Shown here: piece after piece, positions 1-40,802 of the stretch | Numbering within the stretch: the stretch's first letter is position 1 | How the letters are laid out: every line of letters starts with the position of its first letter | Virus record (IMG/VR): IMGVR_UViG_3300025103_000055 | Span: 1 to 40,802 of that record | Strand: one strand, 5' to 3' | Length of the DNA stretch: 40,802 bases | From: a virus | Taxonomy: Duplodnaviria; Caudoviricetes | The notes under the pieces: model-generated | What the model saw: only the letters and a program-made list of their open reading frames with translations | What the model was told of the DNA's origin: nothing | Database searches by the model: none | Program-made: the position numbers and the translations under genes

Positions 1-248
1 TCTGTAAACCAATCTAAAACTTTCTTACGATCCATGTTTGGACCTTCACCATGTGCAATAGGAAAGTATGCTTTATAACCATCTACAGCTACAGCTATAC
101 CTACAACTTCACCACTACCTCTAATGGCCCCTGAACCCTGTTTCTTTAATTCTGGATCTCTTGTCTCCAAGTCAATTGCAATTTCTTCCGCTTTTCTTAA
201 ATCAGGAAACTCTGTGGGTTGTACCCATTCTGTAGTTGGCATTAACAT
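1..248 (-). CDS. polA: DNA polymerase family A, N-terminal 3'-5' exonuclease part (runs off the window)
   Basis: Not in the ORF track. Manual translation from ATG at 248: MLMPTTEWVQPTEFPDLRKAEEIAIDLETRDPELKKQGSGAIRGSGEVVGIAVAVDGYKAYFPIAHGEG... It has the ExoI motif IAIDLET followed by VGIAVA and YFPIAH, typical of phage PolA. GAGGAG lies upstream. Confidence 0.88.
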   Translation of the reverse strand, partial: MLMPTTEWVQPTEFPDLRKAEEIAIDLETRDPELKKQGSGAIRGSGEVVGIAVAVDGYKAYFPIAHGEGPNMDRKKVLDWFT

Positions 249-427
249 TATTTTTTCTCCTCGTAATCTTTATATTCTTTTATTAATTTTTCACTAGGGT
301 GATAAACATCAACAGCTGAATGACAGTTAGGACAAGATAAATTACTTACAATATCATAGTCTTCATTATCTTCAGTGTCGTGATCCCCACCCCAAATTAA
401 TTCTGTTTGGCAATGCCAGCAGTTCAT
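248..427 (-). CDS. 59-aa zinc-ribbon-like protein
   Basis: Not in the ORF track. Manual translation: MNCWHCQTELIWGGDHDTEDNEDYDIVSNLSCPNCHSAVDVYHPSEKLIKEYKDYEEKK. Two CxxC pairs and TAATG overlaps with both neighbours. Confidence 0.8.
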   Translation of the reverse strand: MNCWHCQTELIWGGDHDTEDNEDYDIVSNLSCPNCHSAVDVYHPSEKLIKEYKDYEEKK

Positions 428-675
428 TATTTTTTACCTTTAATATCTTTCAACTTTTTAATTTCTAATTCACAATAATGAATTACTTTCTCTAAATCTT
501 GTATGCCATTTTTATTCATGTAACGACATACATATTTTATAACGTTTCCTTGAAAAAAAGAAAGGTCATTCTTAGAAATAAATTCATAGGGTTGAATATG
601 AAAGTCTTTATAGTGACTCCCGCCTATCTGTTTATCTTGTGGAAACGCTTTATAAAACATATCTTTATTACTCAT
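427..675 (-). CDS. DUF3310-family protein (related to T7 gp1.7 nucleotide kinase)
   Basis: Pattern QIGGSHY...IQP.EFI...F.QGNVIKY..R...KNG.QDLEK..HY. AAGGAG RBS. Confidence 0.8.
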   Translation of the reverse strand: MSNKDMFYKAFPQDKQIGGSHYKDFHIQPYEFISKNDLSFFQGNVIKYVCRYMNKNGIQDLEKVIHYCELEIKKLKDIKGKK

Positions 676-696
676 ATTTTCTCCTTTAAGTTATTT

Positions 697-817
697 GTGG
701 CAGTTGTTGGTTTAACGGATTAAAAAACAAAGGGAATCGCGATCCGAACCAACATCCCTCGTTAGAGGAAGATGCTGCCACCCACCCCATAGGAAATGTC
801 GCTATCCCGTTCTTTTT
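697..817 (-). ncRNA. Candidate structured RNA (multi-stem, possible pseudoknot or alternative fold) upstream of the DUF3310-polA genes
   Basis: GC-rich intergenic stretch with nested complementary segments: 697-703/775-781, 705-712/747-754, 716-720/742-746, 753-760/765-774, and a crossing pair 732-742/799-808. Confidence 0.6.
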
Positions 818-833
818 ACACAGTTGTGTAATT

Positions 834-2267
834 CTATAATTTGTATGCATTAACTTTCTTTTTAGCTTTTAGTTTATATAAATTATTTCTAGCACGTGTG
901 ATTCCTACATACCAAACTCTATGCTCTTCATCACTTTTATTTTTACTTTTACGAACTGCTTTCTTAATTTTATTTGGTTGGTCTAAACAAAGTATTACAT
1001 TGTCTTGCTCACCACCTTTAAATGCATGTATAGTTGATATAAATATTCTAGCAGGTAAATCTAAGTCTTCTCCATTCTCCATCATTTTTCTAATGTATTC
1101 TTTGTCTTCATATTCAACTTCTTTAAATGCATCAAACCAATCTAAATCTGGTTCCCAATCTTCCATTTTTTTTCCAATGTATTCTTCAATATCTTTCCAT
1201 TCTTTTTCATCTAATATCCTTCCTCTACACCAGGAGTTATAATTAACATGTGCATTGTACACCCTAACCTTAAAAGATTTTTCTTTCTTTGTTTGATAAT
1301 ATAAATTTCTTTCTCTTAGTTCTTTCTTCATACTAACCAATCTACTAATAGTTCTAGTTAATATAACCCATCTTGCTGTTGTTAAATCTATATGATCTAA
1401 ATTATTTATATACTCACATTCTCCTTCGTAGTTTCTTGGGTAATAATCTTTTTGTTTTCTTAGTCCTTCTATTTTTTCAATAGGTATTTCTGATTGTTCT
1501 TGAACTGCTCTAGATATTCTTTTTGAATACTTTAAAACTTTTTCTTGATCAGCTTTTTGACTTATGAATCTATCTACATCTGCACCAGCCCAGGCAAAGA
1601 TAGCTTGATCATCATCACCTGCTAAATAAATATCATCAGTATGTTCTTTTAGTTTATCAAATAATTTCCATTGTAATGGTGATAAATCTTGAGCTTCATC
1701 AATAAATATAACTTTAAATCTAGGTAAAGATTCTTTTTCAATTAACTGTTTTATCATGTCATTGAAATCTAATTTCTTTTTTACTCTTTTGTATTCTTTT
1801 AAATTATCATCAATTGTTTTTAGTATCTTCCATTTGATTTCTTTTTTATTATGTTCTCCTCTATCGTATTCATCTCTGATACTAATATCTCTATTGATTG
1901 CTCTACCAATCATTTGAAAATATGGACTGTCGCAGTTTAAATAATTAATATCTTCCTTATTATACTTGTCATAATATTTTACTTTGACACCTATCTCTTT
2001 ACCTATTGCTTCATAATCTGATGGTTGCATTACCTTACCATCATTTAATTCTAATTGATCATATGCAAATGAATGTATTGTTCTAAAATAAGATAACTTG
2101 TCATTATCTGCAGGCATTCTATCTCTTGCTTCACCTGCAGCTTTTTTAGTAAATGCAAAGTATGCAATGTTATCTAAAGGGGTACCTATTCTAACATAAG
2201 CTTTAGCTCTACTAATTAGTCTATATGTTTTACCTGTACCTGGTGGTCCATAAAACTTATATATCAT
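834..2267 (-). CDS. UvrD/Rep-like superfamily 1 helicase
   Basis: GPPGTGKT (Walker A), AFTKKAA, TIHS, IDEAQD, GDDDQAIF, STIHAFKGGE, YVGITRA. Confidence 0.93.
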   Translation of the reverse strand: MIYKFYGPPGTGKTYRLISRAKAYVRIGTPLDNIAYFAFTKKAAGEARDRMPADNDKLSYFRTIHSFAYDQLELNDGKVMQPSDYEAIGKEIGVKVKYYDKYNKEDINYLNCDSPYFQMIGRAINRDISIRDEYDRGEHNKKEIKWKILKTIDDNLKEYKRVKKKLDFNDMIKQLIEKESLPRFKVIFIDEAQDLSPLQWKLFDKLKEHTDDIYLAGDDDQAIFAWAGADVDRFISQKADQEKVLKYSKRISRAVQEQSEIPIEKIEGLRKQKDYYPRNYEGECEYINNLDHIDLTTARWVILTRTISRLVSMKKELRERNLYYQTKKEKSFKVRVYNAHVNYNSWCRGRILDEKEWKDIEEYIGKKMEDWEPDLDWFDAFKEVEYEDKEYIRKMMENGEDLDLPARIFISTIHAFKGGEQDNVILCLDQPNKIKKAVRKSKNKSDEEHRVWYVGITRARNNLYKLKAKKKVNAYKL

Positions 2268-3910
2268 TATACAATTTCCTCTTCTGTAAAGTCTGCAGTC
2301 TCTTCTATATCTTCTTCTTCCTTATCAAATAAGTATATAGGTATTGATACACATCCATTAACACCTGGATATGGTTTACCGGTCTTCTTATGTTTACCAG
2401 GAAATCTTTTCTTTTTACCAAACTCTGGTTGAGGTAATGAATCATCTTTTGTATCAAACATTTTTTGAATCATGTGAGAAGTTCTTGATGAATCTTTTCT
2501 CCAACCATTTTCTTTTAGTTCATTATAAAATTCATCATAAACAAAGTAAGCATACACTTCATCTTTTAAAACATTACCACTTTCAAATGATGCATAAGTT
2601 TTTGCTTGTGTACCATTTATATATTCTTTTAAATGTTTCTTTAGTATCTCCATTGGTCTGGTCCCTGGAGCCGGTTGCACTGTATCAACAGTATCTAACA
2701 AAGCATTTATCAATGCATGAAAGTCCAAAGGTTTTATAGGAGGTGGTAATACGTTTACTTGCGCCATTATCAAACTACCTAATTCTTTTTGGTCTCTAAG
2801 TTGTGTTACATTTTTTGCATGTACTACAACAGATTCACCTGTTTTGTTTTCTACTGTAAAATAATATTCAGGATCTGGTTTAAAATCTACTTTGATTAGA
2901 TTAGTCATCATTGGCCAATCAATTTTTTTATCAGAGATAACACCAAATCTTCTTTTAACACATTCAGATTTAACACAAACCGGTGCAAGTAATTGATCAT
3001 TACAAGTATGACCTTTTGTATCTTTCTCCCAGTTCTTTATTTTCTTTTTAATATAATCATCAGTCCAGGTTTCATTGAACTCAAAATAGTTTCTACCCGC
3101 TTGTAATACTTTCTTAGCCCAATCATCAGCATATTTCTTTTTAGCAAACACCATGTAGTTATATAAAAATCTATCTCTACCATCATCCATCTTTTGTTTA
3201 GATAAAATTTCTAGACAAGGTGGACCATCTTTAAATTCTTCTGCACCACCAGTAAGTTCTATTTTAATTATGTTATCAGATATTTCTTTTAGTTTAGTTG
3301 AAGTCATTAAATTCATTTCAACAACTTTTAAAAACAAATCTAATTTTATTTCTTGACCCGATGGATCTAAAGCAACTCTTTCAGTTTTATTGAAATATGG
3401 AAGATTAATAAAATTACCATTTACTTTTTGATCATCTGTATTGGTTCCTAGTTTAGTTTGTTTAGGAAATATTTCTGTTGTAATAGGTAGTTTAAATAAA
3501 AATAATACTTGTTCTAAAAAATCTTTTATTACTTTTGCTTTTACTGATTCTTTAGTAAATACATATAAGTGAAGTCCACCACTCTTAGATTTAATAGGTA
3601 TTAATGGTAATTTTTTTTCTTGAATTGTATTTAAATAAAATTTTATATCTAAATTTTTATATACCTTAGGATCAATATCTATTGCACCAAATCTAGCTAA
3701 ACCATCATCATCACAAGGTTGTATACCTATAGATTTAGTTCCATTTAAATGTTGATTATAATCTTCTTCAGTAATTAATTTACCTGACCAACCATAGTCG
3801 CCAGGATTAAATTTTAATTTACCGGTATCTGGATCTTTGTAACCATTGTTAATATTACAAAAACCAAAATTTCTTTTTAAGCCTGTAAAATATTTTATAA
3901 AGTCTTTCAT
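2267..3910 (-). CDS. Archaeo-eukaryotic primase (AEP)-type primase with Cys-containing accessory domain
   Basis: GAIDID (DxD motif I), SKSGGLHLY (motif II), GNFINLPY (motif III region), then PPC...C...C...C. Located in the replication module. Confidence 0.75.
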   Translation of the reverse strand: MKDFIKYFTGLKRNFGFCNINNGYKDPDTGKLKFNPGDYGWSGKLITEEDYNQHLNGTKSIGIQPCDDDGLARFGAIDIDPKVYKNLDIKFYLNTIQEKKLPLIPIKSKSGGLHLYVFTKESVKAKVIKDFLEQVLFLFKLPITTEIFPKQTKLGTNTDDQKVNGNFINLPYFNKTERVALDPSGQEIKLDLFLKVVEMNLMTSTKLKEISDNIIKIELTGGAEEFKDGPPCLEILSKQKMDDGRDRFLYNYMVFAKKKYADDWAKKVLQAGRNYFEFNETWTDDYIKKKIKNWEKDTKGHTCNDQLLAPVCVKSECVKRRFGVISDKKIDWPMMTNLIKVDFKPDPEYYFTVENKTGESVVVHAKNVTQLRDQKELGSLIMAQVNVLPPPIKPLDFHALINALLDTVDTVQPAPGTRPMEILKKHLKEYINGTQAKTYASFESGNVLKDEVYAYFVYDEFYNELKENGWRKDSSRTSHMIQKMFDTKDDSLPQPEFGKKKRFPGKHKKTGKPYPGVNGCVSIPIYLFDKEEEDIEETADFTEEEIV

Positions 3911-3926
3911 AATTTCCTATGTTATG

Positions 3927-3966
3927 ATTAATAAAGAGGCGATTTCACTCTCGCGCCATCGCCTCT
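3927..3966 (-). terminator. Hairpin / probable intrinsic terminator after the SSB-like gene
   Basis: Minus strand AGAGGCGAT...CGC-GAGA-GTG...ATCGCCTCT-TTATT: 9-bp outer stem (3935-3943/3958-3966), GNRA tetraloop, weak U tail. Confidence 0.6.
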
Positions 3967-3990
3967 CCTCTAGAGTATTCACTTAGTGAA

Positions 3991-4767
3991 TTAGATAATC
4001 TCTTCAGTTGGTTTAGCACTCTTCTCTTCATACTTAGGTTTTGCTTGACCTTTAGACACAGACTTTTGAAGTTCTTGTGCCATTAAGTATAATTGAGCGT
4101 CAGCTTCAACAGAAACATCTAGTGCTCTGTTCATTGAAGGTTTATAGACATGCCAACTCTTACTACCTGCAACCTTACCTACAGTTTTTAATGTGTAAAC
4201 TGCTGCGTATGCTGCCGGATTGTAAACACCTTTTTCATCCTTGAATCTTAGATTCTTAATCAATTGATTCAATTCTCTTGCAGGTGTTAAGTTAGATGAT
4301 CTCATAGTAATTACTGCAGGTCTAGGTTCATCACCTAAAACAACTACATAAAAGTATGCAGTCTTTTCTAAATAGTTACCATTTGATAGTCTCCACTTAC
4401 CATTTCTTTCCTCTTGTGCATCTTCAGGAATTGAAAGGTGAGTCATGACTGGAGGAGCTGCTGTGTCTCCCATCTCTTGCCATTCAGGATATCTTGTTTG
4501 CACGTGTGCAATTAATATATCCACGCCTTTGTCACCATCTATTAATGTACCAAGACCTTTAGCATAGATCATACCAGGTTTAGAACCTTCTACGAACTTA
4601 GCATTGCTCTGATTACATTCAGGCGATAGTTGATGTAGGATTTTTAAAATCGGTGTAGACATATCATCCGATTTTATCTCTTCACTACCTTTCCCAGAAT
4701 CACTTCTAAGACTGATAGTTGCCAGTGCGCCTGCACTGTTCTTCTTCTCGATAGCTGTATTAGCCAT
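3991..4767 (-). CDS. Putative ssDNA-binding / replication accessory protein
   Basis: 258 aa with AGGAG RBS. P.LKILHQLSPE...GSKPG pattern of a phage protein commonly found upstream of the primase, and an acidic/hydrophobic C-tail (EEII). Function is inferred from context. Confidence 0.55.
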   Translation of the reverse strand: MANTAIEKKNSAGALATISLRSDSGKGSEEIKSDDMSTPILKILHQLSPECNQSNAKFVEGSKPGMIYAKGLGTLIDGDKGVDILIAHVQTRYPEWQEMGDTAAPPVMTHLSIPEDAQEERNGKWRLSNGNYLEKTAYFYVVVLGDEPRPAVITMRSSNLTPARELNQLIKNLRFKDEKGVYNPAAYAAVYTLKTVGKVAGSKSWHVYKPSMNRALDVSVEADAQLYLMAQELQKSVSKGQAKPKYEEKSAKPTEEII

Positions 4768-4796
4768 AATATAACTCCTTATATTTAGTTATTGGT

Positions 4797-5345
4797 TTAT
4801 TTTTTATTTTTTAAATACGTTTGATTACCATCGAACGTATTGAATAGTTCTGCAGGAACTTCTTGACCTTTGTCTTTCCATTCCTTCATAACTACTTTGA
4901 GTGTCGATGGGTGAACTTTCTCCTCTTGGATAGGTTCATACCCATTCGACCTCGCAAGGCTAGCGTAATCGACAGCCTTGTTATCTTCGCCTTGGCCAAA
5001 TGTTACTGTAATATTATTTTTTACAATATCACCTAAGCCATTGTCTCGAAGCCAGTGTATGCCTTCAGCTTTTTTATCAGCTTTTAATGTGGCACTAAAT
5101 ATTTTTTTAACAGTTAACTCTGAACCATCTTTTAGTTTTAAACTAGCTAGGTTCATATCTTCCATTAATTTTGGAATGATATTACAGCTAAAGTATTTCT
5201 CATCTTCTTTGAGATCTTTAACTTTATCTTCCAAATCCTTTATTTGTTTTTGTATTCCCTGTAATTTTTCTACTTCCGTAGAAAGTGCATCTGGATCAAT
5301 AGTTTTAGCTTGATCAGGTGCGTCTTTACGCATGTCAATTAACAT
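4797..5345 (-). CDS. Conserved phage replication-module hypothetical protein
   Basis: 182 aa, N-terminal coiled coil, WLRDNGLGDIVKN and VHPSTLK motifs, AAGGAG RBS. Confidence 0.75.
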   Translation of the reverse strand: MLIDMRKDAPDQAKTIDPDALSTEVEKLQGIQKQIKDLEDKVKDLKEDEKYFSCNIIPKLMEDMNLASLKLKDGSELTVKKIFSATLKADKKAEGIHWLRDNGLGDIVKNNITVTFGQGEDNKAVDYASLARSNGYEPIQEEKVHPSTLKVVMKEWKDKGQEVPAELFNTFDGNQTYLKNKK

Positions 5346-5390
5346 TGTATAACTCCTTTAGTTGGTTTCTGTTTAACTTTCATGGTGATA

Positions 5391-5419
5391 TAAATAAGAT
5401 CAATTAGATCTTTTGTCAA
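5391..5419 (-). promoter_or_regulatory. Putative sigma70 promoter for the replication operon
   Basis: Minus strand TTGACA-N17-TATTTA. The spacer holds the inverted repeat AAGATC-N5-GATCTT. Confidence 0.5.
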
Positions 5420-5421
5420 GG

Positions 5422-5757
5422 CTATTTGTGAAAAATATTTACTTCAATAGGATAGTAAGTTTTTTCTTGTCTATCCCATTTTAAAAGATTGTATTTTCCA
5501 TTTGTAATATCTGATACAACAGAACAAACTACACCAATAATTGCAGGATCCCCTGATAATAATAAGTAATCATCAGTTGTATAATCTTTTAATAACGTTC
5601 TTAATTTTTGAATTAATGGCCCAGGTGATAAAATAATTTGGCTTTTTTCTGGCAGAAGTGTGACAATTTGTCCGAACTTTTGTGCACCTACAACATTATA
5701 TTTTGGTTGTCCTATTGAACTTCCTGGTATTTCTTGTGTTAAATAAACTTTGCTCAT
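5422..5757 (-). CDS. Hypothetical protein (small alpha/beta protein), divergent from the SNF2 helicase
   Basis: The ORF track gives 5422..5775; MSKVYLTQE at 5757 is the more plausible start. Contains DDYLLLSGDP. Confidence 0.75.
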   Translation of the reverse strand: MSKVYLTQEIPGSSIGQPKYNVVGAQKFGQIVTLLPEKSQIILSPGPLIQKLRTLLKDYTTDDYLLLSGDPAIIGVVCSVVSDITNGKYNLLKWDRQEKTYYPIEVNIFHK

Positions 5758-5784
5758 TGACTTTTTCTTTTTCATAACTATTAT
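5757..5784 (+). promoter_or_regulatory. Putative promoter for the SNF2 helicase
   Basis: TTGACT-N16-TATTAT, 35 nt upstream of the ATG in a divergent gap. Confidence 0.4.
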
Positions 5785-5819
5785 AGTAATTAGAAAGAAA
5801 AGTAAACAGAGTATATATT

Positions 5820-7253
5820 ATGAATTATAAATTTAAAACTAAGCCTTATCAGCACCAATTAGATGCATTAGAAGCATCTTGGGATAAAGAAAATTTTGCG
5901 TACTTCATGGAAATGGGTACAGGTAAATCAAAGGTATTACTAGATAATGCCGCAATGTTATATGATAAAGGCCAGATAAATGGCCTCCTTCTTATTGCAC
6001 CTAAAGGTGTTTATAAGAACTGGTATGATCAGGAAGTGCCTGTGCATTTACCTGATCATATCGAAAAAAAGATGGTGCTATGGAAAACATCAGATAAATC
6101 TTCAAAACAAAAACAATTATTAAATACTTTATTTGAAACAGGAACTGACTTTCATATTTTAATTATGAATGTTGAAGCTTTTTCTTCTGGTAATGGTACA
6201 GAGTTTGCTAGAAAATTTTTATCTTGTCATAAAGCAATGATAGCAATTGATGAGTCTACTACAATTAAAACTCCAACATCTAATAGAACAAAAAATATTT
6301 TATCATTAAGAGATCATGCTTTATATAGAAGAATATTAACAGGTTCTCCTGTAACTAAATCACCATTAGATTTATTTAGTCAATGTCAATTTTTAGATCC
6401 ATGGTTATTGGGTCATGATTCTTATTGGGTGTTTAGAGCAAGATATGCAATTTGTAAAAAAATTGAAGTTCAAGGTAGACGTGTTGAAATAGTTGTAGGT
6501 TATAGAAATCTTGGTGAGTTATCTGATAAGATAAAACCTTTTTCTAGAAGAATATTAAAACAAGACTGTTTAGATTTACCAGAAAAAACTTTTGTAAAAC
6601 ATTATGTTGAATTAACAGCTGAACAAAAGAAAGTTTATAAACAAATGAAACAAGAAGCTATTGCATTTCTTGATGGTAAAATGCAATCTTCAGCAACTGT
6701 TATGACTCAATTAATGAGACTTCATCAAATTACTTGTGGTCATTTTACAGCTGATGATGGAACTATAAAAGATTTACCTTGCGCTAGACTAGGTGAGTTG
6801 ATGAATATACTTGAGAACGTAGAAGGTAAAACTATTATATGGTCTCACTATACTCATGATGTAAGAAGAATTATTGAAGAGATTAAAAAAGTATATGGTG
6901 AAGATTCTGTTGTAGATTATTATGGTGCAACAGATACAGATACTAGATCAGCTAATATTAAAAAATTTCAAACAGATGATAAGTGTAGATTTTTTGTAGG
7001 TACTACTCATACTGGTGGTTATGGTATTACATTAACTGCGGGTAGTAATATGATTTATTTCTCAAACGGTTATGACCTTGAGAAAAGACAACAATCAGAA
7101 GCACGTATTGATCGTATTGGTCAAACACAAAAAATGACTTACATTGATATTATGAGTCAAGATACTATTGATGAAAGAATTGTAAAAGCTTTACGTAATA
7201 AAGTTAATATTGCTAATACAATTATGGATGAAGATTTTAGAGAATGGATATAG
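5820..7253 (+). CDS. SNF2-family (SF2) helicase/ATPase
   Basis: MEMGTGKS, IAPK, IDEST, LTGSP, LMRLHQI, GGYGITLT, QSEARIDRIGQ. Confidence 0.93.
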   Translation: MNYKFKTKPYQHQLDALEASWDKENFAYFMEMGTGKSKVLLDNAAMLYDKGQINGLLLIAPKGVYKNWYDQEVPVHLPDHIEKKMVLWKTSDKSSKQKQLLNTLFETGTDFHILIMNVEAFSSGNGTEFARKFLSCHKAMIAIDESTTIKTPTSNRTKNILSLRDHALYRRILTGSPVTKSPLDLFSQCQFLDPWLLGHDSYWVFRARYAICKKIEVQGRRVEIVVGYRNLGELSDKIKPFSRRILKQDCLDLPEKTFVKHYVELTAEQKKVYKQMKQEAIAFLDGKMQSSATVMTQLMRLHQITCGHFTADDGTIKDLPCARLGELMNILENVEGKTIIWSHYTHDVRRIIEEIKKVYGEDSVVDYYGATDTDTRSANIKKFQTDDKCRFFVGTTHTGGYGITLTAGSNMIYFSNGYDLEKRQQSEARIDRIGQTQKMTYIDIMSQDTIDERIVKALRNKVNIANTIMDEDFREWI

Positions 7254-7254
7254 C

Positions 7255-7305
7255 GACTATAGTCCCCACTATAATCAATCCCGGCAGCTGAGTGCCCAAC
7301 CTCCC
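7255..7305 (-). other. Structured convergent intergenic element (two hairpins, four G-tracts)
   Basis: Minus strand GATTATAGT-GGGG-ACTATAGTC (9 bp, one G-U) and GGCA-CTCAGC-TGCC, located between convergent genes. Confidence 0.45.
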
Positions 7306-7312
7306 AAAAAAA

Positions 7313-7507
7313 TTAAAGTTTTTGTAATAGTACAAGTATAACACCGGCCATTGCTGACATTAATGCACCGGCTGCTACTAAGAATATTTTTTCTATTCTG
7401 TTTATTTGACTTTCTATTCTATGAATTTTATCGTGAGTTTGTTTCTGCATGATACGACAAAGTTTTTCGTGGGATTCTATTCTATCTAATGCAGAGTTCT
7501 TAGCCAT
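7313..7507 (-). CDS. Small coiled-coil protein with a C-terminal transmembrane helix (XhlA-like architecture)
   Basis: RIESHEKLC...INRIEK followed by hydrophobic IFLVAAGALMSAMAGVILVLL. Confidence 0.7.
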   Translation of the reverse strand: MAKNSALDRIESHEKLCRIMQKQTHDKIHRIESQINRIEKIFLVAAGALMSAMAGVILVLLQKL

Positions 7508-8244
7508 TATCTTCCTCTGTAACTTTCTCTGTTTGAATCTGAAGCAGTGTATCCACCTCCACCTACACCTCTTGATCTTGCTGCAGATGATCTTGTAACT
7601 GAACTTCTATTTCTATCTGGTCTATCATTTCTACCTGCATCTCTTTGAATTCTGTTAGTTATATCTCTAGCGTCTCTAAATACATTTGGATCTCTTGCTA
7701 AAGCTTCTCTATCTCTTCTTCTTTTAAAAAACTCTGCTCCTGTTCTAGAGTTTCTAAAATCACTTAATGATTCTGATCCTCTTAAAGATTCTAAACCACG
7801 TCTTACTAAATTAAATGGTGTAGGAATATTTCTTAATAAATCCAGAATACCACTTAATGGATTTCTAGATTTTTCTACTTGTTCTATATAATTTTGATCT
7901 TGTTCATCATTAGTTGTTTCATCTATCATACTCATGTCACTTACACCTTGAAATCTATCTAAATTCAAACCTCTTAATGTAGTTAAATCAGGTTGATAAA
8001 AATCTTGAGGAGCATTAACAAAATTTCTTGGTTGATAAAACATTTGAGTAGGATTTCTATCTAATGGATAAAAATCTTGAGTAGGACTAAGATTATTTGG
8101 TTGGTAAAAATCTTGAGTAGGATCTTGATTTAAATATTGTTGATTTTGATACTGAAAAGCTAATGGATTTAAACTAGCTATACCACCAGGTCCTTCAAAA
8201 GGTCGTAGTAATTGTTGTAATTTTAATTCATCTAATGTAGCCAT
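7507..8244 (-). CDS. Low-complexity hypothetical protein with PTQDFYQP repeats and an Arg/Gly/Ser-rich tail
   Basis: 245-aa ORF with TAATG coupling on both sides. Confidence 0.75.
   Translation of the reverse strand: MATLDELKLQQLLRPFEGPGGIASLNPLAFQYQNQQYLNQDPTQDFYQPNNLSPTQDFYPLDRNPTQMFYQPRNFVNAPQDFYQPDLTTLRGLNLDRFQGVSDMSMIDETTNDEQDQNYIEQVEKSRNPLSGILDLLRNIPTPFNLVRRGLESLRGSESLSDFRNSRTGAEFFKRRRDREALARDPNVFRDARDITNRIQRDAGRNDRPDRNRSSVTRSSAARSRGVGGGGYTASDSNRESYRGR
7991..8122. repeat. Four imperfect in-frame tandem repeats (core GGTTGATAAAAATCTTGAGTAGGA)
   Basis: Copies start near 7991, 8030, 8066 and 8099 and encode PTQDFYQP-like units. Confidence 0.85.
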
Positions 8245-11200
8245 TATGCTAATCCTCTTTGTCTAAGACGTATTTGTTGTTCTTCAGGTGATAATAAAGC
8301 AAGTTCTGTTGGTGTCAACCCTTGAGATGTAATGTTCCCTGGAGCCTGAGGCTGTGGTTGTAGTATCTGGGCGCTAGGCATTGGTGTTTGTGGTAAAGGT
8401 AATGTTTGTACTTCTTCCAGTAAATAATCATTTAAATTTATACCTGCTTGATCTACATCTTCTAAATTAGGTGTGTATGCTAAACCACCTTGTGCAAATC
8501 TTTGGGGTTCTATATTTCTTTGATATGATCCATCTAATCTTAATCTATTCATATCTCTTCTCATTCTTAAAAGAGAAGGTAATGCTGTTTTAAATACATC
8601 ATAGGTTCCAAGATTTTTTGCTATCTCTCTAAATCTATCTCTAATATCTTCAGAAGGAAAATAAGATTCAAATCTTCCTCTTCTAAGATCATTAAAAGCA
8701 GATGTAGAAAATTGTCTATCAGAAAATTCTGTTTGTAGATTGTTTTTAGATACTCCTAAAATTTCAGCAGCATTAATATTTTTATGCATTTCTTTTTGAA
8801 CATTAAATCTTGCTTTATTTGATTCATAAAATCTTGAAATAATATCATTAGCTTTAATAGGTCCTCCTCTTAATAATCCAAATGCACCACCAGTAAATTC
8901 TCTTCTGGCATTTCTAATTCCTGTATTATATTCAGCAATTTTAAATCCCATTGATTTTAATGGATCTACGGTTATAGGTCTAAATCCTATTAATCCAGCT
9001 ATTTGATCATCTAAGTCTAATATTTTTCCTGATTTAGTTGGAGTCTGTGTAGCTGCCTGACCTATTCTTATGTATTGTCTATATGATGGAGCAAGAGCTT
9101 CCATTAAATGTCTAAACTTAATAGATACTCTATCACCTAAAGGTGTTTGATCTGTATATAAAAGTCTACCATCTCTAGTTCTACCACCTCTTCCAGGTAG
9201 TAATGGAAATAAATCTACATCTGCTGCAGCTTGAGTCCAGATAGATTCATCAATAAATGGTGCAGCCATTTCTGTAATTGCTTCATCAGCTCCTGTGATA
9301 AATCCTTTTAAAATAGTATCACCATCTTTTGTAGCATTCATAACTTCATTAGCTAAAACTCTAAATGGTCTACCTATTAAATCATATGCATTACTGTGAC
9401 TAAAATCTATGTATTTTAATTCACCTGTATTTTCATCTCTAATTGGAACTAATGTAGAATTTCTTGACCATTCAGGAACAAATTGTCTTAAAGCTTGTAT
9501 CTCATCTTCTGTAACATTGTATAAAGCTTTTGAACCTTCTACAACCATAGCCGGAACTGCATTTAAGGTAAATGCCATACCAGCAGCTCTAGTAGCACCA
9601 ATGCTATACATTGGATTATTATTTTTAACTAAACCTTTTCCTTCTATATAAACCATTGGAGATATATTACTTCCTCTAACTACTTCACCTGGACCCGGAA
9701 TATGTTTTAATTCTTTAATTGCTTGTTGGCCAATATTAACTGTTGATCTAATCATTTCAGATGGAAAAGACATAAAGTTACCAACTGGTAATAATCTTGC
9801 AGTTCTTACAACGTCTCCAACATAAGCGTAATTAGGAACAGTGTTTCTAACAATAGCTGCTGCTTCTTCTTTTAATTCTCTTGCAGTTTTATTAATACCT
9901 GCTTTTTTATAAGCATTTTCTCTTCTACTCATTTCAACAAAATAGTTTGTAATTTTCCAAAAATCATCTTCAGCTGTATACTTACCCTGTAAGTATTCAG
10001 GAACTTTTTTTAATTTAGAAAGCATTGGATTTAATACAGCATCTAGATCAGCTATCTTATCTCCAAAATTAATATCTTTCATCAAAGCTCTAAGGTCTCC
10101 TATTTGAACTTGTGAGTTTACCACACCTAATTCTAATAATTCTCTGTATGCATCTTCAAATTCTACACTTTTATATCTAGTATTTTTTAAATTACCTACA
10201 CCAGATATTTCCCAACCTCTTCTAAATGCATCTCCTAACATTTTAGGATTTCTAAAACCTTGAAATAAAATTCCATTTGCTGATGCAAATGCACCGGCAC
10301 TAATAATATTACGTAAGTGTGTAGGTATAGAAAACACTGTTTTAGCTAACTGTGATGCTGCTTTTGGAAATAATAATAAATTTCTATATAAAAAACTTGC
10401 ACCTTTTTCAGCAGCAGTTGCACCTTCTTTACCTCTAACTGCAGCGGTAAAATAACCTTCGGTTAAATTATTTGCTTGTTCTAATGCATCAGCAATGGGC
10501 TTTGTAGTAAATCTACCAACTAATGGATTTGCTATTTGACCTGCTTTAAATGTAGCTAAATCTTTTAATTTATCTTTTTTACCTATTTCTATAATTTCTA
10601 CAACACCATTAGTAGCAGCTCTTGCTTCTTCTGCTGTTTTCCAAAAACTTCCTACTCCTCCTTGAGATTGAATTAAATCATTTTCATCAATCATTTGTTT
10701 TAACATAGCACTATTTCTAGCCATACCAGATAATTGTGTTACTGCATTAAATACAGAATATCTAGGATCTTTCATTTCTCCTAAAAGTTTTCTTATTTCT
10801 ACTGCAGGTCCTTTAGTTTCATCAATTATATTTTTTATAAATTTTTCATCTTTACCAAAACCTTCTAATGTTTTTTTAATATAAGATGGATCTACTAATC
10901 CTTTACTAGATTTTCTAGTCTTAACTGCATCCTCTAAAATTTTATCTACAATATTTCTTGCTTCTTGATAGAAAGGTTTAATATCAGCGGTTCCTCTAGT
11001 TTCAGCTAACTGTCTTTGAAAAAGTTTAGTAGCTCCTTCTTTTACTTCTTCAGTAGGTTTATATCTACCAAAAATTCCTAGAAAAGGAGCATCTTCAAAT
11101 ATTTTATATGTATTTTTTACAGATGATTTTATTCTATCTTGTAAAATAGCTTTTAATTCTGGTGCATTATATTTATTAGTTGTATCAATTAAATTTTTAA

Positions 11201-12269
11201 AAGTAGATCTTGCATCATCTACTGTATTAAAAAGTTGACCTAATACCTCATCACTAACACCTTTGTCTTTTAAAGATTTTGCAAATAAATCTACTTTTTG
11301 TGGATTAACAACTTTAGTTAAATCATCACTTAATATTAAATCATTAATTTCTTTATAAAAAGTTTCTTTTTCTTTACTACTTAAAGTTCTATCTAAAACT
11401 TTTTGCATTTCTGGAAATGCTTTTTGAATAGTTCTATCTAATCTTTTTACTAATTCAGTTGCTTTATTCATATCTGCAGATCTAAATCCTTCCATAACTT
11501 TTTGAGAACCAAATAAAGCTTTTGTTAAAGGTCCTTCAGGTGTAAATGCTTCTGCAAATTTATTTAAATATCTTTCAAATCTATTATTACTATAGGCAAG
11601 TTCTTTTCCTTTTTGTGCTAAAGCTTTAGCACTTTTACCTGCAGCAGCTACTACAGGTGTAAATAATAAAGACTCACTACTAAATTTTAATCTGTTCATT
11701 AATTTTCTAGTAGCATCTTCTCTTCCTTCTAATTCATCTGTATCTAATTGAGTAGGACCTCTATCAAACAAATCACCAAAAGTTCCTATTTTCTCTACAT
11801 CTGCAACAAAAAATTCACCTGCAGCTCCACCAAGTGCTCCTACAGCAAATCTTTGTGCACCTTCTTTTTCATTTAATTTAAATGCTTTCTCTGCACCTTT
11901 AACTACTTTTTTATCTCCTGAGCTAAATGATTTACCTAATTTTTTCTTTTTAAAATAATTAGTAGCTAACTTACTTCCTAATTTAAAACCTGCAGTACCT
12001 GGAATTCCAATTGAAGTTAATGCTTCTGTTAGTTTACCTATACCTTTTTGTTCTGCTATTTCTTCAAATGGATTTAATTTATCAAAAAATATTTCAACAT
12101 CTGCTGCTGTATTGGTATCAAAACCTAAATCAATTAATTCTGCGCCTAATGAAAATACACCTTCTGGAACTTTTATAATACCTGATGCTATACCTGATAA
12201 ACCTGAAGTATACCAAGAAACTTCATTGCTCTCTTCCGCAGGGAACATTGGTTTAAATTCTTCAGCCAT
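8244..12269 (-). CDS. Large internal virion / DNA-ejection protein (putative)
   Basis: 1341 aa, helical character, last of a series of genes in the position podoviruses use for ejectosome proteins. RFAQGG motif near the C-terminus. Confidence 0.6.
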   Translation of the reverse strand: MAEEFKPMFPAEESNEVSWYTSGLSGIASGIIKVPEGVFSLGAELIDLGFDTNTAADVEIFFDKLNPFEEIAEQKGIGKLTEALTSIGIPGTAGFKLGSKLATNYFKKKKLGKSFSSGDKKVVKGAEKAFKLNEKEGAQRFAVGALGGAAGEFFVADVEKIGTFGDLFDRGPTQLDTDELEGREDATRKLMNRLKFSSESLLFTPVVAAAGKSAKALAQKGKELAYSNNRFERYLNKFAEAFTPEGPLTKALFGSQKVMEGFRSADMNKATELVKRLDRTIQKAFPEMQKVLDRTLSSKEKETFYKEINDLILSDDLTKVVNPQKVDLFAKSLKDKGVSDEVLGQLFNTVDDARSTFKNLIDTTNKYNAPELKAILQDRIKSSVKNTYKIFEDAPFLGIFGRYKPTEEVKEGATKLFQRQLAETRGTADIKPFYQEARNIVDKILEDAVKTRKSSKGLVDPSYIKKTLEGFGKDEKFIKNIIDETKGPAVEIRKLLGEMKDPRYSVFNAVTQLSGMARNSAMLKQMIDENDLIQSQGGVGSFWKTAEEARAATNGVVEIIEIGKKDKLKDLATFKAGQIANPLVGRFTTKPIADALEQANNLTEGYFTAAVRGKEGATAAEKGASFLYRNLLLFPKAASQLAKTVFSIPTHLRNIISAGAFASANGILFQGFRNPKMLGDAFRRGWEISGVGNLKNTRYKSVEFEDAYRELLELGVVNSQVQIGDLRALMKDINFGDKIADLDAVLNPMLSKLKKVPEYLQGKYTAEDDFWKITNYFVEMSRRENAYKKAGINKTARELKEEAAAIVRNTVPNYAYVGDVVRTARLLPVGNFMSFPSEMIRSTVNIGQQAIKELKHIPGPGEVVRGSNISPMVYIEGKGLVKNNNPMYSIGATRAAGMAFTLNAVPAMVVEGSKALYNVTEDEIQALRQFVPEWSRNSTLVPIRDENTGELKYIDFSHSNAYDLIGRPFRVLANEVMNATKDGDTILKGFITGADEAITEMAAPFIDESIWTQAAADVDLFPLLPGRGGRTRDGRLLYTDQTPLGDRVSIKFRHLMEALAPSYRQYIRIGQAATQTPTKSGKILDLDDQIAGLIGFRPITVDPLKSMGFKIAEYNTGIRNARREFTGGAFGLLRGGPIKANDIISRFYESNKARFNVQKEMHKNINAAEILGVSKNNLQTEFSDRQFSTSAFNDLRRGRFESYFPSEDIRDRFREIAKNLGTYDVFKTALPSLLRMRRDMNRLRLDGSYQRNIEPQRFAQGGLAYTPNLEDVDQAGINLNDYLLEEVQTLPLPQTPMPSAQILQPQPQAPGNITSQGLTPTELALLSPEEQQIRLRQRGLA

Positions 12270-12274
12270 TTAAC

Positions 12275-13399
12275 CTACAATCCTATATCGAATGCGTCTT
12301 TTTGATTTTCTCTTAAATCTTTTATTTTTTTCTTTACTACTGGAGTAATTACATCTGGTTTTGTTTCTTGTCCAAATAAACCTACAGATGGTTCTTCTAT
12401 TACTTTAGTATCAGTTCCTGTTCCTTCAACTCCCCCTAGGTTAATAGATTCTATAGTAGCATATTCTATAGGCTGTCCTATTTTTCCATCTTCATATATA
12501 ATTTTTTTATAATTACCTGCATATGGATCATAAACATATGTTCCATTTAATTCTTCAATAATTTTTCTATTAGCTTTTGCTTCTGCAGGATCATTAATAT
12601 TAAAACTTAATACACCATTTCCTTTTACTCTACCTTGTCCTACTTTATTTCTTAAATCATCTGCATCATTAAATTTAAAATCTGTTGCTCTTTTTGCTAC
12701 AGTAGGTTGACCATCAAACTCTTTCATATCTAATTCTAGTTGAACTAGATATTCTGGAGATCTTTTTACTTCTTGATTTTCTTGTTTAATTCTCTCAATA
12801 TCTTTTCTACCTTCAATTTCTCTATCTAAACGCTTCATTAATTCTTTTTGTTCTTCTCTTGATCTAAATAATAAAGCTTCTTGTTCTGCTTTACTTAAAT
12901 CTCTATCTAACACTGCTTTTGCTTTTGCCATATCTGATTTAAATTTTTGATCTGCTTCTGTAGCAATCATTTGATTTCTTTGAGCTATAGATGCACCTGT
13001 TGCGTCAACTCTAATACCTCTTTGAAATTTATCTTCATCTGCTTTTTCTTTAAGTAAAGCTTGAACCGGTTTTTCTGTTGCTGCAATTAAATTAGCAATA
13101 GTTCCACCACCTCTATCTTCTACAGCTGCTGATGGTCCATATGATAATAAGAAACTTGTTAATGGATCAAATCCACCTCTATCTCCAGCTGCTTCTAATA
13201 AAGCTTCTGTGCTTTCTGCAGTTAAATCTTTTAGACTAGGTATAGTTCTTCCTTGGTATGGAGTGTTAAATGAATATTGATCTGTTCCACCTACAAAAGG
13301 ATCTTCAGCATGATTAGTTCTATCTACAATACCGGTCATAATGCCATCTCCGACATTACCGCCTTTTCTAAACATTGGTCTTCTAAATATTTTGCTCAT
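12275..13399 (-). CDS. Putative internal virion / ejection protein
   Basis: 374 aa, begins MSKIFRRPMFRKGG, central coiled coil. Called from gene position. Confidence 0.55.
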   Translation of the reverse strand: MSKIFRRPMFRKGGNVGDGIMTGIVDRTNHAEDPFVGGTDQYSFNTPYQGRTIPSLKDLTAESTEALLEAAGDRGGFDPLTSFLLSYGPSAAVEDRGGGTIANLIAATEKPVQALLKEKADEDKFQRGIRVDATGASIAQRNQMIATEADQKFKSDMAKAKAVLDRDLSKAEQEALLFRSREEQKELMKRLDREIEGRKDIERIKQENQEVKRSPEYLVQLELDMKEFDGQPTVAKRATDFKFNDADDLRNKVGQGRVKGNGVLSFNINDPAEAKANRKIIEELNGTYVYDPYAGNYKKIIYEDGKIGQPIEYATIESINLGGVEGTGTDTKVIEEPSVGLFGQETKPDVITPVVKKKIKDLRENQKDAFDIGL

Positions 13400-13400
13400 A

Positions 13401-14225
13401 TTAAACTGTTGGTGGTCTAAACGCTCTATACAAACCTGCTAGTGTAGCACCGGCACTTATACCTGTTTGAACATTACTTGGTCCTGATGTTGGTTGAACT
13501 GTTTGAGAAGTTCCTCCAGGGTATCCAGAAATTAAACTAGCAATACCAGAACCATATTGTTGAGCTGCTGTTAATGGTTGATTTAATTGTGCTTGTAATA
13601 ATTGTTGTTGAGCGCTTAACTGTTGCTGTTGTTGAGCTTGGTTAATGCCACCTAATGTAGATAAAGCTCCAACATCTTGACCTAAGAAACCTTGTTGTGC
13701 TTGACCTAAATTTAATTGATTAGCAATATTTTGTTGAGCTAATTGTTGAGCTTGACCAAAACCTTGTTGTAATAATTGTGCTTGTAATGCTGCTCTGTTT
13801 CTATCTGAAGCTTGTTGATACTCTGCTCTTTGTACACCTTCACGACCACCACCAAATGCACCAGCATTAATAGCTTGTGCTGCTAATGCGGGTATTCCTT
13901 TTTGTGCTTGTACATCAAACTGTTGTAAAGTTGTATCAATTATATCTTGTTGATATGGAGACATAAAAGCTTGATAGCCAGTAGGTCCACTTGAAGCTTG
14001 AGCTGCTTGAAGAAAAGGTTGATAACCACCTATACCTGCAAGTGCTGTTGTTTGAGCTTGAGCTTGTAAAGGATCTTGACCAGCAACAAACTGTTGACCC
14101 ATAACTTGAGATAAGTCAGCGCCTTTAAATTGACCAACTGCTTTTTGTAAATCTGTTAAATAAGTTTTACCGGCAGCTTCTATAAACTCCGGTGGTTGAT
14201 TTATTTGTGTAATCGTTTCAGCCAT
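13401..14225 (-). CDS. Gln/Ala/Gly-rich putative DNA-pilot / ejection protein
   Basis: YMSPY-like FMSPYQQDIID and AGAFGGGR motifs, poly-Q stretches and a hydrophobic C-terminal segment, like podovirus DNA-transfer proteins. Confidence 0.6.
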   Translation of the reverse strand: MAETITQINQPPEFIEAAGKTYLTDLQKAVGQFKGADLSQVMGQQFVAGQDPLQAQAQTTALAGIGGYQPFLQAAQASSGPTGYQAFMSPYQQDIIDTTLQQFDVQAQKGIPALAAQAINAGAFGGGREGVQRAEYQQASDRNRAALQAQLLQQGFGQAQQLAQQNIANQLNLGQAQQGFLGQDVGALSTLGGINQAQQQQQLSAQQQLLQAQLNQPLTAAQQYGSGIASLISGYPGGTSQTVQPTSGPSNVQTGISAGATLAGLYRAFRPPTV

Positions 14226-15175
14226 TATACTCTTCCACCTTTTTCTAATTTTTTCATCATATCGTACATACGTTGTGCACCTTTATTAACGTTTCCGTCA
14301 CCCATTCCTCTTACAGCATCAGCTGTAAATACGAATTCATTGTTTGCTAACATCGCAGGGATGTCATCTGCCTTTTCTTTTACACCAACTGGAGGAATAA
14401 ATCCACCTGTTTCTCTAAGATCTAATTCTGTAACCCCTGCAGGGTTTTGATTTAATGGTAGATTCATGATGCCGGCTGCTTCTATAGCGTTTTGTTCTGG
14501 TTTATTTCCAAAAGCATAACCTATTCTACCACCATTAGCTGCCATTGTTTTCTGTTCAGCTACTTTCTGTCTACGTTTATTTTCTAAAAACTCTTTATAA
14601 AGTTGTTCAGCATTTTGTTTCTTATTAAATTCTTCTCTACCTTTTAGATATTCTTCAAACTCTGTTCCACCTGCATAACCTATTCTACCACCATTAGCAT
14701 ATCCACCTTGACCTGCTGAATACTCAGCAACATCTGATTCTACTAATGCAGGAATCTCATCTTCTGAATAGTTTAAATTTCTATATCCTTTTTCTAAATA
14801 ACTTCTTAGAGCATTAACATCTCTAGTTGCTGCAACTGCTTCTTCATCACCACTTTCTACTGCTGAAGCTAGTCCACCTAATAAACTACCTCCTGCAAAC
14901 ATAGCTGCAGTTTTACCTAAACTTGCATCACCTTTAAAAAAATCTTTTACTCCTGTAAAACTAGGTAAACCTTTACTACCTAAAAAACCCATACCTCTTT
15001 GTAATAAAGTTTGTCCTCCAAAAGGAACAAAAGAAGCAATAGCTGCTAAACCTAAAGGAGACTTAGCTGCTTTAGCTACACCTTTAACAGCGCCTTTAAT
15101 TCCTTTAGTAACTGATTTAACTAGGCTTCCTAAGCCGTATAATTGTCTTGGTTGTAATCCTCGTGATATTGCCAT
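14225..15175 (-). CDS. Putative internal virion protein with repeated ANGGRIGYA motifs and a C-terminal DDIPAML..NEFVFTA domain
   Basis: 316-aa ORF. Motifs read directly from the translation. Confidence 0.7.
   Translation of the reverse strand: MAISRGLQPRQLYGLGSLVKSVTKGIKGAVKGVAKAAKSPLGLAAIASFVPFGGQTLLQRGMGFLGSKGLPSFTGVKDFFKGDASLGKTAAMFAGGSLLGGLASAVESGDEEAVAATRDVNALRSYLEKGYRNLNYSEDEIPALVESDVAEYSAGQGGYANGGRIGYAGGTEFEEYLKGREEFNKKQNAEQLYKEFLENKRRQKVAEQKTMAANGGRIGYAFGNKPEQNAIEAAGIMNLPLNQNPAGVTELDLRETGGFIPPVGVKEKADDIPAMLANNEFVFTADAVRGMGDGNVNKGAQRMYDMMKKLEKGGRV
14514..14698. repeat. Perfect 26-bp direct repeat GCATAACCTATTCTACCACCATTAGC (two copies, 159 nt apart)
   Basis: Copies at 14514-14539 and 14673-14698, both encoding ANGGRIGYA. 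Confidence 0.92.
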
Positions 15176-15230
15176 AATTTAAATATATTTATACTGTTGA
15201 GCAGGCATAGAATCCTGTAAATATAATACT

Positions 15231-16151
15231 TTATTTGATTTTTTCGCTATCGTCAACAGATTTTGCTTGTTCTAATAGATCAAAGAATCGACCACAGTAT
15301 TGATGATCTCCAACGTGAGTTATGTAATCCATAGCATAGATATGTATTTCTCCTCCCATATCTGTCCATCTTTGACAAAAACCAAAATCTTCACCAAAAT
15401 ATCTCTTAGTTTCTACATCATGTAATGTATCAAATAAATTGTAAAAGTTTTCTTTTTTAACTTCTTTACCATTAATAACAGTAGGTTGATATATCTCTAG
15501 TTCTGGATGATGTTTAATCATATCTTCAATAACTTTTCTTTTAATTAGCATACATCCTGTAGGAGCATGAGTTACTTTAATAACTCCATTTTCCATAGTC
15601 ATTTCATTTTCTTTAATCTTAATAGGAAATACATGACCTGCTTTTAATACATCATCAGGAGTTTTAACCATATTGGTTTCTTTTATCTTTCTCCACATTT
15701 TATCTGTATCAAATGTTTTCATTGGATATGGACAAGAGATAACATCTTTATCTGCACCTATCATTTTGTATATAGTTTTAGAATTAAAATCTATATCTGA
15801 GTCTATAAACAATAAATAATCATAATGGTCTTTATGATTTAAAAATTCTGCTACACATAAGTTTCTACCTTGTGTAACCAATGATGATTTAAGTAATGTA
15901 AAACTAACTAGTATACCTTGTTGCATACAGTCTAATTGAAACTTTAATACAGCTTGAGTGTAATGCATAGACACTTCACTATGACAAGGAGTACAAACCA
16001 TTATCTTTGCTTTTGGTTTATCTAAAATATCTCCTATGTTAATAGTTCTAACGTTTGAGTTTACCTGTTCTATTTTTTCTGTTTGGTAAGTATCTTCATT
16101 AGCAGTTGTTTTCTTTTTTTCAGAAAACCATATGGGTTCATTATTTTGCAT
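15231..16151 (-). CDS. GT-A fold glycosyltransferase (GT2-like)
   Basis: IMVCTPC, SLVTQGRN, YLLFIDSDI (DxD), TGCMLIKR, GEDFGFC, H.G. Confidence 0.8.
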   Translation of the reverse strand: MQNNEPIWFSEKKKTTANEDTYQTEKIEQVNSNVRTINIGDILDKPKAKIMVCTPCHSEVSMHYTQAVLKFQLDCMQQGILVSFTLLKSSLVTQGRNLCVAEFLNHKDHYDYLLFIDSDIDFNSKTIYKMIGADKDVISCPYPMKTFDTDKMWRKIKETNMVKTPDDVLKAGHVFPIKIKENEMTMENGVIKVTHAPTGCMLIKRKVIEDMIKHHPELEIYQPTVINGKEVKKENFYNLFDTLHDVETKRYFGEDFGFCQRWTDMGGEIHIYAMDYITHVGDHQYCGRFFDLLEQAKSVDDSEKIK

Positions 16152-17079
16152 TTAGTGCTCCTCTCAAAAATCTTGTCCATGCTTGTCCTTTTGCTCCCCA
16201 ATCATAAAATCTATTTACATAATTTTGTTGCATCTTTAAATGATCCTGGATGCCTGAATCATGAAGCATATCTGCCGAAGCTTCTATAGCTGCAGCAAAC
16301 TTTCTAGCTAAACTTTTATAATCATTTGAGTAAGGTACATACATTGGAAACTCTGCACCTGTTTCGTATAGCGCACCAAAGTTGGTCGTAATACAGTATA
16401 GACCTGCTGACATAGATTCTAATAATGAGATACAAGATGTTTCTTCCCAAATACTTGGGTATACAAACATTCTATAATCTTTTAAATTTTCTTTAATATA
16501 TTCATTTGGCTTGTAGCCAATATAATTTACATTAGGTAGTTGTCTTGCTTGTTCATATAAAGCTTTATATGATTCATCATTAGCTTCAGCAAAATCTTTT
16601 CCATATACTTCACAAGAAGAATAAACATCTAAACTAATTAATGGATTCTTAACTAATTGCATTGCACCTAACAATACAGATAAACCTCTCCAAGGTGTAC
16701 AGTGATGTATTATTTTTATAGGATCACCTTTTTTATATTGTGTTATAACCGGTTGTACTTCTTCAATACCATTTTTAATGACTGCACATTTCTCTCTAGG
16801 TAAATCAAATCTTTTTGTAAACTGTTCAAAGTTCCAATTAGAATTAAATATATACCAATCATATTTATCATGATTTGATTTATCACTGAACCAGGGTTGT
16901 AAATTAGGTTGATCCCAAGAATTTTTTTGCCAAAGAATATTTAGCTTAGTTGGATGTAAAGGTACTTTACCTGGAACTGATGTACAAATTTCTACTTGAT
17001 TAAGTAAGCTAGGTTCTACATGCTTTCTTAAATATTCAAATTGTAATTCTGTTCCGCCTCTAGGGTTTTGGTTTGTCAT
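16141..17079 (-). CDS. GT-B fold glycosyltransferase (GT4 / group 1)
   Basis: GGTE, IKNGI, PWRGL, FVYPSIWEETSCISLLESMSAG (Ex7E), GALYET. Confidence 0.88.
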   Translation of the reverse strand: MTNQNPRGGTELQFEYLRKHVEPSLLNQVEICTSVPGKVPLHPTKLNILWQKNSWDQPNLQPWFSDKSNHDKYDWYIFNSNWNFEQFTKRFDLPREKCAVIKNGIEEVQPVITQYKKGDPIKIIHHCTPWRGLSVLLGAMQLVKNPLISLDVYSSCEVYGKDFAEANDESYKALYEQARQLPNVNYIGYKPNEYIKENLKDYRMFVYPSIWEETSCISLLESMSAGLYCITTNFGALYETGAEFPMYVPYSNDYKSLARKFAAAIEASADMLHDSGIQDHLKMQQNYVNRFYDWGAKGQAWTRFLRGALNAK

Positions 17080-17566
17080 TTAATATTCTTTCTATAATTT
17101 TATATGAAGTAATAACTTCAGGAGTGGTAGCATAATCAGGACTACAACATATAAATATTACATCAAATTTTTTTTGTTTTATATAATTAATATTGTTATC
17201 AAAATTAAAAGATTTTAAATTTTTAAGATCTCCAAGATTTATGTGAGAAGAATTTGGATTAGATATCCATGTATAGTTAATTTTTTCTTTAAATACATTT
17301 GATAAATGAAATAGCCAATTTCCTTCATTTAAAACATCTAAATTTTTACCGTAATGAAAGTCATGATGATGGTCTATATTTATTAAATTATATTCATCAT
17401 AACCATGAACAAATAATGGATATATATCTTTATGAGAGTATGCTATTTTTATATTTGTGTGATCGTAAATTAAAGGTATTATAAAACTTAATAGTTCTTC
17501 TTGTTGTTTTAAATTTGTTATCCAATCACAATCTATCGATAAAATATTAAGTTTTTTTGTTGTCAT
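17060..17566 (-). CDS. Arginase/deacetylase-fold-like hypothetical protein (UPF0489-like)
   Basis: LSIDCDW, SH, NIDHHHD, NEGNW and IFICCSPDY motifs. Confidence 0.55.
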   Translation of the reverse strand: MTTKKLNILSIDCDWITNLKQQEELLSFIIPLIYDHTNIKIAYSHKDIYPLFVHGYDEYNLINIDHHHDFHYGKNLDVLNEGNWLFHLSNVFKEKINYTWISNPNSSHINLGDLKNLKSFNFDNNINYIKQKKFDVIFICCSPDYATTPEVITSYKIIERILNDKPKP

Positions 17567-17813
17567 TACTTTGATTCATTACTTTCTGAAATACTTCAAG
17601 ACCTTTGTTAGTAATTTGAACTGTAACATCTTGTACAATATCAGGTCCTTCTACTTTCTCTTTAGATACTTCTCCTGTCTTGGTATTTCTGTATGTTGTT
17701 GTAGTTATACAATCTATTTTTGGTATATCATCATGTGTATGTGGAACATTTCCACCTTCATGAGAATGAGTAATACCATTATCGTGAGTATGTTCTAGTT
17801 TATCTTTATCCAT
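17547..17813 (-). CDS. Small protein with a His-rich N-terminus
   Basis: HTHDNGITHSHEGGNVPHTHDD followed by YRNTKTGEV. Overlaps both neighbours in operon fashion. Confidence 0.75.
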   Translation of the reverse strand: MDKDKLEHTHDNGITHSHEGGNVPHTHDDIPKIDCITTTTYRNTKTGEVSKEKVEGPDIVQDVTVQITNKGLEVFQKVMNQSNDNKKT

Positions 17814-18141
17814 TTTCTTGTGATCTATCTATCAAAAGATAACTTATTTGTCCAGTGATCTCGTTTGCTGTACCTGCTTGTAGTTTTAAAACATCTCCGC
17901 CTTCCATGTTTAAGGGTCCTTTTAACATATTAGATGTTTCTTTATTAAGTTCTTCATATGCAATTTTAATATCTGAACCACCTGCTTTTTTTAAAACTAC
18001 ATGAGTATCTACATTACTGGCTGTATCATGAACTGCTTGAACTGTTTTAACAATTGCAATAGCAGACGTACTAATCGTTAATGCTGTTGTTAAATTAGTT
18101 GTTATTAAATTAAATGCTTCGCTTTTATAAAAATTAGCCAC
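17806..18141 (-). CDS. Small beta-rich putative tail/virion protein
   Basis: 111 aa, MANFYK...PLNMEGGDVLKLQA. Called from position in the tail module. Confidence 0.65.
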   Translation of the reverse strand: MANFYKSEAFNLITTNLTTALTISTSAIAIVKTVQAVHDTASNVDTHVVLKKAGGSDIKIAYEELNKETSNMLKGPLNMEGGDVLKLQAGTANEITGQISYLLIDRSQENG

Positions 18142-18301
18142 CCAAAAACCACTCCTTTTGATCTTCTTCGTTTTTTAAATCTTGTTGAAAAGAGAAATTA
18201 AGTTGATTTTTTAAAGTGTCAAGAGCTTCTAAAATTTGTCTTTGATTAGATACATCATATTCTGGTTGTGGTTCTGGTATATTAACTACTACTTTTGCCA
18301 T
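18134..18301 (-). CDS. Small hypothetical tail-module protein (55 aa)
   Basis: The true start is probably MAKVVVNIPEPQPEYD at 18301 (TAATG overlap with the upstream stop), not 18352. Confidence 0.75.
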   Translation of the reverse strand: MAKVVVNIPEPQPEYDVSNQRQILEALDTLKNQLNFSFQQDLKNEEDQKEWFLGG

Positions 18302-20265
18302 TATCTTCTTCCATCTGGTTGAGCATCTAATCTTAAAGTTCCATATCTCCAAGTTTCACCGGTACCATCATTCTCTATTTTAATTGATACTAATCTTCCT
18401 CTTGCTCTAGTGTCTACCTTATCAGTAGAATTGGTAATTGTAAATGGACCAAGAGGTGAGCTAGATGCAGTGTTATTTGGATAGTCATTTAATAGTAATG
18501 TAATTTTTGAATTACCAGTAAGAACCTTAAAGTCAGGTATAAATCTTTTTACAGACATAAAAAACTCTCCATCTCCTCTGTAGTCAACCATACCTGTTGA
18601 TTGACCTGTCATACTTCTCCTTGCTGTAATATCAAAGTCCCCTGATTCAATAAACGCATTAATAGAAGTGGTACCACTACTATTAACTTGGTCAGTTCCT
18701 ACTTCATGAGCATAATAAGTTGTTGCTCCATATAAATTTGTAATACCTAATATATCTGAAAATACAGGTGAACCTGTAGAGGTATATTCTGTTGCGTAAG
18801 GTACATCAAAAACTCCAGTATCAACATATGAAGTTCTAGCTAATGATGAAGTTGTCCAAACATTCTCAGAATAATTATAAGTAACACATCTATCAATTTG
18901 ATCTGATCCTGATTTTGGATAAAACCAATTTACTTCTCCATATAAAGTATTGTGTTCTGCATAAACTATATCTGTTGCATTAAAGTTTATTCCTAAATTA
19001 TCTGAAGTTGTTGTAAAAACAAAGTCTTCAACAAGACATGGTAATGATTTAACCGTACCATCAAATACAAAAAATCCACCTTCACCCGACATCCAAAATA
19101 CTTTACCATCGGAATAACTTAATGCGTGTTGGCCAATCAATCCACAGTTAGTACCAACTTGTCTTATACTAAATGTAAATGGTGGACCAACAAATTGAAT
19201 TACATAAGCAGAGCTATCAGTTAAAACTAAAGTATAATCTTTACCTGAAACTGCTCCAACAATTCTATTTCCTTTATCTAATCTAAATGTACCTGCAGTA
19301 TTAACTGCTGTTGGTGTATAATCATTTAAGTCTTCTTGATTTGAAAATCTTATAAACATTGGATCTTGAGTTGTAGGATCTCCAATAGTTGTTTCAGTTC
19401 CAAAATGAAATAAGTGTCTATCTCTATCAGAAACTTGTGTTAATCTTGATGCAGTTGGGTTAGCTGAAGTTGAAGAACCAGATGTAGATTTAGATGCTCT
19501 AATTGTTCTAGCGTTTGACGCTCCAGCATTCCAAGTAAAAGTTTCTCCATCTCTAATTGTTGCAACAAGAACTTGTCCATAGTTATCAAGACTCCAGTTT
19601 CCTGGATCCAGAACTACAGAACTTGTAGCTCTTTCAGTTCCCCAAGTAGAAGTATTCCATGTAGAAGTACTCCAACCATAACCTACGGTTTGAAAGACAG
19701 GACCTACTTCAACATAAGGATTAACAGTTGCTGCACCTGCTGCTGTCATACCAGTACCACCTTCATTTCTTACAGCTTGCACAGTAAATTTATCTACTGT
19801 TGCAACTGTTAAAATTTCATAAGCTACTTCCAATTCTGCTGCTGTAAAGTCTGATGCACCTGTAACAGTTACGCCAGATAGTGTTACATATCTTCCAACT
19901 TCTAGACCATGAGAGCCCTTATTAACTTGTAAAACATTTGAGCCATTAACTGTTGTTAATGTGCATCCTGTAATAGCTGTATCTAATGGTGTAATGTCAA
20001 AAAACTGTTCTCCATAATATAAAAATAAACCTTGTGAAGTTCCAATAGCTGCATATCTCTCTCCAGCTAAAGATGTCCAGGTGTGTTGAGCACGTGCTGC
20101 TCCAGGTAATGTTTCACCTGCAATAGATAATTGATTCCAACCACCTATTTTTTCAGGTAGTCCGTATCTAAATCTAACAAAATCACCATCGACCCACTGA
20201 GACTCGGCTCCTGAGTCTGTGACCATCTTGTTAAAACCAGGCTTGAAATTTAATTTTTGTAGCAT
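18301..20265 (-). CDS. Tail nozzle / tail tubular protein B-like (beta-propeller, P22 gp10-like role)
   Basis: 654 aa, WVDGDFVRFRYGLPEKIGGW, WSLDNYG, FIRFSNQED and ESGDFDI. Beta-rich, in the tail module. Confidence 0.65.
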   Translation of the reverse strand: MLQKLNFKPGFNKMVTDSGAESQWVDGDFVRFRYGLPEKIGGWNQLSIAGETLPGAARAQHTWTSLAGERYAAIGTSQGLFLYYGEQFFDITPLDTAITGCTLTTVNGSNVLQVNKGSHGLEVGRYVTLSGVTVTGASDFTAAELEVAYEILTVATVDKFTVQAVRNEGGTGMTAAGAATVNPYVEVGPVFQTVGYGWSTSTWNTSTWGTERATSSVVLDPGNWSLDNYGQVLVATIRDGETFTWNAGASNARTIRASKSTSGSSTSANPTASRLTQVSDRDRHLFHFGTETTIGDPTTQDPMFIRFSNQEDLNDYTPTAVNTAGTFRLDKGNRIVGAVSGKDYTLVLTDSSAYVIQFVGPPFTFSIRQVGTNCGLIGQHALSYSDGKVFWMSGEGGFFVFDGTVKSLPCLVEDFVFTTTSDNLGINFNATDIVYAEHNTLYGEVNWFYPKSGSDQIDRCVTYNYSENVWTTSSLARTSYVDTGVFDVPYATEYTSTGSPVFSDILGITNLYGATTYYAHEVGTDQVNSSGTTSINAFIESGDFDITARRSMTGQSTGMVDYRGDGEFFMSVKRFIPDFKVLTGNSKITLLLNDYPNNTASSSPLGPFTITNSTDKVDTRARGRLVSIKIENDGTGETWRYGTLRLDAQPDGRR

Positions 20266-20272
20266 ATAGTAG

Positions 20273-20301
20273 GTTATATATTAGTTTTACAGAGAATGAA
20301 A
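20273..20301 (-). promoter_or_regulatory. Putative promoter giving a leaderless mRNA for the tail nozzle gene
   Basis: Minus strand TTTCAT-N17-TATAAC-N7-ATG, with no Shine-Dalgarno sequence. Confidence 0.4.
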
Positions 20302-20312
20302 GTAGCATAATT

Positions 20313-20858
20313 ATGGACCATTTAGAAGCAATTGTTGAGATAAAAAATATAGTTTCTCCTGAATTTATAGAAAAAATTATTCCATTAATTGATAAAAAAT
20401 CTATAAAAAATTTATTTATACAAGGTGGTTTAGACAAAGAAGTAAGAAATGTAAAAGGGTATTATTTAAATTTTGAAACACCTACTAATTTATTTTATTG
20501 GAATTTTATAAAAAAAGAAATTGAAAGATTATATACTTTTTATAAGATGAAATTTCCACAAATGGCTAGTAATAAAATAAATCAAATTGATTTATTAAAA
20601 TATAGTGTTGGAGGTAAATATGAAACTCATACAGACCATTTTTCAACATCAATAAGACATTTAAGTATTATTATTAATTTAAATGATAATTATGAGGGTG
20701 GAGATTTAGTATTTACAGATCAAAACAACAAAGAAATTAAAAGGTTAAAACTTGGTAAAGGATCTATTGTTTTTTTTCCAAGTAATTTTATGTATCCTCA
20801 TGGTATTCAACCTATTACGAAAGGAACAAGGTATAGTATCGTTTCATGGCTGCAATAA
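20313..20858 (+). CDS. 2OG-Fe(II) oxygenase (prolyl-4-hydroxylase-like)
   Basis: KYSVGGKYETHTD (HxD), LNDNYEGGDL, FPSNFMYPHG (distal His), GTRYSIVSW. Confidence 0.9.
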   Translation: MDHLEAIVEIKNIVSPEFIEKIIPLIDKKSIKNLFIQGGLDKEVRNVKGYYLNFETPTNLFYWNFIKKEIERLYTFYKMKFPQMASNKINQIDLLKYSVGGKYETHTDHFSTSIRHLSIIINLNDNYEGGDLVFTDQNNKEIKRLKLGKGSIVFFPSNFMYPHGIQPITKGTRYSIVSWLQ

Positions 20859-21418
20859 AATTTAAATTAATAAAAAATTTTTTTACACAAAAAGAACTAA
20901 ATGTTCTTCAAAAATATTGTTATAACAAAGTAGATCAAAGCACAGATTATAAAATTGATAATCAATCATTTTCCCCTGGGTGGTATAATGATCCATTAAT
21001 GAATGCTATTTTAGATACAAAGTTACCTTTAGTTGAAAAAAAATCTAAACTAAAATTATTTCCAACATACGCATATTGGAGATATTATGTATTTGGTGCC
21101 ACTCTAGCTAAACACACTGATAGACCTTCATGTGAAATATCTATTACAGCCTGTGTTAAAAAATATGATAATTGGCCTATGATTGTTGAAGGAAATAAAT
21201 TTGAATTAGAAGAAGGGGATGGTGTTCTTTACGCAGGTTGTGAACAAGAACATGGTCGTCCTAATGTTTATGAAGGTGAAGGAATGGCACAAGTATTTTT
21301 TCATTATGTAAACAAGAAGGGTCCTTTTACACATCACGCTTACGATAAATATTTATCAGAAACAGGAAAAATAGTTTCCGAAGAAGATGAAATAATTTTA
21401 AATAAAAAATATAAATAA
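20846..21418 (+). CDS. 2OG-Fe(II) oxygenase-like protein
   Basis: PTYAYWR, HTDRPSCEIS (HxD), GDGVLYAGC..EHGR, QVFFHYV. Confidence 0.82.
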   Translation: MAAIKFKLIKNFFTQKELNVLQKYCYNKVDQSTDYKIDNQSFSPGWYNDPLMNAILDTKLPLVEKKSKLKLFPTYAYWRYYVFGATLAKHTDRPSCEISITACVKKYDNWPMIVEGNKFELEEGDGVLYAGCEQEHGRPNVYEGEGMAQVFFHYVNKKGPFTHHAYDKYLSETGKIVSEEDEIILNKKYK

Positions 21419-21420
21419 TT

Positions 21421-22011
21421 ATGGAAAAAACAGTTAATATAAATAATTTTATAGCTACGTATGATAACTATATTACTAAAGAAGAATGTAATAAAGCTAT
21501 CCAACTTTTTGAGAATCAATATAAATTTAATAATACTATAAATAGAATAGACTCCGAAAAATCTTCAATTTTACATAAACAAGATCAGCAATACTTCGCA
21601 TCACCAAATAATATAGAATTTTGGTGGGAAAGCTTAAAATCTATGATGTTTAATTTTGAAATAGCATGGAATCATTATTTAAAAAATACAGGAGCAGGTG
21701 ATATGTATACAGATCCTTTGCTTTTTACTAATTTAAAAATACAAAAAACTTTACCTACAGAAGGATATCATATTTGGCATGTTGAGCATGTTAAAGGGTT
21801 TGAAAATGAACCTAGAGCTTTTGTTTTTTCTATATATTTAAATGATGTAGAGGACGGCGGAGAAACAGAGTTCTTACATCAATCAGTTAGAGTAAAACCT
21901 AAAGCAGGTAGAATAGTTATTTGGCCTGCTAGTTTTCCATATGTCCATAGAGGAAACCCACCGTTATCTGGTGAAAAATATATTTTAACTTCTTGGATGA
22001 TGTTTAGATAA
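21421..22011 (+). CDS. 2OG-Fe(II) oxygenase
   Basis: GYHIWHVE (HxE), YLNDVEDGGETEF, WPASFPYVHRGNPP, KYILTSW. Confidence 0.9.
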   Translation: MEKTVNINNFIATYDNYITKEECNKAIQLFENQYKFNNTINRIDSEKSSILHKQDQQYFASPNNIEFWWESLKSMMFNFEIAWNHYLKNTGAGDMYTDPLLFTNLKIQKTLPTEGYHIWHVEHVKGFENEPRAFVFSIYLNDVEDGGETEFLHQSVRVKPKAGRIVIWPASFPYVHRGNPPLSGEKYILTSWMMFR

Positions 22012-22386
22012 TTAAGAAGAATACGATGTAGGTCTTTCACCTAATCTAGCAATTTTTTCAGCGTCCGTTTCACCTTCAACATTATTGCCATCCCAATTTT
22101 CTTGTAATTGAGCTAAGTGAGCTGAATCCCATCTAGAAGAAAATTGACTTATATCTCCTAGGTCTGCTTCTGCATAACTACAATGAGAAGTTGTATCTCT
22201 ATGTTCTACTTCATCTGAAGTATTAGATGCTCCATATTGAATAGCCCAAATATTTGAAAATTTAGATTGATTCCAAAAAGAATCATCTGAAATAATATAT
22301 CCAACACCTTCAGAAGCACCTTCTGCATGATTTTTAATCACTATTTTGTCTTCAAATACTATTGTCCAATTTCCTTTACTTGCCAT
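22012..22386 (-). CDS. Hypothetical protein, possible tail fibre assembly/accessory factor
   Basis: 124 aa directly downstream of the tail-collar gene, AGGAG RBS, IWAIQY motif. Confidence 0.6.
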   Translation of the reverse strand: MASKGNWTIVFEDKIVIKNHAEGASEGVGYIISDDSFWNQSKFSNIWAIQYGASNTSDEVEHRDTTSHCSYAEADLGDISQFSSRWDSAHLAQLQENWDGNNVEGETDAEKIARLGERPTSYSS

Positions 22387-22394
22387 TTTTTCTC

Positions 22395-22973
22395 CTAAGT
22401 TTTAATTACATATATAATTGTTAAATAAGGTTGCAATACAGAAGTTGCATCACCGCTAAAAGTTGCACTCATGTTATGAGAGTGACCTGAACCAGAACCT
22501 GATGCAGCAGTAGATTTAGTAGCTGCATTACTATTTTGATTTGCACCACCAACGCTTCCAGCTGGAGTAAAAGGAGGGTTTCTAAAAAAAGGTAAAGTAT
22601 GAGAGTGAGAAGCAAGTTGTGGGGTAGATAAAGTCGCATTAGCTGTAGAACCCCCAACGTTTCCAGTTGAAGTTACAGTATTTGCTCCACCACTTGAAGC
22701 TAAAGCTTTTCCTGGAGATTTACCAACTGCTACGTTATCTTGTAAATCTGGAACAAGAAAAGTTGATGAACCATCTCCAGCTCCGTAAGTTGTACCTACG
22801 ATTGCAAATAATGCAGAGTAAGTTGATCTTGAAACTGCTTGTCCATTACATTCTAAGAAACCTGTTGGCACTGAAGCAGAAGACCACGGCACAATAGTAG
22901 CTGTAGGAATTCCTTCGATACCTGTAAGGTTTGCTCCTGTAAAATCGTATTTTGTTGCTTCGTAATTTGCCAT
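22395..22973 (-). CDS. Phage tail-collar domain short fibre protein
   Basis: IPTATIVPW...PTGFLECNGQAVSRSTYSALFAIVGTTYGAGDGSSTFLVPDL, with SHSH/GHSH motifs and QPYLTIIYVIKT. Confidence 0.9.
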   Translation of the reverse strand: MANYEATKYDFTGANLTGIEGIPTATIVPWSSASVPTGFLECNGQAVSRSTYSALFAIVGTTYGAGDGSSTFLVPDLQDNVAVGKSPGKALASSGGANTVTSTGNVGGSTANATLSTPQLASHSHTLPFFRNPPFTPAGSVGGANQNSNAATKSTAASGSGSGHSHNMSATFSGDATSVLQPYLTIIYVIKT

Positions 22974-22976
22974 ATT

Positions 22977-23678
22977 CTATTTCTCCTTGTAAGTCCAACC
23001 TGTTGTAGCATCTCCTGAAAATACTAAACAGAAACCAGCACCTTGTGTATTAACAACAAGGTCTGCTGCTGCGTTAGCTATATTAGAAGAATTTCTACCA
23101 ACAGTCAATGCGTTAGTATTGAAATCATATCCTTGATCAATGAAAGCTACTTCATCACCAGCACTTGGTGATGCGGGTAGAGTCACTGTAACTGCTCCAC
23201 CATTTGTATTTGCTAAAATTTGTGCACCAGCTTGAACTGTTTCTGCTGCAGATATTGCTCTCCATTTTTTAAGTTCACCTGCTTTTACAACATTAGTTCC
23301 ATCAGAATATAAAGTGTAAGTGTGACCTTCACATAAAAGAACACCTGTTCCAGATGTAGTTTTAAAAGTTAATGTAAAACCTGCATGATTACATCCATCT
23401 TCAACTATGTAAGTTTTTTCTACTGAATCTGGAATAGTAACATTAACGTTTGCTTCAAGAGTTCCTGTTAATTTAATTACTTGATCTTTACCGTTTGATA
23501 AAGCACCGTTTGTAAAAGTTAAAGCTCTAGACGCATCAGTTACGTTAAATGCGCCATAACCACCAATTGCTTGTTCAAGAATTAGTAAGTTAGTATTTGT
23601 AATTTGTCCCCAAGTTCCTGAGTTTTCCCCAGTTGCTTGAACTGTTAATTTTAAACTAGCTGATGTTGAATTTGCCAT
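22977..23678 (-). CDS. Tail fibre / baseplate-wedge-like structural protein
   Basis: QATGENSGTWG.TN.NL N-terminus and VTLPASPSAGDEVAFID...FNTNALTVGRN repeat-type domain. Confidence 0.7.
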   Translation of the reverse strand: MANSTSASLKLTVQATGENSGTWGQITNTNLLILEQAIGGYGAFNVTDASRALTFTNGALSNGKDQVIKLTGTLEANVNVTIPDSVEKTYIVEDGCNHAGFTLTFKTTSGTGVLLCEGHTYTLYSDGTNVVKAGELKKWRAISAAETVQAGAQILANTNGGAVTVTLPASPSAGDEVAFIDQGYDFNTNALTVGRNSSNIANAAADLVVNTQGAGFCLVFSGDATTGWTYKEK

Positions 23679-23702
23679 AATTTAAATTCCTTAATTGCGT
23701 TT

Positions 23703-23736
23703 ATATTACTAAAAATTAGAGTTTGTGTCAAACTCT
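23703..23736 (-). promoter_or_regulatory. Sigma70-like promoter with an overlapping palindrome
   Basis: Minus strand TTGACA-N17-TAATAT. AGAGTTTG-TGT-CAAACTCT (23718-23736) overlaps the -35 element. Confidence 0.65.
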
Positions 23737-24813
23737 TTATGCAGCTACTTCTTGCCATCCTGGAGGATCTAGGGGAGCTGTACCCGTGTTTACTTCATTC
23801 CAGATTAAAGCACTACCAGAACCTTGTGCCATAGTCAAGGCATTTCCTGTTAATTGTACATCAACATGTATAATAGGTGTTACACTAGCTACTCTTGCAA
23901 GAGCAGGTAATCCTGTTAAAAGAACTTCTTGACCAGGAACTGCTACAACACTTCCTAAACCTGCAGACATTGCAATACCTGTTACATCTTGTGGAACATC
24001 TCCTTGCATTCCAAGAGTGCCTAAAGCACCAATCATAAAATTACCTGTAACAGTTGCGTCAGGAGCAGGATCAACAACACCTAAAGTTGCTTGAGTTACA
24101 TTTAAAGTATTAGCAGTTACATTTGCGTTACCTGTAGCTGCTAAAGTTCCTGCAGCTGCAGTCATTGCAATTCCAGTTACATCAACGTTTGCATATTGAC
24201 CTTCAACGCCCCATGCGTTTTCATTCCATTCTTGTCTACCCCAACCTGTTTGATTATAAGCTTGAACAGAACCAAGACCCATTGTTGCTTGATTACCTGT
24301 GGCCATTGCATCAGGACCAGCATCAGCATTAGCTAATGTAGTAGTCATTGCAAAACCAGTTTGAAAAATTGTAGTTGCGATATCTATTGCTTCATTTCCA
24401 AGAGCACTAGTCATTCCCATTCCTAATGGAACAGGAGATACATCAATTGAAATAGTTTCATTCCCTAAAGTAGCTGTCGCCGAATTACCAGCGGCTATTA
24501 GATTAGCAGCAACACCCCAAGAATTATCTCCCCAGTTTTTTGCTCCCCAACCTGCGTTTATTTCTGCTGTTATGGAAACAGAACCTAACGACATTGACAT
24601 GTCGTCTTCAGGTGTAGTTGGAACTACAATTTGACTTGGGTTACCCCATGATCTGGCACCCCATTGATCTCTTCCCCAACCTGCTTCTACTGTTGAATCG
24701 GTGATTACAAGTCCTGTACCAGTGGACATAGAAATCCCTGTAAGAGAAACGATGTTATCAACACCTGTTCCCCAGGAACCAGTATTCCAGGTATTTGTAT
24801 TCCAACCTGCCAT
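23737..24813 (-). CDS. Structural protein with W-x4-W-x4-WG repeats
   Basis: 358 aa, G/A/T/V-rich with four Trp-triplet motifs. AGGAG RBS. Confidence 0.7.
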   Translation of the reverse strand: MAGWNTNTWNTGSWGTGVDNIVSLTGISMSTGTGLVITDSTVEAGWGRDQWGARSWGNPSQIVVPTTPEDDMSMSLGSVSITAEINAGWGAKNWGDNSWGVAANLIAAGNSATATLGNETISIDVSPVPLGMGMTSALGNEAIDIATTIFQTGFAMTTTLANADAGPDAMATGNQATMGLGSVQAYNQTGWGRQEWNENAWGVEGQYANVDVTGIAMTAAAGTLAATGNANVTANTLNVTQATLGVVDPAPDATVTGNFMIGALGTLGMQGDVPQDVTGIAMSAGLGSVVAVPGQEVLLTGLPALARVASVTPIIHVDVQLTGNALTMAQGSGSALIWNEVNTGTAPLDPPGWQEVAA

Positions 24814-24833
24814 AGGATTTTAACTCCTATGTA

Positions 24834-25271
24834 CTAACCAGAGATTCTTAAAATCGCTGCTGTTGATGTAGCTGCTGGAAACTGAATTGTGAAAACGCCA
24901 GAAGTCGCTGTTTTATCTGCTCCAAAATCTAAAGCACATACAGCCGCATTAGTTGCAGTTGCAGAAGTGTTATAGATTAAAGCTCCTCTAGCAGTTAACG
25001 TCACACCAGTAAAAGATCTGTCTGCGAAGTCTGCTCTTGCGACACCGGCTGTTATTGAAGTTCCAGCATTTGTAAGTGCACCGCCGCCGGCTGTGTACTG
25101 ACCTGTGTTAGAAACTTCTCCTGTTGCAGTGTATGCAGTTGTTGCTGAGTTTAGAGTAGCTGAAGATAGATAAAGAGCAATCTTAAACTTGTCATCACCA
25201 GTACCAAAATTATGCTCACCTTCCAATAATTCTTTTTTGAAAGAATTTGCAATTGCTTGTGTAATAGCCAT
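24834..25271 (-). CDS. Virion structural protein
   Basis: MAITQAIANSFKKELL.G.HNF...FKIALY...ARGALIYN...LDFG.DKT, a pattern common in marine phage tail regions. Confidence 0.7.
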   Translation of the reverse strand: MAITQAIANSFKKELLEGEHNFGTGDDKFKIALYLSSATLNSATTAYTATGEVSNTGQYTAGGGALTNAGTSITAGVARADFADRSFTGVTLTARGALIYNTSATATNAAVCALDFGADKTATSGVFTIQFPAATSTAAILRISG

Positions 25272-25289
25272 AGTTTTTTCTCCTTATTA

Positions 25290-25943
25290 TTATTTACCAC
25301 CGACACGAGGAACACCACTTTGATATTCATCACGTCTTCGTCTTCCCATTTGTTCTATAGAGAAGCCTTCTAATACTTGTTTATACTTTCCTTCGTATAA
25401 TTGCAAGAGATCATTTGGCCCCTTTAAAAATGAAAATGCTTCAACTAAGCATGCATATAATAAACCATTGGGAAATTGTTGGCTAATATATGTTTGAACA
25501 TTTGTACTCGATAATTGTGCGGGTTTCAAGATATAATTTAATTGAATTGTGTAAGTAGCATTAGGAGTTGGAGCTAAAACTATTGTATCTTCGTCCCACC
25601 AGCTATAGTATTTTGGAACACCTGTAGCTCCTGTTGGGTTATACTCAGACATAAAACTAGTATCTCTCCACTCTAAAAATTCTCTATTATTTGAAGCACC
25701 TACACCATCAGAATCTACTATTTGAGCTGATCTAATAATTAAACTATCTTGTGGTGTATCAATAAATCTTGTTGAAGCTACAACTTGAGCTGTTGCATAT
25801 CTTCTATTAGAATCTACATCAACATCTCTCATTATTCTTAATTCTGCATTTTCAATAATTCCATCTAAAATAGTAGATGTTAAAACATTTGCATCAACTT
25901 CTGTATAGTCTCTAATTTTTTGTATTAATTCTGAATATGTCAT
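25290..25943 (-). CDS. Head-tail adaptor / tail tubular protein A-like
   Basis: MTYSEL..I.DY.E, I.NAE.RI, G.PKYY, LAPTP, LLYACL.EA. Confidence 0.65.
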   Translation of the reverse strand: MTYSELIQKIRDYTEVDANVLTSTILDGIIENAELRIMRDVDVDSNRRYATAQVVASTRFIDTPQDSLIIRSAQIVDSDGVGASNNREFLEWRDTSFMSEYNPTGATGVPKYYSWWDEDTIVLAPTPNATYTIQLNYILKPAQLSSTNVQTYISQQFPNGLLYACLVEAFSFLKGPNDLLQLYEGKYKQVLEGFSIEQMGRRRRDEYQSGVPRVGGK

Positions 25944-26308
25944 TATGTTGTTACCGTCACTGTTCCTAAATTCATATGTGCTTCTCTTGCTATGTTTATA
26001 TTAGATCCATCTTCAGGAACCATACTATTTGGATTTGTACTAAAAGAAAATGGTGCTGGCAAGGTTAAATCTACAGCTATTCCACCACCTCCACCAGAAG
26101 CAAGTGTAAAAGTTTGTGGTCTTGCATTTCTTAAACCTTGTCCATCTGCAGTAGTTGGTTTTGGATCTAGTTGTGGATGTTTTGCTTCAAACTCTGATGT
26201 ATGTACACGTGCACCATTCCATTCAATAACCATTTCTGTATATGGAAATGCTTGACCAGAACGATCAGATATAAATTGTGCGTATTTTCCTCTAGATAAA
26301 TTAGACAT
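25943..26308 (-). CDS. Hypothetical virion-module protein
   Basis: GKYAQFISDRSG..FPY.EM..EWNG..VH.SEFE.KHPQL. Coupled to both neighbours. Confidence 0.75.
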   Translation of the reverse strand: MSNLSRGKYAQFISDRSGQAFPYTEMVIEWNGARVHTSEFEAKHPQLDPKPTTADGQGLRNARPQTFTLASGGGGGIAVDLTLPAPFSFSTNPNSMVPEDGSNINIAREAHMNLGTVTVTT

Positions 26309-27023
26309 TTGGATAATAAGTTTTTGGGGTTATAAAAGAACTTGAAGGTGAACCATCTTCTTCTAATGCTCTTTTTAATTCATCTTCATATAATAATTTC
26401 ATTTGTTGTGTAAGTTCTGGTTTTACTTTTTGTGAAAGGTAATAAGCTAAACCTGCACACATACATGGTACAAATCTATAAGGTACATCAGCTTCATTAG
26501 TGTAAGCTCCTGCATCTTGAATTCTTTTTACATAATAATAATTAAGTTTGTTTCCGGCTTCAGAGGCACCTGGAGTTAAGTATAAAGTAATAGTTACTTT
26601 ATCAATAAATCTTTGTACAAAATATTGTGTAGGAGTTCCTGTATTTGTTTTATTTGAAAGACCTTGATACGCAGATCTATTTATTTTTGTTAATGGAAAA
26701 TCAGTTGAAGTATTATTTCTATAAACAGCTTCTAGTATATCATCAACACCATAAACTGCTGTTGCATCTGAAGTTCCATCAGACGTTGATCTAAACATTG
26801 TATAAACAGCTTGGCCATTAACTAATGTAATATCATTATTTCCAACTTCCCAAAAATGCAAACCTCTGTTTGCCCATTCTTGAAACATTATATTTAAAGA
26901 ACGTCTTGCAGATTTTATATCATTTCCAGAATAATCAAAACGTCCTAATCTTTCATAGGCTTCGGTGATTATATCATCGATAGCAAATTGTTTTTCAAAT
27001 ACTGTAGTTCCTGAAGTTGCCAT
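26301..27023 (-). CDS. Head-tail adaptor / tail tubular protein A-like
   Basis: MATSGT, II.EAYER.G, SARRSLN..EWANRGL, GTPTQYF, VPYRF.PCM.AGLAYYL. Confidence 0.65.
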   Translation of the reverse strand: MATSGTTVFEKQFAIDDIITEAYERLGRFDYSGNDIKSARRSLNIMFQEWANRGLHFWEVGNNDITLVNGQAVYTMFRSTSDGTSDATAVYGVDDILEAVYRNNTSTDFPLTKINRSAYQGLSNKTNTGTPTQYFVQRFIDKVTITLYLTPGASEAGNKLNYYYVKRIQDAGAYTNEADVPYRFVPCMCAGLAYYLSQKVKPELTQQMKLLYEDELKRALEEDGSPSSSFITPKTYYPNV

Positions 27024-27316
27024 TAAGCTCCTGTTATAGTTACTGTAATGCTTCCGCCTGCTCCTGCTAAATTATAAACAATACCATTTTCAAACTTGAT
27101 ACCTGAACCAGGAATATAAACTTCTAATCCTTCAGTACCAAATTTATATGTAGCGACTGCTGTTCCTGGTGATGAAGCATCTGATGAATCATAAAAAATA
27201 ATTGTAGATGATGCTATACCTAATCCTTGGATTGAAGTAATTCTAGCTCTACCAGCTCTAGCTAAAGTATCAGCTCCTACTGTTGTCATGTTTAATGTCT
27301 TCTGATCTGAATCCAT
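27023..27316 (-). CDS. Small beta-rich virion protein (paralog of 27326..27601)
   Basis: GRARITSI...IPGSGIKFENGI. AAGGAG RBS. Confidence 0.7.
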   Translation of the reverse strand: MDSDQKTLNMTTVGADTLARAGRARITSIQGLGIASSTIIFYDSSDASSPGTAVATYKFGTEGLEVYIPGSGIKFENGIVYNLAGAGGSITVTITGA

Positions 27317-27325
27317 TTTTTCTCC

Positions 27326-27601
27326 TTATTTATCTATTAACACGGTTGATTTAGCACTAGTAATAGCGCTACAAGTCATTCCAGATTTAAATAAAATTCC
27401 ATCTTCAGGCATGTTAAAAGTAAAAACATCTCCTGGAGGAACCTCTGCAGTGAATTGAGTTCCGCTGATATCTTGTAAAGTTATTGATCCTGTATCAGTA
27501 GTAGTTGTTGTATTGGAAAGAATAATTCCTCTTAGTCTTGTTCTTCCACCAAACACTTGACCTGTTGCTGTTATCTGAATCGCTTTTACATCTGATCTCA
27601 T
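27326..27601 (-). CDS. Small beta-rich virion protein
   Basis: GRTRLRGI...MPEDGILFKSGM. AAGGAG RBS. Confidence 0.7.
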   Translation of the reverse strand: MRSDVKAIQITATGQVFGGRTRLRGIILSNTTTTTDTGSITLQDISGTQFTAEVPPGDVFTFNMPEDGILFKSGMTCSAITSAKSTVLIDK

Positions 27602-27614
27602 ATTTAATTCTCCT

Positions 27615-27649
27615 TAAAATTTGTGTAGGCCCGAAGACCCACACAAATT
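27615..27649 (-). terminator. Intrinsic terminator with a C(UUCG)G tetraloop
   Basis: Minus strand AATTTGTGTGGGTC-TTCG-GGCCTACACAAATT-TT. The two G-U pairs form only on the minus strand. Confidence 0.8.
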
Positions 27650-27658
27650 AATTATCTA

Positions 27659-28195
27659 TTACGTATCGCTAAATGGTGTAACAATAGTTCCTGATCCTAA
27701 AAGCAGAGTATTGTGTACTAAGTACTGAGCAGATTCTAGTGCTGTAATTTGAACTACAGAACCAACAATTCCACCTTGTGTAGTACCATTCATAGAAAGT
27801 ACATCGTTTGCTGCTGCTGGAAAGAAAGCTTTTTTAGCTCCATCATCTACAGCGATCATAGCTGCGCCTGTAAATTTATCCACACCATCAGTTATGATTT
27901 GAACATCAGTTGCAACTGTATCAATGTAAAAAGTGAAAGTAGCACCAATGTTGTTTAAGTTATTGTAGTCAGTATCACCTGCAGTTGCACCATTAGCATT
28001 AGTGTTAATGCTTGGTAACGCATAAATTCCATCTGCATCTTGTGATATTAACAATCTTCCCGCGTGATCAGCTACAGTTAGTGGTAAACCAGCTGCTCCT
28101 AAACCAGTTGAGTTGATTGCTTTTGACATACCGGGTCCAAAACCTATAAAGCCATTTTTAGAAATGACCGGTCCTGAAAAGGTTGTATTAGCCAT
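27659..28195 (-). CDS. Putative capsid decoration / minor structural protein
   Basis: The start is probably MANTTFSGPV at 28195 (AGGAG upstream). The gene has its own promoter and terminator. Confidence 0.65.
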   Translation of the reverse strand: MANTTFSGPVISKNGFIGFGPGMSKAINSTGLGAAGLPLTVADHAGRLLISQDADGIYALPSINTNANGATAGDTDYNNLNNIGATFTFYIDTVATDVQIITDGVDKFTGAAMIAVDDGAKKAFFPAAANDVLSMNGTTQGGIVGSVVQITALESAQYLVHNTLLLGSGTIVTPFSDT

Positions 28196-28213
28196 GATTG
28201 TTCTCCTAGTTAA

Positions 28214-28259
28214 TTCCACATAGTCTCTAGGCCGTCGACTATACTGCGTCTATGTAGAA
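28214..28259 (-). promoter_or_regulatory. Candidate 5'-UTR RNA structure directly upstream of the RBS
   Basis: Minus strand TTCTACATAG-(26 nt)-CTATGTGGAA: 10-bp stem with one G-U. Confidence 0.55.
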
Positions 28260-28283
28260 AATTAATATATGTATAGTGATAAT

Positions 28284-28312
28284 TTTATACACTACTTTTT
28301 AGTAGAGTGCAA
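28284..28312 (-). promoter_or_regulatory. Sigma70-like promoter
   Basis: Minus strand TTGCAC-N17-TATAAA (extended -10 context). The spacer holds CTACT-AAAA-AGTAG. Confidence 0.6.
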
Positions 28313-28359
28313 GAGAGCCTGTAGTGTGGAGTGGATTTTTCCAACGATGTAGCTTTTTA

Positions 28360-28584
28360 TTAAGTAGCTACTGAAACTGTAGGAGCGACAGCATCGACTT
28401 TATTCTGCAAATGAGCTTCTTTTGCTTCTGCAGACTTAATGTGTAAAACAATCTTTTTTACTTCGTCGTCTATCCTCACCATATCAAGAGTATATCTACC
28501 CTCGTTAAGATGTTCTTGCTCCCATTTGAGATCCAGTGATTTTTTCTTGTTGTAAAGATCCTGGATGTGTGGTTGCATCGTCAT
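28360..28584 (-). CDS. Small coiled-coil hypothetical protein
   Basis: The ORF track gives 28360..28599. GAGGAAG precedes the internal ATG of MTMQPHIQDLY. Confidence 0.6.
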   Translation of the reverse strand: MTMQPHIQDLYNKKKSLDLKWEQEHLNEGRYTLDMVRIDDEVKKIVLHIKSAEAKEAHLQNKVDAVAPTVSVAT

Positions 28585-28777
28585 ATATAACTTCCTCATA
28601 AGTTATTCTATATCTCTCAGATCCAAACATTTTGTCTCCGAGATTTTCCCATTTTATAACATTTTGTCCTAGTTTGTCAACTATGGCCTGTTCAAGGGAA
28701 ATTGCATCATCATTAGATGATACTTCAAATTTTGCGTAATGATTGTAAGCGATTATGGTAACTATAAATTTTTTCAT
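28505..28777 (-). CDS. Hypothetical protein
   Basis: 90-aa ORF downstream of the capsid terminator. Its C-terminus overlaps the next ORF. Confidence 0.65.
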   Translation of the reverse strand: MKKFIVTIIAYNHYAKFEVSSNDDAISLEQAIVDKLGQNVIKWENLGDKMFGSERYRITYEEVIYDDATTHPGSLQQEKITGSQMGARTS

Positions 28778-28797
28778 GGATTTGTTATCTTACTTTC

Positions 28798-28825
28798 TAA
28801 ATGAGGCGGAACTATGTCCGCCTCA
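28798..28825 (-). terminator. Terminator-like hairpin after the major capsid gene
   Basis: TGAGGCGGA-N6-TCCGCCTCA perfect 9-bp stem (28802-28825), followed by TTTAG on the minus strand. Confidence 0.7.
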
Positions 28826-28842
28826 AATATTTTAATTAGTGA

Positions 28843-29754
28843 TTAAACACCTTCAACACCGAAGATACCTCTATAGTCAGAAACTCCAAAAGAGTATCTT
28901 TCTCTAGCTTTGTATCTTACGTTACCAGTATCAAAGTCACCTTCCATAGCCGTTTTAATCGGCGCTCTGTCAAAGTACTTCATACCATTTGGTACGTCAG
29001 TAATGATGTAAAACGCATCTGGGTCAGTTAAGAAGTTGTTCACTCTGTAACCTTGAGGAACCATTCCCATTGACGCAATAGCGTTAATGTCATTATCAGC
29101 AGTTCCAGTTCTACCTTGAGACTTCATAAGTCTTTCAGCATTAAACTGGTTTTCACTAGGTACAATCATTTTAACACCTCTTGCAGCAATTTTCAGACCT
29201 CTTTCGTCTGTCATTGCAGCAATGTCGATTAAAGATTGCTCTAATGATGTTTCATTTAAGTCAGCTTGTACTGCTAAAGTATTAGCAACAGTCCCTGCAA
29301 TTGTAGGGTGAGCTGTGTTAAATAAACTAACACCGTCACCTGAATTGAAGTTATTGTTAGTTGGTAAACCTTGAATTAAAGGTACCACTGACTTAACTTG
29401 TTTAGTGTTCGCCATAGATCTAGCAAGTGCTTTAGTATATCTAGACGCAAGTCTGTCATATAGGTTATCCTCAATCGCTTCTTCAGTGATTGCGAACGCT
29501 AATGCAACAGTCTCGTGAGTGTATCTAGCTGTGAAAGTTTCTTGTGCATTGTCGAAACTTACGCCAGAACCCTCAGCTTTAACTGAAGCATTTGCAAAAC
29601 CTGATAACATAACTTCTTCTTCAAACGCTCTGTCTGAAGATTCCGTCGTATAGATTTCAGCATGCTGATTCTCATAACGTTTATATTCCAGGCCGAATAA
29701 AGCATTCAAACCTGGCTCTAGTTCTTTAACTAGTTGTCCTCGTGATATAGCCAT
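28843..29754 (-). CDS. Major capsid protein (HK97 fold, Mu gpT-like family)
   Basis: MAISRGQLVKELEPGLNALFG, SSDRAFEE, AFAITEEAIEDNLY, GDGVSLF...HP, GDFDTGNVRYKARERYSFG. Strong RBS and downstream hairpin. Confidence 0.88.
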   Translation of the reverse strand: MAISRGQLVKELEPGLNALFGLEYKRYENQHAEIYTTESSDRAFEEEVMLSGFANASVKAEGSGVSFDNAQETFTARYTHETVALAFAITEEAIEDNLYDRLASRYTKALARSMANTKQVKSVVPLIQGLPTNNNFNSGDGVSLFNTAHPTIAGTVANTLAVQADLNETSLEQSLIDIAAMTDERGLKIAARGVKMIVPSENQFNAERLMKSQGRTGTADNDINAIASMGMVPQGYRVNNFLTDPDAFYIITDVPNGMKYFDRAPIKTAMEGDFDTGNVRYKARERYSFGVSDYRGIFGVEGV

Positions 29755-29765
29755 ATTTTATCTCC

Positions 29766-30326
29766 TTATATGCCTGCGGTCTGTTTCAAGAAGTGTTCGT
29801 TAATAGTAACAATTAAATTCGTATTAGCTGAACCTAATTCATTATTATCCGGATCTTTTGAAACGCCGATTATTTTTAGTTGAGCAGCTCCCGCAGCCAT
29901 TGTTCCAGAAATTTCTGTTTTTGAAACAAAGTTTGGAGAGGTACCGGCTGTGTACGAAATATCTGCACAATTACCAATATTGGTTTGCGCAGGTGTACCA
30001 GCACTTTGTACTTCAAACCTTTGATACGGATCATCAGATACAAAAGCAACAATATCTGTTGCAGTGTTGCCTGCATTTAAATGATTCGCATAAGTAGGTT
30101 TTTCAGATGTTGCATCAGTAAAGAAAACACCAGTAAGTGATCCTAATAAAACATCAGTCGCAGCGGCTACAGTAATTGTACCTGTATTTGCCATTTCAAC
30201 AGGATCGTTGAAATAAATTGCGGCTGCAGATGCAGCAATGTTGTATTCAGATAAACCTTGGTTGTCTCTATTCTGACCAACTTTTCCACTCGGTCTTAGA
30301 CCGAATGCGCTATCTTGATTAGCCAT
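29766..30326 (-). CDS. Capsid-associated (cement/decoration-like) protein
   Basis: MANQDSAFGLRP...DDPYQRFEVQ. Immediately upstream of the capsid gene, AAGGAGG RBS. Confidence 0.65.
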   Translation of the reverse strand: MANQDSAFGLRPSGKVGQNRDNQGLSEYNIAASAAAIYFNDPVEMANTGTITVAAATDVLLGSLTGVFFTDATSEKPTYANHLNAGNTATDIVAFVSDDPYQRFEVQSAGTPAQTNIGNCADISYTAGTSPNFVSKTEISGTMAAGAAQLKIIGVSKDPDNNELGSANTNLIVTINEHFLKQTAGI

Positions 30327-30388
30327 AGTTGTGTCCTCCTTATAGACATTTATTTAAGTTTATCCGGCGGTTAGGAATTGTTAAAAAA

Positions 30389-30853
30389 TTAACTCTTCTT
30401 CGAGCCACCGAAAGTTACACGTGTCTGTCGATCAATATTGATCGGCATACTTGGGTGCTGTTCCTTCATAAGATCGTTATCCACTGCTTCAACGTTGTCT
30501 TGAGCTTGTTTTCTATAATACTCAGCACGTTGTTGCGCAATCTCTTCCGGTACCCTTGCTAGCACAAGGCCACCAACTCCGATCACTCCCTTATATTTGC
30601 CATCATCTACATGAGGATAATCTGAGTCTGGATATTCATCAGCTCTTACTAATTCATATCCTGATCTAATTCTTCCAGAAACATTCTTAGTGTCTTGGAA
30701 TCCCATAGATTCAACTCTTATCCATCTGTGTATAAATCCTGTTGGCGCAGGGGGTGCATCTAAACTTGATGGTGGAGTCCAAACTTTTTTCTTAGCTTCT
30801 TTTTCTCTAGTTTGACTCGCACGCGAGGTTCTTTTATCGTTATTATTTTCCAT
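30389..30853 (-). CDS. Conserved head-module hypothetical protein
   Basis: WTPPSSLDAPPAP.G..HRWIR, GYELVRADEYP, GVGGLVLARVP. Confidence 0.75.
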   Translation of the reverse strand: MENNNDKRTSRASQTREKEAKKKVWTPPSSLDAPPAPTGFIHRWIRVESMGFQDTKNVSGRIRSGYELVRADEYPDSDYPHVDDGKYKGVIGVGGLVLARVPEEIAQQRAEYYRKQAQDNVEAVDNDLMKEQHPSMPINIDRQTRVTFGGSKKS

Positions 30854-30857
30854 ATGC

Positions 30858-31871
30858 TTATACCTCCTTCGTGATATTTAATTGTTTCGCATACTCTTCG
30901 AGTGGCACACCTAATTTTTTAGCAATTGCTACCTGTGATGGTGTGAGCCTCACAGTTTTGCGACCAGATTTTGTACTTCTTTTTGCAGATGCAACTGTCT
31001 GTACAGGCTTAGTCGTTTCCTTAGCTTCTGTTGTAGCAAATTTCTGCGGAAATTCAAGTCTTATTCTTCTATCTATTTCAGAATAATACTCTTCGCTACT
31101 TGGATCAAAACCCTCTTGTTCTGTTAATTTCTTATGAAGATCAAAAGCAGTATAAGTCATAGCTGAATCTTGACCAAACCATGAGTTTTTTTGAGCCCAT
31201 TGTTCAGCTTTTGGATCAGGTGTACCTGTCGCTGCTTGCTGTCTTTGTTGTAAATTAACTTGAGGTTGTTGAACTTCTGTTTCTTTTTTCTGAGCATACA
31301 ATTCTTGTTCAGCCTTTGCTTCAACAAATCTTGCTTGTTTATATGCGTATTCAGAAATTAAAGATTGAGCTTCTACTTCAGCATTAATATCTCCAGCTTC
31401 TCTTGCTGCAGCTAATTTTGCTTTTGCAGATTCTAAACCAGATTTAATACTATCTTCTGTAGTTTTTAATAAACTTGGTTCCATCTTAGAAAGTTTCTGC
31501 TCTGCTTTTTCTTTTTCAGTTAAAACTGATTTAGCATAAGTTAAAGCTTCATCTTTCTGACGTTCTGCTTCTCTCCATTTTTTAGTCAGTTTAGCTATTC
31601 TTTTTTGAACGCTATCTGAATAATCTTGAAGCTCATCTTTTTTTGATTCTTCTTTTTTTTCTTCAGAAACATTTTCTTCTAATTTAATCTCACGTTCATT
31701 TTCATGAGTCTTATCTTCAGGAACTGTTTCATCTTCAACAGGTCTTACTGTTGGTTCTTCTTTTATTTCAGGTTGTTGAATTTCAGCTGAATCTTTTTCT
31801 TCAGCTATATCGACGTCCATTGCTGGCCCTGATGTATCGATATCGACTTTGTTATTTTCTAAGTCTGGCAT
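30858..31871 (-). CDS. Capsid scaffolding protein (putative)
   Basis: Acidic N-terminus, YSDSVQKRIAKLT coiled coil, C-terminal LTPSQVAIAKKLGVPLEEYAK helix-turn-helix. Upstream of the capsid genes. Confidence 0.7.
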   Translation of the reverse strand: MPDLENNKVDIDTSGPAMDVDIAEEKDSAEIQQPEIKEEPTVRPVEDETVPEDKTHENEREIKLEENVSEEKKEESKKDELQDYSDSVQKRIAKLTKKWREAERQKDEALTYAKSVLTEKEKAEQKLSKMEPSLLKTTEDSIKSGLESAKAKLAAAREAGDINAEVEAQSLISEYAYKQARFVEAKAEQELYAQKKETEVQQPQVNLQQRQQAATGTPDPKAEQWAQKNSWFGQDSAMTYTAFDLHKKLTEQEGFDPSSEEYYSEIDRRIRLEFPQKFATTEAKETTKPVQTVASAKRSTKSGRKTVRLTPSQVAIAKKLGVPLEEYAKQLNITKEV

Positions 31872-31895
31872 AGTTTCCTCCTAGTGTTACTATGA

Positions 31896-32357
31896 TTAAT
31901 ATTGATGAAGTATATCTTCGGGTTTATCGATGGTTGCTAAAACTTCATCATCATTTAGCAATCTTACTTCCCCACCGTCTATCTGTATTCTTGATCCAGC
32001 GTATCTTGCAAAGATAACCCAGTCACCTTTTTTACACCAAGCACCTTCAGGAAATTTTTCTTTATCATAACAATGTGGTCCCATCTCAAGAACCAAACCA
32101 CAAGTAGAACCTACTTGTTGTCTCTCAAGTGTATCTTGTCCTAGTATTAAACCACCTTTAGTTTTTTCAGGCATTTTAAATGGTAAAACTAATAGTCTCC
32201 ATCCAGTAGGTGCAGGTAATTTACTTGATTCTTTTTTCTTTAGACGTTCGTAACCGTCTACTTCTTTTTTATGTTCGTCATCGTATTTATCTAATAAAGC
32301 GGATTTAGTTTTTGGGACTTCCGAAGTCGACGACGTTTTCTGGTCTTTCAGCATCAT
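31896..32357 (-). CDS. groES: Co-chaperonin GroES
   Basis: PTGWRLLV, EKTKGGLIL mobile loop, GLVLEMGP, GDWVIFARYAGSRI, RLLNDDEVLA. Confidence 0.9.
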   Translation of the reverse strand: MMLKDQKTSSTSEVPKTKSALLDKYDDEHKKEVDGYERLKKKESSKLPAPTGWRLLVLPFKMPEKTKGGLILGQDTLERQQVGSTCGLVLEMGPHCYDKEKFPEGAWCKKGDWVIFARYAGSRIQIDGGEVRLLNDDEVLATIDKPEDILHQY

Positions 32358-32556
32358 TTTTTTTCTCCTTCTTAGGGTTTAGCAGGGATGATATTTCCTG
32401 TGATATTCTTAAATAGGCATGTGCCTGTCCCATCATATACTTGTATTTTTCCATATTGTCAATACCACCTGAGATCATGGAATCACCAATATCTTGATAA
32501 GACTCTTTAAGATGTTTTTGTAGTTTATTTAATATTATTAGTTCTTCGTTTTGCAT
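32305..32556 (-). CDS. Hypothetical protein
   Basis: 83 aa, GGIDNMEKYKYMMGQ, AGGAG RBS. Confidence 0.75.
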   Translation of the reverse strand: MQNEELIILNKLQKHLKESYQDIGDSMISGGIDNMEKYKYMMGQAHAYLRISQEISSLLNPKKEKKNDAERPENVVDFGSPKN

Positions 32557-32692
32557 ATTTCTTTCTCCTTTTATGTAATAAATTAACTCTTTTATGCCAA
32601 CACCATTCAGTGACTTTTATAGCATATGTTTCTAATTTAGAAAACATAGTATCTAATCCACCAAAAAAATTATATATAAATTTATCAATCAT
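32525..32692 (-). CDS. 55-aa basic hypothetical protein
   Basis: Not in the ORF track. Manual translation: MIDKFIYNFFGGLDTMFSKLETYAIKVTEWCWHKRVNLLHKRRKKYAKRRTNNIK. Fills the operon gap. Confidence 0.6.
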   Translation of the reverse strand: MIDKFIYNFFGGLDTMFSKLETYAIKVTEWCWHKRVNLLHKRRKKYAKRRTNNIK

Positions 32693-32693
32693 A

Positions 32694-32855
32694 CTAAACA
32701 CCAACTTTCTTCATAGCTTTTTTATGACTTTTTGAAAATGACATTCCTTTTTTCATGTCTTTTTTCATACTTGTCATATGCTTTGAAGAATGATGCTTAC
32801 TGTGTTTTTTTAAAGTTTCTTTTTGTCTTTTCGTTAGTTGTTTTTCCTTTAACAT
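32694..32855 (-). CDS. 53-aa Lys/His/Met-rich protein
   Basis: Not in the ORF track. Manual translation: MLKEKQLTKRQKETLKKHSKHHSSKHMTSMKKDMKKGMSFSKSHKKAMKKVGV. AAGGAG upstream. Confidence 0.7.
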   Translation of the reverse strand: MLKEKQLTKRQKETLKKHSKHHSSKHMTSMKKDMKKGMSFSKSHKKAMKKVGV

Positions 32856-33307
32856 TTCCATCTCCTTCTTGCTTGTCTTATTCTAGAATTAGGATCATTT
32901 CTAGTTTCAGCAGAAGATCGTTTAAGTTGTCCGAGTGATCTTGCACAATATGACTTTCTACGTTTAGCTGCTTTTGATCCTTTTTTAACTTTCCCTGTCA
33001 CTGCAGTTTTTAATTTTGATCCAGGATTTGCTGCTCTATAAGCTCTTACACCTTTAGCAGTCATTCCAGCACCTGATTTTGTAGGTCTGTAATTTGCGTT
33101 TTTACCTGTAGTAGTTTTTCTAATTGTACCACCTTTTGCTTTTTCAATTCTACCACCAGATGCTTTAAACTTAGTTCTTGGTGTTGTTCTTAAATTTTTC
33201 TTTTCTTGTTTTTCTTCTTGATAATCTCTAATTTCTTGTTGAGTTAAATTACCTAAATATTTACCATCATCGTAAGCTGGAATTGTATTTTTATTATATC
33301 TACTCAT
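32849..33307 (-). CDS. Basic protein (DUF6321-like C-terminal half)
   Basis: GMTAKGVRAYR..NPGSKLK...RRKSYCARS...DPNSRIRQARRRWKC, preceded by KASGGRIEKAKGG. The family name is from memory. Confidence 0.7.
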   Translation of the reverse strand: MSRYNKNTIPAYDDGKYLGNLTQQEIRDYQEEKQEKKNLRTTPRTKFKASGGRIEKAKGGTIRKTTTGKNANYRPTKSGAGMTAKGVRAYRAANPGSKLKTAVTGKVKKGSKAAKRRKSYCARSLGQLKRSSAETRNDPNSRIRQARRRWKC

Positions 33308-33462
33308 TAGATTTTTTGCATGTTTGGATTGTTAGATAATATATTTTTTTCTGCTCTTGGTCTAGCAACAGAGTCTCTGCTTCTTTTTCTAAGTTGAGCA
33401 ATAGCAGATTCTTTTAATGCTTTTTCTTTTTTTAATCTTTGTAAATCTTTTTCTAAGTTCAT
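33307..33462 (-). CDS. 51-aa basic helical protein
   Basis: Not in the ORF track. Manual translation: MNLEKDLQRLKKEKALKESAIAQLRKRSRDSVARPRAEKNILSNNPNMQKI. TAATG coupling at both ends. Confidence 0.7.
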   Translation of the reverse strand: MNLEKDLQRLKKEKALKESAIAQLRKRSRDSVARPRAEKNILSNNPNMQKI

Positions 33463-33716
33463 TATGCAAATGTTTTTACGTTAGTTGGTTTACCACCAGG
33501 ATTACCGGCTGCTCGTTTTCGTTTGACAGCACTCGCCTTTTGCCCTTTTGACATCCGTGTGGCTTTTGCAAGTGGTACGCACTTCGGATATTTTCGCTTC
33601 GAACCCTTGCTTCGTCCACATGGTTGATACTTCCCATTCTTTTTTGGAGCTCCTATGTCTACCCATTTCTCCGATACCCATTTTCTTAATCCACCTTCTG
33701 CAAAATTCCTACGCAC
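33462..33716 (-). CDS. Small basic protein
   Basis: MRRNFAEGGLRKW..EKWVDIG...CGRS...YPKCVP. Confidence 0.75.
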   Translation of the reverse strand: MRRNFAEGGLRKWVSEKWVDIGAPKKNGKYQPCGRSKGSKRKYPKCVPLAKATRMSKGQKASAVKRKRAAGNPGGKPTNVKTFA

Positions 33717-33909
33717 AACTTAATCTCTTTTTTCTAGCCATGCCAGCCATCAAACCACCATTACCGGCTTTTTTACGACTACCTTTTTTGCCACCAGGTG
33801 TAATTTTACCTGAACAAACTCCGGACGCATACATGTTCGCGTACGCCGAAGGGTAAACTTTGAATTTACGTTTCGCTGCTGCTTTTCCTTTTGCACAAAG
33901 TTTAGCCAT
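33709..33909 (-). CDS. Small basic protein
   Basis: MAKLCAKGKAAAKRKFKVYPSAYANMYAS.VC.GK. Confidence 0.75.
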   Translation of the reverse strand: MAKLCAKGKAAAKRKFKVYPSAYANMYASGVCSGKITPGGKKGSRKKAGNGGLMAGMARKKRLSCA

Positions 33910-34055
33910 TATGCGATACCCATTGCTTTTTTCATCATTGACTTAGACTTTGTTTTTTTACCTTTAGACATTAAAATTTTTTTCTGTAATTCTTTTGGTA
34001 AAGTTTTTTGTGCCTTCGTTAAAGTTGGGCCACCTTTATTATAATAGTTTCTCAT
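33909..34055 (-). CDS. 48-aa Lys-rich protein
   Basis: Not in the ORF track. Manual translation: MRNYYNKGGPTLTKAQKTLPKELQKKILMSKGKKTKSKSMMKKAMGIA. GGAGG upstream and TAATG coupling at both ends. Confidence 0.72.
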   Translation of the reverse strand: MRNYYNKGGPTLTKAQKTLPKELQKKILMSKGKKTKSKSMMKKAMGIA

Positions 34056-34438
34056 TATTTTTTTCCTCCTCTAAATATTTGTGTTCCTTTTATACCATAA
34101 ATACTTGCCACGACAAGTATCCATAAATTTGTAAACCAGGTCGGAAGCGATTGGAAATGCTCAAAGAAAACTTTTATCTTGTCCATAGCTTGCACGTCAT
34201 CTGAAAAGACTCCATACGCCAAAACCAAAATGGGTAATGTCAAAATTACAAGAACCGCCTCGTCCTTATAATCCGATTGTCTCGCTTCTAACAATTTACC
34301 TTGGTAAGCTTCTTCACCACGGGCTTGTTTTTCAGCATGCAATAGTTGAGCGTCAGACATTGCAATTTTTGCCTTCTGCTTGTTAGCATAAATCTTACTT
34401 CCAGCAGAAACGGCTAATTTAAGTGCCGAAATCCACAT
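34055..34438 (-). CDS. Putative holin (GTA-type 3TM holin-like)
   Basis: YKDE followed by TM1 (AVLVILTLPILVLAYGVF) and TM2 (LPTWFTNLWILVVASIYGIKG), with a basic C-terminus. Confidence 0.6.
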   Translation of the reverse strand: MWISALKLAVSAGSKIYANKQKAKIAMSDAQLLHAEKQARGEEAYQGKLLEARQSDYKDEAVLVILTLPILVLAYGVFSDDVQAMDKIKVFFEHFQSLPTWFTNLWILVVASIYGIKGTQIFRGGKK

Positions 34439-34439
34439 G

Positions 34440-34622
34440 TTAGATCCATTTAGCTTTTTTAGACTTCTCTTTTAGCATTCTTTTAGTGCCTCTTACTTCA
34501 ACTTCTTCACCTTTTGCAATAAAGTTGAAAGCACCATCTGCTGTAGTCTTAGATCTAGGGTCAATTTCAAGATTCATTTTGTCTTCTGACTTGATTTCAA
34601 CAATTTTATCTAATTTTTCCAT
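34440..34622 (-). CDS. Hypothetical protein
   Basis: 60 aa with AAGGAG RBS and an upstream promoter. Confidence 0.75.
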   Translation of the reverse strand: MEKLDKIVEIKSEDKMNLEIDPRSKTTADGAFNFIAKGEEVEVRGTKRMLKEKSKKAKWI

Positions 34623-34644
34623 AATTTTTCTCCTTAGTTAATTT

Positions 34645-34673
34645 ATAGTAACCTTTTTTTACTATTTTGTCAT
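34645..34673 (-). promoter_or_regulatory. Sigma70-like promoter after the portal gene
   Basis: Minus strand ATGACA-N17-TACTAT. Confidence 0.55.
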
Positions 34674-34675
34674 TA

Positions 34676-37174
34676 TTATTCGTTTCCACCACGAATAATT
34701 TCAACATTTGGCATCATGTCTTTAGCATTTGGAAGAGTTTTACTCAAAACAGTTTTTTGAATTGATGTATCAGCTCTTAAATTTGCTAAATCTTCATTTT
34801 GTTCAAGTTTTTCTTCTTGATTTTGTTGATTCATCATTGCTCTCATCTTATCAAGATTAATTCTTTCTTGATCTTGCTCTTTTCTACGTTGATTTTCCAT
34901 TGCTCTAAGGTCTAACTCTCTTGATCTTAGTTTTGCAATAGGATCATTGTCGAATTGTGAAGTAATTTCTTTTTCTTCCTTCATAAATTCTTCCATCATC
35001 TCTGCAATCAACTGAGCTTTTCTTGCTTCAATCTTTTGTGTAAGCATTTGTACCTGTTGTTGTAGACCAGGATTCTGTTGAGCCATTTGTTGCATCTGTT
35101 GTAGTTGAACTAATTCATCTCTGAACTCTAATTCAATTTGTTCTTGAGACATTAGACTAATATGTTCAAAAATATTCTTCTCTAATGAAGCCATAATCAT
35201 TGGATTGTTTCTAGCAATGTTAGTTGCCATGAAATTTAAGTGAGCTGTAATGTGAGCTCTGTGATCTTGACCTGGAAACGCTTGAAATTGTTTTCCAGCT
35301 AACGCATCAATGTGTTCTAACGCCGGATCTTTTGGCATTGGTTGCATTGGTTTAATTAAAACTTGATCAATATTTTTTACACCTAAAGCTTCATACATAT
35401 TTCTATATGCTTGATACAGATTGTGCATTTGTGGATTAGATGATGCCAGTTGCAACTCTGTTTGCGCTAGTGAAATACGCTGAGTCTGTGAAAAGATGTT
35501 GGGATCGGCAACTGGCAATATATCTACTCTATCATCAAAGTCAGTTTGTTTAACAACTCTTTGACCCCCAACTACATCGTACGGATATTCCGGTGGTAGA
35601 TATAACTTGAATACTCTTGCTAGTAATTTAAATTCTTGTTTAAGAGCAGAGTAAATTCTTTTGTGAATTGCAGACATAGTTCTACTTCCTCTTTCAAGAA
35701 GAGCTACTGTAGTTCCAACTGCTGCTTGTTGATTGCCATCACCAACTTGTAAATCTGCTATTGATGCAAATCTTTGTCCTGCTTGAACAACGATACCCAT
35801 CAAACTTAATAATGTTTGACTTGGTTCTTTAAATGGAAGCATCATAAATGAATCTCTTAAATTACCACCGGGTGCATCTACATCTCTAAACTCACCTGGT
35901 TGAATTGATTGTGCATCATCTCTAATTCTAATACCACGCATTTTAAATCCTGCAGGTAAATTAGATAAAGTTCCTGCATCTAATAATTGTCTTAATGCAG
36001 AAGTTGCAGTTCTTGATAATCCACCAATCATGTGAATCAAACCAAAACCATAAAAACCTAGTCCTGGTAAAAATTTAAAGTGTACAAAATAATTAATTTT
36101 ATTTTTCATTGCATCACCTATTTCATAGTTTCTTCTAATAGATAAAACTTCACGTGAATTTTCTTCAAGTGTTACAATGTATGGGACCTTAATTCCTGAT
36201 GGCTCACCAGTCTCTTGATTTACATCTTCAAAACCTTCTAAGTCTAAATCAATATGACATTCTAATAATGTATAAACATCGTCGTTTGTAGTTCTTGTTA
36301 CTCCTTCAAGTTCTCTTTCCTTTTTTTCAATTTCAGTTTCTTTATCTCCAGGTTTTCCAATATCTATATCTTTATAGAATCCACCAACCTGTTGTTTTCT
36401 TAAATCGTTTTCAGAAATTTTTACACGATGGATGATTGCCTCTGCATCGTCTAATGAGGTAGCGGTGTAGGGTACAATCAAATCATCTGCAGGAACAAAT
36501 TTAGAAACTGCTCTTTGTTCCATATCGTCATAGTAGACTTTTTTAAAAGCAGAACCTGCTAATGGTAAGTTAAATAATAACTGATCAAAATCTGGTTCGT
36601 ACTCTTTCATTTTTTCCATTAACTCGTAGTTCATGAAATCTTTTACTCTAGCTGCTTGCTGAGTTTTTTCTTGCGATGGCATTCCAATTGTTTGAGTTCT
36701 AACTGGTCCATCTGCTGGAAGTAATTCTTTGTAAGCTAATGCTTGAAATTGTGTAACAGCTTCTGCTAGTACTGGGTGTGTTGCACCACTAGCCCCTGCA
36801 AAAGGTTCTGTTCTATTATTATATTTAAAACCTAAAAGGTCTAAACCTTGAGTATAAGTTTGTGCCCAATCTTTTCTTGAAGCTGTGTAGTCTTGATACT
36901 TAGAAGATAAATCTGAGGCTAGTCTTCCAAGTACATCGTCTGGTAAAAATTCTGCTAAGTTTGCATAATGCTCATCACCACCTTCAGGTGACGCTGCTGC
37001 AGGATCTAAATTAATATCTACTGATCCATCTTCGTTTTCTGAAACTTCAATATCATCAGGTGATTCTTGAACCGCTTGAACTTCTTCTACAATTTCTTCT
37101 TGAATCTCTTCTTCACCAGGAACATTAACTGTTTTTCGAACTTCGTTTGGAAGTGCTTTGTCTATATCTGCCAT
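34676..37174 (-). CDS. Portal protein (P22-like, long C-terminal coiled coil)
   Basis: SRKDW, HPVLAEAVTQFQA, LPLAGSAFKKVY, FLPGLGFYGFGL, LRQLLDAGTLSNLP, VGTTVALLE. 832 aa, downstream of terL. Confidence 0.88.
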   Translation of the reverse strand: MADIDKALPNEVRKTVNVPGEEEIQEEIVEEVQAVQESPDDIEVSENEDGSVDINLDPAAASPEGGDEHYANLAEFLPDDVLGRLASDLSSKYQDYTASRKDWAQTYTQGLDLLGFKYNNRTEPFAGASGATHPVLAEAVTQFQALAYKELLPADGPVRTQTIGMPSQEKTQQAARVKDFMNYELMEKMKEYEPDFDQLLFNLPLAGSAFKKVYYDDMEQRAVSKFVPADDLIVPYTATSLDDAEAIIHRVKISENDLRKQQVGGFYKDIDIGKPGDKETEIEKKERELEGVTRTTNDDVYTLLECHIDLDLEGFEDVNQETGEPSGIKVPYIVTLEENSREVLSIRRNYEIGDAMKNKINYFVHFKFLPGLGFYGFGLIHMIGGLSRTATSALRQLLDAGTLSNLPAGFKMRGIRIRDDAQSIQPGEFRDVDAPGGNLRDSFMMLPFKEPSQTLLSLMGIVVQAGQRFASIADLQVGDGNQQAAVGTTVALLERGSRTMSAIHKRIYSALKQEFKLLARVFKLYLPPEYPYDVVGGQRVVKQTDFDDRVDILPVADPNIFSQTQRISLAQTELQLASSNPQMHNLYQAYRNMYEALGVKNIDQVLIKPMQPMPKDPALEHIDALAGKQFQAFPGQDHRAHITAHLNFMATNIARNNPMIMASLEKNIFEHISLMSQEQIELEFRDELVQLQQMQQMAQQNPGLQQQVQMLTQKIEARKAQLIAEMMEEFMKEEKEITSQFDNDPIAKLRSRELDLRAMENQRRKEQDQERINLDKMRAMMNQQNQEEKLEQNEDLANLRADTSIQKTVLSKTLPNAKDMMPNVEIIRGGNE

Positions 37175-37286
37175 TATATTTTTTCTCCGTAAGTTTTATC
37201 TGTTTAACACCATTATAATTAATATTCAACCCCTGAGGCATGGGCCCTGATTCCGGAGGAATTGTTCTAGTAAGCCTTTTAGTCAT
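37125..37286 (-). CDS. 53-aa hypothetical protein (PP.SGPMPQGL motif)
   Basis: Not in the ORF track. Manual translation: MTKRLTRTIPPESGPMPQGLNINYNGVKQIKLTEKKYNGRYRQSTSKRSSKNS. Overlaps the upstream stop and the portal start. Confidence 0.55.
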   Translation of the reverse strand: MTKRLTRTIPPESGPMPQGLNINYNGVKQIKLTEKKYNGRYRQSTSKRSSKNS

Positions 37287-37932
37287 TACCAAATTTTTTG
37301 TATAATTCTTGTCCTGGTCCTAAAGCAAATTCTTTATATGACATTCTATCATCATATCCACCTTTACCATCGAAGAAGTATTCTCTCATCCATTTTTCAG
37401 ATTTAGGCATTGTACCACTACCCTGGTTTTTTCTTGTTTCCTCCATAGCCTGTTTTACTGCTTGACCAAATTCATAACCATCGTCCATAAGTTCTTTTAC
37501 TCTTTTACTTAATTCTGCATCAGGATCCAGGGAGCCTATACCAAATTGTGCTCGGCCTCCATCAGCAAACTTTTTAAAATATTGTTCTGCAAATTTATCT
37601 ATATCCATGCCAGTTGCTTCAAGGCCTCCGGCTTTAATATAAGCTTCTGTAACCATTGCATTGTATTCTGTATCTCCACCTTCTAACATATTGGTTCTAT
37701 AATTTTCTATTTTCTCAGTTACCATTTCTCCTGTTTCACCAAATAATGGTTTAACAATTTTTAAATACTCATCTATTTCTAGTTCACCATTTTCATATGC
37801 TTTTCTTGAAAATATACCGACCATGTCAGCATAAGTTTTTGGAGACAAAGTATTAACTGCTGCTTCTGTGTCAAGCATGTCTAACATCTTTGTAAAATTT
37901 TTAGGTTTTTTAGGAGGGGCTTGGTCAGGCAC
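37279..37932 (-). CDS. Modular hypothetical protein with MLEGG / FADGG motifs
   Basis: 217-aa ORF starting at GTG with AGGAG upstream. Confidence 0.7.
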   Translation of the reverse strand: MPDQAPPKKPKNFTKMLDMLDTEAAVNTLSPKTYADMVGIFSRKAYENGELEIDEYLKIVKPLFGETGEMVTEKIENYRTNMLEGGDTEYNAMVTEAYIKAGGLEATGMDIDKFAEQYFKKFADGGRAQFGIGSLDPDAELSKRVKELMDDGYEFGQAVKQAMEETRKNQGSGTMPKSEKWMREYFFDGKGGYDDRMSYKEFALGPGQELYKKFGND

Positions 37933-38516
37933 TACAGGACTCCTGCAATACCGCCCATAGCTTTTTTTTCTATTTTTTTATCAGGACCAGGACCAATTGC
38001 TTGGTTTTTTTTATAGAAATCTTTTTTTAAAATAAACTTAGGTCCATCTCTTGTTACAACTTCTACATAATCATCCATATTAAACATGGTACTACCTTCA
38101 CCTGTAGTTGTATCTCTTTGCATTGATTTAGATGGTTTAACAATTTCTTCTGTTCCACTACCATAAGCCATTCTCATAGATCCACCACCCATAGCCATAG
38201 CTCTATTCTCTTCCATCATTTTCTTTTTAGACACATAATTATCTAAATATTGATCTAAGGAAATACCTCTAACTGCAGGGTCGTCTTTTGATTTTAAATC
38301 GTTGTATTCGTTAATGACACCCATTAACTCAAGTTGAAATTCTTCTTCAGCAGTTTCTGATGCCATTTTAATTGATGGAGCTTTTCTTAAAGATCTAATT
38401 CCACCTTCATCTTCATACTCTTCAGGATCGTTAAGGTCTTCTAAAGTTTCACCCATCTCGATCATTCTAAGCTGATCTTTTAATCTTTGGTCTAGTTCTC
38501 TATCGTCAATTGCCAT
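37932..38516 (-). CDS. Modular hypothetical protein with MAMGG / KAMGG motifs
   Basis: 194-aa ORF directly after terL. Confidence 0.72.
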   Translation of the reverse strand: MAIDDRELDQRLKDQLRMIEMGETLEDLNDPEEYEDEGGIRSLRKAPSIKMASETAEEEFQLELMGVINEYNDLKSKDDPAVRGISLDQYLDNYVSKKKMMEENRAMAMGGGSMRMAYGSGTEEIVKPSKSMQRDTTTGEGSTMFNMDDYVEVVTRDGPKFILKKDFYKKNQAIGPGPDKKIEKKAMGGIAGVL

Positions 38517-38521
38517 AATTC

Positions 38522-39994
38522 CTAATAATACACTTTTGGAGTCTGTTGTAAAGGCTCATCTTCATAATCTTCAGGGTGTTTAATTAATCCACCTTGCCTG
38601 AATCTCATCACTGCTTGAGTCATAGAATCGACTAAGTCATCGTGATCTCCATAAGGAAAAGCAGCACATTCTTCAATTACTTCTTGTGCAAACTCCATAT
38701 CAGCAGGTGCATATATTTTACCAGACTCAAACAATGGAGATACTGAATTAACTCTTGTATGTTTATCATTACCACGTGATGGTGTAAAATTTATTACAGG
38801 TATTCCAGATTTTCTTAATTCATAAGTCAGAGGGAGCCCGGATGCTTTGCCCTCTATGATCACTGTCTCCGGTTGCCAGTAGCCGTATTGATCTAATGCA
38901 ACACGTCTTAATTCTGGAAACTCAAATCTACCTTTAATAGAATCAACTAACATTAAACAAGGACCACTATCTTCATTAGGATGAAATACACCCCAGGTGG
39001 TAATAGCAGAATAGTCGGCAGTTTCTTTTTTCATGAAAGCTGTATCATAAGATTGTATGACATGTTCTAATGGAGGAATATCATCTTCCCAATTTTGCCA
39101 CCATTCTCTTTTAATCAAAGCTCCTTCTTCACCGGTTGGGTTCTGCATATATTGTGCATTCCATTTTGATAATGGAATAGATGCTTTAACTCCTTCTAAA
39201 TCTTTTAGATTCCAATATTCCGGCCACAGGGGATCACCTGATGGCATGATAGCAGGAAACTCAATTAGTTCCCATTGATCAGCTTTAGGTTCTTTTTGTG
39301 CTTTAAGTAATCTACCCGCCAAATCTTTTTCATTCCATCTAGTCATTACAATAATAATTGTTCCACCAGGTTGAAGACGTTGACGTGGACCAGATGTATA
39401 CCACTCATAAGTTCTCTCAAGAGCTTGAGCATTCATTGCATCTTGCTCAGTATGTGGATCATCAATGATTAGAAGATCAGCACCACGACCTGTAATTGCA
39501 GATCCAACACCGGCAGCATAGTATTCACCACCTTGTTGTGTTTCCCATTTACCGGCAGCTTGAGAATCTTCTTTAAGTCTTGTTTTAAATACTTCCTTAT
39601 ATTCTGGAGTATCCATAAGTTGTTTTGCTTTACGTCCAAACCTTACCGATAATTCAGTTGTGTTAGTTGATTGAATAATTTTTAATTTAGGATTTCTACC
39701 TACCATCCAGGCAGGAAATAAATAACTGGCAAATTCAGATTTAGTATGTCTAGGTGCCATGTTAATTATAACACGTTTTGTTTTACCAGTAGCAATGTCA
39801 TTAAATTTTTTAGCAACATCTTTGTGATGTCTACCTTCTATAAAATCTGGCCATACGTGTTTAACGAAAGCCATGAAGTCATTTTTAATATCTGTTTCTT
39901 TTTTCTTCTCTTTCCATTTATTCATGTAAAGAGCGAATTGCCTTTTAATATCAGGCGGCAGCTTATCTAGATTTTTTAATTTCTCTTTGTCCAT
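38522..39994 (-). CDS. terL: Terminase large subunit
   Basis: INMAPRHTKS (Walker A variant), ITGRGADLLIIDDP (Walker B), VMTRW, nuclease SYDTA...DYSA, HDDLVDS. The start is probably MDKEKL at 39994; the track extends it to 40021. Confidence 0.93.
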   Translation of the reverse strand: MDKEKLKNLDKLPPDIKRQFALYMNKWKEKKKETDIKNDFMAFVKHVWPDFIEGRHHKDVAKKFNDIATGKTKRVIINMAPRHTKSEFASYLFPAWMVGRNPKLKIIQSTNTTELSVRFGRKAKQLMDTPEYKEVFKTRLKEDSQAAGKWETQQGGEYYAAGVGSAITGRGADLLIIDDPHTEQDAMNAQALERTYEWYTSGPRQRLQPGGTIIIVMTRWNEKDLAGRLLKAQKEPKADQWELIEFPAIMPSGDPLWPEYWNLKDLEGVKASIPLSKWNAQYMQNPTGEEGALIKREWWQNWEDDIPPLEHVIQSYDTAFMKKETADYSAITTWGVFHPNEDSGPCLMLVDSIKGRFEFPELRRVALDQYGYWQPETVIIEGKASGLPLTYELRKSGIPVINFTPSRGNDKHTRVNSVSPLFESGKIYAPADMEFAQEVIEECAAFPYGDHDDLVDSMTQAVMRFRQGGLIKHPEDYEDEPLQQTPKVYY

Positions 39995-40007
39995 AATTGC
40001 ATTCGAA

Positions 40008-40029
40008 AAAAAATTTTGCAAAATTTTTT
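40008..40029. repeat. Perfect 22-bp palindrome AAAAAATTTTGCAAAATTTTTT
   Basis: Read directly. Lies 14 nt upstream of the likely terL start. Confidence 0.85.
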
Positions 40030-40184
40030 CAGATATGTTTTTAAATAACCAAAAGTATTTTAGGGTTACTTATATATAAAACCTTATATTTTACTAAGTA
40101 TATAGAGACTCCTATAATTTACAAGCTGATTAAAGTCACAAGAAAGTTCAAAGTTTCTATGGGTCTTGGTACCTCTATCAAGTT

Positions 40185-40290
40185 CGAGCGAGCCGGGGGG
40201 GGGGTGGTGGCGACGAACGAACGAGCGAGCTCGCTCAGGCCACCGGAGGCCGAAGGCCTCCGGCATGGTTCCGGCGCCGAAGGCGCCGAA
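40185..40290. other. GC-rich non-coding element: G10 run, (CGAR)n repeats, palindrome and two GAA-triloop hairpins
   Basis: G10 at 40195-40204; GAGCGAGCTCGCTC at 40223-40236; CCGGAGGCC-GAA-GGCCTCCGG at 40243-40263; CGGCGCC-GAA-GGCGCCG at 40272-40288. Confidence 0.85.
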
Positions 40291-40303
40291 AAATTTTATC
40301 GCC

Positions 40304-40370
40304 TGCGACATTTTGTCGCATGTGACATTTTGTCACATGTTGTTGCACCACGCGACATTTTGTCGCGTGG
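40304..40370. repeat. Three tandem palindromic boxes YGYGACA-TTT-TGTCRCR
   Basis: Copies at 40304-40320, 40321-40337 and 40351-40367. The third extends to 10-bp arms (40348-40370). Confidence 0.9.
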
Positions 40371-40391
40371 CTTATTAACACTAGGAGGTTG

Positions 40392-40664
40392 TTAATCTAG
40401 TAATTCAAAATACTCCTTTGTGAAGTTCTTTTGAAACCAAGTAATACCCTTTTGCATTAGGTCATAATCTTGGCTTAATTCTGCGCCTGTGATTGTGTCA
40501 TAGATTGCAACAGCAAACGCAGGAAGTTTGACAAATACTTTATGATCTTTGTCATTAAATCTATGAGGTACAGTTATCATTTTAGTTGGCTCTTTACCAA
40601 AAAAACATTGGTCAAATGGTGTTGGTATTGTGTAGTCTTTATTATTGTATTTAATTGTTTTCAT
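40392..40664 (-). CDS. Hypothetical (probably early) protein
   Basis: 90 aa with AAGGAG RBS. Confidence 0.75.
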   Translation of the reverse strand: MKTIKYNNKDYTIPTPFDQCFFGKEPTKMITVPHRFNDKDHKVFVKLPAFAVAIYDTITGAELSQDYDLMQKGITWFQKNFTKEYFELLD

Positions 40665-40708
40665 TTTTATTACTCCTTGTTAATAACCGTATAATAGCAC
40701 AATGGCGA

Positions 40709-40801
40709 TTAACTCGCCATTGCGCATTTTGACGCATGATAATGTATTTCTCTAACTGTTCTTACGTCTTCATAATAATAACCCTCAAAAATTTTCCATG
40801 C
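40709..40801 (-). CDS. C-terminal fragment of a gene entering from outside the window
   Basis: Open frame ...AWKIFEGYYYEDVRTVREIHYHASKCAMAS*. The stop lies in the loop of AATGGCGA-N5-TCGCCATT (40701-40721). Confidence 0.5.
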   Translation of the reverse strand, partial: AWKIFEGYYYEDVRTVREIHYHASKCAMAS

Positions 40802-40802
40802 T

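Follow-up and report, generated by a model that had tools for sequence, protein, structure and literature searches.

The DNA analysed here, a stretch of 40,802 nucleotides referred to as the window, comes from an HTVC027P-like pelagiphage. A short peptide, x-Ala-x-Gly-Gly, recurs across many unrelated late proteins of this ocean phage and of its relatives. The motif is real and is a protein-level element. It is restricted to late non-shell proteins, it is placed at module borders, and it is identical to the borders of a tape-measure-type domain. It is not specific to this phage and also occurs in lambda gpH, T5 pb2 and crAss001 C1, which the preliminary description missed. It coincides with the reported, though disputed, cut of T5 pb2 and with the residue at which the resolved, portal-bound part of C1 starts. 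Two long-standing questions are by what means short-tailed phages select and order their injected proteins, and what cuts tape-measure proteins such as lambda gpH and T5 pb2; pelagiphages with tagged proteins are a very abundant marine phage group. No publication describing the motif was found; searches with literal motif names, which show absence weakly, returned nothing relevant. The carrier genes and their neighbours are as follows (window coordinates).

8244..12269, minus strand: predicted large ejection protein of 1341 aa, with a poorly conserved FAQGG at 8484-8498
12275..13399, minus strand: predicted internal protein of 374 aa, with FRKGG near its N-terminus at 13358-13372
13401..14225, minus strand: 274-aa DNA ejection protein-like gene, without the motif (PHROG 4287, E 0.0013)
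14225..15175, minus strand: 316-aa predicted first ejection or cargo protein (PHROG 23013, tape measure, E 0.0035, residues 254-314)
14228..14428, minus strand: tape-measure-type domain of about 65 aa, residues 250-316 of the 316-aa protein (hhalign with lambda gpH)
14234..14248, minus strand: LEKGG(RV), motif-like, C-edge of this domain; codons vary among orthologues
14402..14416, minus strand: RETGG, motif-like, N-edge of this domain; aligns with FATGG of gpH
14528..14542, minus strand: AANGG (with RIGYAFG), motif of the 316-aa protein
14687..14701, minus strand: YANGG (with RIGYAGG), motif of the 316-aa protein
32849..33307, minus strand: basic protein of 152 aa (DUF6321), with two copies, KASGG (33152-33166) and KAKGG (33128-33142)
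33462..33716, minus strand: basic protein of 84 aa (weak DUF5872), with FAEGG near its N-terminus at 33690-33704
33709..33909, minus strand: 66-aa basic protein; AGNGG at 33754-33768, mostly AAxGG in orthologues
33909..34055, minus strand: 48-aa basic protein (K+R 29%); N-terminal YNKGG at 34029-34043
34676..37174, minus strand: portal protein, without the motif, a candidate docking site (PHROG 1216)
37279..37932, minus strand: acidic protein of 217 aa, encoded between terL and portal, with FADGG at 37555-37569
37932..38516, minus strand: acidic protein of 194 aa, encoded after terL, with MAMGG at 38184-38198 and, at its C-terminus, KAMGGIAGVL at 37950-37964

Each instance quoted in the preliminary description is found where it was placed, and all are on the minus strand. 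The 316-aa protein is composed of N-terminal Gly-rich hydrophobic segments, two free motif doublets and the C-terminal tape-measure-type domain. Its gene has a SU10-type portal, adaptors and a DNA ejection protein as neighbours. The number of free copies ranges from 0 to 4 among 67 complete orthologues of this protein. The doublets, of the form R-hydrophobic-x-aromatic-x-G, are of length 7 (n=129) or 8 (n=25). The 217-aa protein has a decayed copy, MLEGG, at 37675-37689, where its orthologues have YAxGGR. The C-terminal copy of the 194-aa protein is present in 22/22 printed orthologues, the orthologues of the 84-aa protein carry the motif at either end, and most orthologues of the 152-aa protein are shorter and lack the motif-bearing part.

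A pattern for the motif, defined post hoc, was tested on the 59 window proteins and on shuffles of them. It gave 11 matches against 2.6 in the shuffles, a count that was equalled in 0/2000 shuffles. Nine of these matches fall within the carriers listed in the preliminary description and two are false, YSVGG in a 2OG-Fe oxygenase and FRQGG in TerL. FRQGG was rejected as a tag: it ends the nuclease domain of TerL and varies in relatives (RQGS, RAGN, RKGW). TKGG of GroES, sixth in the held-out window list, was omitted as a single low score. Enrichment over background was also seen with a matrix trained without the family being tested (score >=6), which recovered the motif in five non-homologous late families, with a shuffled expectation of less than 1 per family. 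Matches were found in 68/76 (316-aa family), 21/54 (374), 29/40 (217), 17/31 (194), 5/16 (66), 1/16 (84), 0/15 (48), 0/26 (152) and 2/33 (1341) proteins. No matches were obtained in any of the 40 other, control families, which include portal (0/75), TerL (0/49), the 274-aa ejection protein family (0/68), capsid (0/12) and scaffold (0/15), the last two as the preliminary description had stated.

By eye, copies are seen in the printed orthologue rows of the 194-aa (22/22), 217-aa (19/22, the three misses being 5'-truncated), 374-aa (18/22), 48-aa (15/15), 66-aa (15/16) and 84-aa (14/17) families, but only in 2/22 rows of the 152-aa family and in 7/21 of the 1341-aa family, mostly at other positions. 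The motif is thus well kept in the 316, 374, 217, 194, 84, 66 and 48-aa families and poorly kept in the 1341 and 152-aa families. The 8-9 carriers proposed earlier hold for this genome; across orthologues, seven are conserved. Two predicted ejection or internal proteins, the 274-aa protein and most 1341-aa orthologues, lack the motif, which is therefore dispensable on some cargo.

It is the Ala side of the motif that is conserved: the residue preceding Ala is of 12 types over 182 contexts, while Ala and the positions following GG are kept in phages whose hosts differ greatly. Synonymous codons of the copies vary freely. A by-product of Shine-Dalgarno sequences was rejected as the origin of the motif, since GGA is the first Gly codon in 12/120 strict contexts against 650/3066 other GG; in C-terminal GG it is found in 33/67. 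The motif and the tape-measure-type domain are both present in HTVC027P, HTVC023P, DSL-LC04, RW and MW202545, and both absent from CRP-901 and QDWS535. Near the portal, 143 motifs were counted in pelagiphage loci against 18.7 in shuffles and 170 against 24.0 in DSL-LC04-like loci, but 29 against 28.5 in loci of the related CRP-901-like clade, whose ejection loci contain the domain in 0/15 cases; this contrast amounts to one evolutionary comparison.

The domain at the end of the 316-aa protein has the pattern GG...D-I-P-A-M-L-x-x-x-E-F-V...GG, with motif copies on both flanks. Profile comparison shows its homology with the C-terminal part of siphophage tape measures (lambda gpH 733-782 type). 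With profiles that excluded lambda, hhalign aligned it to gpH with a probability of 86 and an E of 4.9e-6, and, using a wider profile, 95.6 and 1.2e-8. Further lambda matches were circular, with a lambda-identical row in the alignments, and were not counted; the matches to PDB 8ZDO (gp16) and JBD30 (gp46, residues 1017-1087) are not circular. Among bacterial-genome loci, 41/60 have [AS]xGG upstream of the core of the domain and 37/60 have it downstream. In lambda gpH the homologous domain, of about 60 aa, is flanked by FATGG and YATGG, and gpH is cut near there, giving the C-terminal piece gpHC. The pelagiphage domain differs in that it ends a 316-aa predicted ejection protein, and its flanking peptide is also found free on other proteins. 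At 316 aa and with SU10-type neighbours, this protein does not have the features of a tape measure proper, which is long and sets the tail length of a tube-tailed phage.

T5 pb2 is reported to be cut after R1127 during maturation, giving pb2* and pb2C (PMC10038345). Residues 1127-1131 are R-A-E-G-G, so that the reported cut, R1127/AEGG, falls right before the motif Ala, in the same x/A-x-G-G register as the pelagiphage motif. This site is disputed, since earlier work placed it at V1148 +/-1 and R1127 is a trypsin site (PMC11937520). T5 has one site in a siphophage tail protein, whereas the pelagiphage, of a short-tailed type, has many sites, on proteins that are unrelated to each other and predicted to be head cargo. 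There is also no profile link between the pelagiphage domain and either the C1 domain or pb2C (hhalign probabilities 1.5, 1.0 and 0.4).

The crAss001 cargo protein gp45 (C1) has seven such motifs, separating its modules; cuts at them would yield predicted pieces of 21.3, 6.0, 7.4, 4.4, 6.0, 15.1, 28.9 and 1.8 kDa. Residues 425-552 are reported as the portal-bound density of C1, and residues 214-245 as a second piece, located in the tail at a distance of about 420 A (PMC10172136). A425, the first resolved residue of the portal-bound piece, is the Ala of a motif in the T5 register, and the piece 214-245 falls between two motifs. The portal-bound domain has a motif at its N-edge in 61/71 homologues of C1 and at its C-edge in 70/71, and whole modules have been lost between motifs. 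C1 (PF25725) resembles the 316-aa protein in its N-terminal Gly-rich hydrophobic segment, in its AxGG-bordered modules, including short basic ones, and in the position of its gene, which follows the nozzle gene and precedes further cargo genes. It differs in that the crAss modules form one polyprotein, while the basic modules of the pelagiphage are separate tagged genes near the portal. The PF25725 profile did not match the pelagiphage domain at E<=10 in a loose first look, or with hhalign (1.5, 1.0 and 0.24), and an atlas lead between the two reached only 0.76. On a common fold, searches with a model of residues 205-316 (pLDDT 62) were uninformative, with a best Z of 3.0. In the published MALDI peak lists of crAss001 gel bands, portal, gp22, gp25 and gp26 were matched well, while gp45 (90.8 kDa) matched 0 peaks in bands 5-8. 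The motif-free gp46 was likewise found in no band, and with missed cuts and oxidation allowed, gp45 gave 2/30 matches in band 5. This gel argument for cleavage of gp45 is weak.

Late non-shell specificity, mobility between N- and C-termini, change in copy number and absence from capsid, scaffold and portal support a shared recognition element. The common recognition tag of the preliminary description thus stands as a protein-level element on probable internal cargo, while loading, ejection and cleavage cannot be told apart from sequence. Tentatively, and with somewhat less than even confidence, we prefer to see the motif as a recognition site that is cut before Ala during maturation and doubles as a loading handle. 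The carriers would be packed inside the particle and the motif recognised during virion assembly; by a cut just before Ala, the cargo would be divided into small modules fit for ejection, and a terminal copy would serve as a removable handle. This view draws on the reported T5 cut, the limits of the C1 pieces and the loss of C1 modules, the Ala-side conservation, the motifs between MW202675 domains and the joint presence of motif and domain by clade. The most likely candidate for the reader is the 316-aa protein's tape-measure-type domain, or else some factor travelling with it. Several observations speak against cleavage. The released lambda piece is given as ~14 kDa (PMC12617516), against 12.5 kDa computed for a cut at the motif, the T5 site is contested, and the crAss authors take C1 as continuous (PMC10172136). 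Where copies are located at residue 5-10, or 9 from the end, only very small peptides would be freed, and it would be unusual for a protease to accept a variable residue ahead of its cut. As noted in the preliminary description, no conventional prohead protease is visible: PHROG and Pfam scans of the late genes, in a record about 65% complete, name no protease. A conserved 154-aa gene between the scaffold and capsid genes was rejected as a hidden protease, having only unnamed atlas clusters; its model (pLDDT 71) gave a best Z of 4.0, to acetyltransferase-like folds, with no protease listed.

The missing protease would be expected if the peptide were instead an uncut docking tag, a reading only a little less likely than the preferred one. 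It would then attach to the portal wing, or to the tape-measure-type domain of the 316-aa protein, and so bring unrelated passengers into the procapsid, namely small basic DNA-binding proteins and variable acidic proteins. Such a tag would suit the extreme terminal position of copies in the 48-84-aa basic proteins, which switch ends among orthologues, as would agree with the variable number of free copies, the doublets of length 7 or 8 and the portal-bound C1 piece that starts with the motif. Tape-measure proteins, however, are assembled in the tail and need no head-loading signal, yet have the motif; the 274-aa and most 1341-aa orthologues lack it, and the match in register with T5 is left unexplained. 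We consider it unlikely that the peptide is structural, forming the first and last strands of the tape-measure-type domain, with free copies adding to the domain or to each other and so bundling the cargo into an ordered ejection queue or a channel hook. The (A/S)xGG flanks of the domain core, the co-occurrence of motif and domain by clade and the hairpin-and-helix 'hook' predicted for JBD30 at the matching residues 1022-1066 (PMC11445458) favour such strands. In the AlphaFold model of residues 205-316 (mean pLDDT 62, best fold-search Z 3.0), however, the motifs are of low confidence and outside strands, and the region is not among the modelled residues of the lambda and JBD30 tail structures. 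A short repeat spread by recombination, aiding module shuffling and kept as a flexible hinge without any reader, is very improbable. Modules are gained and lost exactly between copies, as it would predict, but synonymous codons vary freely, copies at protein termini join nothing, and Ala and the positions following GG are kept in phages of such different hosts.

If the motif is a maturation site, exact neo-termini can be predicted in four cultured phages, HTVC027P, crAss001, lambda and T5. The motif also marks the variable set of tagged proteins (48 to 1300 aa) between terL and the head genes as probable injected cargo. It is a speculative and rather doubtful extension that siphophage tape measures, crassvirus C1 and pelagiphages have one ancient cargo grammar in common, consisting of a five-residue tag and a reader domain of ~65 aa that may itself drive the cut. 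Were it true, a phage would load, chop and inject any protein acquiring the tag, the signal for tape-measure cleavage would be named, C1 would be re-read as separate processed pieces, and the tag would be portable for protein delivery.

The capsid targeting sequence of T4 is a short peptide common to unrelated internal proteins, which directs their loading and permits their processing; it is strictly N-terminal and is read with the prohead protease gp21. The pelagiphage motif is likewise a short peptide common to unrelated, here predicted, internal proteins. It differs in sequence, no such protease is seen, and it is N-terminal in the 374, 84 and 48-aa proteins and C-terminal or internal elsewhere. 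P22 gp7, an ejection protein, is reported to be processed by the host OpdA to a mature N-terminus K-G-G-K-G, the removed piece being largely dispensable (PMC8402733). This is one protein with another register, and the gp7-like 274-aa pelagiphage protein lacks the motif. Polyvalent proteins are late proteins of several domains for which packaging, processing and injection are predicted, the processing being ascribed to built-in zincin metallopeptidases; no such junction motif is named in the available part of that source (PMC5512222). Whereas these often join several conflict domains and a zincin peptidase in one late protein, a zincin was not found in the pelagiphage, and no effector or peptidase domain was found with Pfam in the carriers of the window. 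Among 20 relatives scanned, effector or peptidase domains occur in two tagged MW202675 proteins; one tagged relative has ART-PolyVal and another InPase, and in MW202675 the motifs lie between GNAT, peptidase M15 and ART-PolyVal domains.

The window, whose record is 40.8 kb long and ~65% complete, encodes a portal that is 79% identical to that of Pelagibacter phage HTVC027P, and the gene order is the same in both. The late genes are arranged as follows.

Minus strand: terL, 194 aa, 217 aa, portal, several small basic genes, GroES, scaffold, capsid and adaptors.
Minus strand, continued: a nozzle-like protein of 654 aa, then proteins of 316, 274, 374 and 1341 aa.

The 274-aa protein has a weak match to a DNA ejection protein family. 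The phage-encoded GroES co-chaperonin of the head module (31896-32357) is kept in all relatives examined, and crAss001 gp15 is annotated likewise. Immediately upstream of the ejection genes, at 15231-17079, are a gene for a glycosyltransferase and another conserved gene (PHROG 1574). Three plus-strand genes are found within the minus-strand tail region at 20313-22011; the matching block of HTVC027P includes an annotated 2OG-Fe(II) oxygenase. Judging from gene position and analogy, the proteins that carry the x-Ala-x-Gly-Gly motif would be located in the virion; a literature search found no virion proteomics for the HTVC027P-type group.

Every motif instance listed in the preliminary description was found in the window proteins. 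A post-hoc pattern matched 11 times in 59 window proteins, compared with 2.6 in shuffled sequences, and 9 of the 11 matches are in the carriers first proposed. The comparison set was drawn from 160 loci of IMG/VR, with five annotated genomes added. A score matrix, seeded by pattern inside those carrier families with the CRP-901 and RW rows excluded, was trained with each tested family held out. It recovered the motif in the 316-aa (68/76), 217-aa (29/40), 194-aa (17/31), 374-aa (21/54) and 66-aa (5/16) families, with zero matches across 40 other families. Recovery was low for the 84-aa (1/16), 48-aa (0/15), 152-aa (0/26) and 1341-aa (2/33) families. The original count of eight or nine carriers holds for this genome, with seven of them conserved: orthologues read directly (first 22 rows per family) show a variant motif conserved in the 48- and 84-aa families, but the motif is mostly missing from the 152- and 1341-aa orthologues. 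The consensus consists of two basic residues followed by [YFMAK]-A-x-G-G-R-[IVM]-[GN]-[YF]-x-x-G. Free copies number 0-4 per protein among 67 complete 316-aa orthologues, and in the 84-aa family the end that bears the motif, N or C, changes between orthologues. A Shine-Dalgarno origin was ruled out by codon use. A loose pattern matched 18 further clusters among 45 unassigned proteins of related loci, some of them by chance. In MW202545, a 449-aa gene directly after the capsid gene (L333:29302-30651) has five motif copies. In another related locus (L020:136-1111), the 316-aa orthologue appears divided between an ORF of 152 aa and one of 180 aa that begins just ahead of a motif copy, an arrangement that may be a genuine split or an assembly error.

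The conserved domain of the 316-aa protein consists of residues 250-316 and has 4702 relatives at 50% clustering. Its DSL-LC04 version matched 1258 phage records, and most of the 60 matches listed are annotated as tape measure. The domain aligns to lambda gpH with profiles made without lambda, and the gpH core is flanked by FATGG and YATGG. It also matches two copies in gp16 of PDB 8ZDO, and residues 1017-1087 of JBD30 gp46, a region described as a predicted hook in the accessible text of PMC11445458. In bacterial-genome loci the core was located by pattern in 60/80, with a motif upstream in 41/60 and downstream in 37/60. In MW202545, the domain is present twice at L333:12075-13994, along with a Cys-rich insert. 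The DSL-LC04 counterpart of the 316-aa protein (L163:43137-45416) and three other proteins (P0318, P0369, P0386) have a second motif-led segment near the N-terminus, with a D-T-M-L-A-H-I core; it is domain-like by eye, and profiles gave no link to the domain.

Motif and domain are present together in five annotated relatives and both are missing from CRP-901 and QDWS535, a co-occurrence that amounts to a single clade contrast; for MinM2, Pag-Yong1 and MW202675 the comparison covered only part of each genome, with few or none of the ejection genes. Motifs in non-core proteins near the portal number 143 versus 18.7 shuffled in pelagiphage-like loci and 170 versus 24.0 in DSL-LC04-like loci, compared with 29 versus 28.5 in CRP-901-like loci. 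Among the ejection loci of CRP-901-like phages, 0/15 carry the domain, and 3 motifs were counted versus 11.9. The GNAT, M15 peptidase and ART-PolyVal domains of MW202675 have motifs between them, the arrangement that injected polyvalent cargo would be expected to show from the accessible part of PMC5512222. The slot between terL and portal (37279-38516 in the window; the same slot in L081-L162, related loci) holds one or two proteins of ~150 to 1300 aa in close relatives, with no Pfam match in the 14 scanned, and is probably a hypervariable cargo locus.

The cut of T5 pb2 reported after R1127 (PMC10038345, accessible text) directly precedes A-E-G-G in the pb2 sequence. This site is contested in the available part of PMC11937520, with V1148 ±1 as the alternative and R1127 as a possible trypsin coincidence. 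Lambda gpH loses ~14 kDa according to the accessible text of PMC12617516; a cut at the motif would release 12.5 kDa, a size that does not match but is not clearly off either.

An atlas lead scoring 0.76 suggested crAss001 cargo protein 1 (C1, gp45), which has seven motifs. In the accessible part of PMC10172136, the portal-bound density of C1 begins at A425 and a second resolved piece is in the tail. A425 is the motif Ala, and the tail-located piece falls between two other motifs. Among C1 homologues, the motif borders the portal-bound domain at the N-edge in 61/71 and, with a looser pattern, at the C-edge in 70/71; modules are lost between motifs. Profile comparisons of the C1 and pelagiphage domains gave no homology. 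The MALDI peak lists published for all 13 gel bands of crAss001 (supplement 8 of PMC6235969) were matched to 22 proteins. Band 5 matched the portal (10/30 peaks). For gp45, bands 5-8 gave 0 matches and band 11 gave 2 versus 0.6 expected; less strict rules gave 2/30 in band 5. The motif-free gp46 was likewise not matched. The band data are weakly compatible with gp45 cutting.

Tape measures and podophage cargo have in common the passage through the tail before the DNA. The T4 targeting sequence serves as both loading handle and cut site. The motif could accordingly be, as we tentatively propose, a recognition site that would be cut before Ala and would also serve for cargo loading, since the T4 sequence does both. 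Internal copies at module borders, together with two independent register matches, favour the cut; those lying within a few residues of a protein terminus point to a handle. An uncut docking tag is a rival reading, only slightly less likely than the proposed one. That the motif is a structural strand is unlikely. As for the enzyme of the proposed cut, no protease was identified by family scans or by folding a 154-aa candidate. This candidate, encoded between the scaffold and capsid genes (30389-30853), is invariant at many positions in an alignment of 30 relatives; it has no known family or fold match and its predicted model is not protease-like.

Cleavage of pb2 and gpH, the C1 structure and the T4 CTS are each already known separately. 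Literature searches turned up no paper that describes the motif or connects tape measures with head cargo through it, a weak negative, and the accessible part of a review of ejection proteins names no such signal. The window adds the held-out specificity test, the clade without both motif and domain, the dispute over the T5 site, and small basic proteins that stand alone and are tagged at a terminus. Two further small basic genes of the same cluster, without the motif, are located at 32694-32861 and 33307-33462, with K+R contents of 33% and 27%, respectively.

Follow-up and report, generated by a model that had tools for sequence, protein, structure and literature searches.

A tape measure 'hook' module at the C-terminus of a likely podovirus ejection protein, and its possible connection with AxGG tags

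A conserved module of some 65 residues, real and widespread but without a Pfam family (a Pfam scan of the module gave no family match), is found here in a new setting, at the C-terminus of a 316-aa protein that is probably ejected with the DNA of a marine podovirus. The module is homologous to a 'hook' in the tape measure proteins (TMPs) of long-tailed phages, and the four podovirus or podovirus-like genomes compared that carry it are rich in short motifs of the form AxGG. We tentatively suggest, at rather less than even confidence, that the module could be a non-catalytic clasp, made complete by an AxGG peptide, that would gather tagged cargo at the portal. If common to long-tail rulers, podovirus cargo and possibly a portal-bound domain of crAss phages, the module would tie together three DNA-delivery systems that have so far been treated apart. 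In the literature covered, which subscription papers lie outside, the hook is described for JBD30 only, and no paper ties it to podovirus or crAss cargo or describes an AxGG tag.

The carrier protein and its genome setting

The window, by which we mean the whole stretch of 40,802 nucleotides analysed, is the linear virus record IMGVR_UViG_3300025103_000055 (40.8 kb, 65% complete). Its gene order is colinear with that of Pelagibacter phage HTVC027P from the terminase to the SNF2 helicase and, judged from its genes, the source is a phage of the HTVC023P/027P type, whose nearest relatives in culture have short tails. HTVC027P has podovirus morphology, and HTVC023P-type phages are kin of the most abundant viral clusters in the ocean, according to the part of the preprint that was available (bioRxiv 10.1101/2019.12.14.876532). 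Together with the SU10-type portal and the 654-aa virion protein (Table 1), Pfam and PHROG matches identify two SU10-type adaptors, a capsid protein and GroES.

The 316-aa gene opens a block encoding proteins of 316, 274, 374 and 1341 aa, and in DSL-LC04 the counterpart of this block is flanked by genes annotated as 'stabilization protein' and 'DNA transfer protein'. We infer that the block encodes ejection proteins, and the 316-aa protein is read as an ejection (cargo) protein because it heads the block. Synteny with the DSL-LC04 'stabilization protein' suggests that the 654-aa protein is the nozzle. Two glycosyltransferase-like genes (15231-17079, minus strand) separate the likely nozzle gene from the ejection block, and are kept there in HTVC027P. 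The first-pass annotation had described the module as a free-standing domain; the C-terminus that it quoted is present exactly in the ORF at 14225..15175 (minus strand), but belongs to the 316-aa likely ejection protein.

The 316-aa protein is too short for a TMP and is without a Pfam TMP domain; and the genes do not form a long-tail block, the neighbours being ejection-type genes, SU10-type adaptors and a portal. The 41 window proteins scanned gave no match to a Pfam family of tail tubes or TMPs.

Table 1. Features of the window (all on the minus strand) with the basis for each assignment.
Feature	Position	Strand	Basis or remark
316-aa module carrier, likely internal virion/ejection (cargo) protein	14225..15175	-	ortholog of HTVC027P gp82
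Conserved C-terminal module, residues 251-316	14228..14425	-	homologous to TMP 'hook'
ETGG, decayed form of the module's leading AxGG	14402..14413	-	alignment with TMP-type sequences
DDIPAML, including Asp270	14348..14368	-	Asp conserved in 44/45 TMP/podovirus-type rows; Tyr in lambda
NNEFV, including Glu280	14330..14344	-	Glu is the sole invariant residue, 88/88 rows
EKGGRV, terminal motif	14228..14245	-	probably stands where TMP copies have their second AxGG (alignment)
Tandem tag YANGGRIGYAGG, in cis	14666..14701	-	motif search
Tandem tag AANGGRIGYAFG, in cis	14507..14542	-	motif search
274-aa Gln-rich protein	13401..14225	-	weak DNA ejection family match, phrog_4287 E 0.0013
374-aa likely ejection protein	12275..13399	-	N-terminal FRKGG tag at 13358-13372
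1341-aa likely large ejection protein	8244..12269	-	FAQGG at 8484-8498
654-aa virion protein, likely short-tail nozzle	18301..20265	-	phrog_3287 E 1.5e-81; upstream of ejection block
Portal protein, SU10 type	34676..37174	-	PF23899, phrog_1216; candidate docking surface
217-aa protein, terminase-portal slot	37279..37932	-	FADGGRAQFG tag at 37540-37569
194-aa protein	37932..38516	-	two tags, 38184-38198 and 37950-37964
Run of small Lys/Arg-rich ORFs, 48-152 aa (including 152, 84, 66, 48)	32694-34055	-	DUF6321, weak DUF5872

The hook core G..[SD]D.IPAML..GE[FY]V..A.AV is present in the window, where it reads DDIPAMLANNEFVFTADAV. The C-terminus matches 4711 cluster representatives at E<=0.001, from which the best 150 were taken and 149 parsed. 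In this best-matching set lengths range from 95 to 729 aa, the module is C-terminal in 146 of the 149, and at least one tag lies upstream of it in 110; median identity is 89% within the module, against 38% in the part preceding it (131 members with at least 150 aa upstream). Such extreme conservation fits a fixed partner, and the module could be a passive anchor that binds the portal in podoviruses and crAss phages, the baseplate interior in siphoviruses, or itself. The AxGG motifs would then be read by the portal, capsid, scaffold or a host protease, or would be decayed repeats of the first hairpin. We consider an anchor of this kind unlikely, but rank it second.

Several longer homologs (P0179, P0184, P0204, P0212, P0215 and P0217) bear the precomputed accession PF27070, which our local Pfam scan did not return for three of the longer homologs. 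There are also giant carriers of 1119-3692 aa (L159:1439-12517, L312:1024-6231, L313:2569-6225 and L321:2866-6225), some of which have a podovirus-type insert between the helices.

Homology to tape measure proteins

The likeness to TMP C-termini proposed in the first-pass annotation is well founded. Three PHROG tape-measure families are hit by the last 66 aa of the 316-aa protein (E 2.9e-4 to 3.3e-3), the match being confined to residues 254-314, and 53 of 60 tblastn rows, evenly spread among 434 phage records (E<=10), are annotated as tape measure protein, although 40 of these are near-identical mycobacteriophage matches and thus redundant. A profile built solely from 31 podovirus-type, non-TMP sequences finds the Douge TMP (PDB 8ZDO) twice with E 4e-13, and the JBD30 TMP (PDB 8RK3) at residues 1021-1056 with E 7e-7. 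Comparison with lambda gpH had also been proposed, and the motifs quoted for it are genuine (FATGG at 733, GEFV at 754-757, YATGG at 778); the podovirus-only profile reaches gpH weakly (E 0.18), and an iterated search from the window sequence admits it in its seventh round with E 0.007, while reversed decoys give nothing at E<=10. By these matches lambda gpH is a divergent member of the module family. The two copies in the 8ZDO TMP (~964-1014 and ~1411-1463) are internal, far from its C-terminus.

Of 31 loci examined in cellular genome records, 26 encode long carriers, of at least 750 aa and with 60 aa or more between the Glu and the C-terminus; they are taken to be TMPs from their length, and a few resemble giant podovirus-type proteins. 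Their frame is AxGG-core-AxGG, with a GG-type motif directly before the core in 24 of the 26 and AxGG after it in 18, and the Glu lies 60-125 aa from the C-terminus in 25. Podovirus-type copies differ in that the leading motif is decayed (ETGG, RKTG, TGEG) and full tags sit further upstream; the window module has ETGG before it and EKGG after it, and an intact AxGG on neither side.

The module occurs in phages of SAR11, actinobacteria, Negativicutes and Bacteroidota, and weak matches in Synechococcus phage Bellamy (gene 12) and S-SM2 suggest that it may occur in large cyanophages too. This range of hosts bears on the possibility that the module acts only after ejection, as a nucleus for refolding or oligomerisation of a trans-envelope channel or as a binder of the host envelope, with no part in assembly. 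Channels are formed by TMPs as well as by podovirus ejection proteins, and the N-terminal half of the carrier is Gly-rich and mildly hydrophobic (hydropathy peaks 1.0-1.2). However, the hosts are very different from one another, some copies are small free-standing ORFs among apparent head genes, and the lambda module lies in the piece that is cut off before infection; we regard a role confined to this stage as very unlikely, the least probable of the readings considered.

The AxGG tag

With patterns chosen post hoc, after the data had been seen, AxGG-like motifs in the 52 window genes exceed chance: the strict pattern occurs 6 times where shuffles average 1.6 (a value reached by 10 of 1000 shuffles), and the relaxed one 16 times where they average 6.2 (3 of 1000). 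Enrichment over shuffled expectation is seen in all four of the module-bearing podovirus or podovirus-like genomes, namely the window (12 v 4.3), HTVC027P (12 v 4.3), DSL-LC04 (11 v 5.9) and HTVC115P (12 v 5.2), and in neither of the two genomes in which the module gave no match, HTVC010P (1 v 2.1) and T7 (5 v 3.6); the pattern is again post hoc, and the sample is of six genomes plus crAss001, mostly partial. This co-occurrence of module and tag would fit a reader that acts in trans. The first-pass annotation had noted the spread of the motif over other proteins, which stands, but had taken the motif to be absent from around the module itself; ETGG and EKGG flank the module and two tandem tags lie upstream, and since these full tags are in the same chain, the 'missing' motif is present in cis. 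The consensus of the tandem tag in the window carrier family is (Y/M/A)A(N/E/D)GGR(I/M/V)G(Y/F)AxG.

Conservation of the tag differs from one protein to another. Orthologs of the 374-aa protein are tagged in 32 of 43 cases, with 35 motifs where 6.6 are expected and almost all of them N-terminal, whereas none of the orthologs of the helicase (0/15) or the glycosyltransferases (0/21 and 0/22) has the tag. Within the ejection block itself the 274-aa protein is tagged in none of 53 orthologs, with 24 expected, and the 1341-aa protein in 10 of 30, which is not an enrichment; nor is the tag confined to cargo, since 8 of 10 orthologs of the tail collar fit the pattern as well. Within 32849..34055 (minus strand) the run of small basic ORFs contains AxGG-like motifs at 33152-33166, 33128-33142, 33690-33704, 33754-33768 and 34029-34043.

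Several of these small ORFs (32694-34055) are tagged, and they resemble DNA-condensing core proteins. The slot between terminase and portal holds hypervariable tagged proteins, of 217 and 194 aa in the window (37279-38516) and of 483 and 892 aa in HTVC027P (1953-6084), which are candidates for injected accessory cargo. The terminase large subunit ends in MRFRQGG (38588-38602, minus strand), a tag-like sequence that is shared with the HTVC027P terminase and may be due to chance; in some phages it is by its C-terminus that the terminase docks on the portal.

Other homes of the module

In HTVC115P the module is carried by gp72, whose gene sits between the portal gene and a likely scaffold gene, and four tags are found in a separate protein of 1893 aa. 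A portal-sized gene lies upstream in 17 of the 20 related loci listed, and the carriers have one to five tags.

A related family, here called GPSH (AxGG-x-x-x-G-P-S-H..GGI..EAEGGE), was collected with a sequence pattern. It matches the TMP/podovirus alignment at 91.5% (E 8e-7, 48 columns), a score that none of 40 column shuffles reaches, and comprises 43 long TMP-like proteins and 24 free-standing ORFs of 68-160 aa. The neighbours of the 24 free-standing ORFs contain 48 tag motifs where 14.8 are expected, as counted in loci of at least 2.6 kb with mid-sized ORFs left out. Two of the free-standing loci have a terminase neighbour, and upstream lie genes of ~450 aa that presumably encode capsid proteins. 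These free-standing copies with tagged neighbours offer the best support for a module that may act in trans. They are left unexplained by an anchor alone, as is the decayed cis motif of podovirus copies, and an anchor does not explain why tag enrichment is seen only in module-bearing genomes.

The cargo protein of crAss001

Inside the crAss001 capsid, residues 425-552 of the cargo protein C1 (gp45, L343:30988-33516) sit on the wing of the portal (PMC10172136; PDB 7QOG chain M), which speaks for an anchor. This domain starts at AFGG and gp45 has several further AxGG motifs; over 11-60 kb of crAss001 the tag is not enriched overall (6 v 4.2), and 4 of the 6 are in gp45, mostly in cis therefore, a further point for an anchor. 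TMP copies, however, cannot meet a portal wing.

When the profile of the window family is compared directly with that of crAss C1, the match falls short of significance. Searches iterated from the window sequence do not arrive at gp45, and PF25725 finds nothing in the window up to E 10 and gives no Pfam match (curated cut-off 27 bits). The link is instead by a chain of profiles. A GPSH-with-insertion family matches crAss C1 at 99% over 87-89 columns and, among 23 crAss001 proteins, finds gp45 446-551 with E 5e-12; the same family matches the GPSH family at 98%, a middle link that covers the N-terminal core of ~30 residues only and that is partly circular because both sets were collected with overlapping patterns. 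Outside the patterns the two GPSH sets agree in a Gly three residues before the His (97/97 and 101/101) and in a GG further upstream (74/97 and 94/101). Alignment A2 reaches both sets with E 0.003 in a search of 58,068 sequences (38,266 ORFs plus reversed decoys), in which no reversed decoy appears at E<=1. On this evidence the N-terminal core of the module is probably homologous to the gp45 domain, by about two chances in three.

Conserved residues, predicted structure and cleavage

Across 88 diverse members no residue but the Glu of GE is invariant, with G8, G12 and G28 nearly so. The structure model of the window sequence has helices at 81-87 and 92-107 (of 112) and no assigned core strands, and that of a TMP-type homolog has two strands of two residues and two helices; they agree roughly with the hook predicted for JBD30, at modest confidence (pLDDT 68 and 66), and neither matched any solved chain in a structural search.

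The first-pass annotation had suggested that the module might cleave xAxGG peptides, and this half of the proposal is the weaker one. It would require a minimal, Glu-dependent, oligomeric protease or autoprotease that cuts at AxGG or close to it, on its own chain in TMPs and in trans on podovirus and crAss cargo. The invariant Glu would suit this, as would the Asp in one subfamily (Table 1) and a His at a nearby column in the GPSH subfamily, although the His was part of the search pattern. Lambda gpH loses ~14 kDa, and a 2025 paper, in the portion available, still calls the cut site and catalyst open (PMC12617516); we compute that a cut after FATGG would release 12.2 kDa. The gene in HTVC115P lies directly after the portal, a slot that is often home to prohead proteases, and Pfam and PHROG scans of window proteins found no stand-alone protease family. 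Both resolved pieces of gp45, 214-245 and 425-552, which lie 420 A apart (PMC10172136), are bracketed by AxGG (206-210/260-264 and 424-428/559-563). Cleavage at those motifs would explain the separation without threading 12 chains through the portal.

Against these points, the module is of ~50-65 residues with only a hairpin and helices, and its 88 rows conserve no catalytic dyad, triad or metal ligands, nor any second invariant polar residue. The D(D)IP Asp, once proposed as catalytic, is replaced by Tyr in lambda and by Gly or Ala in the GPSH family. No family or fold match to a serine prohead protease, an S74 autoprotease or a T5-type metallopeptidase was found with models of such modest confidence, and the JBD30 authors report no peptidase motif in the sections available (PMC11445458). 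T5 pb2 is cut beside a different, metallopeptidase motif (bioRxiv 10.1101/2022.09.20.507954, in excerpt), and the gp45 paper reads the two pieces as one chain and does not mention cleavage (PMC10172136). TMP cleavage may be general (PMC11972413, in excerpt). The removal of the lambda C-terminal region, assumed in the first-pass annotation, is correct in that gpHC is cut off, yet the particle retains three copies of it or more (PMC12617516, in excerpt). A protease is therefore improbable, though the position of the lambda cut, close to the first motif, keeps it among the candidates. A lone Glu beside Gly-Gly turns would as easily be backbone-capping, and we therefore favour a clasp over a protease.

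A model for the module

In the clasp model, the predicted fold of the module is a short hairpin followed by two helices, and an AxGG peptide would complete it, the invariant Glu holding the backbone of the Gly-Gly turn. In TMPs the motifs would be supplied in cis; in the window they would come from the upstream tags and from other proteins. The docking place may be the inner face of the portal, as it is for crAss001 gp45 425-552, to which the module is connected only by the profile chain, and the clasp would thereby gather AxGG-tagged cargo at the portal. We rank this model first, as a candidate that falls short of an even chance, followed by the plain anchor, the protease and the post-ejection role. 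A bolder combination, in which module and AxGG form one tag-reader system spanning siphophage TMPs, marine podovirus cargo and crAss C1, with the invariant Glu as the gpH-cleaving catalyst of an oligomeric protease of ~60 residues acting in cis in tails and in trans in heads, seems to us decidedly improbable, a little more so than a protease as such.

Were the module a tag reader, AxGG would be a portable capsid-loading tag, and the question bears on the way in which ejection and core proteins are directed into podovirus heads. Were it a protease, the cleavage of lambda gpH would be explained. Residue E755 and the FATGG motif of gpH are targets for point mutations that bear on how gpH is cut.

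Comparison with known systems

The closest described relative is the hook of the JBD30 TMP (1022-1066), a sequence homolog whose predicted build, a short hairpin and two helices, is roughly that of the models made here. The available part of that paper presents the hook as a prediction and suggests, as speculation, that it anchors the TMP in the baseplate (PMC11445458), a proposal in keeping with a passive anchor. The JBD30 hook lies inside a TMP of 1158 aa and is known from one phage by prediction only, whereas the window copy ends a podovirus-type protein of 316 aa, has an insert of six to seven residues between the helices, and has a decayed leading AxGG. Lambda gpH 733-782, within gpHC, shares the frame FATGG...GEFV...YATGG, but is without the SD Asp and has intact flanking motifs in cis; this stretch is unresolved by cryo-EM in the part of the study available (PMC12617516).

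The crAss001 gp45 gene is a cargo gene and, like the carrier gene, which is likely one too, lies shortly after the muzzle or nozzle gene and ahead of other cargo genes; its product has several AxGG motifs and a core (AxGG..G-x-S/T-H..GI..VE-x-GE) tied to the module by the profile chain; its domain, however, is longer, has other C-terminal helices and is internal rather than terminal. The nearest functional parallel is the capsid-targeting sequence of T4, where, likewise, a brief sequence shared by numerous unrelated proteins would direct these into the head. In T4 the signal is found at the N-terminus exclusively and is removed by a serine protease, the prohead protease gp21. No such protease was found in the window, and the AxGG tags, by contrast, are also internal, are repeated, and are based on Gly-Gly.
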